This document shows positions 1-64,000 of a stretch of 64,000 bases of DNA, piece after piece; within the stretch, counting starts at the first letter, position 1; each line of letters opens with the position of its first letter. The notes under the pieces are model-generated. The model searched no databases and was not told the DNA's origin. It worked only from the letters and a program-made list of their open reading frames with translations. The translations under genes were made by a program, and so were the position numbers. Source of the DNA: Deltaproteobacteria bacterium (lineage in GTDB: Bacteria; Desulfobacterota; GWC2-55-46; JAJCZF01); NCBI GenBank assembly GCA_029262535.1, contig JAJCZF010000074.1:78883-142882 (forward strand), in the 5' to 3' direction.

Positions 1-1081
1 ATAGTGGATAACCCTTTACCCAGCCCGAGTATACTGTCGGTAAGAGCGGCACGAATATCCACAGGACCGCAAGCACGAAGAGCGGCGCGCTGCGGCGCAG
101 TTTAATGAGGCAAAAGATTAGAATGAGGCTCGCTATAATAAGCAGGATAGATCTAAGCTCCGTTACGGAGCCGACCGGGTCGATCCTCATATGCGCGTAA
201 AATATCAGATCCGTTGGCCAGACGAGTTTTTTAAAGTATTCAAATAAGAGCGGCAGGATATTTATCAGGTACTCGTATGGAGTATAGGCCTTGTTCTGCG
301 CGCTGCCCGGAGAGAGAGAGCCGAGAGCCGTGATACGCAAGAGCAGGTAGATGATAAAGGCCGGGAAAAAGAGCCAGAACCTTCTTATAAGTGCGCTCAC
401 TGCCGCGCCGGGACGCCGGTGGTCCGTCTCGGATCTTTCCATAAAGAGCAGGTCGTAAAAAAATAATATTACCGGAATAACGATGGCCGTCTCTTTATAT
501 AAGAGGGCGATAAAAAAGAATAGGGCCGCGCCGGCGGTATTATGGGGTCCACGCCCTTTCGAGAAGCAGTAGAGGGCCATAATAAAGCAGAATGAATAAG
601 ATAACTCCGTTACGGTGGCGACCCATGCGACAGATTCGGCGTTGACCGTATGAAGGGCGAAGAGCGTTGCCGTTATAAAGGCCCACGGTGCGGCTTCCGA
701 GTTATGTGAAAGCCGCCCGGTATTGCTACTTAGAAGGCCGAGGGCCAGAAAGTAGAGGGCCGCTACATTCATAGCGTGCAGTACTATATTTATGAGATGG
801 TAACCCCACGGGGACGTGCCCGAAAGGGCGTGGCTAATGAGATAAGAGACGTACATAAGAGGCCTGTAGTAGGCCGAATCACTGCCTTCCGGCAAAAAGG
901 ACCAGACAGAAGAGAAGAAGATATCTCGCAGGTGGCCGCCCTCAAGAACCCATGGGTTCTGTGCCACCTGATATATATCATCCGAGACGAAACCTCCCGA
1001 TAGCGTATTCAGGTAGACCCCTACGGCTATGATTACGGCTATTGCCGCGGGTACGTATCTTTGATAGCTATTATTAATCAT
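1..1081 (-). CDS. Polytopic membrane glycosyltransferase-like protein (GT-C fold; TMTC/PMT_2, DUF1736-like). N-terminal part only; the C-terminus lies beyond the window start.
   Basis: Manual minus-strand translation from ATG 1081..1079 reads without a stop to position 1. It gives many TM helices with motifs such as VSDDIYQVAQNPW, YYRPLMYVSY and GYHLINIVLHAMN, typical of PMT_2/TMTC-type transferases. It is missing from the ORF track because it is truncated at the window edge. Confidence 0.5.
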   Translation of the reverse strand, partial: MINNSYQRYVPAAIAVIIAVGVYLNTLSGGFVSDDIYQVAQNPWVLEGGHLRDIFFSSVWSFLPEGSDSAYYRPLMYVSYLISHALSGTSPWGYHLINIVLHAMNVAALYFLALGLLSSNTGRLSHNSEAAPWAFITATLFALHTVNAESVAWVATVTELSYSFCFIMALYCFSKGRGPHNTAGAALFFFIALLYKETAIVIPVILFFYDLLFMERSETDHRRPGAAVSALIRRFWLFFPAFIIYLLLRITALGSLSPGSAQNKAYTPYEYLINILPLLFEYFKKLVWPTDLIFYAHMRIDPVGSVTELRSILLIIASLILIFCLIKLRRSAPLFVLAVLWIFVPLLPTVYSGWVKGYPL

Positions 1082-1139
1082 AGTGATTATTATACACAAG
1101 CCTTGTTGCGCGGTCTAGCGGTCTGCTATTTCGTTTTTT

Positions 1140-2786
1140 TTATGGCCTAAAGGCCTTTCGGCCATAGATCAAATACTGCGTCTTCTCATAGAGACTCTGT
1201 ATTCTATCTTCGCCCATGCCAACGGTTGAAACAATCTGCCCGGCGACGCCATCGCCGTCAACAAGCACGATAGCCTCTAATTCATAACCTTCCCTCATAA
1301 AGGCCGCACCTTGACCGGAGAGGAACTTATCCGGCCTGCCGACCCACGAGCCGGTGACATTTACAAAAACTATCTTGGCGGGCCGGGCCTCTTTTATCTT
1401 TTTCCACGCCATAGTACGAAACTCGTCGGCGCGGGGATAGTCCCTTACGAGCGGGTAGGTGAAGATAAATGGCATAGCGCTCTTTCGTTCGCTTAAGAAT
1501 AGTATCTCCGGTTCCGAGCCGAGTATGAGGATCTTTTCGTCTACGCCGGTCTTTTCTTTTATATATTCGCTAACGGTCTCGGCTGAGAGGAACGGGTCGT
1601 AGTGGAAGACGTATTTGCTCTTTTCTTCCATCGGGCTCTCGAAATAATATGGCCCCTTTCGAGCGAGCGGGACCCCGATGATGATTATAACCATCGCCGC
1701 CGTGAGCGCAGACCTTGCGTTCGTTGTCCTTACTATCCGGCTAAAAAAGAGCAAACCGCCTCCCGCCCCGAGCGCCAGCGGCACGGCGAGCTGTGCGAGG
1801 TAATGCGCGTAGGCGTATCCGGGTACGATTCCGGCGAATGAAAAGAGAAGGAAACCCGCGACGATCAGGCCGGCCTTTTTTTCTCCCTTTAAGAAAGGCG
1901 CGATGATCCCGGCTATGCCGGCTGTGATGATAAGCGGGTTCTCACGAAAAAAGTCGCCGAGGATAAGGGACAGATTTTTAAAGACGAATGATGGGTCGGC
2001 CGCGCCGCCATAGAGGAAGTTATGCGTAAAGTTCCAATAGAAAAACTCTTCACCGGCTCCGGCATTTACAAAGTAGGCCACCAGGAGAGCTGAGAGGGTG
2101 AGAAGACCTATGCAAAACGATAAGAACGGTTTGAGTGTAGCCAGGCGTAATCGCCCCTCTCTACGGCCCGACAGGATGGTAGATACGACTATATATATAG
2201 CGACAAATAGAATACTTGTAGCAGCCGGCGGTTTTATCCAACATGCCGCCGCGCCTGAAAATCCGCTTAGGAGATAAAAAAGGTTGGCCTGCCTGCCCAT
2301 TCCTTCCGCTTTGAGTACAAGGAGCAGCGATATTGCTACGGGCAGCATCATAAATAGTTCGCTCGACCCTGTGGAGCCGAGTATGGAGTGGGCGATACTT
2401 AAGATGCCATAGGATAGAGCGGCGAAGAGGCCCGCTTCTTTCGATCTGAATACCCTTACGGCGAGAAAGTAGACGCAAAGCAGTGTTAGAAAGTTATAGA
2501 TATGCAGGAAGATATGTATCCCAGAGGTGGTATTGGGAAATATGGAAAGCGCTACGGAATATATAAAAAAGATGAGCGGCGGTTTGTGATTTACGGCATC
2601 GATATAAGGCAGACCGCCGTCGAGCAAGAGCCTGCCCATGTAAGCGTAACCGCCTTCGTCCCTGCCGAGCGGGATATCTATAAGGTTTATCCTGAAGGCG
2701 ATATATAGAAAAATTATGCCAACCCAGAAGAGCCAGTAGAGGGCGGGCCTGCTTGCCGGGCCGGGTTTTTTTTCACTTCTTATCAT
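1140..2786 (-). CDS. ArnT/PMT-family (GT39/GT83-like) membrane glycosyltransferase
   Basis: 548 aa with 10 or more predicted TM helices. The N-terminal region (GRDEGGYAYMGRLLLDG ... NHKPPLIFFIYSVAL) resembles the undecaprenyl/dolichyl-phosphate sugar transferase family. It ends 4 bp inside the downstream SGNH hydrolase gene, suggesting translational coupling. Confidence 0.55.
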   Translation of the reverse strand: MIRSEKKPGPASRPALYWLFWVGIIFLYIAFRINLIDIPLGRDEGGYAYMGRLLLDGGLPYIDAVNHKPPLIFFIYSVALSIFPNTTSGIHIFLHIYNFLTLLCVYFLAVRVFRSKEAGLFAALSYGILSIAHSILGSTGSSELFMMLPVAISLLLVLKAEGMGRQANLFYLLSGFSGAAACWIKPPAATSILFVAIYIVVSTILSGRREGRLRLATLKPFLSFCIGLLTLSALLVAYFVNAGAGEEFFYWNFTHNFLYGGAADPSFVFKNLSLILGDFFRENPLIITAGIAGIIAPFLKGEKKAGLIVAGFLLFSFAGIVPGYAYAHYLAQLAVPLALGAGGGLLFFSRIVRTTNARSALTAAMVIIIIGVPLARKGPYYFESPMEEKSKYVFHYDPFLSAETVSEYIKEKTGVDEKILILGSEPEILFLSERKSAMPFIFTYPLVRDYPRADEFRTMAWKKIKEARPAKIVFVNVTGSWVGRPDKFLSGQGAAFMREGYELEAIVLVDGDGVAGQIVSTVGMGEDRIQSLYEKTQYLIYGRKAFRP

Positions 2787-3871
2787 TGTGGCGGTAGCGG
2801 TAGCGGGGCCAGCCGTGACGCGATCTCACTGGCGAGCGCCTCGGCGGCTATTTGGTGCGCGATCTCGTTTGGATGCGCGTCTACCGCGTGTACGCGCAGT
2901 TTCAGCGGGCCGTACTCTTGATAGCTCTTTGTCATATCAATATAGCTCACGCCGTTGGCCTCGAAGATGGCGCGCAGCTTTTCGTGGACCGGCTCGAAGC
3001 GGTAGCCATCCTTATTATACCCGTTAAGGTCGGGGAAGAGGATTACGACGATATCCGCATTATTTTTTCTAATTTTTAAGACGGCCTCCTTAAAGAGCTT
3101 TTCAAGCTCCCCCCACATGGTCGGGTCTTGGTAGAGCTGGTTGATAAAGTCGAAATAGTCGCCTGAATAGGAGCGTCGCTGTAGCCTCTTTTTGATATAG
3201 TTATATAGTTTTGAGGGGGTATTTGCGCCCTTTTTCATAGATCCGCGTTTTCTAAGGGTCCATAGGTCGATATCTGCGTGGGAAATGTCGTTAAGCACGT
3301 AGGCCCAGAGGACGAGGTCCGGCCTGTAACGAGGCAGTGCGGTGTCGAGCGTTACCCATTCGTCGCGGATGCCGTGGCCGTTTACGCCGAGGTTGAATAC
3401 CTCTACACCTGCCCCTTTGGCGCGCAGGCTCTTTTCAACTACCTTGGGAAATGACTGGCTGGCGTAGACCCCTTCACCGATGGTAAAAGAGTCGCCAATG
3501 GCCGTTATGCGAAAGACCTTATCGCTCTTCGGGCCGAACTCGTAGTCCCGGTATCCGTCTGAGTTTATCTTATAGTAGATGCGGTTCTTATCGTCGAAGG
3601 TACTGCGGGGGTTCGACGGGTACTCGGTGGCCCATACCGAGCCCGGCCTGTAGCCGTAATATTTATATACCAGGCCCGGGTCGTCCTTGTGTTCCATGTA
3701 GAGGGGGTGCGGCTCCACAACGAGCGACTGGGCGAGGTTGATATATTTAGTCCTGACTCCGATACCCTCTTTTATGTCGATAAACCTGAAGGCGACCTCT
3801 AAAACGACAAGGATAAAGATTATCGAGAAGGCAGCGAGTGCCAGATTTTTAGAAAGATTTTTCATATCCAA
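2783..3871 (-). CDS. SGNH/GDSL-family hydrolase with N-terminal membrane anchor
   Basis: N-terminal TM helix followed by block I GDSFTIGEGV (catalytic Ser in GDSxT). Later GxND-like and DxxH-like blocks (VLNDISHADIDLW ... HAVDAHPNEIAHQ) are present. Confidence 0.6.
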   Translation of the reverse strand: MDMKNLSKNLALAAFSIIFILVVLEVAFRFIDIKEGIGVRTKYINLAQSLVVEPHPLYMEHKDDPGLVYKYYGYRPGSVWATEYPSNPRSTFDDKNRIYYKINSDGYRDYEFGPKSDKVFRITAIGDSFTIGEGVYASQSFPKVVEKSLRAKGAGVEVFNLGVNGHGIRDEWVTLDTALPRYRPDLVLWAYVLNDISHADIDLWTLRKRGSMKKGANTPSKLYNYIKKRLQRRSYSGDYFDFINQLYQDPTMWGELEKLFKEAVLKIRKNNADIVVILFPDLNGYNKDGYRFEPVHEKLRAIFEANGVSYIDMTKSYQEYGPLKLRVHAVDAHPNEIAHQIAAEALASEIASRLAPLPLPPQ

Positions 3872-4002
3872 ATAGTATAGCCCATGCCGGTCTTGTCGCT
3901 CAAGGAGTTTATACTTGCTATTACCACGTTTTATTGTGATACTTATAAGTTACACCCACCCAGAAAGGGCGGGTATGACAAAGTACGATAACCGGAGGCA
4001 CA

Positions 4003-5817
4003 GTGAAGAAGAGAAGAGATATACGAAATATTGCGATAATAGCCCATGTAGACCACGGTAAGACGACGCTCGTAGATGGCATGTTGCATCAGGCCGGGAC
4101 CTTTAGAGAGAACGAAGCGGTCAAGGAACGCGTCATGGACTCTATCGACCTCGAACGTGAGCGCGGCATTACGATAATGGCCAAAAATACCGCGGTTGTA
4201 TATAACGATGTGAAGATAAATATAATCGATACGCCGGGACACGCCGACTTCGGTGGCGAGGTCGAAAGAACCTTGAAGATGGTAGACAGTGTTTTTCTAC
4301 TTGTCGATTCTTCCGAGGGGCCGTTGCCCCAGACGCGTTTTGTCCTCAAGAAGGCTCTTGAACTGGGCCTTCCGCCGATACTTGTTATAAACAAGATTGA
4401 CCGGAAGGACGCGCGTATCGAGGAAGTGGTAGACGAGGTATACGACCTCTTTATAGACCTCGACGCCACGGAAGACCAGCTTGATTTCCCTATAATATAT
4501 ACTAACGCAAAGGCCGGTATCGCAAAGCTTGAGCTTGACGACGACGCTACGGATCTTCGCCACCTTTTTGAGATGATAATCGACAAGATGCCGCCGCCCG
4601 ATGAGAAGAGCGAAGAGGTATTGCAGGTCCTTGTCACAAATATCGACTATAACGACTATCTGGGCAGGCTTGCCGTAGGACGTATCTTTTCCGGCACTAT
4701 AAGGAAGAACGATCAGGTGGCCCTGGTGAATGCGGAAGGTGAGAGTACGAAGCTTAAGGCAAGTTCCCTATATACCTTCAGCGGGCTTGAGCAGGTCGAG
4801 TGCGACGAGGCCAAGGCCGGGGACATTATAGCTTTGGCCGGCATGAAAGATGTAAGTATCGGCGATACTATCACCGACCCGGAAAATCCGCAGCCCCTTT
4901 CCGGTATCAGGCTCGACGAGCCGACGATATCGATGGTCTTTTCACCCAACACCTCGCCCTTTGCCGGACTTGAGGGTAAGTACGTCACATCTAGGAATAT
5001 TCGTGAAAGGCTCGAAAAGGAGCTTTTATATAATGTCTCTATCAAGGTCGACTTCTCCCAGCCCGAGGCCTTTAAGGTTATGGGCAGGGGCGAATTGCAG
5101 CTTGCGATCCTTATAGAGATGATGCGCCGCGAGGGCTATGAGCTATCTGTCTCAATGCCCCAGACGATTACCAAAGAGATAGAGGGCAGAAAACACGAGC
5201 CAATGGAGCTTCTCCAGATAGACGTGCCCGAAGAGTATATCGGCGTTGTCACCGAGAGCCTTGCACCGCGTAAGGGCAAGATGCTCAATATGCACAACCC
5301 CGGAAACGGTCGCGTGAGGCTCGACTACCGCGTTCCAACGCGCGGCCTTATCGGCTTCAGGAGCCAGTTCATGACAGACACGCGCGGCACCGGCCTCTTA
5401 AATCATCTCTTCGACGGCTACGAGCCGTGGCATGGTGATATCACCAAGAGGAATTCGGGCGTGCTCGTTGCCGACAGGACAGGAAAGACGACAACTTACG
5501 CGCTCTTTAACCTCCAGCCGAGAGGCACTCTATTTCTGCGTGAGGGCGCCGAGGTCTACGAGGGCATGATAATAGGCGAGAACTCCAAGGAGAGCGATCT
5601 CGACGTAAATCCTGTAAAGCCTAAAAAACTTTCAAATATGCGCTCCTCCGGCTCCGACGATACGTTACAACTCATTCCGCCGAAGAATCTGAGCATGGAA
5701 GAGGCCCTTGAGTTTATCAAGGAGGACGAGCTTGTGGAGATAACTCCCACGGCTATAAGGCTTAGAAAGACGGTGCTTGCTTACAACCAGAGGTCCAAGT
5801 CCAAAAAAGCCTACTAA
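4003..5817 (+). CDS. typA: Translational GTPase TypA/BipA
   Basis: 604 aa. G1 [11 protein letters not shown]3 DTPGHADF and G4 NKIDR are present. Full-length colinearity with BipA, including the C-terminal domain. Confidence 0.95.
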
Positions 5818-5837
5818 AAGAAGAATAATAAAATAAA

Positions 5838-5872
5838 AAAGGGGCCGCGCTTTAGAGCGCGGCCCCTTTTTT
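5838..5872 (+). terminator. Rho-independent terminator of typA
   Basis: GGGGCCGCGCT...AGCGCGGCCCC hairpin followed by TTTTTTT, preceded by an A-tract. Confidence 0.85.
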
Positions 5873-5892
5873 TGTCTTAAGAACTTATAGCG

Positions 5893-6070
5893 GACAATCC
5901 AAGGAAGCGCTGATCTATTCGTGAACTCGTATCTTGCGTCTAAAATATCCAGCTTCCGCGTTGCGAATCTTCGAAATAGCTAGCTATTCCGTACGATCCA
6001 CGCCTTGAATCTGAACATTTTAGCTCGCAACCTACTTCGGTCAGAATAAATCAGAACTTCCCTAATCTAT
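5893..6070. mobile_element. MITE-like nonautonomous repeat, copy A. About 170 bp with imperfect terminal inverted repeats (GGGAAG[C/T]NCTGAT[C/T]TATTC) and an internal 14-bp palindrome AATAGCTAGCTATT.
   Basis: Its reverse complement aligns at roughly 85% identity over about 165 bp with 48006..48172. Both lie in intergenic space. Confidence 0.6.
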
Positions 6071-6319
6071 TTTTCAATTCTTAAGAAAATTATTCTTTTT
6101 GAAGTATAGTGATTTCATGCCAGTTGGGTTCGGGCGTTGAGACGATATCTCTCACCTTTGTTTCTCGGCATAATCACGGCCTTAATAGCCTATGAGTATG
6201 CCGGTTTTTACCTCTCTTGACTATCCAATAAGGTGTTATTTCGCGGATATGCCTGTTACGGTTTTTTATAAAGTATGTAGGATTAAAGACAGATTGATTC
6301 TCTTTTTTATATGCGGATG

Positions 6320-6351
6320 TCATAACAGGATCGTAACATTGCTGTCATAAT
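6320..6351 (+). promoter_or_regulatory. Candidate Pho-box-like direct repeats (TGTCATA ... TGTCATA) upstream of the small-ORF/porin/pstS module
   Basis: Two exact TGTCATA heptamers at 6320-6326 and 6345-6351, in an AT-rich spacer ahead of a phosphate porin and pstS. The spacing is not the canonical 11 bp. Confidence 0.2.
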
Positions 6352-6407
6352 CTCGTAATGATGATCTCCTATAATGGTTTCAAACAAAGTGAAAATAAAA
6401 GGAGAAA

Positions 6408-6650
6408 GTGATGTCGACGGATCTAAAGAGTTTTGAGAGAGAAGAGAGAGCAAGAAAGAAGTTTCATTTGAATATACCTGCGAAATGCCCTTTCCTGGAA
6501 GAGGAAGAAGGTATTTCCTGCGGAGCCTCTGTGAACGATACTGTCCTTGGCCGGGATGCGCTAGTTGAGCGTTGTTATAGTGAAGAGTTTGATTTCTGCC
6601 CGATATTCTTGGCCGGCGCCCTGAGCGGAGGAACGAAAAGGGCGGCCTGA
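6408..6650 (+). CDS. Small hypothetical protein with four cysteines (80 aa)
   Basis: Good RBS AAAGGAGAAAGTG before the ATG. Cysteines at residues 27, 38, 56 and 64. It is co-oriented and immediately upstream of the porin gene. Confidence 0.35.
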   Translation: MMSTDLKSFEREERARKKFHLNIPAKCPFLEEEEGISCGASVNDTVLGRDALVERCYSEEFDFCPIFLAGALSGGTKRAA

Positions 6651-6711
6651 CCGACTTTAGAGATTTGAATTTATCAAAGAAGCAACCAACTTTAAAAGGA
6701 GAACTAAGGTA

Positions 6712-7911
6712 ATGAAGAGAGGAATAAAGCCATTAATATTAGGCGGGCTGATGCTTGCGGTTACGGCAGTCGTGCCGAGTCTGCCTACCGTGGCGGACGC
6801 GGCGGGAATCACCGTCTATAAGGACGGCGACAAGTATGTGAAGATGGGCGGACGTATCCAGATACAGTATCATTACGAAGACGAGGATACCGGTAGTCCG
6901 ACCGATAGATCGGTGGATGAGCTTTTCTTTAGAAGGCTGCGTCCCTATATAGAAGGGAGCCTTCATAAAGACTGGAAGGGTAAGTTCCAGTTCGATCTCG
7001 GCAAGTCCAGCAATGATAACGAGATAGTGATTAAGAGTGCCTATATGCAGTATACCGGCATAGAAAATGTAAAGGTAACTGTTGGTAACTCCCATACGCC
7101 TTTTTCTCGTGAGACTCTGACCTCTTCCAAGAAGCAGCAGCTGGTAGAGCGTACCTTTGTCGGAGACCATAACTACGGATCGCCGGACAGGAATCTTGGA
7201 ATACACGTAAAGGGAACGACCTCTGATAAGAAGATAGGCTGGGCAGTAAGCGCGGCCTCTGCTTCGATAGACCCTGACGACGATAAGCTTGACTTCGATA
7301 CCCCGGTTAATAAGAGCGACGACTGGAACGAAGGCTGGCTCGCCGGAGCAAGGCTCGACTTTCACCCTCTTGGACATCTTGCGATGGCCCAGGGCGACTT
7401 TAAGAGGGACGAGACCAAGGCGACCATAAGTGTCGCGGCCTTTAGCTGGAATAACGACGATGACAACAATACTCATACCGATGCGACGACAGGCCTTGAC
7501 GACGGCAAGGGCAAGCCGGATGTCGATACCGTAACAGGTTACGAAATAAGCGGCGCGTTACGCACGGCGGGTATTTCAATAGACGCACAGTACAATAGTT
7601 TTGATGTGGACTTGAAAGATAGTTCCGTAACAGCCGGTATGTACAAGGATGGATCTAGCAATCTTACAAGTCTCGCTATAGAGGGCGGTTATATGATTAT
7701 ACCCTCAAAGCTTGAAGTAGTCGCAGGTTATGAAGTGCAGGACGCCGACAACTACAAGACCGAGTGGACGAGAAGCTCCGTAGGCGCCAATTATTTTATC
7801 AAGAAGTATGATATAAAGGTTCAGGCCACCTACAGGATTGGCGAAGGCATAAAGGGCAAGAAGGATAACGACCTGAACGAGTTCTTCGCTCAGGCGCAGT
7901 ACGTATTTTAG
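6712..7911 (+). CDS. Outer-membrane porin, likely phosphate-selective porin O/P family
   Basis: Signal peptide, beta-strand-rich sequence and a C-terminal aromatic (…AQYVF). An RRLRP Arg cluster is present, as in OprO/OprP. It sits directly upstream of pstS. RBS AAAGGAG. Confidence 0.6.
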
Positions 7912-7949
7912 TTAAACCTAAAGAGGGTCGGAAGACCCGGCTAAAGATA

Positions 7950-8984
7950 ATGGAGAAAGAGATGAAAAAGATCAGAAAATATATAACGGCTATTGCCGTA
8001 GCGGCGGCCTTTACCGCGGGCCTGACAGGCTTTGCTACAGACGCAGACGCGGCTAGAAAGATAGTTAAGGTAGACGGCTCTTCGACCGTCTTTCCGATAA
8101 CCGAGGCCGTGGCCGAAGAGTTTCAGATATCGAAGAGGGGTAAGGTTATGGTAACGGTCGGGGTATCGGGCACCGGCGGCGGATTTAAAAAGTTCTGTCG
8201 CGGAGAGACCGACGTTTCCGACGCGTCACGTCCGATAAAGGCCAAGGAGGCCGCGCTCTGCAAGGAGAACGGTATCGACTTTATCGAACTTCCGGTGGCC
8301 TACGACGGGCTTGCCGTTGTGGTAAATCCGAATAACGACTGGGTAAAAGAGCTAACCCCGGCGGACCTTAAGAAGATCTGGGAGCCGGCGGCGCAGGGTA
8401 AGATAACGAAGTGGAGCCAGGTGAAGCAGGGCTGGCCTGATAAGCGTATCAATCTCTTTGGTCCGGGAACCGATTCGGGAACCTTTGATTACTTTACCAA
8501 GGCCATAAACGGCAAAGAGGGCGCGAGCCGCGGCGACTATACGGCGAGCGAAGACGACAACGTGCTGGTTCACGGCATATCGGGCGACCGCTACGCGCTC
8601 GGTTTCTTCGGCATTGCCTACTACGAGAATAACAAGGACAAGTTAAGGCTCATAGGCGTTGACGACGGAGACGACTCGAACGGCAAGGGGGCGATACTGC
8701 CATCTATGGAGACGATCAACAACTCCACCTACCAGCCGCTCTCAAGGCCAATATTTATCTACGTCTCAAAGCAGGGGGCCGAGGCGAAGCCGGAGCTTGA
8801 TGAATTTATAGCGTTCTACCTTGAAAACGCGCCGGCCCTTACCGAAGAGGTCGGTTATATACCGCTTCCCGACAAGATCTATGAGGGAGCCCTGAAGAAG
8901 TTCCGCGCCAGGAAGACCGGCTCGGCCTTTTCCGACGGTTCAAAGACCGGCGTGTCGATAGAGGATCTTGTTAGCGCAAATTAG
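7950..8984 (+). CDS. pstS: Phosphate ABC transporter substrate-binding protein PstS-like
   Basis: Signal peptide. PBP-like motifs [10 protein letters not shown] and [12 protein letters not shown]. No pstCAB genes follow. Confidence 0.75.
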
Positions 8985-9080
8985 AGATAATATAAATCAT
9001 TTTTGTGGGGCTGCCATCCTGACTATGGATACTCATCCTATCCTCCCGGTTTAGAGCAGCTTGTCCCCACTTAGAAAAAG

Positions 9081-9115
9081 GGGGGCGTAACCTTACGCTT
9101 CCCTTTTTCTATTCG
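9081..9115. terminator. Bidirectional rho-independent terminator between pstS (+) and the convergent membrane-protein gene (-)
   Basis: AAAAA GGGGGGCGTAA CC TTACGCTTCCC TTTTTCT. The stem uses two G.T wobble pairs and is flanked by A- and T-runs on both sides. Confidence 0.7.
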
Positions 9116-9139
9116 GATAGTTTGATTTGCCGGAAAATT

Positions 9140-11335
9140 TTATTTATCTATACGTTTTGTCAGCGAACACTTGCTACCTGTAAGCTCAGGCTCTATAAAG
9201 AGATCGGCTATATAACTGGCCCCGCCGTAACCAATAAAGTGAGAGCCGATGAGTTCCTTTCCGTCGGCCTGCCAGTTGCTGTAAGGGCCGCTGCCTATTA
9301 CGGTACGGTCAAGCAGCTCTCCGTTAAAATAGAAGCAGAGTTGATCGCCGGACCTTGAGACTATCATCTCGGCCCAGCCGTCGTTTCTTCTTGCGAAGAA
9401 GTTCATCTTTTCAAGCAGATAGGGGTGTCTTAGTTTATATAGCTCTATCTTCCCGGTCGCTTCGTTTTTAAGCTCTACCTTTATCTGGCCGCCGATGGTG
9501 AGCAAAACCCTCGGGAAGTTATCCTTCGAGCCGACTATCTCCACATCCTTCCACGGAGGGGCAACCTTAAAGGGCCTGTAGATCCAGGATACGGTAAAAT
9601 CTTTTAAAAGGGGCGAGGCCGCGCCCTTGGCATAGGCCGGGTTCTTTATGATTCGATTATCTTTTGTATATATATGGGTCGCCCTTGTTGGAAACTTGGT
9701 AAGGCGATCGCCAAGCATAAGGTCGAGCGCGATATCCGCTCCGAGATAAAAGCGGCCCCCGTTAAAGGGGTTATAGTCCATCTTTACCTTTGCCGACGGG
9801 TTCTCTTTGGTAAAACTTCTTATGGCGTAGTATGGATCGTCGAGAAAGGCCATATGTTTATCGACCGAGTTATTTGCGATGAGCACATTGTGCGCGTTCC
9901 AGAAAAATACTGCCCCGAGGGCTGCGAGCATTACGGGCCTTAGGGTTTCCCGGTTAAAGCTCTTCCATAGCAAGGCCCCGGCCGCGACGGTCAGGGCGGC
10001 ATTTGGAAAGTAGAGATAACGCGGCTGGCTAATCAGGTATTCAAGGGTATTGGAGTAGACCCTGCCAAGAGAGATGATAGAGAGGTAGGATAGGCCGAGC
10101 CCGACGATAATGAGTACGATAAGGCGCCAACCCTTAACAGGCCTTATAAGTACGACCAGGAAGGATGCAACGATCAGCTTTAAGATATTTTGAAGCTCGG
10201 AAAAGACCCCTTCCGGCGGGGACATATAGACTATATGTACTATCTTGGTCTGCGCCGCTATGCCGATATTTTTTAATAGTAGGGAGCCGTAGATATTTAC
10301 CCACATGCCCTTTATCGTGCGCCCTATATTTTCAGCGCTCAGGAGGTCGCCGGTGGCCATCTTGTGGGTATCTTTTACCAGAGAGTAACCGTAGAGGGTA
10401 ACGAGTATGTAAAGAAGATAAACGGTCACCACACAGATGGCGGCCTTTACGATAAGCCCTTTTTGAAGATTGTTTCCTTCAAGGCGCAAGGCCAGAAAGG
10501 TGATGCAAAAGAGAGCTACCGGGGCGACTATCGCCGGTTCATACAAGAGTATCGATGCCAGTGAAAAAAGGCCTGAGAAGGCCATATAAGAACTCTTTCC
10601 CGTATCGGCAAAGCGGATAGCGAGTAAGACGGCCGCCAGAAGCAGTATCGCACCGCTCATGATATAGATATGGTAGGTCCAGACGACGGTATCAAACTGG
10701 CTCGGCAGCCCGATAAAGATAAGGCCGAAGATAAAGGCGAAGGCGTAATTTCGAATAACCCTTGCCAGCAGGGCGAAGACCATTAACCCCGTGAGCGCAT
10801 GTACCGCGATATTTAAAAGGTGATAGAGGATGATATTATCGGCAAGCAAGAGATGTCGAAAATACATCATCAGATGCGCCAGCGGTTGAAAGCGCATATC
10901 GCCAAAAAGTTCGAATAAGGAGAGCCGTTTTAGATCTTCAAGCGAAAAGCCTTCGACGCCCTGGAAGAGTTTTAATATATACCAGTAATCGCTTCTGAAT
11001 ATATTGGTGATTGTAGGATGAAAGAGCGCTATCGATACGGCCAGGTAGGTCAGGTAGACGAGCGCCGTATCGCCTTTGAATCGGGTTTTAGCGCTGGAAA
11101 GCCGCCCAAAGACCACGGCTGAAAGAAGCGTAACAGACAAAAGCACGGCCCATTGGTATGGAGGGATGGAGTGTGACTCGACAAGAGAGCAATAGAGCAC
11201 GATCAGGGCGATTAAACACGGGCCGATAAGAGTGCCCTTATTATCTTTTAATGCACCAAAGTCCAAAAATTCGTAGCCCCCGTTCTGTTCTTCCGTGTGA
11301 CAGGCCTTGTCTTGCAAGTTGCGACCCTTTCTCAC
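9140..11335 (-). CDS. Large polytopic membrane protein (about 12 TM) with a roughly 280-aa C-terminal extracytoplasmic beta-rich domain; function unknown (possibly GT-C-like or YfhO-like)
   Basis: 731-aa ORF. Residues 40-450 are hydrophobic and the C-terminal domain is soluble. No catalytic motif was recognised. Confidence 0.5.
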   Translation of the reverse strand: MRKGRNLQDKACHTEEQNGGYEFLDFGALKDNKGTLIGPCLIALIVLYCSLVESHSIPPYQWAVLLSVTLLSAVVFGRLSSAKTRFKGDTALVYLTYLAVSIALFHPTITNIFRSDYWYILKLFQGVEGFSLEDLKRLSLFELFGDMRFQPLAHLMMYFRHLLLADNIILYHLLNIAVHALTGLMVFALLARVIRNYAFAFIFGLIFIGLPSQFDTVVWTYHIYIMSGAILLLAAVLLAIRFADTGKSSYMAFSGLFSLASILLYEPAIVAPVALFCITFLALRLEGNNLQKGLIVKAAICVVTVYLLYILVTLYGYSLVKDTHKMATGDLLSAENIGRTIKGMWVNIYGSLLLKNIGIAAQTKIVHIVYMSPPEGVFSELQNILKLIVASFLVVLIRPVKGWRLIVLIIVGLGLSYLSIISLGRVYSNTLEYLISQPRYLYFPNAALTVAAGALLWKSFNRETLRPVMLAALGAVFFWNAHNVLIANNSVDKHMAFLDDPYYAIRSFTKENPSAKVKMDYNPFNGGRFYLGADIALDLMLGDRLTKFPTRATHIYTKDNRIIKNPAYAKGAASPLLKDFTVSWIYRPFKVAPPWKDVEIVGSKDNFPRVLLTIGGQIKVELKNEATGKIELYKLRHPYLLEKMNFFARRNDGWAEMIVSRSGDQLCFYFNGELLDRTVIGSGPYSNWQADGKELIGSHFIGYGGASYIADLFIEPELTGSKCSLTKRIDK

Positions 11336-11482
11336 GGAGCTGTATTATATAATACACATACGGGCATCTTTCTTCTATCATAACTTTTTCGCCCTTCTTA
11401 TGCCCCTTGTACCGAGCCTATCTTTTCAATCGCGTCATATCTGAAATAATATACCTTTTCGGTATCGACAGGTTTTAGAGGA

Positions 11483-11800
11483 CTATTTAAAAGATACCTT
11501 CGGACCGCGCCGAGGTGGCCGAAGTAATAAAAATATTCGTGATTCCATACCCAGCTTGCTAAAGCCGAAGAACTTCTCCACGCCGAAAATATAGGCGGGG
11601 GTAATGGAAAGACCTATAAGGCCCGCGACGGCAAGCTTAAGCGTTCTTCGGGGGCTGAATGGAGCTAATGAAGTAAAGAAGATTCCGAGCTCAAGCAGCC
11701 CGACTGACCGGAGTAGAGGCAGGAGCGCCATATAACGAATGTAACTACCGGGCTTGATATTCGTTTGATTTTTTGTTCGAAATTTGCCTGCTAAAATCAA
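11483..11800 (-). CDS. Doubtful small membrane ORF. Its 5' part overlaps a copy of the R2 repeat family.
   Basis: The 105-aa ORF has two hydrophobic stretches. Its upstream third coincides with the repeat copy at about 11775-11865. Confidence 0.2.
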   Translation of the reverse strand: MILAGKFRTKNQTNIKPGSYIRYMALLPLLRSVGLLELGIFFTSLAPFSPRRTLKLAVAGLIGLSITPAYIFGVEKFFGFSKLGMESRIFLLLRPPRRGPKVSFK

Positions 11801-11865
11801 AACCTTGGAACAACTCCAACAATACTACTGTTTCAGTGCGATTTTATCATACTAGGGCGGGGTGA
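11775..11865. repeat. R2 repeat family, short copy (CCTGCTAAAATCAAAA ... TGTTTCAG.CGATTTTATCA)
   Basis: Shares core blocks with 38556..38695 and 41476..41620. Confidence 0.45.
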
Positions 11866-12126
11866 GGCACTTTAATTTATTTTACGGTCCATTCTGAGTT
11901 TTCCCTCAAGCAGGCCGACTAAAAGCCGATATATTAAGATGGAGCACGGGGCTAAATGTAACGAGAATAGCATTGCCGAGCCACCCTTTAGTCGCTTGAG
12001 AAAAGAATCTATTTGTCGTAAGATAGCGGATATGGAAGGTTGTTTGTTTCTTATTAATATATCGCGCGAGAAGATCTTTACCCAGTTCTCACAGTTCTCC
12101 CATGTTTCCCGGTTTCCCAAGGCGCT

Positions 12127-13392
12127 GTGAGTTTAAATTTGATTTCTGGACCGGAGTATATGTTGATAGATTTTAAGGAGCTTGATTCTTTTTCGGGTAA
12201 TTCCACCTCTCCTCTTCTCACCGAAGAGAGAGCCTGTCCTGTATGCGCCTCTACTAGCGCCAAGGCCTTATTCGCCCTTTCTAATTTCCAATTCTATAGC
12301 GACTGCGCGCAGCTACCGAAGCGAACCTATATAAAAGATTGCCAGTGCCTGCACTGTTACGCCATATACCTGAATCCTGCTTACTCTGATTACGGCCTTG
12401 AGGTACTTTTTAAAGAGGCCGGTATGAGTTACGGCTCCTCCGACGGCAGGGCCGATGAAGAGATCGGCTGGCTCTTTGAAAAGGGGCTTCTTAATAGCGG
12501 AACGACTGTAATGGATGTTGGTTGTTACGAGGGGGCCTTTCTTGCAAAGCTCCCGGACGGAGTCTTTGGCATAGGCATAGATATAGACGAGCCGGCCATT
12601 GAGCGTGGCAGGTCAAACTATGCCGGGCGTGATATAAGCTTTATTCACGGCGATTTTGAGAGCTTCGAGTGTGAAGAGAGACCGGGTGTGATCACCATGT
12701 TTCATGTGCTCGAACATCTCTCTCGTCCTGTGGAGGTGCTTAAGAAACTTCGCTCTCTGGCCGATAATAGAACCAGACTTCTTGTAGAGGTGCCGATACT
12801 TGAACTTGGCGCGACAAACGACATTAACGGCTTTTTTTCCGTGCAGCATATGACGCATTTTAGCAGGCAAAGCCTTGCAAATACCCTCGCGCGCGCCGGG
12901 TGGAAGATTATTGATAGATTCGAAGCGCCCGATTATAACGGTTGTAGAGTGCTTGCCGCGCCTGCGAGTGTAGAGGAAGATGTAAGTGGCGATCCGAACG
13001 ATCTTTTTTTGGTTTATAGCTATTTTTCAAAATGGTATGAGGAGCTCGGCAAGGTTGAAGAGCGCTTAATGCGTTATAAAGAGCTGGGGGAAAAGTTTAT
13101 TATTAGAGGCGGCGGGGCCCATACAGAGTTTCTCTACCATATGACCTCTATTCTTCATTCGCGTAAGAGGAGTTATGCCATTGTAGATAACGACCCTATG
13201 AAGAGCGGAACAACGTGGCGCGGTATTACTATTTACAACTCCGAGGCGCTTTCTGACGTGGATTGGTCAGATACCTATATGATAATATCCTCTTATGGTT
13301 CGCAGGAGAAGATCTATGAGCAGGCAGTGTCTGACCACGCTGTGCCAAAGGATAGAATAATCAGACTTTACGATAGCTTGAGGGTTTATTAG
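12127..13392 (+). CDS. Sugar C-methyltransferase-like protein with TylCIII-type architecture (N-terminal zinc ribbon, class I SAM methyltransferase, C-methyltransferase C-terminal domain)
   Basis: CPVC...CLHC zinc ribbon. SAM motif I VMDVGCYEGAF. C-terminal Rossmann-like block IIRGGGAHTEF...AIVDNDPMKSGTTWRGITIYN, matching the Methyltransf_14 pattern (DxNPxKxG). Confidence 0.55.
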   Translation: MSLNLISGPEYMLIDFKELDSFSGNSTSPLLTEERACPVCASTSAKALFALSNFQFYSDCAQLPKRTYIKDCQCLHCYAIYLNPAYSDYGLEVLFKEAGMSYGSSDGRADEEIGWLFEKGLLNSGTTVMDVGCYEGAFLAKLPDGVFGIGIDIDEPAIERGRSNYAGRDISFIHGDFESFECEERPGVITMFHVLEHLSRPVEVLKKLRSLADNRTRLLVEVPILELGATNDINGFFSVQHMTHFSRQSLANTLARAGWKIIDRFEAPDYNGCRVLAAPASVEEDVSGDPNDLFLVYSYFSKWYEELGKVEERLMRYKELGEKFIIRGGGAHTEFLYHMTSILHSRKRSYAIVDNDPMKSGTTWRGITIYNSEALSDVDWSDTYMIISSYGSQEKIYEQAVSDHAVPKDRIIRLYDSLRVY

Positions 13393-13393
13393 A

Positions 13394-14527
13394 GTGACGA
13401 TAAAGAATATTATTTGCGATACCGTAAAAGAGGCCCTGACCTTAGAGGACCTTCTTTTACGAGAAGAGCGCTTCATTATCTTCGGCGCAGGCGGGGCGGG
13501 GCGCGACGCGCGCGCCTATCTTGAGAGAAAAGGCAAAGAGGTACTCTATCTCTCGGATAATGACGAGGCCAAACACGGCACCGTCGTTGACGGTCTTAAG
13601 GTTTTAGGTCCGAAAGAAATCTCTTCTCACGGACTGCATGTAATCATAGCGAGTTACTGGGCAAGAGAGATCGCGCTCCAGCTTAGAGAGCTCGGTATAA
13701 CCGGCTATTCCGACTTAAGCTCCGTCTCAAACGAATCGCTACCAATCGAGAGATGGGCAGGCCATTTTGACGCTGCTTTTATAGAAGAGAATCTGGAAGT
13801 TATAGAAGAGACTTATAATTGGCTTGCCGACGAGAGTTCTAAAGAGACCTTTCTTTCCTTGCTATCTTACCGCCTGACACTCGATCCGGCCCGCCTGTCG
13901 GTTGCGCCTTTTGGCGAGTATCTTCACCCCTTGGTTCGTGCCGAGGCGGGTGAGGTTATTATAGACGGCGGCGCATGGACCGGCGACACGGCCCTTGAGA
14001 CGGCCGTCGCGCTTAAGGGGAAGTGCCGCATATTCTCATTCGAGCCGGAAGATGGTAATTACGAGAGACTTCAAGCGAATATAAATGAGAGTTCTTTTGC
14101 TGATATCGTCACTCCCATAAAACGCGGCCTTTGGCATTCTGAAGAGACCTTATACCTTGGTTCCAATGCCGACAATAGTAAGCAGTTTAGCGTGGATAGT
14201 TCTGTAAATCCTTCCTGTGACGAGGGCTTGCGCATAGAGGTTACATCTATTGATAGTTTTTCCGCGGAGCGTTCTATCGAACCGACGCTTATAAAGATGG
14301 ATATCGAGGGCTCCGAGTGCGAAGCGCTTAACGGAGCGCGAGAGGTCATAAGGCGCAACAGGCCGAAACTTCAGATATCGATATACCATAAGCCGGGCGA
14401 CCTCTGGTTAATCCCGGCTCTTATAAGAGAGATATTGCCCGGTTATAGATTTTATCTATCGCATCATAGCCAGAACCTATTCGAGTCTACCCTTTACGCC
14501 CTGCCGGAAAGGCTGGAGAAGAAGTAA
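13394..14527 (+). CDS. FkbM-family methyltransferase with N-terminal Rossmann-like (C-methyltransferase C-terminal-like) domain
   Basis: N-terminus IIFGAGGAGRDARAYL...YLSDNDEAKHGTVVDGLKVLG. C-terminal block IKMDIEGSECEALNGAREVI is typical of Methyltransf_21/FkbM. Starts 2 bp after the previous stop. Confidence 0.6.
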   Translation: MTIKNIICDTVKEALTLEDLLLREERFIIFGAGGAGRDARAYLERKGKEVLYLSDNDEAKHGTVVDGLKVLGPKEISSHGLHVIIASYWAREIALQLRELGITGYSDLSSVSNESLPIERWAGHFDAAFIEENLEVIEETYNWLADESSKETFLSLLSYRLTLDPARLSVAPFGEYLHPLVRAEAGEVIIDGGAWTGDTALETAVALKGKCRIFSFEPEDGNYERLQANINESSFADIVTPIKRGLWHSEETLYLGSNADNSKQFSVDSSVNPSCDEGLRIEVTSIDSFSAERSIEPTLIKMDIEGSECEALNGAREVIRRNRPKLQISIYHKPGDLWLIPALIREILPGYRFYLSHHSQNLFESTLYALPERLEKK

Positions 14528-14528
14528 T

Positions 14529-15374
14529 ATGGACGATAAACTTTTTACGGAACTTAAAGGCCACGCCGCGACACTCAGGGCGCATATAATACGCATGAAC
14601 TGCTTTGCCGGCTCGGGCCATCCGGGCGGGGCCTTATCCGCGGTCGAGCTTATGGCCTACCTCTTTAATGTCGAGATTAACTTCTCCCCTGAAAATGCGC
14701 TCTCGCCGGATAGAGACCGCTTTGTTCTCTCCAAGGGCCATGCCTGTATGGTGCTCTATGCGGCCCTTGCGGAGAAGGGTTTTTTCTCCACCGAAGAGTT
14801 TCGCGGTTTGAGGCATATAAATTCCATGCTTCAGGGCCATCCCGACAGGCTAAAGACTCCGGGGGTTGAATTTAATTCCGGCTCCCTGTCGCAAGGTTTC
14901 TCTTTTGCCGTAGGTTGCGCTCTCGGCGCGAAACTTACTGGCAGGGATTATCGTGTATATAGCCTGCTCGGTGACGGAGAGATGAACGAGGGGCAGGTAT
15001 GGGAGGCGCTCATGTTCGGGGCCCACAGGAAGCTCGATAATATAGTCGCCATTATCGATTATAATAAGCTACAGAGCGACGATAGCTGTGAAAATATCAC
15101 ATCTCTTGAGCCGCTTTCGGATAAACTCGTCGCGTTCGGCTGGCATGTGATAGATATAAACGGCCACGACCTTAATGAGATAGAATCGGCCTTTGCGGAG
15201 GCGCGCGGGACAAAGCACAAACCCACTGTGATAATCGCCAATACCGTCAAGGGTAAGGGAGTATCCTTTATGGAAGGCAACCCGAAGTGGCACGGCAGCC
15301 TCGCTCCCGCTGGTGAAGAGAGGCGTATAGCCTTTAGCGAGTGCGGGCTAGTCGAAGAAGGTGAGGGAGACTAA
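14529..15374 (+). CDS. Transketolase, N-terminal (TPP-binding) subunit of a split transketolase
   Basis: Motifs GHPGGALS, LSKGHAC and GDGEMNEGQVWEA. 281 aa. Confidence 0.85.
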   Translation: MDDKLFTELKGHAATLRAHIIRMNCFAGSGHPGGALSAVELMAYLFNVEINFSPENALSPDRDRFVLSKGHACMVLYAALAEKGFFSTEEFRGLRHINSMLQGHPDRLKTPGVEFNSGSLSQGFSFAVGCALGAKLTGRDYRVYSLLGDGEMNEGQVWEALMFGAHRKLDNIVAIIDYNKLQSDDSCENITSLEPLSDKLVAFGWHVIDINGHDLNEIESAFAEARGTKHKPTVIIANTVKGKGVSFMEGNPKWHGSLAPAGEERRIAFSECGLVEEGEGD

Positions 15375-16309
15375 TGGCCAATATGAGAGCCGCATTCGGA
15401 GAGGCCCTGGTCGAACTCGGCAAGAAGCGCGACGACTTTGTCGTATTGGACGCCGATGTCGCCGGGGGCACCGGGACCGCCCCGTTTAGAGAGGCCTTTC
15501 CGGATAGATTTATCCAGTGCGCCATAGCAGAGCAGAATATGGTCAGCATGGCAGCCGGACTTTCGACTGCGGGAGTCATACCGATTGTCACCTGTTACGG
15601 GGTCTTTGCCTCAATGCGCGCTATAGAGCAGGCGCGAAACTCGGTGGCATACCCGAACTTTAACGTAAAGATAATCGCCAGCCACCTTGGCGTGGATGTC
15701 GGCCCCGACGGACCCACCCACCAGGCCCTTGAAGATCTAGCCATATATCGCTCCATACCCAACTTTAAGGTCGTAAGCCCGGCGGATCCGTTTGAGCTCA
15801 GGGCGGCTCTCCCGGTTATCCTTGATACGCCGGGGCCCCTCTATATGCGTACCGGCAGGAGCGATCTGCCTGCGATATTCGATAAAGATATAAACTTTAC
15901 ATTAGGCAAGGCATCTATAGTAAGAGAGGGAACGGATGTAACGATCATAGCCGTTGGGGTGATGGTCGCGCGAGCCCTTAAGGCCGCCGAGGGACTTGAG
16001 GGCGAGGGGGTCTCGTGCCGTGTCGTTAATATGAGCACTATTAAACCGATTGATAGAGATATTATAGAAGAGTCCGCAAGGCGAACCGGGGCCATAGTCA
16101 CTGCCGAAGACCATAATATAATCGGCGGACTTGGCGGAGCCGTGGCCGAGGTTATATGCGACAGCGTGCCGGTGCCGGTAGTGCGCGTAGGTATTAAAGA
16201 TAGCTTTGCCGAGTCCGGAGATCCCGCCGAGTTAGCCGCTAAATACGGTGTGGACGCGAGCGCGGTAAGAGAGGCCGTCTTACGGGTACTTCGGCGGGCC
16301 GGTCGTTAG
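15374..16309 (+). CDS. Transketolase, C-terminal (pyrimidine-binding/C-terminal) subunit
   Basis: FGEALVELGKK...VLDADV...QCAIAEQNMVSMAAGLS. The start codon overlaps the stop of the N-terminal subunit (ATGA-type coupling). Confidence 0.85.
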   Translation: MANMRAAFGEALVELGKKRDDFVVLDADVAGGTGTAPFREAFPDRFIQCAIAEQNMVSMAAGLSTAGVIPIVTCYGVFASMRAIEQARNSVAYPNFNVKIIASHLGVDVGPDGPTHQALEDLAIYRSIPNFKVVSPADPFELRAALPVILDTPGPLYMRTGRSDLPAIFDKDINFTLGKASIVREGTDVTIIAVGVMVARALKAAEGLEGEGVSCRVVNMSTIKPIDRDIIEESARRTGAIVTAEDHNIIGGLGGAVAEVICDSVPVPVVRVGIKDSFAESGDPAELAAKYGVDASAVREAVLRVLRRAGR

Positions 16310-16339
16310 TGAGTTTTATCTATAGAGGGAGTTAAGAGT

Positions 16340-17092
16340 ATGTCTGAATCAAGAGCATTGGTAGCGCTCGTTACCGGAGGCGGGCGCGGCATAGGCGCCG
16401 CTATCTCAAAGCGGCTCGCCGCCGACGGTATCCCGGTAGCGCTCTCATATAACGAAGACGCCTCCGCGGCGGAAGATACGAAGTCCTCTATAATAGCCGC
16501 CGGGGGCAGGGCCATGGCCCTTAAGCTTTCGGTTGAGGACCGTAGTTCCATAGAGGCGGCCTTAGCTGATATTGCAGACCGCTTCGGCCCTGTTTCGGTT
16601 CTTGTTAATAACGCGGCCATTGCCCAGGAAAAGCCCTTTGATACCATTACCGATGCGGACTGGGACCGTATGCTTGCCGTCAACCTGCGCGGTCCTTTTG
16701 CGCTTACTCAGGAGCTCTTGCCTGCCATGCTTGAGGCCAGTTTCGGCAGGGTCATTAATATTACTTCCATCGGCGGTCAGTGGGGCGGCTTTAATCAAGT
16801 CCACTACGCGGCCAGTAAAGCGGCGCTTATTAATCTCACTCGTTCTATCGCCAAGATTTACGGCAAAGACGGAATTAACTGTAATGCCGTCTCTCCTGGG
16901 CTCGTTGGAACGGAGATGAGCGCCGCCGAGCTTAGTTCAGAGGCGGGAAGAGAGAAGGTCCGTAATATCCCGGTCGGAAGGATCGCTACCGCAGGTGAAG
17001 TGGCTTCGGTGGTGAGTTTCCTGGCGTCTGAGGATTCGAGTTACGTAACCGGGCAGACTATCAATGTCAACGGGGGAATCTATTTTGACTGA
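16340..17092 (+). CDS. SDR-family oxidoreductase (FabG-like 3-oxoacyl reductase fold)
   Basis: TGGGRGIGAAI glycine motif, NNAAI and YAASKAAL (catalytic Y-x3-K). Confidence 0.8.
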   Translation: MSESRALVALVTGGGRGIGAAISKRLAADGIPVALSYNEDASAAEDTKSSIIAAGGRAMALKLSVEDRSSIEAALADIADRFGPVSVLVNNAAIAQEKPFDTITDADWDRMLAVNLRGPFALTQELLPAMLEASFGRVINITSIGGQWGGFNQVHYAASKAALINLTRSIAKIYGKDGINCNAVSPGLVGTEMSAAELSSEAGREKVRNIPVGRIATAGEVASVVSFLASEDSSYVTGQTINVNGGIYFD

Positions 17093-18308
17093 CGCGCTCG
17101 TTATAGTGGGCGCGGGAATTGAACAGATAAAGGCCTACGAGCTTGCATCGAAGATGGGTTTTTTTGTAATAGGCACAGATATTAATCCCGAGGCTCCTGC
17201 CTTTGACAATGCCGACGATAAGGTAATCGCCTCTACCAGAGACCCTGACGCCACGCTCTCGGCTCTTAAGAAATACTTCTCTCTCAACTCTTCTTTGAAC
17301 TTTTCCGGTATTATGACCATCGCAAACGACGTGCCGCTAACGGTTGCGACCGTTAGCAACGAGTTCGGCCTTCCGGGTATTTCGGTCGATTCCGCCCTTA
17401 TCGCATCCGATAAAGTCCTCATGAAAAATGTCTTTAAGTCCAATGGTGTAAAGATACCTCTCTTTAGAGAGATCGGGTCTTCGGAAGAGATAGCTATCGC
17501 CATGAATGAATGGTCCGGCCCCATCGTAATAAAACCGGTAGACGGGAGGGGGGCTCGCGGTGTGCTGCTCCTGACCGAAGATACGGACTTTGAGTGGGCC
17601 TACAGAGAGAGCATGAGTTTTTCTACGGTTAAAAGGGTTATGCTTGAGGCCTTTATCGACGGACCGCAGATTAGCACGGAGTCGTTTCTCATAGACGGCA
17701 GCTCCATTACCCCGGCATTTTCCGATAGAAACTATGAAGACTTTCTTTCTTACGCCCCTTATATTATTGAAGACGGCGGTACCTTGCCGGCGCTCTTAAG
17801 CGACGAAGAACGCCGCCTTATCAATAAACTTGTAGAAGATGGCTCAGCCGCCATGGGCATAACCGACGGCATTGTTAAGGGCGATATAGTAATGGGTGAA
17901 GATGGGCCGGTAATCATAGAGCTAGCCGCGAGGCTTAGCGGCGGCTACTTTGCAAGCGACCAGATCCCTCTCTCGACCGGCGTGGACCTTGTTAAAGAGT
18001 CGATCCGTTTTGCCACCGGCTCGAAGGTTGATATAAATGACCTGGCGGTTAAGCGGACGCGCGGCGTTGCGATAAGATATTTTTTTCCTCCCGAAGGGCT
18101 TGTGCGTGAGATTCATGGGGCCGAAGGGCTTGGTGATATGGCCGGGGTCGTAAAGAGTGAGATCTTTATAAAACCGGGTGATATTCAACAAAAGGTAAAG
18201 GCGCATCCGGAGAGGGCCGGTTTCGTAATCGCTGTGGCCGAGAGTAGAAGCGACGCCGTTAAGATGGTAGAGGCGGCAATAGATAGTGTTGAATTTATAA
18301 TTGATTGA
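17064..18308 (+). CDS. ATP-grasp domain protein (carboxylate-amine ligase-like)
   Basis: PIVIKPVDGRGARGVLL and the following central-domain pattern. The first ATG overlaps the upstream SDR gene by 29 nt. Confidence 0.6.
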   Translation: MSTGESILTDALVIVGAGIEQIKAYELASKMGFFVIGTDINPEAPAFDNADDKVIASTRDPDATLSALKKYFSLNSSLNFSGIMTIANDVPLTVATVSNEFGLPGISVDSALIASDKVLMKNVFKSNGVKIPLFREIGSSEEIAIAMNEWSGPIVIKPVDGRGARGVLLLTEDTDFEWAYRESMSFSTVKRVMLEAFIDGPQISTESFLIDGSSITPAFSDRNYEDFLSYAPYIIEDGGTLPALLSDEERRLINKLVEDGSAAMGITDGIVKGDIVMGEDGPVIIELAARLSGGYFASDQIPLSTGVDLVKESIRFATGSKVDINDLAVKRTRGVAIRYFFPPEGLVREIHGAEGLGDMAGVVKSEIFIKPGDIQQKVKAHPERAGFVIAVAESRSDAVKMVEAAIDSVEFIID

Positions 18309-19342
18309 TCTCTCATATCGGTTATCAAAAGAAAGAAGGTAGAGTGCATTCGATTGTATTTGATATAGGCGGCACTCATCTCAGGAGCGCCGTTTCCGAC
18401 GGAGAAGCGAAGCTTGACAAGGTGGAGAAGGAGCGGATACCCTCCTTTATCGAGGGGCTCTCTTCGGGCGAGGTTTGGCAGGGGCTGATAGAAAAACTTA
18501 CGACTTATGCGTTAAAGGTAGAGGACGAGGTAGAAAAAGGCGCGCCAATAGTTCTTTCATTTCCAGGTCCTGTCGAGCACCCGTCAAGAATATTGAGCGC
18601 TCCAACATTGGTTGGCAACGAGAGGTCGATGCCCGATCTCGCCGCGCTGATTACGCGGGCTACCGGGCGTCGAACATATATTATAAACGACCTTTCCGCC
18701 GCCGCATGGTACTTGCAAAGGAATATTTCAGACGACAGATTCATAGTCGTTACGGTCAGTAGCGGCATCGGCAGCAAGATATTCGACAGGACCCGTCTCT
18801 CAGGCGTTCTCGATAACCTGCCCTTTGCCGGAGAGATCGGCCACATAACGATGGAGAGTGCAGATGGCGACGTCCGGTGCGATTGCGGCGGCATGAATCA
18901 CATCGGCGCTATCTCATCGGGGCGCGGAGTAGAGCGCCTTGCAAGGAGCATGGCCATTAGCCATCCGGAATGTTTTCGGGCCTCCGTTATTGCAAGGCAG
19001 TTCAAGGCCGCAGCCGAAGAGCTTACGAACGAAGCCCACATAGTGCCTGCGGCGCGGCTCGGAGACCCGTGGGCGCTGGACATTATTGCACGCGCTACCG
19101 CTCCGCTTGCCCGAGCGCTCCTGGCCGTAACTGTCGCTTCCGGCCTTGAGAGGGTCGTTGTGATCGGCGGCTTCGCCCTCTCGCTTGGAGACATATACTT
19201 AAAAGCGCTCAAAAATGAAATGCTAAAAATAAGTGATTATGATATGATATCCGACAGGATAGAGGGTCTCCTTGTCATGGGAAAGGCCGGCGAGGAGGCC
19301 TGTCTTGAGGGCGCGGCTCTCTATGCGCTCTCCATTAGATAG
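18305..19342 (+). CDS. ROK/BadF-type sugar kinase family protein
   Basis: N-terminal VFDIGGTHLRSAV (ATPase fold) and a Cys/His cluster CDCGGMNHIGA. Overlaps the upstream stop by 4 nt. Confidence 0.55.
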   Translation: MISHIGYQKKEGRVHSIVFDIGGTHLRSAVSDGEAKLDKVEKERIPSFIEGLSSGEVWQGLIEKLTTYALKVEDEVEKGAPIVLSFPGPVEHPSRILSAPTLVGNERSMPDLAALITRATGRRTYIINDLSAAAWYLQRNISDDRFIVVTVSSGIGSKIFDRTRLSGVLDNLPFAGEIGHITMESADGDVRCDCGGMNHIGAISSGRGVERLARSMAISHPECFRASVIARQFKAAAEELTNEAHIVPAARLGDPWALDIIARATAPLARALLAVTVASGLERVVVIGGFALSLGDIYLKALKNEMLKISDYDMISDRIEGLLVMGKAGEEACLEGAALYALSIR

Positions 19343-19441
19343 CCTGCCAGGTAATCTGCCAGATAATCAGATAGATAGTCTGGCAGGGGCAGCCCGAAGT
19401 TCCCTCACAAAATAACCTACACCTCGTAATTACTCTGAAAA

Positions 19442-20581
19442 ATGTTATTGATAATCATTGTCATCTTAGCCGTAATACTGACCTCTTACTCTATACACGA
19501 TATTTACTATCTGCGCGTCAAAGGGCGCGGGAGCTCGCAAGGCGGTTCTATCCCCCGGCCCAGCCCCAGCTCCGGCGACTGGCCGCGCATTACTTGCGTC
19601 ATTCCGGCTGCCAATGAAGAAAAGACGATCGGGCCGAAGGTCTCTAATCTAAAGAAGGCCTATCCGCCGGATAAGATGGAGATCATGGTCGTTCTTAATA
19701 ACTCTACCGACTCGACTGCCGAGATATGCCGTGAGCTTGACGTTACACTTATAGAGAGCGCACCGGGCAAACAGATGGCTCTGGAGGCGGCTCGCCTCAA
19801 GGCAACGACAGATTATATCCTTGTAACCGACGCGGATGTTAAGCTTGAGACAGATACGGTAAAGAAGCTTGTCGCCGACCTTCAGGACGCGCCGGACGAC
19901 GTTATAGTCGTTTCCGGCTATTGCGAATATTCCTTTAACCGTAAGAGCCGTACCGGCAAGAAGATGAACGAGCATGAACATAAACAGGCCTACCTCTGCG
20001 AGCTTCAGGGGGTCGATGCAAGCTCGGCAATTATTCAGGGACCGTGTTATGTATATAAGAGAGAACTCTTTCCATCTTACCCTACAGGTGCTATGGAGGA
20101 CGAGCTCTCGGTTGCAATCGAGATTGCGGCCTCGGGTTATAGGGCGAGGACCAATGCCGGGGCCCGCTGCTTTCAGTATGTCGATACCGAACCCTTAAGG
20201 CTAATATCGATGTTGACGCGTCACGCGGGGCGTCAGGTGCATAGCTGCCTAAAGCAGTTCGGCGTGATCTTTAACCGGCGCGCAGGCGCTTATAGCCGTT
20301 TTATATTTCCTTTTTATATATTCATACCGAGGTGCCTGCCCATTGTAACGCTCTTTGTCCTGTCGATACCGTTTCTTGTGGATTTAAATATTGGCTACTT
20401 CTTTCCTTGCTGTATAGCCGCCTTTATCTTTATAGCCGCTCTAAACCCGTTTGTCGCCATGCAGATTATCGCCATACATCTGGGCTGGCTCTATCTTATT
20501 ACCCACAGGAAGCATGCCTCGACGTGGCACAATGACAACCGGGCGAGGATAAAATTTTCGGGAGAGAGCCAGGGTAGCTAA
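19442..20581 (+). CDS. Family 2 glycosyltransferase with C-terminal transmembrane helices
   Basis: ITCVIPAANEE...MVVLNNSTDSTAEI...LVTDADV (DxD). 3-4 C-terminal TM helices. Confidence 0.7.
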   Translation: MLLIIIVILAVILTSYSIHDIYYLRVKGRGSSQGGSIPRPSPSSGDWPRITCVIPAANEEKTIGPKVSNLKKAYPPDKMEIMVVLNNSTDSTAEICRELDVTLIESAPGKQMALEAARLKATTDYILVTDADVKLETDTVKKLVADLQDAPDDVIVVSGYCEYSFNRKSRTGKKMNEHEHKQAYLCELQGVDASSAIIQGPCYVYKRELFPSYPTGAMEDELSVAIEIAASGYRARTNAGARCFQYVDTEPLRLISMLTRHAGRQVHSCLKQFGVIFNRRAGAYSRFIFPFYIFIPRCLPIVTLFVLSIPFLVDLNIGYFFPCCIAAFIFIAALNPFVAMQIIAIHLGWLYLITHRKHASTWHNDNRARIKFSGESQGS

Positions 20582-20598
20582 TCTGGCGTTATGATAAT

Positions 20599-21702
20599 AT
20601 GTCCTTACCCAAGACACTTTTGTTAAATAGTCTGCGTCTGAACGCGGTTCCCTTTAGCCTTATCCACTTCGTTACGGACAGGTGTAACCTGAGGTGCGGC
20701 CATTGCTTTATCTATGGCGACTTCGAGGGGCAGGGCGAGGACCTTCGCTATCCGGGCGAAAATACCCTTACCATCGAAGAGATCGAATCTCTAACAAAGA
20801 GCCTCCGGGGGGAGCTTGGCGTGATCTCGCTTACCGGAGGCGAACCATTCTTGCGTGACGACCTTATAGATATCGCCAAGCTATATGCGATAAACGCCGG
20901 GGCGCGAATCGTGGAGGTCTCGACCAACGGCTGGTACGGGGATAAGCTTGTCGAGTTTATTACGGCCTTCCTTCCGGCTACTAAATCGGAACTCTTTATA
21001 TCCTTATCTTTCGACGGGCTTAAATCTACCCATGATAAGTTACGTGGAAAAGAAGGCGCGTTCGACCGTGCAGCCGAAACGGCAAGGACCGTGCTTGCCA
21101 TGAAGGAGGCCAGGGTTCAAGTAAGCGCAACCATTACCGTGACCGATCAATCGACCGAGGAGATGGAAGAGCTATTTCACTTTCTTATAGACGAAGTCAA
21201 GATCGACGCCGTTACCACCTCGGCCGTAAGGGGCGAACCCAGGTCAGACGGAAGTATGGCCTTTAATATGGAGAGCTATAAGCTCTTGAATCGTCTTATC
21301 GAAGAACATATGCTCGGCGGCTCCATAACGCCATTTAGCAACTACGTGGGCCGCGACCTTATAAATGCCAGGGGGGTGCTCGCCAGAAGAAGGGTTGAGG
21401 AGACGCTTGAGAAGAATAAGTATATCGCCCCGTGTACCGCAGGGCGCTCTCTTGCGATAGTCTACTCCGACGGCGCGGTCTATCCCTGTGAGATTCTTGA
21501 CGAGAAGATGGGAGAGCTAAGAAAGTTCGGTATGGATCTTCCCGCGCTCTTAAAGTCGAAAGAGGCGCGCTCGGTCGTCAAGGGCATACACGACAAGAAA
21601 TGCTTTTGCAGCTTCGAGTGCGCCTGGACATATAATACGATATTCGAGATGAAGAACTGGAAGGATCTCTTCAAGGAGTACCTGAAGTTAAAGGGGAGAT
21701 AG
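20599..21702 (+). CDS. Radical SAM enzyme with C-terminal SPASM/twitch-like cysteine-rich domain
   Basis: CNLRCGHC (CxxxCxxC) near the N-terminus. A C-terminal Cys cluster (…PCTAG…YPCEIL…KCFCSFECAW) follows. Confidence 0.75.
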   Translation: MSLPKTLLLNSLRLNAVPFSLIHFVTDRCNLRCGHCFIYGDFEGQGEDLRYPGENTLTIEEIESLTKSLRGELGVISLTGGEPFLRDDLIDIAKLYAINAGARIVEVSTNGWYGDKLVEFITAFLPATKSELFISLSFDGLKSTHDKLRGKEGAFDRAAETARTVLAMKEARVQVSATITVTDQSTEEMEELFHFLIDEVKIDAVTTSAVRGEPRSDGSMAFNMESYKLLNRLIEEHMLGGSITPFSNYVGRDLINARGVLARRRVEETLEKNKYIAPCTAGRSLAIVYSDGAVYPCEILDEKMGELRKFGMDLPALLKSKEARSVVKGIHDKKCFCSFECAWTYNTIFEMKNWKDLFKEYLKLKGR

Positions 21703-22016
21703 AGGGAAGAGGAAGGGGGGCGACACTTAAAGGGAGCGCCTGCTACCGCACTTAAGGTTTTTGCGTAGGCGCTCGATATCCAGCCGCAAAAGAGACCGTG
21801 ACCACCGCTTGCTCTCTTCCCGGTTTCGTTAAGGCATGACGGAGATTAAACGATTGACTGTGGAATGGAAATAGGATTATATGAGGTTATCTATCGCTAT
21901 GCCGTTTTAAAAAAGACGATACGGGCGAGAAAGTTTTAGACTAAGGGAGGGCTTCTGTCTGCAACTCACTTGAAGAGTTTTTGCAGCCCCTTACTGCGAC
22001 AAAGAGGTCTCTATAC

Positions 22017-23499
22017 GATGGAAACTAAAAAGAGGACCACGGTAAAAAAACTCACAGAGCGTATCAAAGAACTGGAACTACTCGTCAAGGTATCGACCAT
22101 GATATCCTCCATGCTTGAGCTGCCGAGGCTGCTTGAAGATATTATGAACATAGCCAAGCGGATAGTCGGCGCTGAGGCATGTTCCGTTCTGCTGGTGGAT
22201 AAGGAAACGGGCGACCTCACCTTTAGCGTGGCGATGGGCCAAAAGGGAGAAGAGGTAAAGAAGTTCAGGATAAAGCCCGGCCAGGGGATATCGGGCTGGG
22301 TCTACGAGCACGGCGAGACGCTCTTGATCGAAGACGCCCAGGCCGATGAGAGGTTCTACGGCAAGGTGGATAAGGACACGGGGTTTATTACGAAGAGCAT
22401 GGTGACGGCCCCGCTGATTGTCCATGAAAGAACCGTGGGCGTGATACAGGTCATAAACAAGGCAAGCGGCGGCTTCTTTACCGAAGAAGACATGCAGACG
22501 CTTATTTCAATCTCGGGGCCGATGGCGGTAGCCATTGATAACGCTGTAATGGCCGAGGAGCTGAAGGAGTCGAACAGGCAGATAGAACTCTATAGCAGAG
22601 ACCTCGAAGGCATGGTCCGGGAGAGGACCGAAGAACTCACAAAGGCCAACATGGAGATCAAGCTCGGACAGGCCAGGCTGCTTCAAACCGAAAAGCTCGC
22701 TTCAATAGGCCAACTCGCCGCGGGCGTGGCCCACGAGATAAACAACCCGCTGAGCTTTGTCCGAAGCAACCTTGGTGCCATAAAAAGCTCTACGGATAGT
22801 TTTTTTGAGATCATAGAGAGCTATGGGCGCGTTCTTGAGGGTATCGATTCTCCGGAGGTCGCCCTCGCGGCGGTGGAACTTAATTCCGTCAAGGATAAGC
22901 TCGACTTTGACTTCTTGAAAGAGGACATGGGAGAGCTTCTAAGCGAGTCGTACCAGGGCATCGACAGGGTGACCGATATCGTTGGCACCCTCAAGGATTT
23001 TTCAAACATAGACCGCGCCGATAGAAGACGCCAGAATCTTAACAAATTGATAGATACCGCCTTAAGCGTTCTTGAGAGCAGGGTCGGGCCGAATGTCAAG
23101 CTTGTAAAGGACTATGCCGAGTTACCCCTCGTAGAGTGCCTTACGAGCGAGACAAACCAGGTCTTTTTTAATATACTGGATAACGCCTTTACGGCCATAG
23201 GCGAAAACGGTCTGATTACCGTCAGGACCAAAAGCGGCGAAGAGACCGTATTCGTAGAGATAACCGACAGCGGAGAAGGTATCGGTGAAGAGCATCTGGG
23301 CAAGGTCTTTGATCCCTTTTTTACTACGCATGAGCCCGGCAATGGGACCGGTCTAGGCCTGACCATCACCTATAATATAATCAAACGACACGGCGGAGAG
23401 ATCAGCGTCAAGAGCCGGCCTGGAGAAGGAACGACCTTTACTGTAGAGTTTCCAATAAGGATGGCCGAAGAGACGCTGGAGGGCGTCCTCTCGGCCTGA
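22017..23499 (+). CDS. GAF-domain sensor histidine kinase
   Basis: Coiled-coil, a GAF-like region, an H-box [15 protein letters not shown] and a HATPase G-box GTGLGLTI. The first in-frame start codon is at 21970. ATG 22017 has the better RBS (AAAGAGG). Confidence 0.8.
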
Positions 23500-23686
23500 A
23501 CCGCCGACCCGAATTCGAATGGGCGAAAAAAACGCTTGGACGGCTTTCCGCTCTTTGGCGGGATATCTCTGGAGGCTTCCTGCCTAATGCTGGACAGCAC
23601 GCGTGGTTTGGCATATTATATTGACCGGCATGATAGCGCAGTACATGTTTGTCTATGAAGCTTTAAATAATGCAAGGTTATCTTAG

Positions 23687-25102
23687 ATGACTAATAACTC
23701 TAAAACTCATAAAGTCCTTATCGCTGACGACGAAGAATCCAATAGAAGGATTCTTGAGACACAACTTCAACTTCTCGGCTACGAGACGGTATTGGCCGTA
23801 GACGGCAATGACGCTATTGAAAAGGTCGCAAGCAATTCGCCCGACCTCATCTTGCTCGACATCATGATGCCTGGCATGGATGGGTTTGAGGTCTGCATGA
23901 TATTGAAGGCGGACTTGAAGACGGCCATGATACCGGTCCTGTTCGTTACGGCCCTGGACGATAAGGAATCGAGACACAGGGGGCTTGAGGTAGGGGGGAA
24001 CGACTTCCTTACAAAGCCGGTCGATAAGTTCGAACTTATGTTAAGGGTGAAAAATCTCCTTGAGATAAAGGACTACCAGGACTTCATAGTCGACTATAAC
24101 AGGCAGCTTGAGAAGGAGGTAAACAAGAAGACCTCAGAGATTCAGGCCGCCTACGACAGCCTCAAGGTGGCCCACGATAAGCTCATTGATAACAAGCTCA
24201 CTCTTGAGAAGAAGAACGCATTGCTTGAGGAGGCGAACAGAGACCTTGTCGATACAAGGGCGCAGGTGGTCCAGTCCGAGAAGATGGCCTCCGTTGGGCT
24301 GCTTGCCGCCGGCGTGGCGCACGAGATAAACAACCCCGTTGGATACGTTAAGAGTAACCTCAACTCGCTTAAAGATTACGCCGATGACCTGCGAGGCCTT
24401 CTTAAGCTTCACGGATCTCTTATGAAGGTAAAGGAGGACGGCGCTTCCGATCTAAAGGAGATATTGAAAGCTATTGAAGAGTACAGTGAGAATGTGAGCC
24501 TTGAAGAGTTAGTGACCGATATCGACGAGATCGTAGCGGAATCGATCGAAGGCATGGACAGGGTCGCCGATATAGTAAAGAGCCTCAAGGACTACTCACA
24601 CCAGGAGAGCGGGGCCGTTGCCAAACACTCGGATATCAACGAATGCCTCGAGGATGCGATAAAGCTCTGTTGGCACGAAATAAAGTACAAGGTAAAACTT
24701 ATAAAAGAACTGGGCGAGCTGCCGCGGATAGTCTGCCGTTCCCAGCAACTATGCCAGGTCTTTTTGAACTTGATCGTTAATGCCTCGCACGCCGTTTCAG
24801 ATGACGGCAAGATATGGGTAAAGAGCTATCCGAATGAAAACTATGTGGTCGTAGAGATAAGGGATAACGGCCACGGCATCCCGGCCGACAAGCTTGGCAA
24901 GATATTCGATCCCTTCTTTACAACTAAGGTGCAGGGCGAAGGCACGGGGCTCGGGCTCTCTATCGCCTACGGCATCATAGAGGAGCATAATGGAATTATA
25001 GAGGTCGATAGCGGAGAATGGGGAACATGTTTTACGATCCATCTTCCGTATGAAGGTATGGAAGCCGACGAGGCGCCGTGCGGCCAAGAGGATGGGGGAT
25101 AA
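23687..25102 (+). CDS. Hybrid REC-histidine kinase (N-terminal receiver, C-terminal HisKA+HATPase)
   Basis: REC motifs (ADDEESN, DLILLDIMMPGMDG and K at +), H-box [15 protein letters not shown] and GTGLGLSI. It is a paralog of the upstream kinase core. Confidence 0.85.
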   Translation: MTNNSKTHKVLIADDEESNRRILETQLQLLGYETVLAVDGNDAIEKVASNSPDLILLDIMMPGMDGFEVCMILKADLKTAMIPVLFVTALDDKESRHRGLEVGGNDFLTKPVDKFELMLRVKNLLEIKDYQDFIVDYNRQLEKEVNKKTSEIQAAYDSLKVAHDKLIDNKLTLEKKNALLEEANRDLVDTRAQVVQSEKMASVGLLAAGVAHEINNPVGYVKSNLNSLKDYADDLRGLLKLHGSLMKVKEDGASDLKEILKAIEEYSENVSLEELVTDIDEIVAESIEGMDRVADIVKSLKDYSHQESGAVAKHSDINECLEDAIKLCWHEIKYKVKLIKELGELPRIVCRSQQLCQVFLNLIVNASHAVSDDGKIWVKSYPNENYVVVEIRDNGHGIPADKLGKIFDPFFTTKVQGEGTGLGLSIAYGIIEEHNGIIEVDSGEWGTCFTIHLPYEGMEADEAPCGQEDGG

Positions 25103-25104
25103 AA

Positions 25105-26463
25105 GTGGAAAAGAAAGCGCATACCATACTTCTGGTAGATGACGAGAAGAATATCCTGAATTCGCTCTCCAGGCTCTTTAGGAGGGAAGGGTACGGTATC
25201 TTGAAGGCGGAGAACGCGGCTGAGGCGCTCGCCCTTCTGGACGACAACAAGGTATCTCTGGTCATCTCCGACTACCGGATGCCCGAGGTGGACGGCGTGG
25301 AGTTCCTTTCCATAGTAAAAGATGGTTCGCCCGACACGATCAGGTTTATGCTGACCGGTCAGGCCGATCTCGATTCCGTCGTGGAGGCCATAAACAAGGG
25401 CGAGGTATCCAGATACATCACCAAGCCGTGGGACGACGACATGCTCAAGATTACGGTCAAAGAGGCCCTTGAGCACTACGATCTGACCCAGGAGAACAGA
25501 CGGCTTTTCGATGAGACCATGAGGCTCAACGAGGAGACGGCGAGGCTCAATGAAGAGCTTACCGATATCAACGAGCACCTCGAAGAGAAGGTAAGGGACA
25601 AGACAAAGGAGATAAGGGAAAACTTTTTCGGCTTCGTTCGCATGTTCGCCGACTTGATGTCGCTCTATGACCCGGTGCTTGGCGGACATACTTCGAGGGT
25701 CGCTACCCTTGCGAGGGCGCTTGCCGTGCGCTTGGGGCTTGAGGAGCAGGATGTAGACCTAATCGAGGCTGCGGCCTACCTTCACTCCATCGGCCTGATC
25801 GGGGTGCCGAAAGATGTGTTAAAGAGGGCTGAAACCACGGTCTTTTTGAGCGATGTCGAGTTGGCCTTCATGAAGAAGACCCCGATAGTCAGCCAGCGTC
25901 TGCTTGCGCATATCGATATGCTCCTTCAGTCCGGTATCATCATAAGGAGCCATGCGGAGAACTTCGACGGAAGCGGCTACCCGGACGGCCTCAGGGGTGA
26001 GGAGATACATATAGGATCAAGGATACTGGCCGTCTGCAAGGCATACGATAAGGTGTTGAGCAAAAAGAAGGATGTCAGCAAGAGAAGGGAGTTTGAGTAT
26101 ATCAAGCAGCTCTCCCCAAAGGAGTACGACCCGAACGTCCTCGCAGCCCTGGTGGGGTTGAGGCTTGGCGATGCGGCCGAAAATTTCTACAGAAAGTCGC
26201 TTGCTGAAGGCGGCTCCGGAAAGAGAGGCGCCACGAAAAAGATCTCCGCACCGGTGGTTGAACACGAGACGCATGCCGGCACCATGCCCTTTGAGGCCCT
26301 TCGGGACGGGATGTTGCTTGCGGAAGATATCAAGAATATTAGCGGCAAGGTGCTCGTGTCAAGGGGGTCCAGGCTTACCAACGTACTGATCGAGAAGGTC
26401 CTTGGAATGAAAGAACTCGACCAGATAAAGGCAATGACCACAAGGGTCTACGAAGACGATTGA
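25105..26463 (+). CDS. Response regulator with HD-GYP phosphodiesterase domain (RpfG-like)
   Basis: REC (LVDDEKN...DYRMPEVDG), then HD-GYP with HSIGLIGVP and FDGSGYPDGLRGEEI. A GTG start just after the upstream stop is likely. Confidence 0.8.
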   Translation: MEKKAHTILLVDDEKNILNSLSRLFRREGYGILKAENAAEALALLDDNKVSLVISDYRMPEVDGVEFLSIVKDGSPDTIRFMLTGQADLDSVVEAINKGEVSRYITKPWDDDMLKITVKEALEHYDLTQENRRLFDETMRLNEETARLNEELTDINEHLEEKVRDKTKEIRENFFGFVRMFADLMSLYDPVLGGHTSRVATLARALAVRLGLEEQDVDLIEAAAYLHSIGLIGVPKDVLKRAETTVFLSDVELAFMKKTPIVSQRLLAHIDMLLQSGIIIRSHAENFDGSGYPDGLRGEEIHIGSRILAVCKAYDKVLSKKKDVSKRREFEYIKQLSPKEYDPNVLAALVGLRLGDAAENFYRKSLAEGGSGKRGATKKISAPVVEHETHAGTMPFEALRDGMLLAEDIKNISGKVLVSRGSRLTNVLIEKVLGMKELDQIKAMTTRVYEDD

Positions 26464-26489
26464 CGGTTCGTGTGGATTCGTTCTAGTTA

Positions 26490-27029
26490 CTACGATCTTG
26501 CGGTCATCAAGGGTCGGTATGGAATGGCTCTGAGTTCTCCGAGGAGCCTGTCGATACCGTCCGCGAGTCCGATACCCTTTATCAGTTCGCTCTCTTTGCC
26601 CCGCGCTACCTTCCTAAGCTCCATGTCGGCGACTTCTTCGTCAAAACCTTTCGATATGATTTTTTCGAGAAGCGCCCGGAAGAGAACCCTCCTCTTTTCG
26701 CCCTGATCCGTTTCGTCCCGGCGGCATTCAAAGTTTTCAAGCAGGGTGGAGCCGCACGCGCAGTTACGAAAGAGTTCCACGATCCTATTGTCGTCTTCAT
26801 CGTAGGATTCTTTAAGCCCCGTCTTCAAACCCGCCTTCGCGGTCTTTGCCAGAAAGTCCTCCTGGTCGTAATATATCTCGCCGCAGGTATTGCATCTTTT
26901 TGGGAAGTTGTCGTCTGAAACCGGTTTTAACCCATTATATATGTCGCTCGTCATATAATGATCTCCTGATAGCCCTATAGGCGCATCCACTCCAAGATTG
27001 GGAGAAGGGAAGCACCTTCTTCTTTTCAT
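26490..27029 (-). CDS. Hypothetical protein with two Cys pairs (CNTCGE ... CACGS), possible zinc ribbon
   Basis: 179-aa ORF, antisense-oriented relative to the surrounding genes. The internal start MTSDIY may be the real one. Confidence 0.4.
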   Translation of the reverse strand: MKRRRCFPSPNLGVDAPIGLSGDHYMTSDIYNGLKPVSDDNFPKRCNTCGEIYYDQEDFLAKTAKAGLKTGLKESYDEDDNRIVELFRNCACGSTLLENFECRRDETDQGEKRRVLFRALLEKIISKGFDEEVADMELRKVARGKESELIKGIGLADGIDRLLGELRAIPYRPLMTARS

Positions 27030-27307
27030 TATTTTAAAGCCTATAATTTATAATTTCAATAAGTAATTTTTATCGTTTGTACTATCTTATGTCTGGCATG
27101 GGCCTTGTTTGCTATTTACATATCGTCATTAGATTATGTATAATATAATATTATATTCATGCTCTGCACTATCATTTGATTTTTGAAATATAGCACGATA
27201 CTACTCAAGCTGCCTCTTGTATCCTATCCTGTTGAAGCCTCACCCGTTAAGGCAAGCGAGTTTTAGTCAAGTCGTTATCTCTCATTATAAGGTAAAGGGG
27301 AGACCAG

Positions 27308-30300
27308 ATGGATACGAGTGGCAGTAATCTCAAAATAGGACTCAGGGGTAAGACCCTCTTAGGGCTGGGTTTTTTGGTCTTCTGCGCGCTTCTCATCCTT
27401 GGGGGCACCACCTACTGGCACAGTTTTAAGGTCGCCGAAAAGACGGCCGTTGAGTTCGCCGGGGAAGAGATCGAGCAACTGACCGTCGGTGTCGGCTATT
27501 TGCTCAAAAGCTCCAGGGCCGACCTGAAGGTAATAAAGAGCACGCCGCCCATACAGGGCATCATTCGGGCCATGGATGACGACGGCTTCGACGTCGTAGG
27601 GGAGAGCACCATCGACGAGTGGCGCGGAAGGCTCGCCACCATCTTCGACTCCTTTATGAGAAACAATCCCGGCTACAGCCAGTTACGCTACCTGGATAAG
27701 GACGGTAACGAGATCGTTCGCGTCGAACTCCTCGGCATGGCCGCGCGTATCGTTCCTAGAGAAGAGCTCCAGAACAAGGCCGACTACCCCTATTTTACAG
27801 AGGCCATAAAGTTAGAATCCGGAGAGTTCTATTCTTCCGATGTGACCCTCAACCGTGAGCGGGGGCCTATTGAGACCCCCCATACTCCAATGCTCAGGCT
27901 CTCGACCCCCATTTACGATGAGGTTGACGTCGTAAGCGGAGTTCTCGTCTTGAATATCCTTGCCGACCCGATCTTCGACACCATCATCCCAAAGACCGGG
28001 ATAGAGACCTACATCATAGACGATAAAGGTTACTTCCTTCGCCATCCCGACAGCGCAAAGGAGTTCGGTGGAGAGCTTGGCCACGGGTTTTCGGTCTCCG
28101 ACATAGATTACGAGCTTGACGACGACGGTTCTTTCGACCGGCATGACAAGTTTGTGTACCACCAACCTCACGAGAACCATATCGAGGGCTTTAAGAAGGT
28201 CTTTTTCGACCCGTCCGACAGGACCCGTTATTGGAATCTTCTCTATAAGATTCCAAACGAGATGGTCTTCGCCAGCCTCTATGCGACCAGAAACTCGATG
28301 CTCGCAACCGGAATACCCTTAGGAATCCTGTCGATCATCCTGATTACATTGTTGGTCTCAAGAAGGGTCGTTCGTCCGGTTGTCAGCCTCTCAGAGGCCG
28401 CGCGGAAGATGCGCGCGGGAGATCTCTCCATCAGGGTTCCCGAAGAGGAGGTGACAGACGAGTTCCGCCACCTCTACCGTGCCGTTAACGAGTTCGCCGA
28501 GGCGCAGCAGTGTGCGGTCGAGCGCTTCGAGCGCGCGCTAACCGTAAGGACCGAGGAGCTTCAGAGGAGCAACATAGAGTTGCTCGGTTCTCAATCGAAA
28601 CTTGCCGCAAGGAGCGGGGAGCTTGAGAATCTCAACAGGGCGCTCATTTCTTCCCAGTCCGAACTCGATGCGAGGAACAACGAACTCAAAACGAAGGCCG
28701 AGTACGAGGGCACCATGACGAGGCTGATAGCCCTCTTTAACTCCTCCTTCAACGAGGAGTATGAACTCAAAGAGATGTTCTCCATCCTCGGCGAGCGGTT
28801 GCCCTTACCTTGCGCGGCTTTCTACCGCTACGACGAATGGTCCGGAAAAGCCGTATGCGTAGCCTCCAAAGGGAATCCCGAGTGCTTTGTCAGGGCCTTT
28901 TCTGAGGACGAGAGCCACGTAAACAGGGTCTGCGTCGACCTGAGGCCCGTGGTGCTTGAGGGTGACGAGATCGATTTCACCTGTGAGGCCGAGGGGTGTG
29001 AGGCCGGAGGCGCCGCGATAAAGCCCCTGGCGGTCTTTATCCATCCTGTGACTTATCGCGAGAAAGTATTAGGAGCGCTCGTAATAGCCTCGACCGCGCA
29101 GATGGACGATCTCAAAAAGGATTTTATCGAAAAACTCTCGATACATCTCGGCATAGAGCTTAATAATCTAAAACAGTATGCCGATCTCAAGGAACTCTCG
29201 GCGCAGCTAAAGCAGAAAGGCAAGGAGATAGGGCAGAAGAATATCCAGCTCGAAGAGTCGAACAAGATGAAGAGCGAGTTTCTGGCCAACATGTCCCATG
29301 AGCTGAGAACACCTCTTAACGCCATAATCGGATTCTCGGAGATATTGAAGGACGGGCTGATGGGAGAGATGGCCGACAAGCAGAAGGACTACTGTAACGA
29401 TATCTTCACGAGCGGACAGCACCTCCTATCCCTTATTAACGACATACTGGACCTCTCGAAGATAGAGGCCGGCAAGATGACCCTCGACCTTGAGGGCGTC
29501 TCTGTACCCGGACTGCTCAAAAACAGCCTGATGATCGTAAAAGAGAAGGCCATGTCTCATTCCATAGGGCTTGAGTTGGACCTGGATGAGAGGCTCGGCA
29601 TCGCCTCCGTTGACCCGCGTAAACTAAAGCAAGTCGTATATAACCTCCTCTCCAACGCAGTCAAGTTTACCCATGACCACGGAACGGTCTCGCTCGCGGC
29701 CAGTTTAGTTGAGAAAGACTCGGGCAGGATGATGGAGATAAGCGTAACGGATACAGGCATAGGGATATCCGAAAAGAACCAGAAGAGACTATTTAAACCC
29801 TTTGAGCAGCTTGAGGGAGCCATTACCAAGAAATATAAGGGCACCGGCCTCGGCCTCATGCTGGTAAAGCGTCTCACCGAGCTTCACGGCGGCACGGTGG
29901 AGGTCAGGAGCAAAAAAGGCGAGGGCTCCTCCTTTACCGTAAGGATCCCGTACATGGCGGATGAGGGAGCCACAGCCGAAGAGTCGCTATTCCTGCCGGA
30001 GAAGCCTCTCCAAGAGATGTCTAGTGAAAAAGGGCCGCTCGTCCTTATAGTAGAGGACGACGCAAAGGCTGCCGACATTACCAAGGCCCAGCTCGAAGAG
30101 AGGGGCTACAGGACCATGACGTCCGAAACGGCCGAGGATGGGCTTAAGGCTGCCGCGCTGATGCGGCCTGACCTCATAGTGCTCGACATCCTTCTTCCGT
30201 CCATGAGCGGATGGGACTTTTTGCAGATGATCAAGGATGACGATGCGACCTGTAATATACCGGTGGTAATACACTCCATAGTTGCGGATTCGAGGAAGGG

Positions 30301-30856
30301 CTTTTCTCTTGGGGCGTCGGCGGTACTCCATAAGCCCGTGGAGAGGCGCGAGCTCTTTGAAACGCTCGAAAGACTCGGCTTTGACGACAGAGCCGGAGAG
30401 CTGAAGGTCCTTGTCATAGATGACGACCCGCAGTCCGTCGAGTTTGTCTCCCGTAACCTTGAAGAGGCGGGCTACAAGGTCCGGAGGGCCTATGGCGGAG
30501 AAGAGGGTATCGAGGCGGCGATGGAAGATAGTCCCGACCTCCTTGTCCTCGACCTGATTATGCCGGAGGTCTCGGGCTTTGACGTTGTGAGCGCGTTAAG
30601 GTCGAACCGGCCGACCTCCGTGATCCCCGTCATTATACTCACGGCAAAGGTCCTCACGGATGAGGATCGTGATATACTAAGTGGTAATGTTTTTGATATA
30701 GTCGAGAAGTGGGATTACAGGGCAGAGGACTTCGTCAGGGAGGTGGACTGTGCGCTGGGACGGAGAACCGTCGGCTGCGACGTCTGTCCCGATCCCCCAA
30801 TGGGGCCCGTAAAGGAAAGCGCCCCTTCGGCAGACGATTCTTTAAAACCGAAATAA
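27308..30856 (+). CDS. Large hybrid sensor histidine kinase: TM, extracytoplasmic sensor, TM, HAMP-like region, coiled coil, GAF-like region, HisKA, HATPase, and three receiver domains
   Basis: 1182 aa. H-box SHELRTPLNAIIGFSE and G2 GTGLGLMLVKRL. Receiver signatures (VEDD...DILLPSMSG, IDDD...DLIMPEVSG and a third) are present. Confidence 0.85.
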   Translation: MDTSGSNLKIGLRGKTLLGLGFLVFCALLILGGTTYWHSFKVAEKTAVEFAGEEIEQLTVGVGYLLKSSRADLKVIKSTPPIQGIIRAMDDDGFDVVGESTIDEWRGRLATIFDSFMRNNPGYSQLRYLDKDGNEIVRVELLGMAARIVPREELQNKADYPYFTEAIKLESGEFYSSDVTLNRERGPIETPHTPMLRLSTPIYDEVDVVSGVLVLNILADPIFDTIIPKTGIETYIIDDKGYFLRHPDSAKEFGGELGHGFSVSDIDYELDDDGSFDRHDKFVYHQPHENHIEGFKKVFFDPSDRTRYWNLLYKIPNEMVFASLYATRNSMLATGIPLGILSIILITLLVSRRVVRPVVSLSEAARKMRAGDLSIRVPEEEVTDEFRHLYRAVNEFAEAQQCAVERFERALTVRTEELQRSNIELLGSQSKLAARSGELENLNRALISSQSELDARNNELKTKAEYEGTMTRLIALFNSSFNEEYELKEMFSILGERLPLPCAAFYRYDEWSGKAVCVASKGNPECFVRAFSEDESHVNRVCVDLRPVVLEGDEIDFTCEAEGCEAGGAAIKPLAVFIHPVTYREKVLGALVIASTAQMDDLKKDFIEKLSIHLGIELNNLKQYADLKELSAQLKQKGKEIGQKNIQLEESNKMKSEFLANMSHELRTPLNAIIGFSEILKDGLMGEMADKQKDYCNDIFTSGQHLLSLINDILDLSKIEAGKMTLDLEGVSVPGLLKNSLMIVKEKAMSHSIGLELDLDERLGIASVDPRKLKQVVYNLLSNAVKFTHDHGTVSLAASLVEKDSGRMMEISVTDTGIGISEKNQKRLFKPFEQLEGAITKKYKGTGLGLMLVKRLTELHGGTVEVRSKKGEGSSFTVRIPYMADEGATAEESLFLPEKPLQEMSSEKGPLVLIVEDDAKAADITKAQLEERGYRTMTSETAEDGLKAAALMRPDLIVLDILLPSMSGWDFLQMIKDDDATCNIPVVIHSIVADSRKGFSLGASAVLHKPVERRELFETLERLGFDDRAGELKVLVIDDDPQSVEFVSRNLEEAGYKVRRAYGGEEGIEAAMEDSPDLLVLDLIMPEVSGFDVVSALRSNRPTSVIPVIILTAKVLTDEDRDILSGNVFDIVEKWDYRAEDFVREVDCALGRRTVGCDVCPDPPMGPVKESAPSADDSLKPK

Positions 30857-30881
30857 GAAGATTGCTCAAAAAAGAGATCTG

Positions 30882-31256
30882 ATGAAGATATTGATTATCG
30901 AAGATAATACCATTAATATGAAGCTTGCCAGCGATCTCATGGAGAGCGCCGGGTATGAGGTGCTTCAGGCCGTGGAGGCCGAAGCCGGGATAAGGCTCGC
31001 CAATGTTGAGCAACCGGAATTGATACTGATGGACATTCAGCTTCCGGACATCGACGGCATTACCGCCATGAGACTCCTGAAAGGGAATGAGAAGACCCGC
31101 GACATCAAGATAATCGCGCTCACGGCATTCGCCATGAAGGGCGACCGCGAGCGCATGCTCAAGGCAGGCTGCGACGGTTATATGGCGAAACCCATAAGAT
31201 ACAAAGAGCTCTTCAAGCTTATAAAGGTTATTACAGGTCATGCCGCTGATCTTTAA
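30882..31256 (+). CDS. Single-domain CheY-like response regulator
   Basis: 124 aa with IIEDN, DIQLPDIDG and K105-type residues. Confidence 0.85.
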   Translation: MKILIIEDNTINMKLASDLMESAGYEVLQAVEAEAGIRLANVEQPELILMDIQLPDIDGITAMRLLKGNEKTRDIKIIALTAFAMKGDRERMLKAGCDGYMAKPIRYKELFKLIKVITGHAADL

Positions 31257-31292
31257 TAAAGAGCTCTTCTTTTCCTTGAAAGGATTTGACTG

Positions 31293-32426
31293 ATGATAAT
31301 GGAAGACGCGCCAAGAAAGATACTGGTGGTGGACGATGAGGATACCAACAGAAAGCTTCTCAAGATACTGCTTGAAAGCCTTAACTACGTGGTCGATACG
31401 GCGTCAAACGGACAGGAGGCGCTTGATAAGGTTTCGGCCGAGCTTCCCGACCTCATCCTGCTCGACATAATGATGCCGGGCATGGACGGCTACGAGGTCT
31501 GCAAGAGGCTCAAGGAGAGCCCGGACACTTCTTTCGTCCCGATCATAATACTCTCGGCCCTCGCCGATATGGAGTCGAGGGTCAAGGGGCTCTCTATGGG
31601 CGCCAACGACTTCCTCTCAAAGCCCTTCGACAGGTCGGAGCTTGCCGTCAGGGTCGGAAATCTCTTGAAGGCCAAGGAGTACGACGACTTTATAATCGAG
31701 TATAACAGGATGCTGGAAGCGGAGGTCAACAAGAAGACCTCTGACCTGCAGACCGCCTTCGAAGAGCTGAGGGCGGCAAACGAGGAGCTTGTCGGCACCA
31801 ACAGTCTCTTAAAGGAAGGCTACCTCGACACCATCGAAAAGCTTACCTCCGTAGCGGAGTATAAGGATCACGAGACGGCCAATCATGTAATAAGGGTCCG
31901 CGAGTACAGCGGCCTCTTTGCGATTGAACTAGGCTTCTCTGATGAGGAGTCGGAGACGATCAAGTATGGCTCGACGCTCCACGATATCGGCAAGATAGCC
32001 ATTCCTTCCGAGATACTCCTGAAGACAGGGGGACTTACCAGCGAGGAGTTTGTTCTGATGAAGACCCATACCACGGTCGGGGCCGCGATCCTTGAGAACC
32101 CGGTATCCGATTATCTCAAGAAGGCCCGGGTGATTGCGCTCACACATCATGAGAGGTGGGACGGAAGCGGCTACCCCGCCGGGCTTCGGGGAGAGGATAT
32201 CCCTATAGAGGGCAGGATCGTGAATATCGTGGACCAGTACGACGCCCTGAGGAGCGTAAGGCCCTATAAGAGGGCGTTTGACCACGATACCGTATTAAAG
32301 ATATTGACCGAGGGGGACGGAAGGTCCATGCCCGGGCACCTGGATCCGAGGGTGCTTGAGGTCTTTTTGGATATCCACGGCAAGATAGCCGAGGTCTATG
32401 ACGAGTTTAAGGACGCCGGGGGTTGA
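31293..32426 (+). CDS. Response regulator with HD-GYP domain (second RpfG-like paralog)
   Basis: REC (VVDDEDTN...DIMMPGMDG), then HDIGKIAIP ... HHERWDGSGYPAGLRGEDI. Confidence 0.85.
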   Translation: MIMEDAPRKILVVDDEDTNRKLLKILLESLNYVVDTASNGQEALDKVSAELPDLILLDIMMPGMDGYEVCKRLKESPDTSFVPIIILSALADMESRVKGLSMGANDFLSKPFDRSELAVRVGNLLKAKEYDDFIIEYNRMLEAEVNKKTSDLQTAFEELRAANEELVGTNSLLKEGYLDTIEKLTSVAEYKDHETANHVIRVREYSGLFAIELGFSDEESETIKYGSTLHDIGKIAIPSEILLKTGGLTSEEFVLMKTHTTVGAAILENPVSDYLKKARVIALTHHERWDGSGYPAGLRGEDIPIEGRIVNIVDQYDALRSVRPYKRAFDHDTVLKILTEGDGRSMPGHLDPRVLEVFLDIHGKIAEVYDEFKDAGG

Positions 32427-32449
32427 GGCCGGACCACCAGAGATGACAT

Positions 32450-35400
32450 ATGAACGATAATGAAAAGACAAAGGAAGAGCTTATAAAAGAGCTGGCGGAG
32501 CTTCGCGCGAAGCCCTCAGAGGGCGTAGCCGCGGAGAGCGACCGGGACGAGTATAAGGCCTATTTCGATTATATGGGTGACGCCCTGATCGTCCTGGATA
32601 TGCACAGAAGGGTGCTGAGGCTTAATAAGTCCGCCAAGAGGATGCTTGGTTACTCGGACGAGGATATTTCCGGTCTGACTTTTGAGAAGCTCTTTCCGGA
32701 ACGTGAGCATAAGAGCCATTATGCCGAGATGGAGCAGGCTATTGAAACAAGGTCTATCAGGTCTATGGATACTACGCTCATCTCAAAGCGCGGGGTGGAG
32801 ATACCGGTGCTTCTGAGCGGTTCCGTAATGCTTGACCGGGAAGGCGAGCCGTGCGGTTTAATCGGCGTATGCAGGGATTACACACAGATCAAACGGCGCT
32901 ATGAAGATGAGTTATTGAGATCGGAACAGCGCTGCCAGCTCCACATAGAGAGGACCCCTCTCGCAGCCATAGAGTGGAACACCGACTTCGAGGTTGTGGA
33001 GTGGAACCAGGCCGCCGAGAAGGTTTTTGGCTATACAAGGGAAGAAGCCCTTGGCCGACATGCCGACTTTATCATCCACAAAGATGCCAGAGGCCATGTG
33101 GATAAGGTATGGCAAGATCTTATGGAAAGAGAGGGCGGCGAGAGAAGCACAAACCTGAACGTCACAAAGGACGGTAGGACCATATTTTGCGAGTGGTATA
33201 ATACACCGCTGGTCACAGGGGGCGGCGAGGTGATAGGAGCCGCATCTATGGCCCACGATGTAACGGAGCTTAAGGCGGCCCAAGATGCTCTTAGAAGTGC
33301 CCATTACGATCTTGAAGAGAAGGTCCGGGAGCGCACCGAAGAGCTGATAAAGACCAATGAGGCGCTCAGAGACAGAGAAAGAAGGCTCTTAGAGGCCGAA
33401 CGAGTCTCGGGGTTGGGTCATTGGGAGTACGACCTTCGAGACGGCAAACTCTACTGGTCCGATGAGGTCTACCGTATCTTCAACATGGACCCTGAAGAGA
33501 TAGAGTCCTCTTTTGATGCTTTTATGGAGAGGATTCACCCCGAAGACCGGGAAGAGGTCGCCAGGGCCTACCGGGAGTCGGTAGAGAACAAAACCGTCTA
33601 CGATATCGTCCACCGCCTCCTGATGGAAGACGGAAGCGTTAAGTATGTAAATGAGAGGTGCAAGACCGAGTATGACGAGGACGGGATTCCCGTGCGTTCC
33701 CTCGGTACGGTACTTGACATAACGAAACTCAAACAAGCGGAAGAAGCTCTCGGGGAGAGCGAGGGGAAATACCGCCGTTTGTTCGAGAACATGCAGGAGG
33801 GTTTTGCCTACTGCAAGATGGAGTTCGATGAACTCGGCAAGCCGGTTGATTGGGTCTACCTTGAGGTAAACGACTACTTTGAGCTTCTTACCGGACTCAA
33901 AAAGGAGGATGTGGTCGGCAAAAGGGTCACTCAGGCGATACCGACAATCAAGGAAACACACCCGGAACTCTTCGACATCTACGGCGACGTTGCTCTGACC
34001 GGCAGGCAGGCCAGGTTTGAAATCTATTTCAAACCCCTGGAGATATGGCTTTCCGTCGCGGCATACTGTCCGCGTAAAGGGTATTTTATTGCAATATTCG
34101 GCAACATCACGGAGCGTAAAGGGATTGAAGAGGCTCTGAGGGACAGCGAAGAGAGGTTCTCCAAGGTCTTCTATGCCTCGTCCGACATCATGGCGATAAC
34201 CAGGGTGAGCGACGGCCTGATCGTTGAGGTGAACGATACAATGTTGAAGCTGTTTGGCTACGAGCGCGACGAGCTCGTCGGCGATACCACGACCGGAAAG
34301 AATCTCTGGGGAGACCCCTCCGACCGCGATAGGATGGTCGAGATATTAAAGAGAGACGGTTGTATTAAGAACTTCGCTACGAAGGTTTGCACCCGTAGCG
34401 GTGAGTTACGCTCGATTATCTTCTCGGCCGACACCATTACTCTTCGTGGAGAGACGCACCTGATAACGCATGCAAGGGACATTACCGAAAAGCTTGAGGC
34501 GGAAGAACGTCTCAGGCAAAGCGAGGAGAAGTTCAGGGGAATCGCCGAGAGGAGTTACGACGCCATCCTGATGACCGACGCCGGGGGCCATTATACCTAT
34601 ATCTCTCCGGGAGATGAGAAGAACACCGGAGTAAAGGCCGAAGAGGGGATTGGCAAAGACTTCCGGGACTTTCTGCCGGAGAGATCGGTTCCGCTTGCCG
34701 ACAAGGCTTTCGCCAGGGTCCTTGGCGGCGAGACCGTAGAAGGGCTCGAACTTGAGGCCGTGCGCAGGGACGGCAGGCCCTTCTTTATCGAATGCAATAT
34801 CACTCCGGTCTATCAGGATAATGAAGTGTCCGGAACGCAGATAATATACAGGAATATCACGGAACGTAAGCGGGCCGATGAGGTTCGAATAAAGAATATC
34901 GAGTTGGAAAAAGTCAACAGGTTGAAGGACGAGTTTTTGGCGAATATGTCACACGAACTCAGGACCCCCCTTAATTCGATAATCGGCTTCTCGGAGATGC
35001 TCAAGGACGATATGGTCGGCAAGCTAACGGAAGTGCAGAAAGGACAGTGCGAGCTTATATTTAAGAGCGGACGACACCTCTTGGATCTAGTAAATGACAT
35101 ACTCGATCTTTCGAAGGTGGAGGCCGGAAAGATGCAGCTTGAGCTTGAGATGTCCAATATTTCTGAACTGCTCAAGACCGGCGGGCTTATCCTAAAGGAG
35201 ACGGCCCAGAAGCGCTCCATAGAGCTTTCACTGGACATTGCGGACGATATAGGTATCGTCTATGTGGACCCGGTAAGATTCAAGCAGGTAGCCTACAATC
35301 TCCTCTCTAACGCCGTAAAGTTCACCCCGGACGGCGGAAGTGTTTCGCTCTCGGCAAGGTCTATCGGCGCGGATCCGAACAGGATGCTGGAGGTAAGCGT

Positions 35401-35623
35401 TACCGATACCGGCATCGGTATACCGGAAAAGGATATTGAGAGACTCTTTACGCCCTTTGAACAGCTGGAGAATGTCTTTACCAAGAAATACGAGGGTACC
35501 GGTCTCGGACTCATGTTGGTAAAACGTCTCACGGAGCTTCACGGCGGTACTGTGGAGGTGAAGAGCAAAGAAGGCGAGGGGAGCACATTTACCGTAAGGA
35601 TTCCATACAGGGAGTCACTTTAA
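32450..35623 (+). CDS. Multi-PAS (about 5 PAS/PAC) sensor histidine kinase
   Basis: 1057 aa. Repeated PAS/PAC blocks are separated by coiled-coil linkers. H-box SHELRTPLNSIIGFSE. The ATPase core is nearly identical to that of the 27308 kinase. Confidence 0.85.
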   Translation: MNDNEKTKEELIKELAELRAKPSEGVAAESDRDEYKAYFDYMGDALIVLDMHRRVLRLNKSAKRMLGYSDEDISGLTFEKLFPEREHKSHYAEMEQAIETRSIRSMDTTLISKRGVEIPVLLSGSVMLDREGEPCGLIGVCRDYTQIKRRYEDELLRSEQRCQLHIERTPLAAIEWNTDFEVVEWNQAAEKVFGYTREEALGRHADFIIHKDARGHVDKVWQDLMEREGGERSTNLNVTKDGRTIFCEWYNTPLVTGGGEVIGAASMAHDVTELKAAQDALRSAHYDLEEKVRERTEELIKTNEALRDRERRLLEAERVSGLGHWEYDLRDGKLYWSDEVYRIFNMDPEEIESSFDAFMERIHPEDREEVARAYRESVENKTVYDIVHRLLMEDGSVKYVNERCKTEYDEDGIPVRSLGTVLDITKLKQAEEALGESEGKYRRLFENMQEGFAYCKMEFDELGKPVDWVYLEVNDYFELLTGLKKEDVVGKRVTQAIPTIKETHPELFDIYGDVALTGRQARFEIYFKPLEIWLSVAAYCPRKGYFIAIFGNITERKGIEEALRDSEERFSKVFYASSDIMAITRVSDGLIVEVNDTMLKLFGYERDELVGDTTTGKNLWGDPSDRDRMVEILKRDGCIKNFATKVCTRSGELRSIIFSADTITLRGETHLITHARDITEKLEAEERLRQSEEKFRGIAERSYDAILMTDAGGHYTYISPGDEKNTGVKAEEGIGKDFRDFLPERSVPLADKAFARVLGGETVEGLELEAVRRDGRPFFIECNITPVYQDNEVSGTQIIYRNITERKRADEVRIKNIELEKVNRLKDEFLANMSHELRTPLNSIIGFSEMLKDDMVGKLTEVQKGQCELIFKSGRHLLDLVNDILDLSKVEAGKMQLELEMSNISELLKTGGLILKETAQKRSIELSLDIADDIGIVYVDPVRFKQVAYNLLSNAVKFTPDGGSVSLSARSIGADPNRMLEVSVTDTGIGIPEKDIERLFTPFEQLENVFTKKYEGTGLGLMLVKRLTELHGGTVEVKSKEGEGSTFTVRIPYRESL

Positions 35624-36094
35624 AAGAGCCTACGATAGTACGCATTAATGGTATGTCAAGTAGCGTAGCGTCATGAAGTTTATCATAAGTTTTATCACAT
35701 TGGGGTGGAGTGAACCCCTGTAGTGAGATAGTTTTTCTTAGCACAATAGCGTTTCTGGTCTCCGGTGGCCGCTAATATTATGCAGCCCCCCTCTCTACCC
35801 TGGGGCGATCTAGGGAGAGGAGACCGGCGCACTCGACCCCGGTGAGGAAGTTGACCTGGGCGTGGATTTCGGCAAGGGCCCTGAAAGGGATACAAGGACG
35901 TCTAAAGCCCACCCATAAAGATTACCCAGTATTTAAAACATTTCCATCGTTAATCACTTATCTCGAAAAGTTGACCCTAAATCAGAATTATATTATAATT
36001 ATTCCTCACCGTAGGCCTTTCCCGTTTAGGGTGTTGATGACACCTCTCCCCATGAGCATTAAGGAATGGATTGAGTCAACATGTCTTAAGTTAG

Positions 36095-38176
36095 TTGATT
36101 GGGGTTGTTTCGATGCTCTCCTTATTTGTAGATCCTGATTTTTTAAGCAGGCCAATCCTTGACAGCCATTACAATCTTACCCTTGTCGCCCTTTCTTATG
36201 TGGTGGCCTCAATTGCCGCTTACGTAGCACTCTTTCTTTCGACACGCTTTCGCCTGGCTGCCACCGCAAAACAACGCTGGACATTGTTGGTATCAGGCGC
36301 TGTCTGTATGGGTGGGGGCATCTGGGCGATGCACTTTATCGGTATGCTGGCATTTCATCTGCCGGTCGAAGTCACATACGGCCTTTCTCTTACCTTTATC
36401 TCCCTGTTGATTGTTATCGCAGTATCGGCTTACGCCTTCTACCACGTCGGGCGCAAGAAGATAAGCAGATATAACCATCTCCTCGGAGCCGTCCTGATGG
36501 GGCTTGGAATCTCTTCAATGCATTACATGGGCATGGCGGCAATGCGCATGGATGCCATGGCACGTTACAGGCCGGGTATATTCTTCCTTTCGATAATCAT
36601 TGCCATAACCGCGTCCTATACCGCTCTGTGGCTCTTGCTCTACTTTTGCAAAGAAGAAAAAGGTCACGAAAATCTGTTCCACCTCCTAAGCGCTCTCGTT
36701 ATGGGGCTGGCGGTCGTTGGGATGCATTACACGGGAATGTATGCGGCGGTATTTGTCAAGACCACGACTTCACTGCCTCTCCAGGCAGCCGTCAACACAC
36801 ATCTACTGGCGTTTACCATCACGATAGCGGTAGCCGTCATCTTGTGTCTCGGCCTTCTGTCGGCCTTCCAGCTGGAGGTATCGCAGAGGAAGTCCGTCGA
36901 AGCGGCGCTAAGGGAGAGCGAGACCTTTCTGCGTACTATTCAGGAGAACGCCGCGGACGGCATCATCGTCATTGATGACGGCGGAACTATCAAAAGCTTC
37001 AATATGGCTGCGGAGAAGATGTACGGCTACTCCGCCGACGAGGTGTTAGGCAGGAACGTAGATATCCTTATGTCTGAGCCCTACCATAGCAGCCATAACG
37101 CATACCTTGAAAGGTATATTCGTACGAAGGAAAAGCGAATTATAGGAGTAGGCCGAGATGTGGAGGCCCTGAGGAAAGACGGGACCGTCTACCCAATACG
37201 CCTTGCCGTAAGCGAAACGTTCATTGGAGATTGTCGATCGTTTACCGCCATACTCCACGATCTTACAGAACAAAAAAAGGCCGAGGAGGATCTTAGGAAA
37301 CTTTCGCGCGCCGTGGAACAGAGCCCGGTAACAGTCATGATAACCGACCTCAATGGCGATCTGACCTACGTAAATCCGAAGTTCTGCGAGGTCTCCGGGT
37401 ACGAGGCTGAGGAGGTCATTGGAGAAAACCCTCGTTTTCTGAAATCAGGCCATACCTCGGATGAGGAGTACAAGACGCTTTGGAAGACGATCAGCTCCGG
37501 CAACGAATGGCGCGGAGAGCTCCACACCAGGAAGAAGAACGGAGAGCTCTTCTGGGAGTCGGCCTCAATCTCCCCTATTAAATCCGCCGATGGCGCGATC
37601 ACGCACTACGTAGCCATTAAGGAGGATCTTACCGAGAGAAAACGACTTGAAGAAAAATTAAGGGAACTATCGTTTGTTGATGGACTGACCGGTCTTGCCA
37701 ACCGCAGGAGCTATGAAAAGGCCATCAAGAACGAGTGGAACCGTGCGAAGCGCACGAAGACGGCTATCTCCGTCATCATGATTGATATCGATTATTTCAA
37801 ATCTTATAACGATACCCTGGGCCACGCCGCCGGAGATGAATGCCTGCGTAGCGTTGCCCTGTCTCTTAAATCGAAGACTGTCAGGGGCGGCGATATGCTT
37901 GCCCGTTACGGTGGAGAGGAATTTATCGTGATTCTACCCAGTTCCGACAAAAATACGGCAACCAGGCTGGCCGAGATACTCAGGGCGAAGGTCGAGTCGC
38001 TTGGCATAAAACACCCTGCGTCAGTAATATCAGATTATGTCACCATAAGTCTCGGAGTCGCATCTACGATTCCCGGTGAGGTAAGTGATTCAAGCACGCT
38101 CGTCTCGGCGGCTGATGGTGAGTTATACCGTGCTAAAGAGGAGGGTAGGAACATGGTTAAGGGAATAGAATTATAG
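36095..38176 (+). CDS. MHYT-domain membrane sensor, two PAS domains, GGDEF diguanylate cyclase
   Basis: Three MHY[IMT]GM repeats within 6-7 TM helices, then two PAS domains, then RYGGEEFIV (GGEEF). Confidence 0.85.
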   Translation: MIGVVSMLSLFVDPDFLSRPILDSHYNLTLVALSYVVASIAAYVALFLSTRFRLAATAKQRWTLLVSGAVCMGGGIWAMHFIGMLAFHLPVEVTYGLSLTFISLLIVIAVSAYAFYHVGRKKISRYNHLLGAVLMGLGISSMHYMGMAAMRMDAMARYRPGIFFLSIIIAITASYTALWLLLYFCKEEKGHENLFHLLSALVMGLAVVGMHYTGMYAAVFVKTTTSLPLQAAVNTHLLAFTITIAVAVILCLGLLSAFQLEVSQRKSVEAALRESETFLRTIQENAADGIIVIDDGGTIKSFNMAAEKMYGYSADEVLGRNVDILMSEPYHSSHNAYLERYIRTKEKRIIGVGRDVEALRKDGTVYPIRLAVSETFIGDCRSFTAILHDLTEQKKAEEDLRKLSRAVEQSPVTVMITDLNGDLTYVNPKFCEVSGYEAEEVIGENPRFLKSGHTSDEEYKTLWKTISSGNEWRGELHTRKKNGELFWESASISPIKSADGAITHYVAIKEDLTERKRLEEKLRELSFVDGLTGLANRRSYEKAIKNEWNRAKRTKTAISVIMIDIDYFKSYNDTLGHAAGDECLRSVALSLKSKTVRGGDMLARYGGEEFIVILPSSDKNTATRLAEILRAKVESLGIKHPASVISDYVTISLGVASTIPGEVSDSSTLVSAADGELYRAKEEGRNMVKGIEL

Positions 38177-38399
38177 ATTGTTGCGCTTAAAAGTTATTGC
38201 CGGGAATCAATATTTCTTGGATCTCCTTTGAGGTGCGCAGGTGTAGCAAGTACCTCGCCGAATCCTTTAAAATCTGCTAAAAGTTCCGAATGGCCTTTCT
38301 TAAGCTTATCATTCATAGCTCAGACTTATCGATTTATAGGGTGGCTACAAAATTTTATCACAATCGTAAAGCTGAACTAGACAATTCATAATATCTTCC

Positions 38400-38546
38400 A
38401 TTGACTCGGACCGATTTTATCATAATTAGCACAATTTGGCCGACTCGGAAGAGACGGCCAAAGACGCCACAGCGTAAGCAGTTGTTTTAGAAGAGGAAAA
38501 GTGGTGGGCGGTACTGGGTTCGAACCAGTGACTTCCACCGTGTGAA
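38400..38546. repeat. About 145-bp direct repeat, copy 1. It carries the R2 tail, a roughly 60-bp tRNA-Val 3'-flank and a 45-nt copy of the tRNA-Val 3' half (38502-38546, minus orientation).
   Basis: Identical or near-identical to 41583..41715. The tRNA part is an exact 45-nt match to the 3' half of the intact tRNA-Val. Confidence 0.65.
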
Positions 38547-38555
38547 AATGAGAAG

Positions 38556-38695
38556 ACGTATTTTTGCAAGGTCATGATTTTATTCTGGTTTCCCCTTTTA
38601 ACCTATAAAATCAAAGCCTTAGGCCGATTCCAATAATTCCATAGAGTCCAGTTAATTCCATAGTTTCGGACTGATTTTATCACAGTTGGGTGCAA
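38556..38695. repeat. R2 repeat family, full copy
   Basis: Shares the blocks TTTTTGCAAGGTCATGATTTTATTCTGG, AAAATCAAA and GACTGATTTTATCACA with 41476..41620. Confidence 0.5.
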
Positions 38696-38759
38696 GGCGC
38701 TCGTTGAGATTCATTAAAACAAGCGGGAAAGAAAAACCTTGACAGGCCGTATTGAAAGT

Positions 38760-38778
38760 GATATTCATTATCAATATC
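38760..38778 (+). promoter_or_regulatory. Fur-box-like operator overlapping the promoter of the FTR1 permease gene
   Basis: GATATTCATTATCAATATC matches the 19-bp Fur consensus GATAATGATAATCATTATC at 15 of 19 positions. It lies 20 bp upstream of the ATG and downstream of a TTGACA -35-like hexamer. Confidence 0.45.
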
Positions 38779-38797
38779 AACCTTTGGAGGTCTTTCT

Positions 38798-40237
38798 ATG
38801 TTAAAGAAAATTATTTTAATAGCTTTTTTGCTTGTCCCCTTTGCAGCCCCCTTTGCCATTGCAGGCGGTGCGGATTGGTCATTCGTGGCGGATGAAATAG
38901 AGACCGCCTTGCATTCGGCCGGGGAAGCGTATGGCGAAGGGAATGTAATAGAGGCGCAGGACACCGTGTCACGGGCATACCTCGAACTCTTCGAGGGCGG
39001 GGGGTTGGAAGCCGCCATAAGCCTTCACATATCCGAGAGGCGTAAACTGGATATCGAAGAGATGTTCGGGACGGTCAGAGACGCCATGGACCCTGGAGGA
39101 CCCGTCTCCGGGGTCATGGAGAAAGTTGACCTGCTGGTCTCAACTCTCAAGGAAGTAGCCCGGAGCCTACCGGTAAATGGCGGACCAAAAGAGTCTGCGC
39201 TTTCGCTCTTTTTCAAGTCGTTCATAATAATCCTGAGGGAGGGCTTCGAGGCCATACTCGTTATAAGCGCCCTTTCGGCATGGCTTGTAAAATCCGGACA
39301 TACTGATAAGGTCAGGACCATTTATAAAGGTGCGGGAGCGGCCCTCGTAGCAAGCGTCATTACCGCTATTTTGCTACAGACGCTGATTAAGATAAGCGGC
39401 GCGGGCAGGGAGGCCCTTGAAGGCGTTACCATGCTCCTTGCCACCGCGGTCCTCTTTTACGTTAGCTACTGGCTCATAAGCAAGATAGAGATAGGGCGGT
39501 GGCAGAATTATATAAGGTCGAAGGTCGAGGGTTCGCTCACGAGAGCCAACCTCTTCGCCCTCGGGTTTGCGGCCTTCCTCGCCGTCTATCGAGAAGGGGC
39601 GGAGACGATACTATTTTACGGGGCCCTCTATTCCTCGTCCGGGGGAGAGAGTTCCATAATTGCCTCGGGATTCATTATTGGGGTTCTTGCCCTTGTCGGA
39701 GTTTTTATCATCATCCAATATACGAGCGTGCGCATTCCCATAGGTCCGTTCTTTGCTGTAACGTCAACCCTCCTTTATTACCTTGCCTTCAGTTTTGCGG
39801 GAAAAGGAACACACGAACTACAGGAGGCCGGATGGATATCCTCTACCGTTGCCGAAGGGCTCCCGACGATTCGCTTCCTGGGTATCTATCCGACCTGGGA
39901 GGGCGTATGGGTACAGTCGCTCCTCTTCCTGGCTCTTCTGTTTGCTGTCCTTTACTGTCTTGTTATAAGACCTTACAGGGAAAGAGGAACTCTCTCTAAC
40001 GGCCTGACCCATATGGAGCTCGACATCAGATCCCTCCACAATATGCTTAATTCCGTAAGCGAGCACGCCATGAAGGCCCACGGACTCTCAAGCGGGCGTG
40101 CAGACCGAGAGGCGGACGAGATAAGAAGGCACCTTGTACGCATAGACTCAAAGGTACATTTGGTGATGGAGCATTTAATGAAGCTCAAAGAAGGTATATT
40201 TACAGATACGGAAAGGGATATAAAGAAGGCGCCTTAG
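38798..40237 (+). CDS. FTR1/EfeU-family high-affinity iron permease with N-terminal periplasmic extension
   Basis: Two REGxE motifs (ILREGFEAIL and VYREGAETIL) in TM helices. Signal peptide plus a roughly 130-aa N-terminal soluble domain. RBS GGAGG. Confidence 0.75.
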   Translation: MLKKIILIAFLLVPFAAPFAIAGGADWSFVADEIETALHSAGEAYGEGNVIEAQDTVSRAYLELFEGGGLEAAISLHISERRKLDIEEMFGTVRDAMDPGGPVSGVMEKVDLLVSTLKEVARSLPVNGGPKESALSLFFKSFIIILREGFEAILVISALSAWLVKSGHTDKVRTIYKGAGAALVASVITAILLQTLIKISGAGREALEGVTMLLATAVLFYVSYWLISKIEIGRWQNYIRSKVEGSLTRANLFALGFAAFLAVYREGAETILFYGALYSSSGGESSIIASGFIIGVLALVGVFIIIQYTSVRIPIGPFFAVTSTLLYYLAFSFAGKGTHELQEAGWISSTVAEGLPTIRFLGIYPTWEGVWVQSLLFLALLFAVLYCLVIRPYRERGTLSNGLTHMELDIRSLHNMLNSVSEHAMKAHGLSSGRADREADEIRRHLVRIDSKVHLVMEHLMKLKEGIFTDTERDIKKAP

Positions 40238-40335
40238 AAGAAACACTTATTAATTAGTGGTTCGAAGCAACGAGCCCTATGGTATTTACCGGTTCAAAAT
40301 TATAATAACTGCAATCCATAAAGGAGATATAGACC

Positions 40336-41193
40336 ATGTACAAAAAAAGCAGGTATCTGGCAGTCGTATTGTTGTTGGGAGCGTTCGCAGTCCTTCCGTC
40401 TTTTGTCTACGGCGCTAACGGCGCTAACTTCGTCCTTTACAACCATCACACCGCCGAGCCGGGGGAGATGGAGATCATGCTGATGATGGATATTGGCCAG
40501 GAGCCGGACGGCACCAATTATACTGCCCAGATGGTCGAATTCGAGTTGGGGATAACGGAGAGGTTTACGGCTGAGTTCATGGTCGAGGGGCAGACGACCT
40601 CCGGTGAAGACGGGTATCATTTCACGGGTTTCAGGTTGGAAGGCCGGTACCGTCTCTTTGAATACGGGACATTCTTAAACCCCGTACTTTACGTAGAGTA
40701 CGAAGATTTGAGTGAGGACACCAAGTACGTGATGGAGATGAGCGGCAGGGAGGATGCGTCGGAAAAGCATAAATCCAGGCCATCGAGGGAACGGGTGCTT
40801 GAGACAAGGCTCATCCTCGGCCACGATATTACCGATAGGTTCGATGTGGCTCTGAACTGGCTAAACGAGAGCGATCTGGACACGGGGGTAACTGCCTTTG
40901 GGTACGCGGTGGGCCTTAATTACGGCCTCCGGGCTTTTGGCGGCGGTTCTTCCGGTCATATGGAGGACAAAAGCGAGGTCCATAAAAGCGTAACGCTCGG
41001 CCTTGAAATCTTCGGCGGCCTGGGTGATAGCGACAAGGGTTTGACCGCAAATGGAAACCTCACCCAGCACTACTTCGCTCCAAACCTTAAAATACACGCC
41101 ACGGAAAAGGTCATGGTAAAGTTCGGCGGGGCGATAGGGCTTACCAACGTCAGCCAGGATATATTCAGGCTCGCCCTGGGCTATGAGTTTTAA
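40336..41193 (+). CDS. Outer-membrane beta-barrel protein of unknown function
   Basis: Signal peptide, alternating amphipathic beta-strands and a C-terminal ...LALGYEF ending in Phe. RBS AAAGGAG. Confidence 0.6.
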   Translation: MYKKSRYLAVVLLLGAFAVLPSFVYGANGANFVLYNHHTAEPGEMEIMLMMDIGQEPDGTNYTAQMVEFELGITERFTAEFMVEGQTTSGEDGYHFTGFRLEGRYRLFEYGTFLNPVLYVEYEDLSEDTKYVMEMSGREDASEKHKSRPSRERVLETRLILGHDITDRFDVALNWLNESDLDTGVTAFGYAVGLNYGLRAFGGGSSGHMEDKSEVHKSVTLGLEIFGGLGDSDKGLTANGNLTQHYFAPNLKIHATEKVMVKFGGAIGLTNVSQDIFRLALGYEF

Positions 41194-41417
41194 GGCCTGT
41201 ATCTCTGCTAGCAAAGGCGAGGAAGGCCGACTCTGCAACAGGTTGCGTACTGACAAGCGAAGCGGGAAGAAAGGTCCTTGTCCGCAACGTTCACAGAGGC
41301 TTTCACGGGGCCATGAAGAGGGAAAAGATTATAGGTTTCCGTCTTCATAATCTTCGCAACGCGTTTAGTTCAGCCAGGAAAAAAGGGCTGACCGAAACGG
41401 CTAACTCCATGATTAAC

Positions 41418-41453
41418 TTGGTTCCCGGGGAGGGGTTCGAACCCCCGACAGAG
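41418..41453 (-). pseudogene. tRNA 3'-end fragment (T-arm, acceptor 3' strand and CCA) with no 5' half
   Basis: The reverse complement reads ...GTCGGGGGTTCGAACCCCTCCCCGGGAACCA. A T-stem/loop (GGGGG-TTCGAAC-CCCTC) and acceptor are recognisable. No complementary 5' acceptor strand lies upstream. Confidence 0.4.
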
Positions 41454-41475
41454 TGATTAAGAGGGGGATATCGAC

Positions 41476-41669
41476 AATTTTCGTAAGGGCATGATCTTGT
41501 TCTGGCTTCCCTGTTTACCTGCTAAAATCAAAATCTTAGATGAGTTCGAACAATTCTATAGAGTCTAATCCAGTCCATTGTTTCAGGCTGATTTTATTAC
41601 AATTTGGCCAATTGAAAACGATAGGTCAAAGACGCCACCGCGTAAGTTGTTGTTTTAGAAGAAAAAAAC
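41476..41669. repeat. R2 repeat plus tail, copy 2. It lies immediately 3' of the tRNA-Val gene and is part of the approximately 145-bp direct repeat.
   Basis: Aligns block-for-block with 38556..38695 (R2) and with 38400..38501 (tail). Confidence 0.55.
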
Positions 41670-41744
41670 TGGTGGGCGGTACTGGGTTCGAACCAGTGAC
41701 TTCCACCGTGTGAAGGTGGCACTCTACCGCTGAGTCAACCGCCC
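41670..41744 (-). tRNA. tRNA-Val (anticodon CAC)
   Basis: The reverse complement GGGCGGTTGACTCAGCGGTAGAGTGCCACCTTCACACGGTGGAAGTCACTGGTTCGAACCCAGTACCGCCCACCA folds into a cloverleaf. Acceptor 7 bp, D-arm, anticodon stem CCACC/GGTGG with loop TTCACAC, T-arm ACTGG-TTCGAAC-CCAGT, and an encoded CCA. Confidence 0.85.
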
Positions 41745-41857
41745 GTGCTTTATAAGAATAATATATAGCCCTCTGGTAAGTCAAGCCTTGCCCGCTCTTT
41801 GGCGACTCGTTAAGAATTATATTGAATCCGTGCCGCTTAATAGATATATTCTACCCT

Positions 41858-42295
41858 ATGAGACTGCTGGGACTAGATATTGGTAAAAAAAGAATAGGCG
41901 TCGCCGTCACCGATCCGCTCGGTATTATGGCTACCCCTGTTGTGGTTATTAAAAGGGTTTCGATTGCAAAGGATGTTGCCGATATCGTGTCGCTTGCCGA
42001 GGAGTATGAGGTCGAAAAGATAGTCTCTGGCATGCCGATGAATATGGACGGCACCTCGGGCGCCATGGTTCTTTATGTGGAAAAGTTCTTAACGAAACTC
42101 AGGCAAGAGACAACGGTTGAGGTCGTCTTGTGGGACGAGAGGCTCTCGACCGTTGCCGTTGAGCGTGTTCTTATTGAGGGCGACGTTTCAAGGGCAAAGC
42201 GCAGAGAGGTCGTTGACAAACTCTCCGCCGCTTATATACTCCAGGGTTATCTTGACGCACAAAAAAATTCAGCTCCAAATTCCGGCAGGTCCTAA
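41858..42295 (+). CDS. ruvX: Putative pre-16S rRNA nuclease / Holliday-junction resolvase-like YqgF (RuvX)
   Basis: MRLLGLDIGKKRIGVAVTD (RNase H-like fold N-terminus). About 145 aa. Confidence 0.8.
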   Translation: MRLLGLDIGKKRIGVAVTDPLGIMATPVVVIKRVSIAKDVADIVSLAEEYEVEKIVSGMPMNMDGTSGAMVLYVEKFLTKLRQETTVEVVLWDERLSTVAVERVLIEGDVSRAKRREVVDKLSAAYILQGYLDAQKNSAPNSGRS

Positions 42296-42301
42296 GCTAA
42301 T

Positions 42302-43309
42302 ATGCAAAACCTCTTTAAACTCATTGCCGCTCTCTTTATCGTAGCTCTCCTGATAGTTGGATATTATACCTACAATATGCTCTATACCCCTATGTCGAAG
42401 GTCGGCGAAGTTCGTGTCGTTACTATCGAGAGGGGTGAGAACTTTGGCCAGATTATTGAAAAGCTCACTCGTGCGGGGTTGATAGAGTCGAAGACTGGTT
42501 TTAAGGCGCTTGGGCGCATTCGCGGCTCGCATAGGGAGATCAAGGCCGGAGAGTACGAACTCAGGACCGATATGAGCCCGAATGAGCTCATTACCGCGCT
42601 CGAAAGCGGAAAGGTGAGGTATCATTCCATTACCGTGCCCGAGGGTTTTTGTATAAAAGATATCGCCAAAACTCTCGTGGCCGCCAATATGACCGGCCAT
42701 GCTCTATTTATAGAAAAGGCCTTATCCGAAGAGACTGTAAAGAGACTCGCTCTTCCCGGTCCTACGCTTGAAGGTTATCTCTTTCCCGATACATATAGAG
42801 TGACAAGGGCCGCCAATGTAGACGACCTTATTGTTATGATGACCGACCGTTTTAAAGAGGTATATAATGAAAAATTCAAGGCTATGGCCCTTCGCCGCGG
42901 CATGGAGATTAAGGAGGTTATAACACTGGCCTCCATCATAGAGAAAGAGACCGGCCTCGTCAGCGAGATGAGAACCATAAGCGCCGTTTTTCATAACAGA
43001 TTGAGCCGAGGCATCCCGCTTCAGAGCGACCCGACCGTTATCTACGGCATAGAGGATTTTGACGGAAACCTGAGGAGAAAGGATCTTCAAAGAAAGGAAC
43101 CGTATAATACCTATACCAATGCCGGTCTACCGCCCGGCCCCATAGCCAACCCCGGCGCAGAGGCCATCTCGGCAGCTATAAACCCTACTAATGAGCCTTA
43201 TCTCTATTTTGTATCGCGTAACGACGGCAGCCACCATTTTTCCCGTACGTTAAAGGAGCACAATATCGCTGTGCGCCACTATCAAAAGAATCGACGAAAC
43301 AGAAAATAG
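42302..43309 (+). CDS. mltG: Endolytic murein transglycosylase MltG (YceG family)
   Basis: N-terminal TM anchor. YceG-like blocks (GENFGQIIEKL, LEGYLFPDTY and ASIIEKET). Confidence 0.8.
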   Translation: MQNLFKLIAALFIVALLIVGYYTYNMLYTPMSKVGEVRVVTIERGENFGQIIEKLTRAGLIESKTGFKALGRIRGSHREIKAGEYELRTDMSPNELITALESGKVRYHSITVPEGFCIKDIAKTLVAANMTGHALFIEKALSEETVKRLALPGPTLEGYLFPDTYRVTRAANVDDLIVMMTDRFKEVYNEKFKAMALRRGMEIKEVITLASIIEKETGLVSEMRTISAVFHNRLSRGIPLQSDPTVIYGIEDFDGNLRRKDLQRKEPYNTYTNAGLPPGPIANPGAEAISAAINPTNEPYLYFVSRNDGSHHFSRTLKEHNIAVRHYQKNRRNRK

Positions 43310-43572
43310 GATCAAAGGCTCTCTTTTTATCTAATACAAATTTCTGAATTTTATGCAAAAATTTGTATTGCATGTTGCGGCTGGGGCTTCAGAATTCTTA
43401 TAACTATTTAATATATAAGAGCTTTCTTTTTACGGGTCTTTATTTTTATTTGGCATGTTCTTTGCAATTTACTATCATTAATTAATTTGAGCCATCGCAG
43501 CTTTTTTCAGTCTCTAATCTTCCTCTAAGCGACAAGAGGCTATGGTTGATGTAATAAGGAGAGATTTTAACT

Positions 43573-44304
43573 TTGAAAATTCTTTTTAATGATATGAAGA
43601 TGGCCATTGGCCGCGACGGGCGTTTTATGCTTCGCCTCTTTGGGATTGACAGCCCGGAGAGGATTGAGGTCGAGCAGTTCGCTCATCGCGTATATAAGAA
43701 ACATTACGGAGCGGATCTGCGCTCTTTTAGCCGCGAGATGCTGGCCCTTACTTCGGACAGTGGGCGTGTTCTTAGCTGTGTGGGTATTAATATGCCCGAA
43801 AACGGCCCGCTCTTTTTGGAACACTATACTGGCGGTCCGGTTCAGGAGGCCATAGCCGCGGCCAGGCCGGAAGTTGAAGATGTCAAACGGGCCGAAGTTG
43901 TAGAGGTCGGTACCATGGCCGTACATCCGAAGGGGCTTTGCCGTTTGATGATGGCGGCGCTAGCCGGAGTGGTTGCCGCGCGCGGTAAGAGATATATCGT
44001 CTTTACGGCTGTTAAGAACCTCCAGAATACACTAGATAGTCTCAAGATACCCTTTACAGTACTTGCCGATGCAGATATGTCTGCACTGCCAAGGGTTGAT
44101 GAAGGTGGGACCGACTGGGGCCGTTATTATAATTCTTCGCCAAAGGTTATCGTGCTCGATCTCTTACAGGGCTGGTCCCGTGTGGGAGAGATACTGGATA
44201 ACGCCAATGGCGATAGCGCGCCGGATATGGCGCGGATCATGTCGGACCTATTTGCCGAAGGCGAATACCTTGAATCTCCACATAAGGGAGGCAGGGTAGC
44301 CTAG
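43573..44304 (+). CDS. Thermostable-hemolysin-like (PF12261-type) protein with GNAT/acyltransferase-like fold
   Basis: Recalled family blocks REMLAL, PLFLEHYTGGPVQEAI, EVVEVGTMAV, YIVFTAVKNL and WGRYYNSSPKV. About 240 aa. TTG start with RBS AAGGAGAG. Confidence 0.5.
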   Translation: MKILFNDMKMAIGRDGRFMLRLFGIDSPERIEVEQFAHRVYKKHYGADLRSFSREMLALTSDSGRVLSCVGINMPENGPLFLEHYTGGPVQEAIAAARPEVEDVKRAEVVEVGTMAVHPKGLCRLMMAALAGVVAARGKRYIVFTAVKNLQNTLDSLKIPFTVLADADMSALPRVDEGGTDWGRYYNSSPKVIVLDLLQGWSRVGEILDNANGDSAPDMARIMSDLFAEGEYLESPHKGGRVA

Positions 44305-44306
44305 AG

Positions 44307-45869
44307 ATGAAGTTTTGGCGGAGCATCCTCCACCATGCAAAAGAGTCCCCGACACGGCTTGCGCTCGGTCCCGTCACCTATGACGGGCTCAGGTCAGCCG
44401 TAACCCGTGTAGTTCGCTCTCTACCCGATATGTCGGGAAAGAGGGTCGGCCTCTTTCTCGGCAACGGCCCACTCTTTGGAGTATACGATATCGCCCTTAC
44501 CCTCAAGGGCGCGGTAGTAGTGCCCCTTCCTGGCTTTTTTTCCACTGAACAGTTAGAGCATCTTATTGTTGATGCGGCCCTCGATACGGTAGTGATCGAG
44601 AGTGGTTGCGATGAGGGATTTCATTCGCTACTGGCTTCTCTCGATGTGATTGAAGCCGATACCGGACATCTTGTTTCCTCCAGTGAGGAAGAAGACGGAG
44701 GTGACGGGGGTGACGGGCAAGAGCTGGTTTTATCCGAGCTATCTCCTTCCACAGTTGTTAAGATAATATATACCTCCGGCACGACCGGCAGTCCGCGGGG
44801 CGTTATGGTCACTCTTGCAGCACTTGAGGCCGTGACCGAGTCGCTCATCGAGCGTAGCGAGGCGACCGGGAGCGATAGCCATCTGTCGCTCTTGCCGCTT
44901 TCGACCCTGCTTGAGATAATCGGCGGTATCTACGTGCCGCTAACCGTTGGGGCAACGGTTACCTACCTGCCCGCTGGTGGTATGGGTGGGGTTACCGCAG
45001 ATCCTTCGGCCCTTATAAAGGCAATTGAGTTTATCAGGCCTACGACCACGATAGTCGTTCCTTCGCTGCTGGAGCTGCTCGTGCGTTTCTTTGAAGAGGC
45101 CGGGGTCAGGCCCGAAGGCTTTCGTTTTATCGCGTGCGGCGGAGCGCCGGTAGCCGTTTCACTGCTTCTTCGGGCAGAGGCTCTGGGACTTCCGGTCTTT
45201 CAGGGTTACGGCCTTTCCGAGTGCGCCTCTGTCGTCACATTAAACGAGTTGCTATCAAACCGTATAGGCTCTGTTGGCAAGCCCCTTTCGCATGCCGGAG
45301 TAACCGTAAGCGAAGAGGGTGAGATCGTTGTGACCGGCCCGGCGGTTCTTGCCGGTTACGCGTCGGGAGGTAAAGAGTTCTCGTTAGAGTACCCGACCGG
45401 TGATATAGGCCGTTTGGACGAGGACGGTTATCTATATATCGAAGGGCGTAAGGATAATGTGATCGCGCTGGCCAACGGCAGGAATCTCTCGCCGGAATGG
45501 GTAGAGGGTCTAGTATCGTCCCTTAAATTCGTAAAACAGGTCGTCGTCTTCGGCACAGGCATGGAGGGCGCGGTCGCTCTTTTGGTAGTTGACCATGAAT
45601 GGCTAAGGTCGACTGCTGAGAGGTTTTCTGATAAATCTCCCGTGGAAGAGCTTGTTGATAACCCACTTATAATAAAGACGGTATTGGATGAGATAATAGC
45701 AGCTTGTAAGGACCTTCCGGACTATGCGCATATTCAAAGGGTGAAAGTTTTGGCAAAACCTTTTACGATAGAGAACGGTCTTCTAACCCACAACTGGAGG
45801 CCGCGTCGCAAGGAAATTTTCAAGCGTTACGAAAAGGATATAGAGAGACTATACGAAGAAGATCTGTAA
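44307..45869 (+). CDS. AMP-dependent synthetase/ligase (ANL superfamily adenylating enzyme)
   Basis: A3 core IIYTSGTTGSPRGVMVT, A5 GYGLSEC-like and A8 IGRLDEDGYLYIEGRKDN. Starts 3 bp after the upstream stop. Confidence 0.85.
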   Translation: MKFWRSILHHAKESPTRLALGPVTYDGLRSAVTRVVRSLPDMSGKRVGLFLGNGPLFGVYDIALTLKGAVVVPLPGFFSTEQLEHLIVDAALDTVVIESGCDEGFHSLLASLDVIEADTGHLVSSSEEEDGGDGGDGQELVLSELSPSTVVKIIYTSGTTGSPRGVMVTLAALEAVTESLIERSEATGSDSHLSLLPLSTLLEIIGGIYVPLTVGATVTYLPAGGMGGVTADPSALIKAIEFIRPTTTIVVPSLLELLVRFFEEAGVRPEGFRFIACGGAPVAVSLLLRAEALGLPVFQGYGLSECASVVTLNELLSNRIGSVGKPLSHAGVTVSEEGEIVVTGPAVLAGYASGGKEFSLEYPTGDIGRLDEDGYLYIEGRKDNVIALANGRNLSPEWVEGLVSSLKFVKQVVVFGTGMEGAVALLVVDHEWLRSTAERFSDKSPVEELVDNPLIIKTVLDEIIAACKDLPDYAHIQRVKVLAKPFTIENGLLTHNWRPRRKEIFKRYEKDIERLYEEDL

Positions 45870-46100
45870 GGATTAAGAACGCGGAGAGGGAACTTTCAAG
45901 TAACGAAGCTTATTCCGCGAAAATAAAACCACACCTGTGTGGATATAGAGAGATTATACGAAGAAGATCTGTAAGGCTTTAAAACGCGGAGAGGGAATTC
46001 AAGTAGCTAAGAACTTGCACCGCGAAAATTGGCCCCGTATACTGTGCGGCTGTGCGGAGCTAAAATAAGAGCACACTGGTATGCCACACCTGTGTGGAAG
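45835..46100. repeat. Tandem direct duplication (about 105 bp and about 160 bp units) beginning inside the last 35 bp of the ANL ligase gene
   Basis: GATATAGAGAGA(C/T)TATACGAAGAAGATCTGTAAGG ... AACGCGGAGAGGGAA ... CCACACCTGTGTGG occurs twice in tandem. The second unit carries an insertion of about 50 bp. Confidence 0.7.
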
Positions 46101-46111
46101 GAGAATAAGGT

Positions 46112-46930
46112 ATGAGGGGATTTTTACTGTACAGGATCTTTGGTATAACGCTTGCGTTAGTTGTAGTTGCGCTCTTTTCCACGGCCTCACTGGCAGTCGA
46201 GACTTCGCAAAGCCATGTGGCGAAGGGCGATATGTACTATGCAAAGCGCGCCGACGGACACAGGGACGATATGGCGGCGGTAAATATTATAATGTCGGCC
46301 ATTGACGAGTATAAGTTAGCATACGAGATGGGCGACCACTCGTCGGAACTTGTTGAAAAGACTATGCGCGCTAACTTCTTTTACGCCACATATGCCGAGA
46401 CCGATAAAGATAAGCAGAAAGCGGCCTTTGAGCACTCTATAAAGATAGCCGAGGAGTTTTTAAAGGACGACCCGGATAATGTCGCTATTAATTATCAGAT
46501 ATCCGGGGCCTGGGGGCGTTGGGGAGAGGTCAACGGCATAATAGCCTCGGCCCGCAAGGGTGTTGCCGACAGGGTTAAGGAGTATGGCGAGAAGACGGTC
46601 GCGTTCGATGCCGACTTTGGCGATGGCGGCGGATACAGAACGCTCGGCAGGCTTCATCTTATGGTGCCGAGAATTCCTTTCATCCTCTCATGGCCGAGCA
46701 ATAAGGAGAGTGAAAAATATCTGGCCAAGGCCGTGAAGGTCGGGCCGGACAACCTGACCAACCACCTTTTTTATGCCGAGACACTTTATGAGAACGGTTC
46801 CTATGTAAAGGCCATGGAAGAGGTCAATATCGTGCTCAGGAACGGCGCAAGGTCCGATTATCTCGTTGAAGATTTGAGGGACCAGAGCGACGCGCGCAAG
46901 CTCAAAGAGAAGATAAATAAGAAGTTATAG
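46112..46930 (+). CDS. Secreted/periplasmic TPR-like repeat protein
   Basis: Signal peptide. Helical repeat pattern with Y/A/G spacing. No enzymatic motif. Confidence 0.55.
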   Translation: MRGFLLYRIFGITLALVVVALFSTASLAVETSQSHVAKGDMYYAKRADGHRDDMAAVNIIMSAIDEYKLAYEMGDHSSELVEKTMRANFFYATYAETDKDKQKAAFEHSIKIAEEFLKDDPDNVAINYQISGAWGRWGEVNGIIASARKGVADRVKEYGEKTVAFDADFGDGGGYRTLGRLHLMVPRIPFILSWPSNKESEKYLAKAVKVGPDNLTNHLFYAETLYENGSYVKAMEEVNIVLRNGARSDYLVEDLRDQSDARKLKEKINKKL

Positions 46931-46942
46931 GAACTCTTAAAA

Positions 46943-48028
46943 TTGACCAGTAAAGAAGATTTCGACATTCAGGCCATAAAGGACTATGTGCCGGACGCGT
47001 TATGGGATTCCTTTAAGCTGAACCCAGAGCGTTTAGGAGAGCTGCGGGTCCTTGAGGCGAGTATCTATCTCACGCGCGACTGCAACTTGAAGTGCCAGTA
47101 CTGCAAGATCATAAAGACCGAACTGGAAGAAGAGCTCTCTATCGAAAGGTGGATAGAGGCGGTCGATATCCTGGAGTCGCTCGGTATCAGGTTCGTTAAT
47201 ATCGCGGGTGGAGAGCCTACGGTCGTTAAGGGGCTTTCCAGGTTGATAAGCCACCTCGACAAAAATACCACGATGGATTTTTCCGTTGTATCCAATTCGC
47301 TCTTTGGTGATAATATGGCCCGCGAGCTTGCCGAGGCAGGCCTCCGGGCTTATGTGGCGAGCGTGGATGTGCTCGGCGACGACGTTGCTTTGGACGATCT
47401 GAGGAAGTCGAGCGCCGGAATAAAGATGCTCGCAAAACTAAAAGAGCTAGGCGTACCCTACCTCTGCGCTAATATTGTCGTATCGGCCCAAAATATCGAT
47501 AAGGTAATGGATGTGGTAAGGTATCTTAGCGACGAGGGCGTCTGGGTGAATATCTGCCCGATCCTATGGGGCAAGGGCGATAAGTGGGACAAGATCGAGG
47601 CGGCCGACCGGACCTACAGGCTTGGGCCTGAGCACAAGGCGCGCCTTACCGCCTTAAGCAAAGAGATAATAGAGTATAAACGGACCGGCGCGCTCATACT
47701 GCCGACCGAACAGTATATCGAGGCCATGCCGGATTACGGTATTTCGCTTTCATGGAAATGTTTCGACGAAGAAAAGCCCGGCCCGCCGCCGCGCCTTACT
47801 ATAGACGCCGACGGCGCGATGATGACATGTATAAATATGCGCGGCGATCTTTCTGTCAAACACTCTATATTCGATCTAAAAGATAAAGATCTATTTGAAG
47901 AATTTATTTCGGACTGGTGGCGGGACGCAAGCAGCTGTACCGGTTGTTATTGGTCCACTATGGTTATGGCTCAGGAGCGTCAGGAGACGCTCGAACGGCT
48001 TAAGACGGGAAGCTCTGATTTATTCTAG
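46943..48028 (+). CDS. Radical SAM enzyme with C-terminal Cys-rich (SPASM/twitch-like) region
   Basis: CNLKCQYC near the N-terminus, GGEPT and C-terminal CINMRGD...SSCTGCYWS. The final 7 codons and stop codon lie inside MITE copy B. Confidence 0.7.
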   Translation: MTSKEDFDIQAIKDYVPDALWDSFKLNPERLGELRVLEASIYLTRDCNLKCQYCKIIKTELEEELSIERWIEAVDILESLGIRFVNIAGGEPTVVKGLSRLISHLDKNTTMDFSVVSNSLFGDNMARELAEAGLRAYVASVDVLGDDVALDDLRKSSAGIKMLAKLKELGVPYLCANIVVSAQNIDKVMDVVRYLSDEGVWVNICPILWGKGDKWDKIEAADRTYRLGPEHKARLTALSKEIIEYKRTGALILPTEQYIEAMPDYGISLSWKCFDEEKPGPPPRLTIDADGAMMTCINMRGDLSVKHSIFDLKDKDLFEEFISDWWRDASSCTGCYWSTMVMAQERQETLERLKTGSSDLF

Positions 48029-48172
48029 GCGAAGTAGATTGTGATCGAAAATGTTCAGATTCAAGGCGTGAATCGCAAGTAATAGCAAGCTATTGCTAAG
48101 ATTCGCAACGCGGAAGCTAGGCATTTTAGGCGCAAGATACGAGTCTACGAATAGATCAGAGCTTCCCTAAGA
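48006..48172. mobile_element. MITE-like repeat, copy B (inverted relative to copy A at 5893..6070)
   Basis: Both TIRs are present (GGGAAGCTCTGATTTATTC ... GAATAGATCAGAGCTTCCCT). The internal palindrome is TAGCAAGCTATTGCTA. Confidence 0.6.
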
Positions 48173-48188
48173 TGATGGGAGATCATAA

Positions 48189-48995
48189 GTGAATTTAAAG
48201 GGAAAGAACGTCATAATAACTGGCGCCGCTGGCGGCATAGGGCGCAACATGTCGCTCGCGTTCGCTTCAAAGGGCGCAAATATAAGTCTGGTGGACAGGG
48301 CCGAAGCGCAACTTGAGACGGTCCGTAAGGAAGTAGAGGCCAAGGGAGTAAAGGCCGTCGCTATTGCGGCCGACGTAACTGTGGAGGCCGATATAGAGCG
48401 CATAGTAAAGGATACGGAGTCCGGACTCGGCCAGGTCGACGTTCTTGTAAATAACGCGGGCATAATGCCCTTCAAACTCACAGTGGACCACAGCGCGGCG
48501 GAGGTTATGGCGGCGCTTATGGTCAACGTATACGGCCCGATAAGGCTCTCGCAGTCCGTGCTTGTCGGCATGCTCGAACGCGGCTCCGGGCGTATAGTGA
48601 ATATCGGCTCGACCTTCGGTTCTATGGGCTTTCCCTACTTTAGCGTATATTCGGCCACAAAGGGCGCGATGAAGATCTTTACCGAGTCGCTACGCCGCGA
48701 GCTTCACGATGTGAAGGGCGTCGGCGTAACATACGTCGCCCCGCGCGCGGTGAAGTCCTCCCAGCCCGAGATATTTTTCGAGATGGCCAAGAAGATGAAG
48801 ATGAATCTGGACGAGCCCGGCTATGTATCCGATATCGTCGTCTCCGCCGTTGAGAAGGGCGAGTCAGAAGTCTATATCGGTGGTCAGGAAAAGTTCTTCA
48901 TGTTAATCAACAAGCTAAAGCCCTCCATGATCGACGGCGGCCTGAAAAAGCAGGTATCGATCATGAAAGAATACTGCCCAAAAATGTCAAAATAG
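48189..48995 (+). CDS. SDR-family oxidoreductase
   Basis: ITGAAGGIGRNM, NNAGI and YSATKGAMK. Confidence 0.8.
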   Translation: MNLKGKNVIITGAAGGIGRNMSLAFASKGANISLVDRAEAQLETVRKEVEAKGVKAVAIAADVTVEADIERIVKDTESGLGQVDVLVNNAGIMPFKLTVDHSAAEVMAALMVNVYGPIRLSQSVLVGMLERGSGRIVNIGSTFGSMGFPYFSVYSATKGAMKIFTESLRRELHDVKGVGVTYVAPRAVKSSQPEIFFEMAKKMKMNLDEPGYVSDIVVSAVEKGESEVYIGGQEKFFMLINKLKPSMIDGGLKKQVSIMKEYCPKMSK

Positions 48996-49047
48996 GCTTG
49001 AGTTTCTTTGCGTTTTAAGTTATTCTGCAGTGAGGAGGTGAGAATAA

Positions 49048-49589
49048 TGAAACTATCTAGAGCAACAATTCTCTTCTATGCTGATGAATATGACAAAGAA
49101 TTTAAGGGCAAAAAAGAGACAAAGATTGAGGATACTGTTAAGCCAAAGATAAAGAATCAAACCTACTTAACGAGTGAGGATTTAATAGAAATTGCTAAGT
49201 GGAAGTCGCCTAGGTCAGCTTGGCGTTGCGAAGATAATGAATCGGAATTCATTAAAGAAGTTACGAAGATTGCTTTTAAAAGCACTAATGAGCAGGTGAA
49301 AATTGAAGTGTTGCAGTTGTTAAAGGGGGTCCGCTATCCGATGGCTTCCTCTATATTGCATTTTAGATTTCCAAATGAGTACCCTATAATTGATTTTAGA
49401 CTACTTGAAATTTTAGAATTTGTAAAAAAAGAAGAGACAATAAAGTACAATTTTAGCCTTTGGGAAAAATATCGTAAAAGGATTGAAGAGATAAAAGATA
49501 GAACCGGCCTTGACATAAGAACGATAGATAAGGGCTATTGGTGGAAACATAGGGATGCCGGGAAAATGAAAAGAAATAGATGTAATTGA
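49048..49589 (+). CDS. Hypothetical protein (low-GC ORFan, Lys/Glu-rich)
   Basis: Strong RBS GGAGGTGAGAATA before ATG 49048. The surrounding 0.9 kb is markedly more AT-rich than the flanks. No recognisable motif. Confidence 0.5.
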
Positions 49590-49815
49590 CACCACTCAAC
49601 TTCACAAACTCTAGACTTCAAAACCTATGTGGCGCGGCCAAGAAGCTTCCGGCTCATATAAACTTACCCCGTGAAAATAAACACACGACCGTGTGCGACC
49701 GTGCAATTCGGACTTTTCAGATACTTTTGTCCGCTTAGAAGGAACCTTGCGGAATACCAATACAAAATAATAATCCTTTAAAAACAAACCGTTGTAAATT
49801 TCTTCAAAAAAGAGG

Positions 49816-49844
49816 TTGACAAAGCAATAATTGTGGGATAAAAA
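49816..49844 (+). promoter_or_regulatory. Sigma70-like promoter (TTGACA, 17-bp spacer, TAAAAA) for the Rrf2 regulator and cytochrome oxidase operon
   Basis: Exact -35 hexamer, a 17-bp spacer and a 4/6 -10 match, about 30 bp upstream of the Rrf2 start. Confidence 0.3.
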
Positions 49845-49876
49845 AGACTTAAGAGGTCCTTAAAGGGGGGATTCCA

Positions 49877-50326
49877 ATGTTTAAATTAAGCAGAGGCGCT
49901 GAGTATGCGATCCGAGGTCTTTTATATCTATCCGGCCAGCCTACGGGTAAGGTCTCTTATATAGAAGAGATTTCCAACGCACAGCAGATTCCGCGGGCAT
50001 ATCTTGCAAAGATCTTTCAGACCCTTAGTAAAAAGGGCTTTGTTAAATCATACAGAGGCCCGGAGGGTGGTTTCGCGCTTACAAGGGACCCTGCCGAGCT
50101 AACGCTTTTAGAGGCGGTCGAGGCGATGGAGGGTCCTATCCACCTGAACGAGTGCCTGATTCACAGCGGTTACTGCGAGAGGGAGGATATGTGTCCCATA
50201 CACGACGTATGGAATCAGGCGCATGAGAAGCTTATGGAGGTCCTTACGGGCACTACATTTGCCGGGCTTGCAGAGGCCGGTAGAGAGAAGGCGGCAAAGG
50301 CGCGGGATAAACGCGCCGCAAGTTAG
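49877..50326 (+). CDS. Rrf2-family transcriptional regulator with three-Cys cluster (IscR/NsrR-like)
   Basis: The N-terminal wHTH MFKLSRGAEYAIRGLLYL is typical of Rrf2. The C-terminal spacing CLIHSGYCEREDMCPIH suggests an Fe-S ligand set. Confidence 0.8.
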   Translation: MFKLSRGAEYAIRGLLYLSGQPTGKVSYIEEISNAQQIPRAYLAKIFQTLSKKGFVKSYRGPEGGFALTRDPAELTLLEAVEAMEGPIHLNECLIHSGYCEREDMCPIHDVWNQAHEKLMEVLTGTTFAGLAEAGREKAAKARDKRAAS

Positions 50327-50544
50327 CTTTAGACCGTTCCCGGCTGGATTATGGTCGGGGCCGGTGAATTACCTGTAGATGGTTTTAAAATCAATTAATA
50401 CGAAAAACTCATAATAGATAGGCAAAAATACTCTATAGTAGTAGTTTTATTCAGGACAAAAAGGCCTTTAAGTCCTAAATAACTTTGGTGCTTACAGGGC
50501 GTTTGCGTAGTTAGAAAGTCAAAAAAGGAGAGGTGGAGGAAAAT

Positions 50545-51315
50545 ATGGAAGATTCTACAACAGGACATCACGAGCCGGAATGGGAGGTCAGTCCCTGGCC
50601 TCTGGTAGTGAGCGTAGGGGCGCTCTTTATGGTGCCGCTTGCGTTTTCTTTTTATTTTGTATATGACAAGCCGCTTATGGCGATCTTATCGCTCGGTATC
50701 GGCGTTCCGCTCGTTATCGCTTCGGTAGTCGGCTGGACAAAGGGCGGTATCGCGGACATAGCGCATCACGGCAAGGAGCCGGGTTTTGCTACCGGGGCGA
50801 TGCCGTTTTTCATAGTAGCCGAGGCATTTATATTTGTCTCGTTCTTCGCGGCCTACTGGGTCTTGAGGCTCAAGGCGCCGAACTGGCCGCCAGCGGGTAC
50901 GCCGGAATTCGGGGTGACAATCCCTATTATAATGACCATCCTTCTGGTCTCATCAAGCTTTACCATACATTTTAGCGAACACGCCATTGAGCATGGCGAC
51001 AAGGGCGGCTTTCGTAACTGGCTTATTGTCACCATAATACTCGGCGCGATATTCTTTCTCTTATCCGCATTCGAGTGGTCTCATCTGATGCACGGCGGCT
51101 TTACGATGAAGACGAATCTCTTTAGCACATTCTTCTACTCGATAACAGGTTTTCACGGTTCGCATGTTATTGTCGGCCTCATCATCTTTCTCTGCATACT
51201 CGTCTCGGCCTTCTTTGGCAAGGTGAGCAAGACATTCGTAAAGAGCGCAAGTGTCTACTGGCATTTTGTTGATCTCATCTGGTTCTTTGTCGTAACGCAG
51301 ATATACTTCTGGTAG
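50545..51315 (+). CDS. ctaE: Cytochrome c oxidase subunit III
   Basis: FYSITGFHGSHVIVG and YWHFVDLIWFFV signature blocks. 7 TM. Confidence 0.85.
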   Translation: MEDSTTGHHEPEWEVSPWPLVVSVGALFMVPLAFSFYFVYDKPLMAILSLGIGVPLVIASVVGWTKGGIADIAHHGKEPGFATGAMPFFIVAEAFIFVSFFAAYWVLRLKAPNWPPAGTPEFGVTIPIIMTILLVSSSFTIHFSEHAIEHGDKGGFRNWLIVTIILGAIFFLLSAFEWSHLMHGGFTMKTNLFSTFFYSITGFHGSHVIVGLIIFLCILVSAFFGKVSKTFVKSASVYWHFVDLIWFFVVTQIYFW

Positions 51316-51328
51316 ATGAAGGCAGACG

Positions 51329-52168
51329 ATGTCAATTCTTAAAAATACTATAATGGCGTTTGTCATGGTGCTTTTAATGTCGGGTTACGCCCTTGCCGAG
51401 TACGGCAGGGTTCCCGTCAATACGATAGATCCGGCCATTATAGAGATCGACGAGGGCGAGTTTCTTGGCACTGCGCCGGACGGTGCGACCGAGCTTATGG
51501 ATGAAAACGGAGAGATATTCAGGTTAGATTCTCTTTACGGCAAGCCCTTGATATTGCTCTTGTCCTATTACCGTTGCGACGGTGTCTGCCCGGTTGTCGC
51601 CGACGACCTGAAGAGGGCGCTGGAGGGTACGACCGGGACGCTGGCGGGGCTTGGCGGTTTTGAACGCGGCAAGGACTACTCGGTGCTCTCGCTCTCTTTC
51701 GACTCGCTCGATGATATCTCGAAGATTAAGATGTTTAAAAAGCACGCCGGTGTCGGAGACGAGGGTTGGCGTCTGGCGATATTCAAAGACCCGGAAAAGA
51801 TACAGGACTTTACCAGGTCGCTCGGTTATAAATTCTTCTGGTCAGAGAGGGACAGGACATTTATTCATCCGAATGTCCTGGTATTTCTTTCACCCGAGGG
51901 GAGAGTTACCCGTTACCTGTACGGGTCGGCAATGGATTCATCGAATATAAAGATAGCGCTCGCGGAGGCCGGTTTTGGTAAAGAAGGCCGAAGCGCAAAG
52001 CGAGAGCTTTCCGATATATTTTTGATCGCTTGTTACAGCTACAACTATAAGGAAGGTCGTTTCACCCCGAACTACCCGCTCTTTATCGCGTCGGGTTCGC
52101 TCGTCGCCGGTTTTGGATTCACGATCTTTGGCATTGTATATTTTAAAAGAAAAAAACGGAGGAGGTAA
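51329..52168 (+). CDS. SCO1/SenC-family copper chaperone (thioredoxin-like, C-x3-C-P) with C-terminal TM helix
   Basis: Signal/TM N-terminus. LLLSYYRCDGVCPVV. A downstream His is present. Confidence 0.65.
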   Translation: MSILKNTIMAFVMVLLMSGYALAEYGRVPVNTIDPAIIEIDEGEFLGTAPDGATELMDENGEIFRLDSLYGKPLILLLSYYRCDGVCPVVADDLKRALEGTTGTLAGLGGFERGKDYSVLSLSFDSLDDISKIKMFKKHAGVGDEGWRLAIFKDPEKIQDFTRSLGYKFFWSERDRTFIHPNVLVFLSPEGRVTRYLYGSAMDSSNIKIALAEAGFGKEGRSAKRELSDIFLIACYSYNYKEGRFTPNYPLFIASGSLVAGFGFTIFGIVYFKRKKRRR

Positions 52169-52172
52169 GGTA

Positions 52173-52937
52173 ATGTTCGCTAGAATTAGAAACGGATTGG
52201 TGGTCTTTCTGGCTACCCTGCCATTTGCGGCGTCCGGGGCTCTTGCGTCGTTTGGAGTCGAGGAGCCCGAAGTAGAAGGGCACCATCTTTGGGACGTGGA
52301 TGACCCTGTTGACGGATTTCATCACCTTTGGGAAGAGGTGATGATGGATATTATAATAATCGGCGTGATATTCGCCCTTATAACGCTTTATTTTCTCATA
52401 AAGTACAGGAGAAAGCATAACGGCCAGGAAGGCAGACCGCCAAAACTTTCTCGCGCGGCCAAGATGGGCTGGGTGCTTATTCCGGTTGCCATCTTCATGG
52501 CAGACGACCTCTTTCTCGCCGCCGAGGGCTGGACGCTCTGGAAAAAGTACAGAGAGGTTCCTGAAAATAATATTGAGATAGAGCTGGAATCGGCCATGTG
52601 GAGTTTTAACTTTACATATCCGAACGGCATAGAGACCTATAACGAGCTTCGAGTGCCGGCGGGCACTCCTATACTGGTCAGGATGACGAGCCGCGACGTT
52701 GTGCACTCGCTCTATATGCCGGACTTTAAGGTCAAGGAAGACTCCATGCCGGGGCGTATTACCTATCTGTGGTTTCTGCCCAAGAAGGTTGGCGAACACG
52801 TAATGACATGCGCCGAATACTGCGGCGTAATGCACTCGATGATGCACGGCAAGGTTATCGTAATGACGCCGGAGAATTACCAGAGTTGGTACAAGCAGGA
52901 ACAAGCAAAATTGGTTGAAGGAGGTGCCGGCTCATGA
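52173..52937 (+). CDS. ctaC: Cytochrome c oxidase subunit II (CuA)
   Basis: HSLYMPDF and the CuA motif CAEYCGVMHSMM. Two N-terminal TM helices. RBS GGAGGAGG before ATG 52173. Confidence 0.85.
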   Translation: MFARIRNGLVVFLATLPFAASGALASFGVEEPEVEGHHLWDVDDPVDGFHHLWEEVMMDIIIIGVIFALITLYFLIKYRRKHNGQEGRPPKLSRAAKMGWVLIPVAIFMADDLFLAAEGWTLWKKYREVPENNIEIELESAMWSFNFTYPNGIETYNELRVPAGTPILVRMTSRDVVHSLYMPDFKVKEDSMPGRITYLWFLPKKVGEHVMTCAEYCGVMHSMMHGKVIVMTPENYQSWYKQEQAKLVEGGAGS

Positions 52938-54526
52938 GTACGAAAACAGGAAAAGGAAAGGTAATAGCCGAGTGGATATTTACTACCGACCACAAGAGGG
53001 TCGGCATACTCTACCTTATCGGGTCGCTCGCGGCATTTCTCGTGGCCGGGCTTTTGGCCATGGTGATAAGGATGGAGCTATCGGAGGTCGGCCCTCAAGT
53101 AACAGACCCGAATACTTACAACGTGATGCTTTATTTTCATGGTGCGGCGATGATTCTGGGCTTCCAGATTCCGGCCCTTACCGGCTTCTTGGCAAATTAC
53201 CTTATACCGCTCCAGATAGGGGCGAAGGATGTCGCCTTTCCGAGGTTAAACGCTTTAAGCCTCTGGTTATTCTGGATGGGTATCATACTAGCCCTTCTGA
53301 CATTCGTAGTGCCGGACCCGCCGGATATCATGTGGACCGGTTATCCGCCGTACTCGATAATATCGCCGGGTAATACGGCGCTCTACGCATCTACCGTCCT
53401 CTTTATGGGATTCGCGTCGATTGCAGGTGGCGTAAACCTTATAACGACGATCATCTACATGCGCGCTCCGGGCATGACCTGGGGCAAGCTCAATATGTTT
53501 GTATGGACGACGCTTGGGGCCTTTATCATCCAGCTCGTATTCGTACCCGTACTGGGAAGTGCTGTGATAATGCTGACCATGGACAAATACCTTGGGACGC
53601 ACTTCTTTAACCCGGCCTCGGGTGGCGACGTCCTGCTCTACCAGAACCTCTTCTGGTTCTATTCGCATCCGGCTGTTTATGTTATCTTGTTACCGGTTCT
53701 AGGTATCATCTTCGACATAACCGCCACATTTGCGCGAAATCGAATATTTAACTACTGGGCCTGCGTTGTCGGCGGGGTCGGTGGAATTGTCTTAATCAGC
53801 GGAGAGGTCTGGGTACATCACCTCTTCACCTCGGGAATGCCCAACTGGATCAGGGTCGGCATGATGGTCTCGACGCTTCTCATCAGTGTGCCGGTCGGTA
53901 TCATGGTTCTTAGTCTCATCGGAACGCTCTATCGCGGCGCCATTGAGTTTAAGACACCTATGCTTTATGCGGCCGGTTTCATATTCCTCTTCCTTATAGG
54001 AGGACTTACTGGCATACCGCACGCCATCGCCTCTTTGGATCTGGCGCTTTCGGATACGCACTTTGTCGTTGCGCATTTCCATTACGTCATGGCCGTATCG
54101 GGAACCTTTGCCATAGTCGGCGGCGTATACTACCTCTTCCCGAAGTTTACCGGAAAGATGTATCACGAGGGGCTTGGCAAGATCGGTTTTGTCGTTACCT
54201 TTATCGGGGCCAATATAACCTTCTTCTTTATGTTCCTTGTGGGTCTTGGGGGCATGCCGAGGAGGTACTTTGACTACTCTCACATGCCGGAGCTTCAGGA
54301 CCTGCAACAGATAGTCACCTACGGGGCCTTTATACTCGCCGCCGGTCTCTTTATAACTCTTGCCAGCTGGCTGGTAGGTCTCTTTAAGGGTAAGAAGGCC
54401 GAGGACAACCCATGGGGTTCGAGGTCGCTTGAGTGGACTACGAAGTCACCTCCCGGACCGGGCAACTGGGCCGAGGTGCCGGACTGTACGGACTACGACC
54501 CATATGGCTACGGCGAAGACCGTTAA
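52934..54526 (+). CDS. ctaD: Cytochrome c oxidase subunit I (heme-copper oxidase catalytic subunit)
   Basis: 530 aa, 12 TM. WFYSHPAVYV, HHLFT and HFHYV-type His ligand blocks. Confidence 0.9.
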   Translation: MSTKTGKGKVIAEWIFTTDHKRVGILYLIGSLAAFLVAGLLAMVIRMELSEVGPQVTDPNTYNVMLYFHGAAMILGFQIPALTGFLANYLIPLQIGAKDVAFPRLNALSLWLFWMGIILALLTFVVPDPPDIMWTGYPPYSIISPGNTALYASTVLFMGFASIAGGVNLITTIIYMRAPGMTWGKLNMFVWTTLGAFIIQLVFVPVLGSAVIMLTMDKYLGTHFFNPASGGDVLLYQNLFWFYSHPAVYVILLPVLGIIFDITATFARNRIFNYWACVVGGVGGIVLISGEVWVHHLFTSGMPNWIRVGMMVSTLLISVPVGIMVLSLIGTLYRGAIEFKTPMLYAAGFIFLFLIGGLTGIPHAIASLDLALSDTHFVVAHFHYVMAVSGTFAIVGGVYYLFPKFTGKMYHEGLGKIGFVVTFIGANITFFFMFLVGLGGMPRRYFDYSHMPELQDLQQIVTYGAFILAAGLFITLASWLVGLFKGKKAEDNPWGSRSLEWTTKSPPGPGNWAEVPDCTDYDPYGYGEDR

Positions 54527-54554
54527 GGTCCATTTAAGATTGGCGGAGGAGCAG

Positions 54555-55460
54555 ATGCAGAAAAAAGAGGTAAAATTCTGGCCGATACTGGCCCTTACGA
54601 TATTCTTTACATATATCTTAATGGTGATGGGCACCTTTGTAACGTCCACCGGTTCGGGACTGGCATGTCCCGACTGGCCGCTCTGTTACGGCACAGTCGC
54701 CCCGCCGCTTGAGATAAGTATCTGGTTCGAGTGGGGTCACAGGCTGCTCGGAGGGGTGAGCTCCATACTGATACTCGCCTCGACCATTATCGTAGTTAAG
54801 CGTTATAAAGGGCTTCCGAAGGTCATGATGCTTTCGGTCCTTGGGCTCCTGGCTGTCGGTGTCGTAATGGGTGGAGTGACGGTTATCGTTGAGGCTCCAC
54901 TGCTTTCGACATTCTCGCATATAGCCATAATAAGCTCTCATCTTGTTATTGCGACACTCGTTCTTATATGCCTGATATTTACGCTCAGGTATGTTATTAA
55001 TGGTAACGGGGCGGCCAAGGAGGGTTACTTTAAGTTGCTCTTCGGCGTTATCTACCTGCAGGTCATACTCGGCATCGTGGTCCGGTACGCCGGTGCGACA
55101 CTTGCCTGCCCCGACGTGCCGTTTTGTAACGGTTCGCTGGTGCCTGACCTTGGCGATTACATGATCGCGCTGCACTTCATGCATCGCCTGACGGCCCTTA
55201 TCGTGGTGATCGTTGCCGCCGCCTCGCTCTACCGCGCCATTAAGGACGGCAGCCCGGCAAGGGATTTCGCCATAGCTCTTGTTCTTATCTTATTGCAGGC
55301 TACATGGGGCGTCACCATAGTTCTGAGCGGCATGTTCCTACCCTATGTAATACTGCACGCTGCAACCGGTTTCTTGTTGCTCGGATTTGTCGCATATAAG
55401 TCGATGCCCTATCTCTTCAAAATACCCCCGCTCCACGGGGGAGAAGCGGAGCGCATATGA
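54555..55460 (+). CDS. ctaA: Heme A synthase CtaA (COX15 family)
   Basis: GLACPDWPLCYG and a second CPDVPFC repeat. 8 TM. ATG 54555 follows RBS GGCGGAGGAG. The first in-frame start codon is at 54429. Confidence 0.8.
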   Translation: MQKKEVKFWPILALTIFFTYILMVMGTFVTSTGSGLACPDWPLCYGTVAPPLEISIWFEWGHRLLGGVSSILILASTIIVVKRYKGLPKVMMLSVLGLLAVGVVMGGVTVIVEAPLLSTFSHIAIISSHLVIATLVLICLIFTLRYVINGNGAAKEGYFKLLFGVIYLQVILGIVVRYAGATLACPDVPFCNGSLVPDLGDYMIALHFMHRLTALIVVIVAAASLYRAIKDGSPARDFAIALVLILLQATWGVTIVLSGMFLPYVILHAATGFLLLGFVAYKSMPYLFKIPPLHGGEAERI

Positions 55461-56368
55461 AAGTATTTGCCCAAAAGAGCAGAGCTGTCTCGCCCGTACA
55501 AGGGGAAATTCAGTCCGCACTTTCAGATTACGTTACACTCTTTAAGCCGGGTATAGTTTCACTCGTTCTCGTATCAACGCTTACCGGTATCTACCTTGCC
55601 GGACGCGGCGTGGTGGACCTTCCGACCGTCCTGTGGGCGATTGGCGGGGTGGGGCTTGCAACGGCCGGTTCGGCTGCCTTGAATAACTTCTTCGACCGCG
55701 ACATAGATTCGCTCATGAAGAGGACAAGCAAAAGAGGGCTTGTTACAGGCACGATACCGCCGGCTTTTGCGCTCTTTGCCGGTCTCTTTATGGTAATGGG
55801 CGCAATGATGATGCTCTCGATTAATGTTAATATGCTTTCGGCGGCTCTGACCATGGCTTCGGTCCTGATCTATGTCGTGGCCTACGCCATGATACTCAAG
55901 AGAACGAGTCCGCTGGCCAATCAGATAGGCGGCATAGCCGGCGCTCTGCCGCCGGTGATAGGTTACGCGGCTATGACCGGCTCGGTCGGCATTGAGGCCG
56001 TAGCGCTCTTTTTTATCGTCGCTATATGGCAACAGCCGCATGCCCTCTCCCTGGCGCTCAAGTACAAGAACGACTACGCCCGGGCGGGCATACCGGTTAT
56101 ACCGGTTGCATGCGGGGTTCCGGCGACCAAGTGGCGCATACTGCTCTATACGCTGGCCCTGCTTCCGGTCTCGACCATCCCCTATTTTATAGGCATGGCG
56201 GGCCCGATATACCTCGCGCTTGCGATAGTGTCGGGAGTGATATTTATAGGACTCTCTTACAACTTCCTCCGAGCCGAGCGTGAGTCCAATATGTTCTTAT
56301 TTATGTATTCGGTAATTTATTTGACCGTGGTATTTCTCGCCATGGTTATGGACTTGATAATACTGTAG
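55457..56368 (+). CDS. ctaB: Protoheme IX farnesyltransferase (heme O synthase) CtaB/CyoE
   Basis: UbiA-family NNFFDRDID motif. 8-9 TM. Confidence 0.85.
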   Translation: MKVFAQKSRAVSPVQGEIQSALSDYVTLFKPGIVSLVLVSTLTGIYLAGRGVVDLPTVLWAIGGVGLATAGSAALNNFFDRDIDSLMKRTSKRGLVTGTIPPAFALFAGLFMVMGAMMMLSINVNMLSAALTMASVLIYVVAYAMILKRTSPLANQIGGIAGALPPVIGYAAMTGSVGIEAVALFFIVAIWQQPHALSLALKYKNDYARAGIPVIPVACGVPATKWRILLYTLALLPVSTIPYFIGMAGPIYLALAIVSGVIFIGLSYNFLRAERESNMFLFMYSVIYLTVVFLAMVMDLIIL

Positions 56369-57667
56369 ATGGATACGATATATACAAAGAGGTGGCTCTC
56401 GGTAGCGGTGACATTCCTTGGTGTCGGCGGCTCGTTCGCATTCCTGATCGCGCTATCGAGGACGCCGTTCGGACATGCCCATTTCCCGGAGGGCTTTATG
56501 TTTCAGGGCATAGTCGGCCATGTGGTGCTCGCCATAGTGATGTGGCTTATGTCCTTTACGGTCGTCCTGTGGTCGATCTATCTTAAGGGAAGGGTCTGGC
56601 GCGGTAGTTACCACCTGGCCATAGCAGGCGCAATACTTGTCACGGTCTCGGTCTTTACCGGTTCGGGTAAGGCCATCGTTAATAACTATGTGCCGACGAT
56701 AGACGATCCGCTATTTTTCTTTGGCATAGGGTTTTTCTTTGCGGCCTTTGCGATAAACGGCCTCTCCTATCTCGCTTCGGCGATCTACCAGCTAAGATCG
56801 AAGGAGCCGTTAAAGTGCGCTATATCTTTTTCAGTGCTTATCGGTCTTTTGATGATGATTTCGCTTTGCGTCTCGCTCCTTTTAGGTTCTGGGCAAGAGG
56901 TAGAGCCGCGCATGGCCTACTTTGAAAAGTTATTTTGGATACCCGGTCATATACAGCAGGTCTTGAACGGCGCGCTGCTCATAGCGGTCTGGTACGCGCT
57001 TCGCTCGGCGCTGGGGCTTCCTAATCATGACAGAGTTTGGCTAAGGCCGTTCAACTGGATGCTGCTTTTATCGGCTCTTGTTCTATTTATAATACCCTTT
57101 GTGACCGATCCGGTTTCAAGAAACGCCAAGATCGGGGCCGAGATAATATATGGCGTCGGCCTTGGCATTCCGGTATTTGTTCACGCTATAAATATCTTGA
57201 TTGGTCTATCAAAGGCTAAAGGGAATTTCAGTGGCGTCGTATTCCTTTCTTTGGTATTATCGATGGCGATATATTTCCTCGGCATTGCCATAGCCTATAC
57301 GGGGCTCGGTAACGACACGCGCGTTCCGGCCCATTACCACGGGGCGGTGACGGGACTGACGCTTGCGATGATGGGCCTTACATATACGCTTGTCAGGTCG
57401 TCGGCAGGGGCGAAGGGAGTGCTCGAAAAGTTTGCTCGGATACAGCCGGTCTTATATGGCGCGGGCATGATACTCGTAATACTCGGCCTCATGGTATCGG
57501 GCATGTTCGGAGCTCCGCGTAAGACCTACGGTGTCGCCTTTGCAAGCGACCCACTTGTCTTGACCGCTCTGACCGTTATGGGAATCGGCACGCTGATGGC
57601 CGTATTCGGCGGAGTTTTATTTGTATCCTATTCGGGAATAAAACTTTTGGGAAGGAGAGAGTTTTGA
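56369..57667 (+). CDS. 12-TM membrane protein of unknown function with conserved His pairs, embedded in the oxidase operon (possible divergent heme-copper-oxidase-like or assembly protein)
   Basis: 432 aa. The start codon abuts the ctaB stop. HAHFPEG, WIPGHIQQ and VPAHYHGAV motifs in predicted helices. Confidence 0.55.
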   Translation: MDTIYTKRWLSVAVTFLGVGGSFAFLIALSRTPFGHAHFPEGFMFQGIVGHVVLAIVMWLMSFTVVLWSIYLKGRVWRGSYHLAIAGAILVTVSVFTGSGKAIVNNYVPTIDDPLFFFGIGFFFAAFAINGLSYLASAIYQLRSKEPLKCAISFSVLIGLLMMISLCVSLLLGSGQEVEPRMAYFEKLFWIPGHIQQVLNGALLIAVWYALRSALGLPNHDRVWLRPFNWMLLLSALVLFIIPFVTDPVSRNAKIGAEIIYGVGLGIPVFVHAINILIGLSKAKGNFSGVVFLSLVLSMAIYFLGIAIAYTGLGNDTRVPAHYHGAVTGLTLAMMGLTYTLVRSSAGAKGVLEKFARIQPVLYGAGMILVILGLMVSGMFGAPRKTYGVAFASDPLVLTALTVMGIGTLMAVFGGVLFVSYSGIKLLGRREF

Positions 57668-57672
57668 CAGAG

Positions 57673-57783
57673 ATGACAATGGAAAGAGATAATAAAGGAA
57701 AACGCAAGGTCGGTCTCATAGTGGGCGGTATAGTGTTACTTAACTTTATCGTGGCCATCCTGATACTTTCGTCGAGACTATAG
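57673..57783 (+). CDS. Candidate 36-aa single-TM micro-protein (MTMERDNKGKRKVGLIVGGIVLLNFIVAILILSSRL)
   Basis: Not in the ORF track (below 60 aa). It fills the 120-bp gap between the unknown 12-TM gene and DUF420. It has a positively charged N-terminus and one hydrophobic helix. Confidence 0.3.
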   Translation: MTMERDNKGKRKVGLIVGGIVLLNFIVAILILSSRL

Positions 57784-57789
57784 CGGCGA

Positions 57790-58194
57790 ATGGATCTTGA
57801 GCCACTGGTCTCTTACGGGAGCCGCGCTACCATTGCCCTGAGCGGCCTTGCCGTAATTACGGGTGTCGTGCTTGTTAAGACGGGACGCAAGGAGGCGCAT
57901 AAAAAAGCAATGGTTACGGCCGCGCTGCTTGCGGTAATCTTCGTTATACTGTATATTTTAAGGACCATGCTCTTTGAACACGGTCGGTACGAGGGTGATT
58001 ACAGGACCTTTTACCTCTTTACACTCGGCTCCCATACCGTAATGTCGCTTATTAACCTGCCGCTTGCGGTGGTGACGATCTACTTGGGTTTTAAGGGTAG
58101 GATAGAGATTCATAAGAGAATAGCCCCCTATACGGCGGTTGTATGGATATATGTGGCATTTACCGGCTGGCTGGTCTTTCTATTTAACAGTTAG
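57790..58194 (+). CDS. DUF420-family 4-TM membrane protein (commonly linked to caa3/aa3 oxidase operons)
   Basis: 134 aa, four helices. Sits in the cta operon. Confidence 0.6.
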   Translation: MDLEPLVSYGSRATIALSGLAVITGVVLVKTGRKEAHKKAMVTAALLAVIFVILYILRTMLFEHGRYEGDYRTFYLFTLGSHTVMSLINLPLAVVTIYLGFKGRIEIHKRIAPYTAVVWIYVAFTGWLVFLFNS

Positions 58195-58270
58195 CCATTA
58201 ACGAGAGAAAAGATTTCGCCCGGGATCGCGGTGGAACTTAAACTTAAATCCTATAAGGAGGACTTTAAAG

Positions 58271-58612
58271 ATGGAAAAAGCAAATATACTGGAAACAAAG
58301 GAATTTAGCGATACAGTCGTAAAGAAGGTTACCTATATAAAGACCGATCAGGTCGCGCAGGATACCTATTACTTCAATGCCGGGCAGGAGCTACCCTACC
58401 ACCGTCACCCCCAGGGCGATCAGGTATTTTTTGTTCAGGAAGGCACCGGCACATATACCACCGACAACGGCACGGAAGAGTCTACCGCTCTAGCGCCCGG
58501 CGTAATCGTACTTGCCCCGAAGAATGTATGGCACAAGATTGTCGCCGACACGGAGCTCGTCGTAAGCCAGGCGACTGTGCAGCCGGCCGGCATGGAGGCG
58601 CGTAACGCCTAG
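58271..58612 (+). CDS. Cupin-domain protein
   Basis: HRHPQGDQVFFVQEGTG ... two-His cupin motif. RBS AAGGAGG. Confidence 0.6.
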   Translation: MEKANILETKEFSDTVVKKVTYIKTDQVAQDTYYFNAGQELPYHRHPQGDQVFFVQEGTGTYTTDNGTEESTALAPGVIVLAPKNVWHKIVADTELVVSQATVQPAGMEARNA

Positions 58613-58630
58613 TTTTTTTAAGGTGTTCTA

Positions 58631-58680
58631 GTTTTTAAAGGGAGAATAGTCGTTATGTGACTATTCTCCCTTTTTTATGG
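58631..58680 (+). terminator. Rho-independent terminator
   Basis: GGGAGAATAGTC gttatgtg ACTATTCTCCC followed by TTTTTTAT. Confidence 0.85.
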
Positions 58681-59014
58681 CTTGAAATACTGGATTGATC
58701 TTTTCTCTATTAATTAACCGCCTAATCATGCTTTAATATAAATATGGTATACTTAATTTATCGGCAAGCGCGCACTTTACAAGGCAAGCTTTAGCACACC
58801 TCGACTCCTCATCCGAAAATACGAACAACCCACTTTTAACCGACTTGTCGGAATAGATGATAGAAAAGCCGACCGGCTTTATTGTATTATAGTTAATAGA
58901 TAGATACTATGTTTTGTAATGGATATTCAGGACTGAACTGTCTTAATAAATCAGACTATTAATGGTGGCGTCTGTTTAATGGTGCTATAATAGAATTAAG
59001 AGTCAGGCTTAATT

Positions 59015-59719
59015 ATGAAAAAGACGATCCTATTTGTAGATGACGAACATATTCTTCTTGATGCTGCCGAGAGGATACTCGGAGAGTGGTTTGTCGTATT
59101 GATTGCCGGTAACGGCGAGGAAGCCCTGCGTTTATTGAATGAGGAACGGGTCGATTGCGTGGTGCTTGATCTGGTTCTACCCGGCATGGATGGCGTTACG
59201 CTACTGCGCAGTCTGCGTGAGAGAGGCTCGGATGTGCCTGTAATAGTCGTCACCGGCTGGAGCAAGCTTGAGTATGCCGAGAAGTGCGCCGACCTCGGCG
59301 TTAGCGGTTATCTAAATAAACCTTATGAATTTGAAGAGCTTCGGGACAGGGTCAAGAAGCTTACCGACTTAAATTCAAAAGGGCAGGCAGGCACACTGGA
59401 CGGTAGCGTTCATCCCAAGTTGCATGAGGCCATAGAGTATATCCATAATAACTTTGCCGGCACCGTTACGACTACACGGGTTGCACAAGAGATCGGCATC
59501 TCCTCCGACTACCTCGGTCGCCTCTTTCAAAGAACGATCGGCGAGACCCTTACCGGTTATTTGAACCGCATCAGGGTCGAAGAGGCCAAGAGACTTCTGG
59601 AGAGCACCGATAACCCTGTATCCGCTATAATGGAAAAGACAGGTTTTAAAACGGAACAACATTTCTTTTCTCTCTTTAAAAGATATGCCGGAGCCACACC
59701 AAAGAGTTTTAGAAAGTAA
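59015..59719 (+). CDS. Response regulator with AraC-type HTH output domain
   Basis: REC (FVDDEH...DLVLPGMDG) plus C-terminal AraC helices (SSDYLGRLFQR and FKTEQHFFSLFKRYAGATP). Confidence 0.85.
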   Translation: MKKTILFVDDEHILLDAAERILGEWFVVLIAGNGEEALRLLNEERVDCVVLDLVLPGMDGVTLLRSLRERGSDVPVIVVTGWSKLEYAEKCADLGVSGYLNKPYEFEELRDRVKKLTDLNSKGQAGTLDGSVHPKLHEAIEYIHNNFAGTVTTTRVAQEIGISSDYLGRLFQRTIGETLTGYLNRIRVEEAKRLLESTDNPVSAIMEKTGFKTEQHFFSLFKRYAGATPKSFRK

Positions 59720-59934
59720 GTTTCTTTAACGACTTTTTTTCTTGTCTTTCCGTCTTGTAAAACCCTCATAAATCCCGCAAACTAAAGCCAGGTGTATCTT
59801 TAAGCCTATATAGAGGACTTTTTTGTCTGGATTATTGAGCTAATTACCGCTTACCCTTATTGTTAATAATTCTTGAAGCTGTCACAATATATATATTCTG
59901 GGATCATAATAAAAATTTGACTATCGGCAAAGGA

Positions 59935-60147
59935 GTGCAGGTCTGTTTTTGCAATGTTGATAAGAGGATATTAAAAGAGGTCGCTCTTGAGAAGACGCTG
60001 CCTGCAAGCGTGCTCAAATGTCAAAACTGTTGGGACGACCTTTGCGATATAAAGATGGAACTTGATAGCGACTTATGGATGGAGCTTGCGCGAAGACGAT
60101 TGACGCTAGTATTTATGAATGACTCCTTTCGGAGCTCTGATAAATAA
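59935..60147 (+). CDS. Small CFC...C-x2-CW-motif protein, paralog a. Start uncertain: GTG 59935 or upstream ATG 59860.
   Basis: Shares ...VCFCNV...(22 aa)...CQNCW with paralogs b and c. AT-rich context. Confidence 0.35.
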   Translation: MQVCFCNVDKRILKEVALEKTLPASVLKCQNCWDDLCDIKMELDSDLWMELARRRLTLVFMNDSFRSSDK

Positions 60148-60213
60148 TAACAATAATCGCTCAGGGGCCTAACGCTACCGTTTATTAAATATTATTTTCA
60201 TTTGGAGAGTATC

Positions 60214-60420
60214 ATGAGCGCAAAATGTTTTTGTAAAGTTGTCGACGGCGAACTGGGCCTATTCCTTAAGGTCGGGCTGGTGCCGGACGAGGCCCTCTTG
60301 CACGGCTGCTGCTGGACAAGATTATCCGATGCCTATGAATCTGATAAAGATAGTTATGAAAAATCGTGGGGAGATCTTAAGGCCAGGCGTAAAGAGTTAT
60401 TAAGAGGCCGGGAGTTGTAG
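60214..60420 (+). CDS. Small CFC...CCW-motif protein, paralog b (69 aa)
   Basis: MSAKCFCKVVDGELGLFLKVGLVPDEALLHGCCWTRL. RBS GGAGAG 6 nt upstream of the ATG. Confidence 0.45.
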   Translation: MSAKCFCKVVDGELGLFLKVGLVPDEALLHGCCWTRLSDAYESDKDSYEKSWGDLKARRKELLRGREL

Positions 60421-60472
60421 TCACAGGGATTCTTCCGGCTTCGGCTTTTCTTAGTATAGGCTGGTGATTATT

Positions 60473-60622
60473 ATGCAAGAAGAGTGTTTTTGTTTTATGA
60501 GTAACAGAATAATAATAGTATATATAAAGGGCGGGCTCGTTCCCGATAGCGCCCTGAAGAGAGAGTGTTGTTGGAGCAGGATAAACAAGCTACGCAGATC
60601 CAGCCTTGAGTTAAAGAAATAG
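60473..60622 (+). CDS. Small CFC...CCW-motif protein, paralog c (49 aa)
   Basis: MQEECFCFMSNRIIIVYIKGGLVPDSALKRECCWSRI. Not in the ORF track (below 60 aa). The motif spacing is identical to paralog b. Confidence 0.4.
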   Translation: MQEECFCFMSNRIIIVYIKGGLVPDSALKRECCWSRINKLRRSSLELKK

Positions 60623-60923
60623 AGCCATATTTGGAACTCTATGATTATGAGACGCAAAGAGCTATTGAGGTGATCGTCTGAGCTGAATCGCTTATCTTTA
60701 AGGTCGTCACTCCCGCCTGTCCCGTCACATCGTTTAAATTTTAAAAAAACCCACTTGATTTAATCTTCCGAGAGATTGATAATATAATAATAGGTGCTAA
60801 AGCCTCTTTATTTTATCCGCTGGCGAACGGTCAGCTTCCTTAGTGACACCAATCTGATCTTGGTTTTCGACCACAACTCTTACCTGATAGTGTGAGCATT
60901 AAATATTTGACCCGACTCTTATT

Positions 60924-63900
60924 ATGAAAAATATTTCAATTATAATAGTTATTGATCCGGCGGACGATATACGGCCGGTAACCAGTGCGCTTGAGAAGGG
61001 CGGCTTTAGGGTAAAGCTAGAAGTGCTTTCTGACAGGAAGGCTCTTTGTTCGGCTCTTGCTAAGCGACCCTGGGACGCTGTGATAGTTACCGCTCATTCG
61101 TCCCTTGAAATGCTTAAGGTCTGCAAGGAGTGCGATCCTGATATCCCCTTCATAATAGTCTCGGATGAAACGGATGAGGCGGCAGTCGCTCATATTGCCT
61201 CCGCGATACGCGCTGGGGCGAGTGAATATGTAACATTGAAATATATCGATAATCTTCTTCCTATCCTTGAGCGGGAGCTGAAATACGCGCAGGCAAACCG
61301 GGAGAAATCTCATGCCGACGAGACCGTTGCGCACTACAAACTGCTCTTTGATAATATCTCCGATCTTGTCTACATCTGCGACGACAAGGGAGATATATTA
61401 TATCTTAATAGCGCTTTTGACAGGCTCTCAGGTTGCAAGAGAGATGACTATATTAATAAACCTTTTGCGCCCTTGTTCGATGAAGAGAATCTGAAGGTTG
61501 CGACAAAATTTTATAAGAAGACGCTTGGTGGCGAGAGCCCTACATTCGAGCTTTCTTTCAAAGAGAGCGGAATCTTATGTGAGTACAAGGCCCTTCCTCT
61601 CAGGGACGGTGATGGTAGGATAACCGGCGTGCTCGGCTCGGCCAGAGACGTTACCGGCAGAAGGCTCGCGGAAAAAGCCCTCTCCGAAGCCAATAAGGAG
61701 TTCCACGCAAAACTTACCGAGAGCGAGCTGGCACAGAGACTCTTTAAGAAGGTTCAGACCTTTGACCTGACCGACCTTGAAACCTTTCCAGAGATCGTAT
61801 ACCTTCAGGCCCGGGACCATACTATTCCTTTTGCCAACCGGCGTTTCAGGGAAGAATACGGTGAGCCCGGCGCGAGGCCCTGTTATGAGGTTATGTGGAA
61901 CAGGAACGAACCATGCGATGAATGTCGGACTTTTGAGGTCTTTGATACGCGCGAACCTATGGAATGGATATCGAATCATCTATCCAGTGGCAAATTTTAT
62001 CATGTCTACGACTATCCTTTTGAAGATACCGACGGCACTTTTCTAGTCCTTGAGATAAGCATAGATATAACGGAGCAAAGGCGCGCCGAGGAGGAGATCC
62101 GTCTTCTCGCCGAGATGACGGCCAATATTACGGAAGGGGCATCTCTGGTTAGAGTAAGCGACGGCACAATAGTTTATGCCAACGAACGTTATGAAGAGAT
62201 CTTCGGTTATGGGCCTGGCGAGCTTATATCTAAACATATAAGCGAGATCAATGCGCCTTCGGAAGATGGCGAAGATGCCAAGGACGACAAAGAGGTCTTT
62301 ACAGAGGTCTCCGCAGCGCTCAAACGTGACGGAATATGGACGGGCGAGGTAAGGAATCTAAAAAAAGACGGAACGATCATAACGACATATGCGAAGGTCA
62401 GCGCCTTTGAGTCCACGAAGTACGGCGCCGTCTGGTTGGGCATGCTGGAGGACATTACAGAGAAGAAACGGGCGGAGAAGGCCCTTGTCGATAGTGAGGC
62501 GCGTTTTAGGAGATTGGTGGAGACGACACCGCACGGTATTCAGGAGAACGATCTGAATGGAACTATTACCTTCAGTAACCTGGCTCACGCAAAGATGCTC
62601 GGCTACGAGGAAGGCGAGCTGGTGGGCAGGGCCATATGGGATTTTTATGAAGATGACGACGAGCGGCAGGCAATAACTAAATATCTTCAATACCTGATCG
62701 TGGAAGAGCCGGTCCCTTCCTCATATGTAGGCAAGAATATTACAAAAGACGGCAGGTCTATATATCTTCAGATCGACTGGAACTATATGCGTGACGACAA
62801 AGGAGTTCTTATAGGTTTTGTATCGATCATTACCGATATAACAGAACAAAGAGAGGCCCGTGAGGAGCTTGAAGAGAGCAGGGAACTGCTGGAGTCGGTA
62901 ATAGACAACTCCACGGCTGTTATATATATAAAAGACCCTGAAGGAAGATATATTCATGCGAATCGCTGTTTTAATAGACTTTTTAACCTGACAAAAGATG
63001 AAATTTCAGGCAAGACGGATCATGAACTCTTTCCTTTAGAGGCGGCCGATGCCTTTCGTAAAAATGATTTGGAGGTGATAAAGGCCGGAGCTCCACTTGA
63101 GTTTGAAGAGATAGCCTATAGTGTGGACGGCCCTCATACATATATCTCCAAAAAGTTTCCGCTATATGATTCCTCTCAGACCCTATATGCCGTCTGTGGC
63201 ATCTCCTCCGACATAACCGAGCGCAAGAGGGCGGAAGAGGCTCTAAAAGAGAGCGAGCAGCGTTTCAGGGCCGTATTTGAGAACGCTATCGACGGTATAG
63301 CCATCGCCGATATAAGCGACAGGTCAATATATACCTGTAATGAGACTTTTGCAAAGATGCTCGGTTATACGATTGAAGAGGTTACGGGGCTAAAGGTTGA
63401 AGATCTACATCCGAAAGAGAGCAGCGCTCTCGAAGAATTCGAGTTGGTCTTAAAAAAAGAAAAGAAGTTTGTAGGCGATTTTCCCGTTTTAAGAAAAGAC
63501 GGAACTATCTTTCATGCCGATATCAGTCCTTCAGTTATGAATATTCAGGGCAAAGAGTTAGTAATGGGTATCTTTAGAGATATTACGGAGCGGCTCGAAT
63601 CCTACGAGGAGAAGGAGAGGCTTCAGGAACAGCTCATGCAGTCGCAGAAGATGGAGGCCATCGGTCGCCTGACAGGCGCGATATCGCACGATTTTAATAA
63701 TATGATGATGTGTATTACGACACTCTGCCGCCTTGGAATAATGGACTCTGATGAAAACGGACCGGTCAGGGGATATTTTGGCGAGATAGATAATGCCAGC
63801 AAACGCGCTCGTAACCTGACCAGCTTGATTGCTAACTATGGCCTCAAAGGACTGCTTCAGTCTACAAGAGTCGACATCAATGAGGTTATTGAAAGCGAAC

Positions 63901-64000
63901 TTATGGACCTACTCTCAAGGTTAATAGGCGTCAACTATGAGATAAAATATGATCTGGCGGAGAGCCTATGGTCGGTTTATGTTGATAAGGCGCATATAGA
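60924..64000 (+). CDS. Multi-PAS sensor histidine kinase with N-terminal receiver-like (pseudo-receiver) domain. The 3' end lies beyond the window.
   Basis: Manual translation from ATG 60924 is open to the window end. A REC-like fold lacks the canonical DD...D...K residues. At least 5 PAS/PAC blocks follow, then the H-box AISHDFNNMM. It is missing from the ORF track because it has no stop in the window. Confidence 0.7.
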   Translation, partial: MKNISIIIVIDPADDIRPVTSALEKGGFRVKLEVLSDRKALCSALAKRPWDAVIVTAHSSLEMLKVCKECDPDIPFIIVSDETDEAAVAHIASAIRAGASEYVTLKYIDNLLPILERELKYAQANREKSHADETVAHYKLLFDNISDLVYICDDKGDILYLNSAFDRLSGCKRDDYINKPFAPLFDEENLKVATKFYKKTLGGESPTFELSFKESGILCEYKALPLRDGDGRITGVLGSARDVTGRRLAEKALSEANKEFHAKLTESELAQRLFKKVQTFDLTDLETFPEIVYLQARDHTIPFANRRFREEYGEPGARPCYEVMWNRNEPCDECRTFEVFDTREPMEWISNHLSSGKFYHVYDYPFEDTDGTFLVLEISIDITEQRRAEEEIRLLAEMTANITEGASLVRVSDGTIVYANERYEEIFGYGPGELISKHISEINAPSEDGEDAKDDKEVFTEVSAALKRDGIWTGEVRNLKKDGTIITTYAKVSAFESTKYGAVWLGMLEDITEKKRAEKALVDSEARFRRLVETTPHGIQENDLNGTITFSNLAHAKMLGYEEGELVGRAIWDFYEDDDERQAITKYLQYLIVEEPVPSSYVGKNITKDGRSIYLQIDWNYMRDDKGVLIGFVSIITDITEQREAREELEESRELLESVIDNSTAVIYIKDPEGRYIHANRCFNRLFNLTKDEISGKTDHELFPLEAADAFRKNDLEVIKAGAPLEFEEIAYSVDGPHTYISKKFPLYDSSQTLYAVCGISSDITERKRAEEALKESEQRFRAVFENAIDGIAIADISDRSIYTCNETFAKMLGYTIEEVTGLKVEDLHPKESSALEEFELVLKKEKKFVGDFPVLRKDGTIFHADISPSVMNIQGKELVMGIFRDITERLESYEEKERLQEQLMQSQKMEAIGRLTGAISHDFNNMMMCITTLCRLGIMDSDENGPVRGYFGEIDNASKRARNLTSLIANYGLKGLLQSTRVDINEVIESELMDLLSRLIGVNYEIKYDLAESLWSVYVDKAHI

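Follow-up and report, generated by a model that had tools for sequence, protein, structure and literature searches.

Two Inverted Copies of a Small Element

The stretch of 64 kb analysed here (the window) carries two copies, A and B, of an element of about 160 bp, placed 41.9 kb apart in opposite orientation (table 1). In a repeat search of the window they are the sole long inverted pair, with arms of 160 nt each (5903–6062 and 48007–48166) which are 86% complementary. When aligned, the copies share 138 out of 160 positions and their longest exact runs are 23 and 21 nt. The inverted pair of about 85% identity that was proposed from the sequence alone is therefore real, and its limits (5893–6070 and 48006–48172) exceed the actual ones by about 10 nt at either side.

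Both copies are near full-length imperfect palindromes of 159–161 nt with terminal inverted repeats (TIRs) of 18 nt, and neither contains an ORF as long as 40 aa. The TIR pattern GGAAGYKCTGATYTATTC has exactly four matches in the window, all located at the ends of the elements, against 0.33 expected; four matches were reached in none of 100 shuffles. This agrees with the imperfect TIRs initially described for each copy. The internal palindrome of that description is also present but was understated, as the whole element forms a single imperfect hairpin. No third copy was detected in the window by nhmmer or by a covariance model.

Copy A is intergenic, lying 86 nt past the typA stop codon and beyond the typA terminator. 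The same had been claimed for copy B, but this copy overlaps the last 22 nt of the ORF at 46943–48028. Logan contigs L021 (in copy A) and L016 (in copy B), from the window's own sample, both end inside the element.

Table 1. Positions of the elements and neighboring features in the window, and of the short repeats in MAG PL23b_bin.63
Feature	Position	Strand	Remarks
typA/bipA GTPase gene	4003..5817	+	Upstream of copy A
typA intrinsic terminator	~5842-5872		Hairpin and T-run, between typA and copy A
MITE copy A	5903..6062	- (well-folding strand)	Element proper 5903-6061; 6062 is an additional C
Copy A TIRs	5903-5920 and 6044-6061		
Copy A flanks	5900-5902 and 6063-6065		CAA and TAA
Radical-SAM gene	46943..48028	+	Last six codons (GSSDLF) and TAG stop, 48008-48028, read from copy B TIR
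MITE copy B	48007..48167	+ (well-folding strand)	Inverted relative to copy A
Copy B TIRs	48008-48025 and 48149-48166		
Copy B flanks			Imperfect 6-nt direct repeat TAAGAC / TAAGAT
TIR pattern matches	5903-5920, 6044-6061, 48008-48025, 48149-48166	+, -, +, -	
Putative remnant of pre-insertion junction	48168..48192	+	TAAGATGATGGGAGATCATAAGTGA, compared with L017 junction GAGCCGTGAAATTAAAAGG
SDR (short-chain dehydrogenase) gene	48189..48995	+	Directly downstream of copy B; GTG start 48189
Short hairpin repeats, Thermodesulfobacteriota MAG PL23b_bin.63	L002 4298-4419; L003 5715-6073, 6932-7056; L004 4924-5048		

Insertion of Copy B between the Radical-SAM and SDR Genes

The left TIR of copy B provides the last codons and the stop of the radical-SAM gene, as was noticed before, with the codons being six and not seven. 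The end of the element is 22 nt away from the SDR start. In two orthologous loci (L017 and L020) the element is absent. There, the radical-SAM proteins end in LKNKPGWLEP and LKQKVG, directly before the stop, and their genes overlap (GTGA) or abut the SDR gene, at a distance of 4 nt in the latter case. These empty sites support the suggested insertion of copy B into the 3′ end of the radical-SAM gene.

In the relatives, the SDR gene is translationally coupled to the radical-SAM gene. The sequence that follows copy B seems to preserve the former in-frame tail, together with the GTGA in which the stop overlapped the SDR start. Copy B would have landed six codons before the radical-SAM stop, replacing the C-terminal tail and splitting the coupled pair.

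Distribution and Target Sites

Full-length copies with 76–88% identity (L001 and L005–L015) were retrieved by a 23-mer genome scan and, in metagenomes, by a gapped core pattern. They correspond to about 11 other independent insertion sites, located in MAGs of gammaproteobacteria and in metagenomes from sediment. A single hisH-hisA insertion is split over L012 and L009, and four contigs from one metagenome end inside the element. The public scans were anchored on the core and gave about 11 insertions of the long family in all; the invariance of 23 and of 14+18 nt is by construction, because both scans were anchored on those core sequences. All other copies retain the TIRs, and changes in them co-vary. 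Thus, the case that the sequence-only reading had set against a MITE, that is, two copies only and no TIR conservation elsewhere, differs from what these genomes contain.

The 160-nt element is found at 83–87% identity in the genome of the window, which looks Nitrospirota-like, and in Gammaproteobacteria, a mark of recent horizontal spread. A blastn search of the element against plasmids gave no match, and the core 18-mer was absent from viral contigs.

Perfect duplications flank the MITE in L013 (CTTA/CTTA), in the L012+L009 insertion (TTTA/TTTA), and in L001 (TAA/TAA), and duplications with one mismatch are found in copy A, L005, L008, and L006. Neither copy of the window shows a clean duplication, as copy A has CAA/TAA and copy B a repeat of 6 nt (TAAGAC/TAAGAT), not of 3–4 bp. 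A uniform clean duplication of either 9 or 4 bp does not fit every copy. A 3-bp T(T/A)A duplication with a variable adjoining base fits most of them. Within the atp, his, and apr operons, the copies are located 0–13 nt from stop codons and in antisense.

Relationship with an IS5-Family Insertion Sequence

The TIR GGAACCTCTGATTAATTC is identical in 18 out of 18 positions to the left end of a 1.2-kb IS of the IS5 family, which encodes a transposase of 332 aa with the Pfam domains DUF772 and DDE_Tnp_1. This identity was found in L024, L025, L026–L029, and L034–L040. In L024, TTAA is directly followed by GGAACCTCTGATTAATTC and then by MEQNQQFSFADAEYANKG. The left inverted repeat is the same over 18 nt in the plasmid pUP202 of Methylomonas sp. 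UP202 (NZ_CP123898.1, 52817–54022), where an IS5-family transposase is annotated. In a further eleven IS copies, the left end reads GGAACCTCTGATTAATTCCC, or GGAACCTCTGATCAAT as a variant, and the right end GGAACCTCTGAAAAAC.

The flanks of the IS copies are TAAA/TAAA, TATA/TATA, TTAA/TTAA, and TTAA/CTAA, with perfect 3–4 bp duplications in L026, L028, and L029. The T(T/A)A duplication of 3–4 bp at MITE copies outside the window is the same, including the frequent TTAA...CTAA pattern. On the other hand, the MITE lacks a transposase, both its ends are repeats of the left-end type, and its interior shows no detectable similarity to the IS. A covariance-model search found no MITE core in the IS copies; therefore, the MITE is not a simple internal-deletion derivative, and its IS origin is limited to the 18-nt ends.

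The TIRs, the multiple copies elsewhere, and an autonomous IS5-family partner with identical TIRs are all in line with the nonautonomous MITE of the sequence-only reading. As to the absence of a transposase from the window, which was part of that reading, tblastn revealed none of the IS5 type.

Viral sequences were also searched. The IS left end (L024, 12450–12575) had no blastn match in phages, and a unique 25-mer from the 5′ region of this IS, used in search of a full-length copy in viral contigs, retrieved only L024 itself. Two out of three viral matches to the TIR pattern (L022 and L023) are located inside coding sequence and were considered as due to chance.

Strand-Specific Folding and Orientation

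As RNA, the strand complementary to copy A as read folds much better than the opposite strand (about −68 to −92 vs. −34 to −72 kcal/mol), and the better strand wins by 20–38 kcal/mol in all nine copies folded. In detail, copy A reaches −72.0 kcal/mol (z −7.9) on the − strand and −46.2 (z −4.3) on the + strand, and copy B −76.1 (z −8.9) on + and −51.5 (z −4.5) on −. The covariance model scores copy A with 175 bits on − and 51 on +, and copy B with 178 bits on + and 53 on −. The consensus fold has 67 pairs and −75.6 kcal/mol on one strand vs. 51 pairs and −27.9 on the other. With DNA parameters, the better strand remains ahead (−31.8 vs. −25.5 kcal/mol).

In the well-folding strand 94.4% of the cells are paired, and 17 pairs have changed on both sides in a compensatory manner. 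This pairing is reached in 0 out of 500 shuffles, and slid controls give 35–45%. G·U pairs occupy 84 cells in 23 columns and A·C mismatches 6 cells in 4 columns (p = 3e-4). The structured strand has an invariant tetranucleotide, GTAG, which occurs only within an internal loop some 30 nt away from the end. The well-folding strand is antisense to the neighboring genes in about 14 of 15 insertions; in copy B it has the sense of the flanking genes.

The strand asymmetry of the fold and the orientation relative to genes, like the restriction of the IS origin to the ends, are additional to what had been read from the sequence alone. The conserved hairpin fold of one strand is not explained by ordinary MITE status. 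DDE cut-and-paste transposition predicts no strand asymmetry, a point that counts against the explanation preferred below.

Other sources of the asymmetry were considered. A mutational strand bias was rejected because the mRNA-sense strand is C-rich (C 43, G 29), which opposes the positive GC skew of the window and coding/lagging-template deamination. Selection merely weakening the mRNA hairpin leaves the 17 compensatory double changes and the scarcity of transversion mismatches unexplained. A conserved TTGAAT was dismissed as a promoter, as inspection of the short repeat family described below showed no conserved −10 at the right spacing. No promoter is conserved for the well-folding strand, since each site has its own flanking sequence. 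Rfam 15 gave no hit within the element, either at gathering score or up to an E value of 10, and nothing relevant at gathering score for the window and nine loci.

A Related Repeat Family without IS5 Ends

The inner core of the MITE (AAAAUGUUCAGAUUCAAGGCGUG ... CAACGCAGAAG.UGG...UUUU) is common to a family of repeats of about 120 nt which have no IS5 ends. These repeats, found in the Thermodesulfobacteriota MAG PL23b_bin.63, share with the MITE the inner core motifs and the strand asymmetry (−64/−37, −70/−54, and −68/−45 kcal/mol), and are similarly located a few nucleotides past stop codons, antisense to the genes. At one locus they form a tandem array. They differ from the MITE in the absence of IS5-type ends, in the apical hairpin, and in outer stems that vary between copies. 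No description of them was found in Rfam or in the literature searched, and Rfam up to an E value of 10 gave nothing relevant for the array.

Comparison with Known Repeat Systems

Correia/NEMIS of Neisseria and ERIC/IRU of enterobacteria are bacterial MITEs that form co-transcribed RNA hairpins (Delihas 2008, PMC2229807). Like the element described here, they are 100–200 bp long without coding capacity, have TIRs and a near full-length hairpin, and are inserted between operon genes with short TA-containing duplications (PMC2229807). The effects of ERIC are orientation-dependent, and neither the 23:4 G·U/A·C asymmetry nor a preference for the weaker fold in mRNA sense is described in that review (PMC2229807). 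A 2024 survey of MITEs (PMC11602168) has nothing on IS5, orientation, or strand. Literature searches by sequence strings of the element and by accession numbers retrieved nothing. No sequence relationship with Correia/NEMIS or ERIC/IRU was found, and the partners of those are unknown or other, whereas the ends of the present element match an IS5-family IS.

REP/REPIN sequences are also palindromic extragenic repeats near stop codons, which give a long hairpin when paired. A REP unit measures 20–40 nt, is tagged with GTAG or CGTC at one end, and lacks both TIR and TSD. The present element is a single unit of 160 nt with IS5 TIRs and duplications and is distinct from REP/REPIN with RAYT. PATEs, derived from IS200/IS605, have neither TIRs nor a duplication, and their left end lies at a fixed target of four or five nucleotides; the element, with TIRs and variable flanks, is not one of them either. 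It has the characters of a MITE, being small and non-coding, with TIRs that match a transposase-encoding IS, dispersed copies, and presence/absence polymorphism. It belongs to a previously undescribed MITE family of about 160 bp, of an ordinary known type.

Origin and Spread of the Element

The best explanation, with a probability of roughly 0.85, is that copies A and B are members of a MITE family with IS5-type ends, mobilized in trans, in which one strand is under selection for its fold. The element would consist of two inverted copies of an IS5-family left-end repeat around an unrelated and highly structured core. An IS5-family DDE transposase acting in trans would bind the 18–19-nt ends and move the element by cut-and-paste into T(T/A)A-containing sites, including stop codons and tiny operon spacers, duplicating 3–4 bp. 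Counting against this explanation are the absence of such a transposase from the 64-kb window, the lack of a clean duplication at either of its copies, and the absence of the MITE interior from the IS.

The G/U-rich strand (− in copy A, + in copy B) would be selected to keep a single long, irregular hairpin whose purine-rich internal loops are invariant, most likely folding as RNA and less likely as single-stranded DNA. Within operons, the surviving copies would almost exclusively be those from which the host mRNA receives the weaker version, with A·C mismatches. The expression of the structured strand as RNA is only putative, since this strand is usually antisense to host genes and lacks a conserved promoter.

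Could the element instead be a multicopy family of structured non-coding or cis-regulatory RNA genes, with secondary IS5-like ends and no role of a transposase? The strand-specific covariation, the transitions through G·U, the invariant internal loops, the fold z-scores of −7.9 and −8.9, and the inner core with the same asymmetry in repeats without IS5 ends would fit such a family. It is nevertheless improbable, given that the ends are 18/18 identical to the IS left end with matching flank duplications and that orthologous sites lack the element; furthermore, the antisense copies so close to stop codons have no space for a promoter of their own, and no Rfam family matches.

Even less probable is mobilization as single-stranded DNA by an HUH/Y1 enzyme of the REPIN/RAYT or IS200/IS605 type, by which the asymmetry would reflect the active strand and the direction of replication. 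The better hairpin of one strand also with DNA parameters, the orientation bias, and the invariant GTAG are compatible with it. Such families, however, have neither TIRs nor target duplication, and both are present here and of IS5 type; the flanking tetranucleotide varies instead of being a fixed target, and GTAG lies about 30 nt inside rather than at the 5′ end of a palindrome of 20–40 nt. From the biology of IS608, a preference for the lagging template is expected for co-oriented genes, and the better-folding strand, being antisense to genes, shows the opposite. Moreover, the two copies of the window occupy different strands within a single replichore.

A local segmental duplication, or a substrate for recombination inverting the 6–48 kb segment as the sequence-only reading had suggested, would account for two inverted copies 41.9 kb apart but is the least probable of all, since many copies exist in unrelated genomes, all 4-kb bins over both junctions have a positive GC skew, relatives without the element show the same order of radical-SAM and SDR genes as is seen across copy B, and 86% identity with exact runs of at most 23 nt is barely enough for RecA to recombine the copies efficiently.

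Returning to the MITE with IS5-type ends, a tentative extension, clearly less likely than the MITE reading itself, concerns its core. This core, with a fold conserved across at least two phyla and occurring also without transposon ends in a Thermodesulfobacteriota genome, would be an undescribed structured module, of RNA or single-stranded DNA, that has its own function, became enclosed by two left ends of IS5, and is now spread horizontally by the DDE transposase. If so, a functional RNA hitch-hikes on a MITE, and the hairpin is not a mere by-product of inverted repeats.

As such, the MITE is ordinary genome furniture, and it accounts for the breaks in the assembly, for the altered radical-SAM C-terminus, and for the split of a translationally coupled gene pair. 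With only the 18-nt ends derived from the IS, the element illustrates the way in which a structured module of foreign origin can be mobilized. The G·U-versus-A·C asymmetry, together with the near-exclusive orientation in operons, offers a testable system for RNA-level selection of MITE hairpins, and the orientation of MITEs in operons bears on how hosts filter insertions.

Insertion of the Element in the Window

A single long inverted pair was detected in the window by the repeat search, with 160 nt in each copy and 86% complementarity, and in the pairwise alignment the similarity of the two copies (A and B) vanishes beyond these limits. The 18-nt terminal inverted repeat (TIR) has four matches in the window, one per element end, versus 0.33 by chance. 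The sequence-only reading of two inverted MITE-like copies 42 kb apart is upheld by the search, the alignment and the TIR count; the imperfect TIRs it described are present at 4/4 ends, and its internal palindrome is an imperfect one spanning almost the full length of each copy. No third copy was found in the window with nhmmer and the covariance model. Copy A is placed 86 nt 3′ of typA, past the terminator of this gene. Copy B covers the final 22 nt of the radical-SAM ORF, and the short-chain dehydrogenase (SDR) gene begins 22 nt after it.

Positions of the features discussed
Feature	Sequence	Position	Strand
Copy A	window	5903-6062	- (well-folding)
Copy B	window	48007-48166	+ (well-folding)
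typA	window	4003-5817	+
Radical-SAM ORF	window	46943-48028	+
SDR gene	window	48189-48995	+
tRNA-Val(cac)	window	41670-41744	-
tRNA-Val repeat copies	window	38426-38546 and 41594-41744	
FTR1-type iron permease gene	window	38798-40237	
285-aa outer-membrane-like ORF	window	40336-41193	
45-nt motif	window	11783-11827, 38597-38641, 41514-41558	
57-nt direct repeat	window	45836-45892, 45941-45997	
RMD1-3-like gene	window	start 46112	
233-nt direct repeat	window	29725-29957, 35380-35612	
~120-nt hairpin repeats	L003	5715-6073, 6932-7056	
~120-nt hairpin repeat	L002	4298-4419	
~120-nt hairpin repeat	L004	4924-5048	
Second palindromic element	L009	10030-10152	
Transposase ORF of pUP202	L025	2578-3577	

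The gene string T_hemolysin, AMP-binding, RMD1-3, radical SAM and SDR is common to the window and two orthologous loci (L017 and L020). In these loci the element is absent and the radical-SAM gene, whose protein has 67-68% identity to that of the window, runs directly into the SDR gene, with a GTGA overlap in L017 and a gap of 4 nt in L020. In the window, the 160-nt copy B separates the two genes, and 3′ of it GATGGGAGATCATAAGTGA is retained, terminating in a GTGA overlap with the SDR start. Judged from the sequence of these empty sites, copy B is shown to be present through insertion. The window ORF ends in ...RLKT-GSSDLF*, where the TIR provides the stop (TAG) and the six codons before it; the earlier claim of an insertion into the 3′ end, with the TIR supplying the last codons and stop, therefore holds, with six codons instead of seven.

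Nothing was found in favour of an inversion of the 6-48 kb segment by the pair, which had also been proposed: GC skew is positive in 16/16 4-kb bins of the window, the gene order over copy B is ancestral, and the longest exact run common to the copies is 23 nt.

Dispersed Copies and Hosts

The scan with a 23-mer of the core retrieved full-length copies in MAGs labelled (by record title) Woeseiaceae and Wenzhouxiangellaceae, and shorter relatives in a Thermodesulfobacteriota MAG. A gapped core pattern added 10 metagenome contigs, with copies of 76-88% identity to copy A; both scans were anchored on the core, so the invariance of the anchor stretches is by construction. For instance, the element is located between the atpB stop and atpE in L001 and between aprB-like and aprA-like ORFs, identified from their N-terminal sequences, in L005. 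Four contigs from a single metagenome terminate within the element, as do both Logan contigs of the window's sample (SRR15505517) within copies A and B, as expected of a repeat in short-read assembly. A single insertion between hisH and hisA is split over contigs L012 and L009, with one half in each. The pair is part of a dispersed multicopy family and not a local duplication. Some 40 nt from the copy in L009, upstream of hisA, there is a second, different palindromic element (fold of -66 kcal/mol; MITE-model score of 30 bits).

Among named sequences, the window's TypA is closest to Nitrospirota (72-74%), and its radical-SAM protein to MAGs of 'Deltaproteobacteria', Thermodesulfobacteriota and Nitrospirae. 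As far as these proteins indicate, the host is not a gammaproteobacterium. Contig L006, which has a copy, carries a t44 RNA, and the ORFs beside it are presumably map, glnD and dapE, which we take as the gammaproteobacterial arrangement. The family is therefore distributed over at least two phyla.

A Probable IS5-Family Partner

A degenerate TIR scanned against viral contigs gave one meaningful match, L024, where TTAA is followed by GGAACCTCTGATTAATTC; about 50 nt on, an ORF begins with MEQNQQFSFADAEYANKG and the contig then stops. This end matched by blastn an annotated IS5-family transposase on the Methylomonas plasmid pUP202. The respective IS is ~1.2 kb long, with left end GGAACCTCTGATTAATTCCCC, right end GGGAATCTCTGAAAAACAGCC, TAA at either side and a product with DUF772 and DDE_Tnp_1 domains, of which 332-aa homologues are abundant. 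The pUP202 ORF itself is broken by a stop and a frameshift after codon 138 and is annotated as one CDS; its 332-aa homologues are without interruption. Eleven more full copies of the IS were read, with the left end of the pUP202 copy or with GGAACCTCTGATCAAT, a variant identical to the other TIR of the MITE. The overlap of IS and MITE is limited to the ~18-nt ends, each end of the MITE corresponds to the left end of the IS, and nothing similar to the MITE interior was found within the IS.

The IS copies are flanked by TAAA/TAAA, TATA/TATA, TTAA/TTAA and a recurrent TTAA...CTAA (three independent insertions). At the right ends (L025-L029 and L036), the first flank base is T or C, independent of the left flank. 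The duplication is then either of 3 bp, with one further base that is free to vary, or made by cuts at variable positions. The IS-type signature is carried by the MITE copies, with perfect duplications CTTA/CTTA (L013), TTTA/TTTA (L012 and L009) and TAA/TAA (L001), and one mismatch in copy A (CAA/TAA), L005, L008 and L006. The flanks of copy B are atypical (TAAGAC/TAAGAT, 6 nt repeated with a single mismatch). Of the MITE features compared, only the duplication is incompletely borne out, since neither copy A nor copy B has a clean one.

REP/REPIN and IS200/IS605-derivative identities were rejected, no Rfam family matches the element, and its sequence was not found in any paper searched. In kind, it matches bacterial MITEs of the Correia/ERIC type. 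From its sequence, the element is rated as such a MITE, with ends that link it to an IS5-family IS. The proposal of a nonautonomous MITE is in agreement with the TIRs, the dispersed copies and an IS with the same ends.

Strand Asymmetry and Orientation

When both strands of nine copies were folded as RNA, the strand complementary to copy A as read was always far stabler (-67.8 to -91.5 vs -33.7 to -71.8 kcal/mol), with 6-13 G·U pairs per copy vs 0-3. Copies A and B reach -72.0 (z -7.9) and -76.1 (z -8.9) kcal/mol on this strand, and -46.2 (z -4.3) and -51.5 (z -4.5) on the other. The consensus fold is -75.6 kcal/mol with 67 pairs vs -27.9 with 51, and the covariance-model scores are 154-191 vs 19-71 bits. 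On the well-folding strand, standard pairs occupy 94.4% of the cells and both sides have changed in 17 pairs, which 0/500 shuffles reached (slid controls, 35-45%). On this strand, G·U occurs in 84 cells of 23 columns and A·C in six cells of four columns (binomial p = 3e-4); two of the A·C columns belong to a misaligned outer stem. Many columns show an AU-GU-GC series across copies, and the internal loops GAA/GA, tandem GA/GA and AAG/A are invariant.

The short family of the Thermodesulfobacteriota MAG has only the inner core in common with the element and the same asymmetry. These ~120-nt hairpin repeats lack the IS5 ends, are located antisense after stop codons and once form a tandem array of three.

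The best guess is that the fold on the strand opposite to the host mRNA is kept as RNA. Its maintenance as single-stranded DNA is possible; with DNA parameters, copy B folds at -31.8 kcal/mol on the well-folding strand and -25.5 on the other. Mutational bias was rejected as the cause of the asymmetry, the mRNA-sense strand of the element being C-rich (C 43, G 29), opposite to the positive GC skew of the window.

The adjacent genes have the weakly folding strand as their sense strand in ~10/11 independent insertions of the long family and 4/4 sites of the short one (two-sided binomial, calculated by hand, ~0.012 for 10/11 and ~0.001 for 14/15). The element is often situated 0-13 nt past a stop codon within operons. 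The exception is copy B, whose strong hairpin has the same sense as the radical-SAM/SDR transcript. Insertions placing a hairpin of ~-75 kcal/mol beside an operon stop codon may be selected against. Ribosomes stall at stable REP hairpins that lie no more than ~15 nt from a stop codon, and RNase III cleaves the hairpins of Correia elements. Effects dependent on orientation are documented for ERIC (PMC2229807).

Other Repeats and Significance of the Element

The 3′ part of tRNA-Val(cac) and adjoining sequence are repeated 3.2 kb away (84% identity), enclosing the iron permease gene and the outer-membrane-like ORF. This segment resembles an islet with the tRNA as its insertion site, but the sequence between the repeats showed no integrase. 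Two of the three copies of a 45-nt motif (TTTGCCTGCTAAAATCAAAACCTTGGAAC...; 69-80% identity) adjoin these repeats. A 57-nt direct repeat (93% identity, spacing 105 nt) is just upstream of the RMD1-3-like gene, and a 233-nt one (80%) within the signalling-gene cluster probably represents two paralogous sensor genes.

The interest of the element is modest and consists in its spread across phyla, its structured core of foreign origin and a constraint that is specific to one strand.

Follow-up and report, generated by a model that had tools for sequence, protein, structure and literature searches.

A split-transketolase sugar-decoration cassette beside a GT2-radical SAM pair: a candidate composite glycan-tailoring locus in a deltaproteobacterium

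Nine open reading frames, all on the plus strand, fill positions 12127-21702 of the 64,000-nucleotide stretch of deltaproteobacterial DNA that was analysed (hereafter, the window), and the question raised by this row is whether it encodes one pathway or several placed side by side. The ORF map and the Pfam and NCBIfam matches agree with the initial annotation on the families: two methyltransferases, a split transketolase, an SDR, an ATP-grasp ligase, a ROK kinase, a GT2 glycosyltransferase and a radical SAM enzyme. A 790-nt gap upstream parts the row from a divergent gene, and one of more than 260 nt follows it; a consensus scan of its interior detected no terminator and no excess of promoters. 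While its description as a compact co-directional row stands, several of the overlaps and start codons given for it needed correction. The most likely start of the first gene is ATG 12160, preceded by GGAG and consistent with homologues of 409-410 aa, rather than GTG 12127. The transketolase halves meet at TAATG, with a 1-nt overlap (15372-15376), and not at ATGA. The reported 29-nt overlap between the SDR and the ATP-grasp gene holds if the latter starts at ATG 17064, but shrinks to 8 nt with the in-frame TTG 17085, which has a GGGGGAA ribosome-binding site and yields a 407-aa product of homologue-like length. Likewise, the 4-nt overlap of the ATP-grasp and ROK genes holds for TTG 18305, but gives way to a 35-nt gap with GTG 18344, where the public gene call for the kinase (P0241, 332 aa) begins.

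Set against related loci, the row does not behave as the single conserved unit that the nine genes had been taken for: in the comparative data its first six genes form a cassette, the ROK kinase is unrelated to them, and the GT2-radical SAM pair is conserved separately. The comparison set comprises 41 non-redundant loci of the first methyltransferase (MT1) from many phyla, 29 of them with a ThDP enzyme, which is a transketolase in 11 and AHAS-like in 18. The view that the row is a glycan-tailoring set is upheld. The combination with a radical SAM enzyme is as unusual as had been supposed: not one of the 41 cassette loci has it, and the cassette is missing from all five distinct GT2/radical SAM contexts that were fetched. 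Our reading, offered tentatively and with slightly less than even confidence, is that the row is a composite in which an Sfm-type acylation cassette (module A, 12160-18308) is followed by the kinase and by the GT2-radical SAM pair (module B, 19442-21702), with the steps proposed below.

The cassette has a life of its own in other bacteria. Its order, MT1-FkbM-N-terminal transketolase half-C-terminal half-SDR-ATP-grasp, is identical in Geoalkalibacter ferrihydriticus (L002) and a Chlorobiaceae MAG (L020), and is kept in a further locus (L024) up to the SDR, where the contig ends; the cassette proteins of the window are 37 to 61% identical to those of these three. Genes for pseudaminic or legionaminic acid (PseB, PseC, NeuB or a CMP-transferase) lie within 10 kb in 37 of the 41 MT1 loci, and several also have Maf and flagellin. 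This link of the cassette to nonulosonic acids and flagellin went unnoticed in the initial annotation. A GH57-like protein is encoded in 20 of the 29 ThDP-containing loci and is missing from the window. Likewise absent from the 64-kb window are flagellar genes such as flagellin, Maf, and any gene for nonulosonic acids, an aminotransferase, a 4,6-dehydratase or a nucleotidyltransferase, the nonulosonic-acid genes being missing from the 11 kb upstream and the 42 kb downstream of the row.

The ThDP enzyme of the cassette consists of an N-terminal ThDP/PP-domain half (14529..15374, 281 aa; Transketolase_N, PF00456, 1e-51) and a C-terminal half with the Pyr and C domains (15374..16309, 311 aa; Transket_pyr, PF02779, 1e-44; Transketolase_C, PF02780, 1.5e-35). 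These match the split transketolase of Carboxydothermus hydrogenoformans (PDB 6YAK at 2e-84 and 6YAJ at 1.4e-100, respectively), with which, as with human-type short transketolases, they have the domain split, the fold and the ThDP GDG...N motif in common. Judged by bit scores, the enzyme resembles a bona fide split transketolase roughly as closely as it does the cassette transketolases; unlike the latter, it keeps the THQ histidine. Its N-terminal half contains the cassette-type signature NKLQSDD, and its C-terminal half has DADVAGGTG and VGPDG, as do all 11 island transketolases; the corresponding stretches of two bona fide transketolases read SKST/KNST and GEDG. Because these signature substitutions are common to the 11 cassette enzymes and absent from the two bona fide ones, they support its being a dedicated rather than a housekeeping enzyme, at least as judged from sequence. 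The change from GEDG to GPDG typifies the cassette subfamily, as does AGGT in place of SKST/KNST, the serine of which we take to be a binder of the substrate phosphate; the Arg/His/Arg residues that presumably also bind this phosphate are present in the window's enzyme. Transketolase and AHAS-like enzymes never occur together (11 versus 18 of the 29 ThDP-containing loci), an alternation not expected of a pentose-phosphate-pathway transketolase. This mutual exclusion, along with the 421 bits that the AHAS-like enzyme scores on the biosynthetic acetolactate synthase model, implies that the two probably fill one role, that of a two-carbon carboligase.

The FabG-like classical SDR (16340..17092, 250 aa; adh_short 1e-55), a proposed ketoreductase, scores up to 238 bits on FabG models, under their equivalog cut-offs, and its orthologues (46-61%) adjoin the ThDP enzyme in 25 of the 29 loci. 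The carboxylate-amine ligase (17064..18308; LAL_C2 1.6e-16, ATP-grasp_3) is an ATP-grasp protein of the L-amino-acid-ligase type, with matches to PDB 4DIM (5e-18), the L-amino-acid ligases 3VOT and 4WD3, and BacD; its orthologues (39-47%) occur in 21 of the 29. The FkbM methyltransferase (13394..14527, 377 aa; PF05050 3e-14, TIGR01444 2.5e-21, PDB 2PY6 6e-21) has an N-terminal PglD_N/NeuD-like Rossmann domain (NeuD/PglB N-terminal match 2.4e-6), and orthologues of it (37-44%) are found in transketolase-type cassettes only (4/11 versus 0/18 of the AHAS type; p=0.014).

The closest studied system is sfmBCDE of Shewanella, which we liken to the cassette by the domain and size descriptions in the published account. 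In Shewanella oneidensis MR-1 the flagellin modification operon sfmABCDE (SO_3261-SO_3265) encodes NeuB, a 581-aa ThDP enzyme, a FabG-like SDR (255 aa), a 395-aa SAM methyltransferase and a 412-aa ATP-grasp protein. The operon is required for the flagellin glycan, in which a Pse-like sugar of 274 Da bears a single acetyl as well as a basic group (Bubendorfer et al., 2013; PMC3765264). The composition of this sugar is ordinary, Pse minus acetyl (C11H18N2O6), and it bears a separate N-free C9H16O7 group (236 Da) with 0-2 methyls, which NMR and methanol loss identified as O-methyls (PMC3765264). The enzyme set and sizes are the same as those of the cassette (ThDP enzyme, SDR, ~400-aa methyltransferase and ~410-aa ATP-grasp), and AHAS-type loci such as L004 and L031 add NeuB, PseB/C and Maf as Shewanella does. 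The window differs in having a split transketolase in place of the IlvB-like protein, an extra FkbM methyltransferase, no nearby NeuB, Pse, Maf or flagellin genes, and a ROK kinase and GT2-radical SAM pair after the cassette, where most fetched loci have the GH57-like protein. Acyl groups that are O-methylated or polyhydroxylated are documented on Pse itself: 2-methoxy-4,5,6-trihydroxy-hexanoyl in Treponema denticola (PMC13439194), N-glyceroyl at C-7, with the site stated as N7, in Tannerella (PMC5378307), and 2,3-di-O-methylglyceroyl in C. jejuni 11168.

Two complete islands, L004 and L006, have no GNAT/PseH-type gene listed, and in them the ATP-grasp enzyme occupies the place of PseH in the pathway, which points to N-acylation of the sugar with a hydroxy-acid. 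We favour a scheme in which the cassette would make a polyhydroxy acid, join it to a sugar amine by an amide bond and O-methylate it, over one in which a keto-sugar is C-branched. First, the ThDP enzyme would move a two-carbon unit onto an aldehyde acceptor, with the split transketolase donating a glycolaldehyde unit, and the acetolactate-synthase-like enzyme of most relatives an acetyl unit from pyruvate. Second, the SDR would turn the resulting alpha-hydroxyketone into a vicinal diol, leading to the polyhydroxy carboxylic acid. Third, the ATP-grasp ligase would form the acyl phosphate and couple the acid to a nucleotide-linked amino sugar at its free amine group; in the flagellar islands the ligase would replace the PseH acetyltransferase and would act on the amine destined to be N7 of pseudaminic acid. 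Fourth, MT1 would O-methylate the acyl chain, and FkbM may methylate the extra primary hydroxyl unique to the transketolase route. Against this scheme stand the absence from the window of nonulosonic-acid and GH57-like genes, the likeness of its transketolase to a bona fide split enzyme, with the THQ histidine kept, and the want of a simple route to the C9 group of Shewanella.

MT1 (12160..13392, longest ORF from 12127, 410 aa; Methyltransf_23, E 8e-16) bears on the scheme first suggested for the locus, a branched, C-extended sugar. There, the ThDP enzyme would place a two-carbon ketol branch on an NDP-4-keto sugar, the SDR would reduce the carbonyl of the side chain, MT1 would C-methylate the carbon beside the keto group, and the GT2 would transfer the product. 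The protein begins with a four-Cys zinc ribbon, continues with a class I methyltransferase core and ends in a Rossmann-like nucleotide-binding domain, an organization common to the NDP-hexose C-methyltransferases TylCIII, TcaB9, KijD1 and MtmC. Invariant residues among its 583 homologues (best identity 55%, the source's own record left out) include C26/C29/C63/C66, H182/E185/H186 and H230/H233. The AF2 model (pLDDT 90) finds full-length MtmC, KijD1 and TcaB9 as its top PDB fold matches (TM 0.65-0.71 over ~415-430 aligned columns, E 1e-17 to 4e-22), albeit at an identity of only 13-18%, and hhalign against a TylCIII-type protein gives a probability of 82% (E 1e-5). Its naming as TylCIII-type, to which neither Pfam (the Methyltransf_13 and Methyltransf_14 signatures are missed) nor BLASTP lends support, is sustained by the three-domain fold and the profile comparison, and the model supports a nucleotide-sugar methyltransferase fold of the TylCIII/TcaB9 type. 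A PxKQGK-like C-terminal motif also aligns, as do two histidines in a profile alignment, which we take to be the equivalents of H181 and H225, catalytic in C-methyltransferases; by the numbering that we assume for TcaB9, the equivalents of E224 and Y222 are Q and F.

The full fold and the retained histidines would suit C-branching, as would the 4-keto sugar that PseB provides in the islands. Moreover, there are precedents for sugar branching by both ThDP classes, the AHAS-like YerE with the YerF reductase in yersiniose and the E1-type AviB1/AviB2 in avilamycin, where, as here, a carboligase in a glycan locus is followed by a ketoreductase. The cassette parts from these systems in that the product of its Shewanella homologue has no branched sugar, the extra carbons residing in the separate N-free, O-methylated unit. 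Further, a branch at C4 would prevent amination by PseC, an enzyme that every one of these islands has; the ATP-grasp ligase, which like O-methylation is integral to the cassette and not to the YerE/YerF or AviB1/AviB2 systems, would be left without a role; the SDR is of the classical FabG type and not an extended sugar-nucleotide SDR; and MT1 lacks the two Pfam signatures. We accordingly regard C-branching as unlikely; the genetic context, given a Shewanella product that bears O-methyls, suggests by analogy that MT1 performs O- rather than C-methylation.

Between the modules lies a ROK sugar kinase without an HTH domain (18305..19342; PF00480 6e-22), with the motifs DIGGT and CDCGGMNH and with scores under the cut-offs of the NanK and glucokinase models. 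Its homologues (45-59%) are often called "C7-cyclitol 7-kinase" in JGI naming, an automatic annotation; one directly follows a 669-aa gene of the DHQ-synthase family, a 28% relative is fused to such a gene, and another homologue neighbours an aldo-keto reductase and an alcohol dehydrogenase. The kinase is thus placed in a subfamily with links to sugar-phosphate cyclases. One might accordingly picture a non-glycan small molecule, a cyclitol or pseudo-sugar, with the transketolase as the source of a ketose phosphate, the ROK protein as a kinase of the cyclitol type, and the ATP-grasp ligase and methyltransferases tailoring the product in the style of mycosporine-like amino acids, whose pathways pair an ATP-grasp enzyme with an O-methyltransferase (MysC/MysB). 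We consider this very improbable: the 64-kb window yielded no gene for a sugar-phosphate cyclase, the cassette context elsewhere is overwhelmingly that of nonulosonic acid and flagellin, and a membrane GT2 comes next in the row. As no cassette or GT2-radical SAM locus has a counterpart of the kinase, it is probably an add-on between modules, unrelated to either elsewhere.

The last two genes are a conserved pair in their own right. The GT2 (19442..20581, 379 aa; Glycos_transf_2, PF00535, 1e-20) has, by sequence and hydropathy, a TM segment at its N terminus and two or more at its C terminus, along with a GT-A domain and a DAD motif. The radical SAM enzyme (20599..21702, 367 aa; PF04055 4e-18) combines a CNLRCGHC motif with a C-terminal auxiliary-cluster (SPASM/twitch-like) domain. 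Its earlier labelling as SPASM falls below the Pfam threshold (18.7 versus a cut-off of 21.5 bits), but finds backing in five conserved C-terminal cysteines (C279, C297, C335, C337 and C341) and in the fold of the AF2 model (pLDDT 89), which matches SkfB, BlsE, CteB, SuiB, anSME and DesII (TM about 0.55-0.62). It has only 191 homologues, two of them fused to a GT2 domain (P0203, P0216), and in L046, L048 and L050 a GT2 (60, 43 and 39% identical) lies directly upstream of the radical SAM gene (64, 53 and 53%). The pair is elsewhere near cell-envelope glycosylation genes: it adjoins DegT in L046 and L048, the latter also with sugar dehydratase/epimerase genes, and PMT_2 GT-C genes lie beside the pair or a homologue in L046, L048 and L052; a PMT_2 gene is also present in the window, at 1140-2786. 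In the ArnC/ArnT-type route, a sugar is put on polyprenyl phosphate by a GT2 and then moved to an envelope acceptor by a GT-C of the PMT_2 family. The membrane-bound GT2 with its GT-A domain and TM helices, the PMT_2 neighbours of its homologues and the nearby DegT aminotransferase genes all resemble this route, although similarity to ArnC itself is marginal (8VXH, E 0.005), the best structural relative being the archaeal membrane mannosyltransferase 6YV7 (1.6e-13), and the Arn pathway has no radical SAM partner.

Finally, the modules might simply be neighbours, with the cassette decorating a nonulosonic acid that is made elsewhere in the genome and destined for flagellin or some other glycoprotein, the kinase unrelated, and the GT2-radical SAM pair belonging to a separate envelope-glycan route. 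That they never co-occur in the 41 cassette loci or the GT2-radical SAM loci fits this account, as do the unrelated contexts of the ROK homologues and the sole long spacer of the row, 99 nt between the ROK and GT2 genes, which contains a stable hairpin (19356..19386, plus strand; -29.2 kcal/mol for the fold of 19335-19445, z = -2.77, equalled in 1 of 200 shuffles) and marks the module boundary as well as a possible site of processing, attenuation or partial termination. GT2 enzymes are not known to use CMP-sugars, which also favours separate routes. Against this, all genes lie on one strand, with spacings of -4 to +35 nt between the ATP-grasp and ROK genes and of 17 nt between the GT2 and radical SAM genes; the scan of the row for terminators and promoters was negative, the hairpin having no T-run 3' of it and no terminator call; and the nonulosonic-acid genes that most relatives keep within 10 kb are absent from the flanks of the row. 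We judge mere neighbourhood to be somewhat improbable, though a stronger contender than C-branching. Because the two modules never occur together elsewhere and are split here by the kinase and the hairpin-bearing spacer, it is adjacency, as the sole basis, that suggests their functional coupling. Under the composite reading, the membrane GT2 would pass the finished sugar from module A to a membrane-bound, probably polyprenyl-phosphate, acceptor, the radical SAM enzyme would modify the GT2 product, and delivery of this product to the cell envelope would fall to a GT-C transferase whose gene lies elsewhere.

The nine co-directional genes on the + strand at 12127-21702 are best read as a transketolase-subtype variant of the Shewanella Sfm-like acylation and methylation cassette (genes 1-6), lacking the usual nonulosonic-acid and flagellar context, with a ROK kinase gene placed before a GT2-radical SAM pair (genes 8-9) of the envelope-glycan type. 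The reading frames are confirmed, and Pfam and NCBIfam bear out the families given in the initial annotation, namely a class I SAM methyltransferase of 410 aa (MT1), an FkbM methyltransferase, the halves of a split transketolase (TKN and TKC), a classical SDR, an ATP-grasp ligase with a LAL_C2 domain, a ROK kinase, a GT2 glycosyltransferase and a radical SAM enzyme (rSAM). The first five genes follow one another at spacings of 1 nt, 1 nt, a 1-nt overlap and 30 nt; the SDR and ATP-grasp genes overlap by 29 nt or, more likely, 8 nt, and the ATP-grasp and ROK genes by 4 nt or, more likely, are separated by 35 nt. The spacers on either side of the GT2 gene measure 99 nt (from ROK) and 17 nt (to rSAM). 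Contrary to the earlier description, the transketolase halves meet at TAATG rather than ATGA. The likely starts are ATG 12160 for MT1, TTG 17085 for the ATP-grasp and GTG 18344 for the ROK, the last agreeing with a public gene call (P0241). The ROK/GT2 spacer, the one long spacer of the row, holds a hairpin that exceeds 199 of 200 shuffled sequences in stability. The fold 3' of the last gene was not significant, and consensus scans for promoters and terminators found sites no more numerous than in shuffles. Rfam, run over the whole window and permissively over the 5' leader, gave no riboswitch, a tRNA being its sole match, and megablast of the region against plasmids gave no match.

The cassette is widespread: a search with MT1 recovered 583 homologues of the same length from many phyla, at identities of 55% or less once the source's own record is excluded. 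In Geoalkalibacter ferrihydriticus, a Methylobacter MAG and a 5.3-Mb assembly, the MT1 neighborhoods are flagellin glycosylation islands, with genes for a PseB-like dehydratase, a DegT/PseC aminotransferase, NeuB/PseI, a CMP-transferase (fused in locus L002 to a PseG-like domain), Maf, flagellin, FlaG, FliD and FliS. Scanning species-representative genomes with an MT1 alignment brought in 38 more loci, from Acidobacteriota, Desulfobacterota, Gemmatimonadota, Chloroflexi, Firmicutes, Solirubrobacterales, Bacteroidota, Chlorobiaceae and Proteobacteria. Using tblastn, the window proteins and reference island proteins were compared with all loci and counted over 41 non-redundant ones. A ThDP enzyme adjoins MT1 in 29/41, and these 29 loci frequently also code for a FabG-like SDR (25), an ATP-grasp ligase (21) and a GH57-like protein (20). 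At least one nonulosonic-acid gene (PseB, PseC, NeuB or CMP-transferase) lies within 10 kb in 37/41 loci. Of the four remaining, three are contigs of less than 9 kb and the fourth is L025, a stretch of 13,279 bases from a Desulfuromonas MAG, in which the MT1 orthologue (2059-3279, 50% identity) is the sole match. No other cassette or nonulosonic-acid gene occurs within 10 kb downstream of it, and L025 is possibly a second case of MT1 away from its usual context. The gene order MT1-FkbM-TKN-TKC-SDR-ATP-grasp is identical in L002 and L020, and in L024 up to the contig end, with the window's cassette proteins 37-61% identical to those of these three loci. The GH57-like protein, of ~650-690 aa with an N-terminal GH57-like domain, lies 3' of the ATP-grasp in L002 (9374-11362), L004, L006, L008 and 16 others, and its only PDB relative is a 4-alpha-glucanotransferase (E 1e-7). 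It is absent from the window, where the ROK takes its position. Searching plasmids with MT1 by tblastn gave only relatives of 21-24% identity, such as a distant MT1-like frame on S. meliloti 1021 pSymB (L063, 701191-702327; ~23% identity over 89% of the query). Such frames are conserved across many Sinorhizobium meliloti strains, in a stretch that is unannotated in the plasmid collection.

The closest described counterpart is the sfmABCDE operon of Shewanella oneidensis, which encodes NeuB, a 581-aa ThDP enzyme, a FabG-like reductase, a 395-aa SAM methyltransferase and a 412-aa ATP-grasp protein, adjoins Maf genes, and on deletion abolishes flagellin modification (PMC3765264). All four elements of the Sfm-type core, i.e. 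the ThDP carboligase, the FabG-like SDR, the ~400-aa MT1-type methyltransferase and the LAL-type ATP-grasp, are adjacent in the window, the likeness being one of domain types and lengths as given in PMC3765264. The Shewanella flagellin glycan is a 274-Da pseudaminic acid (Pse)-like sugar, C11H18N2O6, with one acetyl and a basic group, which bears a nitrogen-free unit of C9H16O7, C10H18O7 or C11H20O7 and O-methyls seen by NMR and methanol loss (PMC3765264). We derived no unique structure for C9H16O7 from the enzyme set; 3,9-dideoxy-nononic acid fits the formula as a matter of arithmetic. Comparable acyl groups decorate Pse elsewhere, namely 2-methoxy-4,5,6-trihydroxy-hexanoyl on Treponema denticola flagellin (PMC13439194), N-glyceroyl at C-7 in Tannerella, for which the authors call the responsible enzymes unknown (PMC5378307), and 2,3-di-O-methylglyceroyl in C. 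jejuni 11168. Gene-by-gene inspection of the complete islands L004 and L006 listed no GNAT/PseH-type acetyltransferase.

The ThDP enzyme comes in two forms. Eleven loci encode a split transketolase and 18 an enzyme resembling acetolactate synthase (AHAS), the latter scoring 421 bits on TIGR00118 and matching AHAS structures at 2e-85; no locus has both. FkbM orthologues follow this division, occurring in 4/11 transketolase-type as against 0/18 AHAS-type loci (Fisher p = 0.014). The window halves match the split transketolase of Carboxydothermus hydrogenoformans (PDB 6YAK, 6YAJ) at 2e-84 and 1.4e-100, and together contain the TK_N, Pyr and C domains (Pfam, NCBIfam), with the ThDP motif GDGEMNEG...DYN in the alignment. 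They differ from canonical enzymes at two sites shared with all 11 island transketolases: DAD(V/I)AGGTG takes the place of DADLSKST in C. hydrogenoformans and DGDTKNST in human, and VGPDG that of GEDG in both. The AGGTG substitution presumably removes the serine that binds the substrate phosphate in transketolase. Since AGGTG and GPDG are common to the 11 island enzymes, the window pair is a cassette enzyme rather than a housekeeping one, and these cassette-type substitutions speak, as far as the window allows, against its being the genome's sole housekeeping transketolase. The histidine of the DGP(T/S)HQ motif, which is alanine in 11/11 island transketolases, is kept in the window as in bona fide transketolases; combined with the cassette substitutions, this places the window enzyme between the cassette and canonical types. 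A search for transketolase together with flagellin glycosylation or nonulosonic acids returned nothing relevant in the searchable literature, and neither the transketolase subtype nor its FkbM link was found there.

As for the METHYLTRANSFERASES, FkbM has an N-terminal domain of the NeuD/PglD type, and MT1 had initially been described as TylCIII-like. By direct signatures this label fails: Pfam finds a generic methyltransferase core only, with neither Methyltransf_13 nor Methyltransf_14 even at E<=5, and BLASTP against the TylCIII-type protein of L048 is not significant. By fold and profile comparison it stands. An AlphaFold (AF2) model built from 30 homologues (pLDDT 90) has as its best PDB matches in Foldseek the full-length nucleotide-sugar C3-methyltransferases MtmC, KijD1 and TcaB9 (TM 0.65-0.71, identity 13-17%), and displays a three-domain fold of a zinc ribbon with four invariant cysteines, a SAM domain and a nucleotide-binding C-domain. 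With hhalign, MT1 and the TylCIII-type protein align at 82% probability over 289 columns spanning all three domains, including two histidines and a C-terminal P-x-KQGK motif. The Foldseek and hhalign results bear the label out as regards fold and remote homology. If the TcaB9 catalytic set is H181, Y222, E224 and H225, as we take it to be, H186 and H230 of MT1 align with its two histidines, with Q229 and F226 standing for the glutamate and tyrosine. The modelled fold implies a nucleotide-sugar substrate but does not establish C-methylation.

The Shewanella product data, the acyl groups of Pse and the absence of a PseH-type gene from the listings of L004 and L006 lead us to infer, at each chemical step, an acylation mechanism for the cassette. 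First, the ThDP enzyme would add a two-carbon unit to an aldehyde, the AHAS type donating an acetyl unit that leaves a terminal CH3, and the transketolase a glycolaldehyde unit that leaves a terminal CH2OH. The SDR would then reduce the ketone; the LAL-type ATP-grasp would join the resulting polyhydroxy acid to a sugar amine in the stead of PseH; MT1 would O-methylate the product; and FkbM may methylate the extra primary hydroxyl of the transketolase route. The initial annotation had instead predicted a branched, C-extended sugar. This is possible chemistry, for which the fold of MT1 speaks and which reportedly has precedents for ThDP-type sugar branching in YerE/YerF and AviB1/B2, but it agrees poorly with the Shewanella product data and gives the ATP-grasp no role. 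The initial interpretation as a whole is supported in part.

The rest of the row has a separate distribution. Homologues of the ROK, GT2 and rSAM are found by tblastn in 0 of 41 cassette loci, which agrees with the earlier remark that the combination of such a cassette with a radical SAM enzyme is unusual. The rSAM belongs to a small family (191 matches), whose nearest relatives of the window protein, at 64, 53 and 53% identity, are each encoded immediately 3' of a GT2 sharing 60, 43 and 39% identity with that of the window, in the same order. P0203 and P0216 are GT2-rSAM fusion proteins. P0203 and the fusion at L053:4999-6918 are single proteins of 622-639 aa, and the latter belongs to a polysaccharide locus that also encodes three B12-binding radical SAM enzymes, a Wzx-like flippase and GT4 enzymes. 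Around the pair in L046, L048, L052 and L053 the neighbors vary, and include PMT_2 GT-C proteins, DegT, sugar dehydratase/epimerases, TPR proteins, a genuine TylCIII-type methyltransferase and B12-radical SAM enzymes. The window GT2 (PF00535) has a GT-A domain with a TDAD motif, a single TM segment at the N-terminus and two or more at the C-terminus. Its best solved relative is the membrane mannosyltransferase 6YV7, its ArnC match being weak; by analogy with the PMT_2 GT-C genes beside its homologues, its acceptor would be a lipid phosphate. The rSAM has the motif CNLRCGHC (CX3CX2C) and five conserved C-terminal cysteines, CX17C...CXCX3C, as against the full 7-Cys SPASM pattern, with Pfam SPASM scoring 18.7 bits against a cut-off of 21.5. 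Its model (pLDDT 89) resembles SkfB, BlsE, CteB, SuiB, anSME and DesII, and taken together the motif, the C-terminal cysteines and the model suggest a SPASM/twitch-like enzyme.

The ROK (PF00480, 6e-22) has intact kinase motifs, namely DIGGT and CDCGGMNH with histidine for the third cysteine, and no HTH. Its subfamily shows links elsewhere to sugar-phosphate cyclases. Its homologues at 45-59% identity are often auto-annotated as C7-cyclitol kinases. One (54%) lies 3' of a 669-aa DHQ-synthase-family gene (L057:7987-10996), with epimerase, DeoRC-domain and cupin genes. A more distant relative, at 28%, is a 747-aa ROK-DHQS fusion (L054:9947-12190), and another homologue is encoded beside an alcohol dehydrogenase and an aldo-keto reductase. 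No cyclase gene is present in the window. A metagenome scan with the ROK gave only 27-28% relatives, one of which (L056) is an ordinary glucokinase beside heme genes.

There are no nonulosonic-acid, Maf, flagellar or flagellin genes within the 64-kb window. Divergent from the row, at 9140-11335 on the - strand, lies a gene for a 731-aa polytopic membrane protein without a Pfam or NCBIfam family, with ~11-13 predicted TM segments in its first ~490 residues, a ~240-aa soluble C-terminal domain and a weak Laminin_G_3 match (E 0.11). Its topology resembles that of a GT-C glycosyltransferase but is only suggestive of a GT-C partner, as BLASTP and hhalign against PMT_2 were not significant. Some ~9 kb upstream of it (1140-3871, - strand) are genes for an ArnT-like GT-C membrane protein of the PMT_2 family and, next to it, a GDSL/SGNH esterase. 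In L046, L048 and L052 the GT2-rSAM pair is flanked by PMT_2 genes, and L053 contains a GDSL gene; these two could be distant partners of the pair. Directly downstream of the row is a signalling run (21970-38176, + strand), with a GAF histidine kinase, a hybrid kinase, two response-regulator/HD-GYP proteins, a 1182-aa Cache/HAMP hybrid kinase, a PAS-rich kinase and an MHYT-PAS-GGDEF cyclase. A second small cluster (43573-49589, + strand) codes for a thermostable-hemolysin-family protein, an acyl-activating (AMP-binding) enzyme, a TPR protein, a radical SAM enzyme, an SDR and a 193-aa protein of no family, possibly a lipid or small-molecule pathway. The tRNA-Val(CAC) at 41670-41744 (- strand), a heme-copper oxidase cluster at 50533-57667 (+ strand; COX3, SCO1-like, COX1, CtaA, CtaB/UbiA and a second COX1-like protein) and a phosphate-selective porin at 6712-7911 suggest that the organism is Gram-negative and lives aerobically or microaerobically. 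The same proteins as the window's also occur in runs SRR15505516 and SRR15505517.

Among the cases examined, the window alone shows the cassette away from nonulosonic-acid and flagellar genes and linked to a GT2-rSAM pair. The coupling of cassette and pair is suggested only by adjacency, and the alternative that they are neighbors only and form no single pathway is a substantial one. A connection could run through the substrate. In L046 and L048 the pair adjoins DegT, and in L048 also sugar dehydratase/epimerase genes, whose products would make NDP-4-amino-6-deoxyhexoses. Such amino sugars belong to the class proposed as the cassette's acylation substrate in Pse islands, so that the GT2 could pass an amino sugar, once acylated and methylated, on to a lipid carrier. 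Taken jointly, the idea that a cassette decorating flagellar Pse/Leg was redeployed and joined to the GT2-rSAM pair, building a lipid-linked O-methylated polyhydroxyacyl-amino sugar for the envelope, and that the transketolase/AHAS swap is a CH2OH-versus-CH3 switch across the acyl-decoration family, is one we put forward tentatively and consider rather doubtful.

What stands out is the transketolase/AHAS swap, the FkbM correlation, the proposed PseH replacement and the unique GT2-rSAM junction, the last involving an uncharacterised and sometimes fused system. The window locus and its 41 relatives define a cassette logic of a ThDP carboligase (transketolase or AHAS-like), a ketoreductase, an ATP-grasp that would stand in for PseH, and putative O-methyltransferases. 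The enzymes making unusual acyl groups on sialic-acid-like sugars are largely unknown (PMC5378307), and such groups affect motility, phage recognition and immune detection. If the proposal is true, the swap would explain the still-unsolved acyl groups of the Shewanella and Treponema flagellins. The detached cassette beside a GT2-rSAM pair hints that the same chemistry may act on another envelope glycoconjugate.

Follow-up and report, generated by a model that had tools for sequence, protein, structure and literature searches.

A 16-kb run of bacterial signalling genes, probably three separately conserved modules, with a conserved four-cysteine protein

The kinase NosK of Burkholderia pseudomallei and B. 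thailandensis carries an H-E-I-N-N motif and phosphorylates NosR, a degenerate HD-GYP regulator (PMC12570481). In Shewanella oneidensis, signals pass from H-NOX/HnoK-HnoS to HnoB/HnoC/HnoD, according to Plate and Marletta (2012) as cited in PMC6335343 and bioRxiv 10.1101/2021.11.05.467447. HnoD, in which HD is replaced by SE and HHE by QLE, is inactive and inhibits a phosphodiesterase (bioRxiv 10.1101/2021.11.05.467447; PMC6335343). The MHYT domain goes back to Galperin et al. (2001), as cited in PMC8846402, and its ligand has not been established in any system (PMC8846402).

The window (the whole 64,000-nt stretch of DNA analysed) contains a 16-kb run of ten signalling genes, with labels g1 to g9, at positions 21970-38176, as determined from ORF coordinates and Pfam. 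ORFs matched the coordinates of the gene string in the first-pass annotation exactly and the domain architectures claimed there were all borne out by Pfam. Because the flanking genes are non-signalling (a glycan-modification cluster upstream, an FTR1 permease downstream), the block boundaries stand as first drawn. Four receivers had been claimed; six receiver domains were counted, all with the acidic pair, phospho-Asp, T/S and Lys. The H, G1 and G2 motifs were found intact in all four kinases using a regex scan, and the N and F boxes were recognized by eye in the translations. All genes except g4 lie on one strand. Intergenic gaps measure 2 nt (g2-g3), 25 nt (g5-g6), 36 nt (g6-g7) and 23 nt (g7-g8), and promoter-like sites, identified by consensus match only, are present in the larger gaps before g2, g5 and g9. 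The features are as follows.

Module A, comprising a GAF-kinase (g1), a REC-kinase (g2), a degenerate REC-HD-GYP protein (g3) and a small four-cysteine protein (g4):
g1, 21970..23499, plus strand: cytoplasmic GAF-HisKA-HATPase kinase with a type-A core (Pfam)
Promoter-like site before g2, 23591-23619: 10/12 consensus match
g2, 23687..25102, plus strand: REC-HisKA-HATPase kinase (Pfam), chimera
g3, 25105..26463 (ORF from 25078), plus strand: REC and degenerate HD-GYP (REC-HD_5; Pfam)
g4, 26490..26954 (ORF 26490-27029), minus strand: 154-aa four-cysteine protein, CxxC ... CxC
Module B, comprising a dCache hybrid kinase (g5), a single REC (g6), an active-looking REC-HD-GYP protein (g7) and an extra five-PAS kinase (g8):
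Promoter-like site before g5, 27115..27144, plus strand: TTTACA-18-TATAAT, 11/12, consensus match only
g5, 27308..30856, plus strand: membrane hybrid kinase, dCache/HK sensor-HAMP-HisKA-HATPase-REC-REC (Pfam)
Type-B core of g5, 29210-29953, with the H-box at 29294-29320
g6, 30882..31256, plus strand: single-domain receiver, Asp in LMDIQLP at 31026-31046 (Pfam)
g7, 31293..32426, plus strand: RpfG-family REC-HD-GYP (REC-HD_5; Pfam)
g8, 32450..35623, plus strand: cytoplasmic five-PAS histidine kinase, PAS-HisKA-HATPase (Pfam and TIGR00229)
Type-B core of g8, 34865-35608, paralogous to the g5 core
Module C, comprising an MHYT-PAS-PAS-GGDEF cyclase (g9):
Promoter-like site before g9, 35971..35999, plus strand: TTGACC-17-TATAAT, 11/12, consensus match only
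g9, 36095..38176, plus strand: MHYT(x3)-PAS-PAS-GGDEF (Pfam)

What is established for this locus is the order of the genes, their domain content, the state of their motifs, the paralogy and the conservation of neighbourhoods. In this uncultured bacterium, the block probably comprises three signalling modules placed next to one another, each conserved separately, and not one recently duplicated supercluster. The three modules are older than the origin claimed for such a supercluster. The GTDB species representatives include nothing closely related to the source genome (best g7 identity 58%). None of the loci examined contained modules A, B and C together.

The cores of g5 and g8 are paralogs: neighbour joining of 104 cores placed them as sisters (bootstrap 80/100). 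The description of these cores as near-identical holds for the H-box stretch (18/21) and the C-terminal stretch (35/38), but the whole cores share 65% amino acid identity over 248 aa and 69% nucleotide identity. Third codon positions are 54% identical, dS is ~1.2 and no stretch of identical nucleotides exceeds 14. The proposed recent duplication does not agree with this dS. Unrelated metagenomic kinases were equally near to the g5 core (65%), in a search that retrieved short proteins only and failed to recover even g5 and g8; long proteins of closer relationship may exist. An H-box 21-mer was matched at 21/21 positions in one unrelated metagenomic kinase, P0212. The duplication is old.

The full layout of g5 is TM-dCache-TM-HAMP-coiled coil-(weak GAF)-HisKA-HATPase-REC-REC, and the 353-bp region separating it from the divergent g4 is AT-rich. 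L023 was the best counterpart of module B and, in a genome scan, of g5 (sensor 32%, core 59% and receivers 44% identity). In L023, L068, L021 and L028, the counterpart of g6 (55-58% identity) likewise separates the kinase gene from that of the REC-HD-GYP protein. Among loci picked by homology, without a formal random control, 39/66 g7-type loci from many phyla have a type-B kinase core on the same strand no more than 3 kb upstream, with a receiver between kinase and g7-type gene in 36 of these 39. A kinase-receiver-(REC-HD-GYP) cassette, widely conserved as an operon, makes up the core of module B, and the module as a whole would form a single, tightly packed operon whose genes lie 23-36 nt apart. 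The five PAS domains attributed to g8 were recovered as five PAS stretches using TIGR00229.

The motifs LHDIGK (31977-31994) and HHERWDGSGYP (32145-32177) are present in g7, and alignment to PmGH (PDB 4mcw) by phmmer (E = 1.7e-46) covered all metal ligands and GYP, so that g7 is predicted to be a c-di-GMP phosphodiesterase. Like the RpfG family and PmGH, g7 has the full architecture with every metal-binding and GYP residue, and like RpfG-type regulators it is placed after a sensor kinase. Unlike RpfC, the partner kinase would be a dCache hybrid with two receivers and no Hpt. A further difference from RpfG-type relatives is the additional PAS kinase after the regulator gene, a kinase downstream of the g7-type gene being found in only 5/64 related loci.

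In module A, the motifs HEINN, DxGxG and GxGxGL of g1 are intact, and g1 (22717-22749) and g2 (24305-24337) contain the same 11-residue AHEINNP H-box, as reported earlier. This string is best regarded as a family signature and not as a sign of local duplication; the C-terminal, type-A core of g2 is 52% identical to a kinase of another genome and 41% to the g1 core. The phospho-acceptor Asp of g2 lies within LLDIMMPGMDG (23852-23884). Across 196 aa, the REC domain and linker helix of g2 match g7 at 46% identity, and the REC domains alone share 51%, compared to 19-33% for all other REC pairs. At the DNA level, 23840-24156 (g2) and 31446-31762 (g7) form a repeat with 70.7% identity over 317 nt. 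The top 20 matches of the N-terminal half of g2 were all REC-HD-GYP genes, in a set of 167 loci whose enrichment in g7-type genes favours such matches. Judged from its sequence, g2 is a chimera of a g7/RpfG-type REC and linker with a type-A kinase core. Since this receiver belongs to the module-B (g7) type, a B-to-A relay is suggested, in which the B kinases may signal through the g2 receiver into module A.

The GTG start of g3 is located 2 nt past the g2 stop codon (context GGGGGA-N5-GTG) and the resulting 452-aa form corresponds to P0001 in NCBI. The protein carries LHSIGL (25780-25797), SHAENFDGSGYP (25948-25983) and, at its C-terminus, a conserved domain of ~60 aa (~26260-26460); its AF2 model has a pLDDT of 88.9. 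The term HD-GYP paralogs, as worded for g3 and g7, fits poorly with 28% identity and receivers of different types (RpfG/NtrC-like vs PleD/PhoB-like). Both had been called c-di-GMP phosphodiesterases, with absence of the catalytic metal ligands named beforehand as refuting evidence: g7 is canonical and retains all ligands, whereas in g3 the catalytic metal site is lost, and the claim of two phosphodiesterases is not supported. Compared to PmGH, the HD Asp (HS), the third His, the second His of HHE (HAE), the first Asp of D..DA and the N-terminal Glu are missing from g3, in total five ligands, plus the Lys of IGK; E..DGxGYP is retained. In a set of 120 homologs, only 61 have D at the position of the HD Asp, and position H250 carries H in 60 and N in 51; the G, Y and P of GYP are kept in 120/120, 107/120 and 119/120, respectively. 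The degeneracy is clade-wide, g3 belonging to a conserved degenerate clade. Homologs of this clade in three other assemblies each lie 10-26 nt after a kinase with a 16-residue motif stretch. Because the loss of single ligands is tolerated in some HD-GYP enzymes, the catalytic inactivity of g3 is strongly inferred and not stated as fact. Most likely, g3 would be a pseudo-enzyme that works by contacting other proteins or by binding c-di-GMP, the mode of action proposed for HnoD and NosR.

Like NosP-NosK-NosR, module A combines an H-E-I-N-N kinase with a REC-degenerate HD-GYP regulator of ~450-480 aa (PMC12570481), and a small separate accessory protein may be encoded alongside. On the NCBIfam NosR family model g3 scored 369 bits, below the 400-bit cut-off, and its degenerate motifs are HS...GYP, vs HG...GTP in NosR. 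Furthermore, g1 and g2 bear their own GAF or receiver inputs, unlike the Nos system, and the candidate accessory g4, a four-cysteine protein, is unrelated. Among the scanned ORFs (most, not all, of those of at least 150 aa, plus g6), Pfam detected no FIST (NosP) gene.

Translation of g4 is assigned to the ATG at 26954, with AGGAG 8 nt before it. No domain match was obtained in Pfam or NCBIfam and no fold match among PDB solved structures (AF2 pLDDT 83.7). The family comprises 356 cluster representatives at E ≤ 1e-3 with the invariant columns FP..C..CG, R.C.C and RR (consensus FRNCxCGSTL and RRD), and is conserved and undescribed. In the 49 g4-family loci with enough flank, likewise picked by homology, a type-A kinase is present within 3 kb in 14-20 and a g3-type receiver in 20, vs a type-B kinase in only 5 and a g7-type receiver in 4; a GGDEF gene occurs within 3 kb in 11/49. 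For ~40% of family loci with flank, no signalling neighbour was found in a tblastn screen. A g4-like gene accompanies a type-A kinase and a 370-494-aa REC-HD-GYP gene in L093, L154, L165, L087 and Hahella, and is same-strand and near-abutting in L093, L154, L165 and Hahella; in the window, g4 lies on the strand opposite to g2-g3, and its tie to module A there is indirect. The domain is fused to an AHEINNP kinase in P0247, to a receiver in P0379 and to CbiX, a chelatase domain, in one family member. No g4-like genes were found in 79 g7-type loci or next to g3-clade genes in L002, L167 and L168. A Hahella homolog is named 'oxidoreductase' by NCBI. For type-A kinases, we consider g4 a candidate accessory or input protein. 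The wiring of the block is otherwise largely ordinary, and the g4 family with its kinase association is the one fresh lead.

Following a gap of 471 bp, g9 likely has its true start at the ATG at 36113. Its MHYT repeats read MHFIGM, MHYMGM and MHYTGM, and GGEEF with the RxxD I-site is found in RGGDMLARYGGEEF (37883-37924). As had been proposed, it looks like a catalytically competent MHYT-GGDEF cyclase. Like MHYT c-di-GMP enzymes, g9 has MHYT repeats, here three, followed by a c-di-GMP-metabolising output domain; unlike others, the output is GGDEF only and two PAS domains lie in between. It would be transcribed on its own and act as a diguanylate cyclase gated by MHYT/PAS and inhibited by its product.

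The predicted target of all three modules is c-di-GMP signalling, with the partners in every phosphotransfer step inferred from adjacency and family type. Because the first DHp helices of g5 and g8 differ at 2/20 positions, both kinases are predicted to phosphorylate the same receivers, g6 and g7, of which g6 would serve as phosphoryl sink or shuttle. As the sole intact HD-GYP, g7 would be the phosphorylation-controlled c-di-GMP phosphodiesterase. Module A would resemble the NosK-NosR system, the AHEINNP kinases g1 (GAF input) and g2 (receiver input) acting on g3, with g4 proposed as accessory input to both. The idea of c-di-GMP turnover under a multi-input phosphorelay applies to g7, which is receiver-controlled, but not to g9, which has no receiver and its own promoter-like site. 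Neither an Hpt domain nor an Hpt motif was detected in the window by Pfam and motif scan, so this is not a classical His-Asp-His-Asp relay. Several kinases converging on several receivers, and a receiver-controlled active phosphodiesterase beside a receiver-controlled inactive HD-GYP (HnoD modulating the active enzyme), recall the Hno network as outlined in the sources cited above. In contrast to that network, the block contains no H-NOX sensor or DNA-binding regulator, its wiring is predicted, and the active enzyme would be an HD-GYP (g7) instead of an EAL protein.

A single supercluster formed by recent local duplications and sensor swapping, with two active HD-GYP phosphodiesterases and a cyclase in one multi-input phosphorelay, would account for the sister cores of g5 and g8 with their similar C-terminal stretch, the two DNA-level internal repeats and the signalling genes throughout, on one strand bar g4. 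This origin is very improbable. At the sequence level it is already contradicted on recency (dS, short identical runs, foreign kinases as near to g5 as g8) and on g3 catalysis (lost ligands), and it is further opposed by the low g3/g7 identity with different receiver types, the lack of Hpt and the receiver-less g9. It is less improbable, though still unlikely, that the modules are functionally independent, adjacency reflecting signalling-gene islands with no B-to-A relay and no action of g3 on g7 or g9. Every module has its own promoter-like site and conserved counterparts elsewhere minus the other modules, and relatives too carry long runs of unrelated kinases, L002 for instance having five HATPase-containing kinases plus three receiver proteins. 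Yet the g7-clade receiver on g2 would be difficult to account for if no upstream kinase were shared, in L003 a GGDEF gene immediately precedes the g7 homolog and others lie near g4-family genes in the loci counted above, and the degenerate HD-GYP regulators studied to date act on other c-di-GMP enzymes.

Within the preferred arrangement of three modules, it is doubtful that g4 is an unrelated zinc-ribbon or redox housekeeping protein located between two operons by chance. Its opposite strand, its own promoter-like and ribosome-binding sites, the family loci with no signalling neighbour, the CbiX fusion, the NCBI name of the Hahella homolog and the closest g3-clade loci lacking g4 would all suit such a protein. 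Against it, enrichment is specific to type-A kinases and g3-type receivers over type-B and g7-type ones, the genes are near-abutting on the same strand in four loci, and direct fusions join the domain to an AHEINNP kinase in one protein and to a receiver in another.

The signalling block at 21970-38176 was assigned the nine genes listed below (REC, receiver). The ORF coordinates of the first-pass annotation matched the ORF list exactly, and the domain annotation proposed there bore out every architecture with Pfam.

Genes of the signalling block
g1, 21970-23499: GAF-HisKA-HATPase kinase (Pfam)
g2, 23687-25102: REC-HisKA-HATPase kinase (Pfam)
g3, 25078 or 25105-26463: REC-HD_5, degenerate REC-HD-GYP protein (Pfam)
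g4, 26490-27029, minus strand: four-cysteine protein without a Pfam match
g5, 27308-30856: hybrid kinase with dCache/HK-sensor, HAMP, HisKA, HATPase and 2 receivers (Pfam)
g6, 30882-31256: single receiver (Pfam)
g7, 31293-32426: REC-HD_5, REC-HD-GYP protein (Pfam)
g8, 32450-35623: kinase with 5 PAS units (TIGR00229, five stretches) and HisKA-HATPase
g9, 36095-38176: MHYT repeats, 2 PAS and GGDEF (Pfam)

For g5, a sub-threshold GAF was additionally found between HAMP and HisKA (Pfam at E ≤ 10). The genes are referred to as module A (g1, g2-g3 and g4), module B (g5-g6-g7-g8) and module C (g9). As a whole the cluster is of an ordinary kind, its details being corrected here, and gene strings that combine several kinases with c-di-GMP functions are frequent in bacteria rich in signalling.

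Promoter-like sites (10-11 of 12 consensus matches) were located 5′ of g2, g5 and g9, with a minus-strand site 5′ of g4; terminator-like sites in the block were not more frequent than in shuffled sequences. In module B the genes are separated by 25, 36 and 23 nt, and an independent copy of g5(part)-g6-g7-g8(part) was recovered in a Logan contig of run SRR15505517. The start of g3 lies 2 nt past the g2 stop and is preceded by a GGGGGA ribosome-binding site. For g4, AGGAG was found 8 nt 5′ of the ATG at 26954, a −35/−10-like pair ends 2 nt ahead of the ATG of the longer ORF, and the NCBI call is the 154-aa form (protein P0393). Base composition is flat throughout the block, which is flanked by non-signalling genes: a glycan-modification cluster on the 5′ side and FTR1 permease, tRNA-Val, RuvX and YceG on the 3′ side. 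Rfam returned the tRNA-Val alone for the window, no riboswitch (c-di-GMP classes included) exceeding the threshold.

Two HD-GYP phosphodiesterases had been proposed for the block; this holds for g7 and fails for g3, in which metal ligands have been lost, the very finding named in the first-pass annotation as counting against the proposal. Both proteins were aligned with PmGH (PDB 4mcw) and 120 g3 homologs. The g7 receiver, which is PleD/PhoB-like, carries DD, D (LLDIMMP), S and K (Pfam Response_reg, 8e-34), and its HD-GYP domain carries the metal ligands E, H, HD, H, HH and D together with HHExxDGxGYP. Being identical to PmGH at all 15 columns checked (phmmer 1.7e-46), g7 has every sequence feature of the RpfG family and is a predicted c-di-GMP phosphodiesterase. 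In g3 the ligand set of active RpfG proteins is incomplete: relative to PmGH, the N-terminal E is replaced by V, HD by HS, IGK by IGL, the third H by T, the second His of HHE by Ala (HAE) and the first Asp of D..DA by K. Retained are the H189 equivalent, the His of HD, the first His of HHE and Glu-x-x-Asp-Gly-x-Gly-Tyr-Pro. According to the residue roles given by Galperin and Chou (bioRxiv 10.1101/2021.11.05.467447), E185 goes with the third metal and Tyr285 of GYP touches c-di-GMP. Close paralogy of g3 and g7 was ruled out by 28% identity and by different receiver classes, that of g3 being of RpfG/HupR/NtrC type (2rjn, 3hv2).

The closest ~60 g3 homologs, all from uncultured 'Deltaproteobacteria' assemblies, are likewise altered (HN/HE/HS/HT, IGL, Asn for His, HME for HHE, and K/R/N for Asp), so that the degeneracy of g3, as read from the alignment, is not an accident of a single gene; more distant homologs carry canonical motifs. 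Among the 120 homologs the GYP residues are kept in 120 (G), 107 (Y) and 119 (P). With a nearly perfect GYP loop and discarded metal ligands, the degenerate clade shows which surface is under selection and gives studies of interaction or binding a defined target. A receiver followed by a recognisable HD-GYP fold (Pfam HD_5, 8e-32) with altered HD and HHE places g3, by its sequence, in the predicted inactive, HnoD/NosR-like subgroup of REC-HD-GYP proteins. An AF2 model of g3 (pLDDT 88.9) comprises the receiver (1-106), one long helix (111-188), the helical HD-GYP domain (190-369), a disordered linker and a confident alpha/beta domain of ~60 residues (391-449). This C-terminal domain (26260-26460, residues ~395-461) gave no Pfam match at E ≤ 10 and is kept family-wide (~95% query coverage), the Hahella homolog included. 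A profile of 21 g3-family tails weakly matched an RNA polymerase beta′ segment (6wmr_D 837-866, 'lGrtLAaDVvteKGvvLLeaGtlLdEnlve', E 0.0017), and the tail could represent a small beta module such as RNA polymerase subunits carry as insertions.

In B. pseudomallei, NosR consists of a receiver and a degenerate HD-GYP domain (HG...GTP) and its phosphorylation by NosK, an H-E-I-N-N kinase, is controlled by the FIST haem protein NosP (PMC12570481). The NosR model of NCBIfam (NF053512) scored g3 at 369.1 bits (E 3e-110), a near miss of its cut-off of 400, and g7 at 179.7 bits. As in NosP-NosK-NosR, an H-E-I-N-N kinase stands beside the regulator, the AHEINNP kinase g2 ending 2 nt before g3; in three other assemblies (homologous loci L002, L167 and L168) a g3-clade gene follows 10-26 nt after a kinase with an H-E-I-N-N-type H-box. 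Unlike in that system, no FIST protein was found among 39 Pfam-scanned proteins (g6 and a majority of the window ORFs with at least 150 aa) or in the scanned g4-family neighbourhoods, and neither a NosP/FIST nor an H-NOX partner was found among the Pfam-scanned window ORFs or in four g4-family neighbourhoods. In Shewanella, the inactive HnoD (HD replaced by SE, HHE by QLE) inhibits the phosphodiesterase HnoB within a network of two kinases and three regulators (bioRxiv 10.1101/2021.11.05.467447; PMC6335343). Several kinases, a receiver-controlled active-looking phosphodiesterase and a predicted-inactive HD-GYP regulator occur likewise in the block, but neither H-NOX nor FIST was found among its Pfam-scanned ORFs, and g3 stays under the NosR cut-off. 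By analogy, the block resembles the Hno and NosP networks and is a member of neither. It provides a clear natural case of active-looking and dead-looking HD-GYP regulators side by side with several kinases, the arrangement through which pseudo-enzymes of the HnoD type are believed to modulate c-di-GMP enzymes. To our knowledge, such a role has been reported for very few HD-GYP proteins.

All four kinases (g1, g2, g5 and g8) are HisKA-type sensor histidine kinases by Pfam HisKA and HATPase_c, the HisKA match of g2 (24.7 bits) lying below the Pfam cut-off of 26.9. The His box, G1 and G2 are kept in each (regular expressions HE..N/T, DxGxG and GxGxGL); the N and F boxes were identified by visual inspection of the translations. 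The cores of g5 and g8 (type B) had been described as near-identical and recently duplicated, and they are indeed paralogs, grouping as sisters in 80 of 100 bootstraps of a neighbour-joining tree of 104 cores. Their recent origin did not stand. Over 248 gap-free residues the cores are 65% identical, with 69% identity at the DNA level, 54% at third codon positions and a longest identical run of 14 nt (pS 0.60, dS ~1.2, dN 0.26). Identity is uneven, the middle reaching 40-60% and the H-box and last 45 residues 77-93%, and the latter are the stretches on which the first-pass annotation had drawn. The 21-residue H-box of g5 recurs unchanged (21/21) in P0212, a metagenomic kinase unrelated to it, and 35 of the 38 C-terminal residues are identical between g5 and g8, compared with at most 29 of 38 in other kinases. 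Against the g5 core, short kinases of other organisms attain 65% identity, and against that of g8 up to 61%, and the tree distance between g5 and g8 (0.41) is barely below that between g5 and foreign kinases (0.43), as judged from a non-exhaustive homolog search that covered short proteins only and missed g5 and g8 themselves, such that closer long relatives may exist. A recent duplication is ruled out by dS, by the lack of a long identical DNA run and by foreign kinases standing equally near g5; judging from these comparisons, the two cores are true paralogs, of ancient split, within a highly conserved kinase subfamily.

The H-box proposed to be common to g1 and g2 is present in both (AHEINNP, type-A core). 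Local duplication was rejected for this pair, the g2 core being 41% identical to g1 compared with 52% to the L002 kinase and 43% to a Hahella kinase. The C-terminal half of the NCBIfam MHYT-kinase model NF038348 ('T2SS_HK') matched the g1 and g2 cores (242 and 249 bits), and its N-terminal half matched the MHYT part of g9 (189 bits; 36095-36900); the two building blocks of this model are combined differently in the window, with the g1/g2 cores at 21970-25102 and MHYT in g9.

Multi-input phosphorelay control had also been put forward. In the alignment, none of the six receivers has lost its acidic pair, phospho-acceptor Asp, Thr/Ser or Lys. No Hpt domain was detected in Pfam scans of the cluster, which covered the larger ORFs, and a six-frame scan of the window gave no HxxKG-type motif in plausible ORFs, a scan that a divergent Hpt lacking the motif would escape. 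The classical relay is thus not borne out: g5 lacks the Hpt of ArcB/BarA/TorS-type hybrid kinases, and only an Hpt encoded elsewhere would let its two fused receivers feed a classical His-Asp-His-Asp relay. A link between the modules of another kind is suggested by g2. Its receiver and linker helix are 46% identical to g7 over 196 residues (51% for the receiver alone, compared with 19-33% for all other receiver pairs of the block), the likeness being visible as a DNA repeat (23840-24156 versus 31446-31762, 70.7%). When its N-terminal half was compared with 167 loci, a set enriched for g7-type REC-HD-GYP genes, the best 20 matches were all REC-HD-GYP genes (44-54%) and none were REC-kinases. 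Thus g2 is a chimera of an RpfG-type receiver and an AHEINNP-type kinase core. In the simplest functional reading, the module-B kinases would phosphorylate g2, which would in turn control g3.

A type-B kinase core was found within 3 kb upstream and on the same strand in 39 of 66 g7-type loci with upstream flank, and in 36 of those 39 a receiver lies between kinase and g7-type gene; downstream of the g7-type gene such a kinase occurs in 5 of 64 loci only. The nearest counterpart of module B, in a Nitrospirota bin (L023), runs from kinase to single receiver to REC-HD-GYP gene. Its 1375-aa dCache-type hybrid kinase carries two receivers (identities of 32% for the sensor, 59% for the core and 44% for the receivers), and the single receiver and REC-HD-GYP protein are 55% and ~50% identical to those of module B. 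A scan of GTDB species representatives gave no match above 58% identity. From these counts and the Nitrospirota counterpart it follows that kinase-receiver-(REC-HD-GYP) is an old and widespread cassette, to which g8, the second kinase, is a lineage-specific addition. Between g5 and g8, the first DHp helix is changed at 2 of 20 positions; from what is generally known of kinase-regulator specificity, both kinases would act on a common set of receivers.

No Pfam match was obtained for g4 at E ≤ 10, and its family has no NCBIfam model. An exhaustive HMMER scan (E ≤ 1e-3) yielded 356 cluster representatives, typically of ~140 aa, in which F, P, four Cys, the first Gly and four Arg are strictly invariant (FP..C..CG, R.C.C, RR, then a later Arg and Gly) within a fuller consensus of FP..C..CG ... 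FRNCxCGSTL ... RRD.S..G..RR. The AF2 model of g4 (pLDDT 83.7) gave no Foldseek hit in the PDB at E ≤ 1e-3, the best TM being 0.25. Gene order at four related loci is given below.

Gene order at loci with a g4-like gene
Hahella (L082): g4-like, REC, HDOD, kinase, 447-aa REC-HD-GYP, REC, kinase
L093 (metagenome): REC-HD-GYP, g4-like, REC-kinase, REC-HD-GYP, HDOD
L154 (metagenome): REC, HDOD, REC-HD-GYP, g4-like, PAS-kinase, HDOD
L165 (metagenome): REC, HDOD, PAS-kinase, REC-HD-GYP, g4-like, PAS-GGDEF-EAL

The first Hahella kinase is the one with 43% identity to the g2 core, and the 447-aa REC-HD-GYP protein aligns with g3 from end to end, including the tail, at 33% identity, with HE for HD and GFP for GYP. 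HDOD proteins of ~270-296 aa recur in these four loci and are absent from the cluster of the window. Among 49 g4-family loci with at least 2.5 kb of flank, a type-A kinase core lies within 3 kb in 14-20 and a g3-type receiver in 20, a kinase best matching the g8 type in only 5 and a g7-type receiver in 4; conversely, none of 79 g7-type loci contains a g4-like gene. HD-GYP proteins beside g4-like genes have usually lost the Glu and the last Asp ligand, several being fully degenerate. Fusions join g4 domains to an AHEINNP-type kinase (P0247), a receiver (P0379) and a CbiX chelatase (P0386). The closest g3-clade loci lack a g4-like gene, and g4 of the window is on the opposite strand. Because of neighbourhood context and fusions, g4 is placed with the type-A kinase/NosR-like regulator module, and on the same grounds it would most simply be an input or accessory protein with a putative four-cysteine metal site. 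The CbiX fusion and the NCBI label 'oxidoreductase' on a Hahella member suggest that the domain may be involved in metal or tetrapyrrole chemistry. Current description does not cover the four-cysteine family or the way in which it is specifically tied to AHEINNP kinases and NosR-like regulators. More speculatively, and in our judgement somewhat short of probable, the family could be an as yet undescribed input module that senses metal or redox state and is dedicated to AHEINNP-type kinases and NosR-like, often catalytically dead, REC-HD-GYP proteins, filling the role of NosP (FIST) or H-NOX; module A would be one instance, cross-wired through the chimeric REC-kinase to a classical kinase-phosphodiesterase operon. 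Were this correct, the missing input of a widespread and unstudied kinase/pseudo-phosphodiesterase system would have been named.

In the cyclase g9, an RxxD I-site lies five residues ahead of GGEEF (RGGDMLARYGGEEF at residues 597-610; Pfam GGDEF, 1.5e-50), the features of a predicted diguanylate cyclase with product inhibition. Four MHYT stretches were matched (Pfam MHYT, 2.1e-46), with MHFIGM at residue 79, MHYMGM at 142 and MHYTGM at 210. With no receiver, g9 would depend for its gating on the MHYT and PAS domains that it carries, together with the I-site. The second PAS domain is LOV/NifL-like (YtvA_fam 104 bits, nifL 110 bits). A photo-adduct-forming LOV domain was rejected, since NPRFLKSG (37427-37450) has Pro where the photoactive Cys would stand; a flavin-based redox sensor is possible.

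Elsewhere in the window, no Pfam match was obtained at the thresholds used for the ORFs at 9140-11335 (minus strand, 731 aa), 40336-41193 (plus, 285 aa), 49008-49589 (plus, 193 aa) and 51329-52168 (plus, 279 aa). The nine-gene same-strand cluster at 12127-21702, ending 267 bp 5′ of g1, encodes 2 methyltransferases, a split transketolase, an SDR, an ATP-grasp ligase, a ROK kinase, a GT2 glycosyltransferase and a radical SAM enzyme, which together could form a pathway that modifies a glycan or an exopolysaccharide. At 50533-57667 lie genes of a haem-copper oxidase (COX3 and two COX1-like ORFs), followed by a REC-AraC response regulator (59015-59719), a further two-component output beyond the signalling block.
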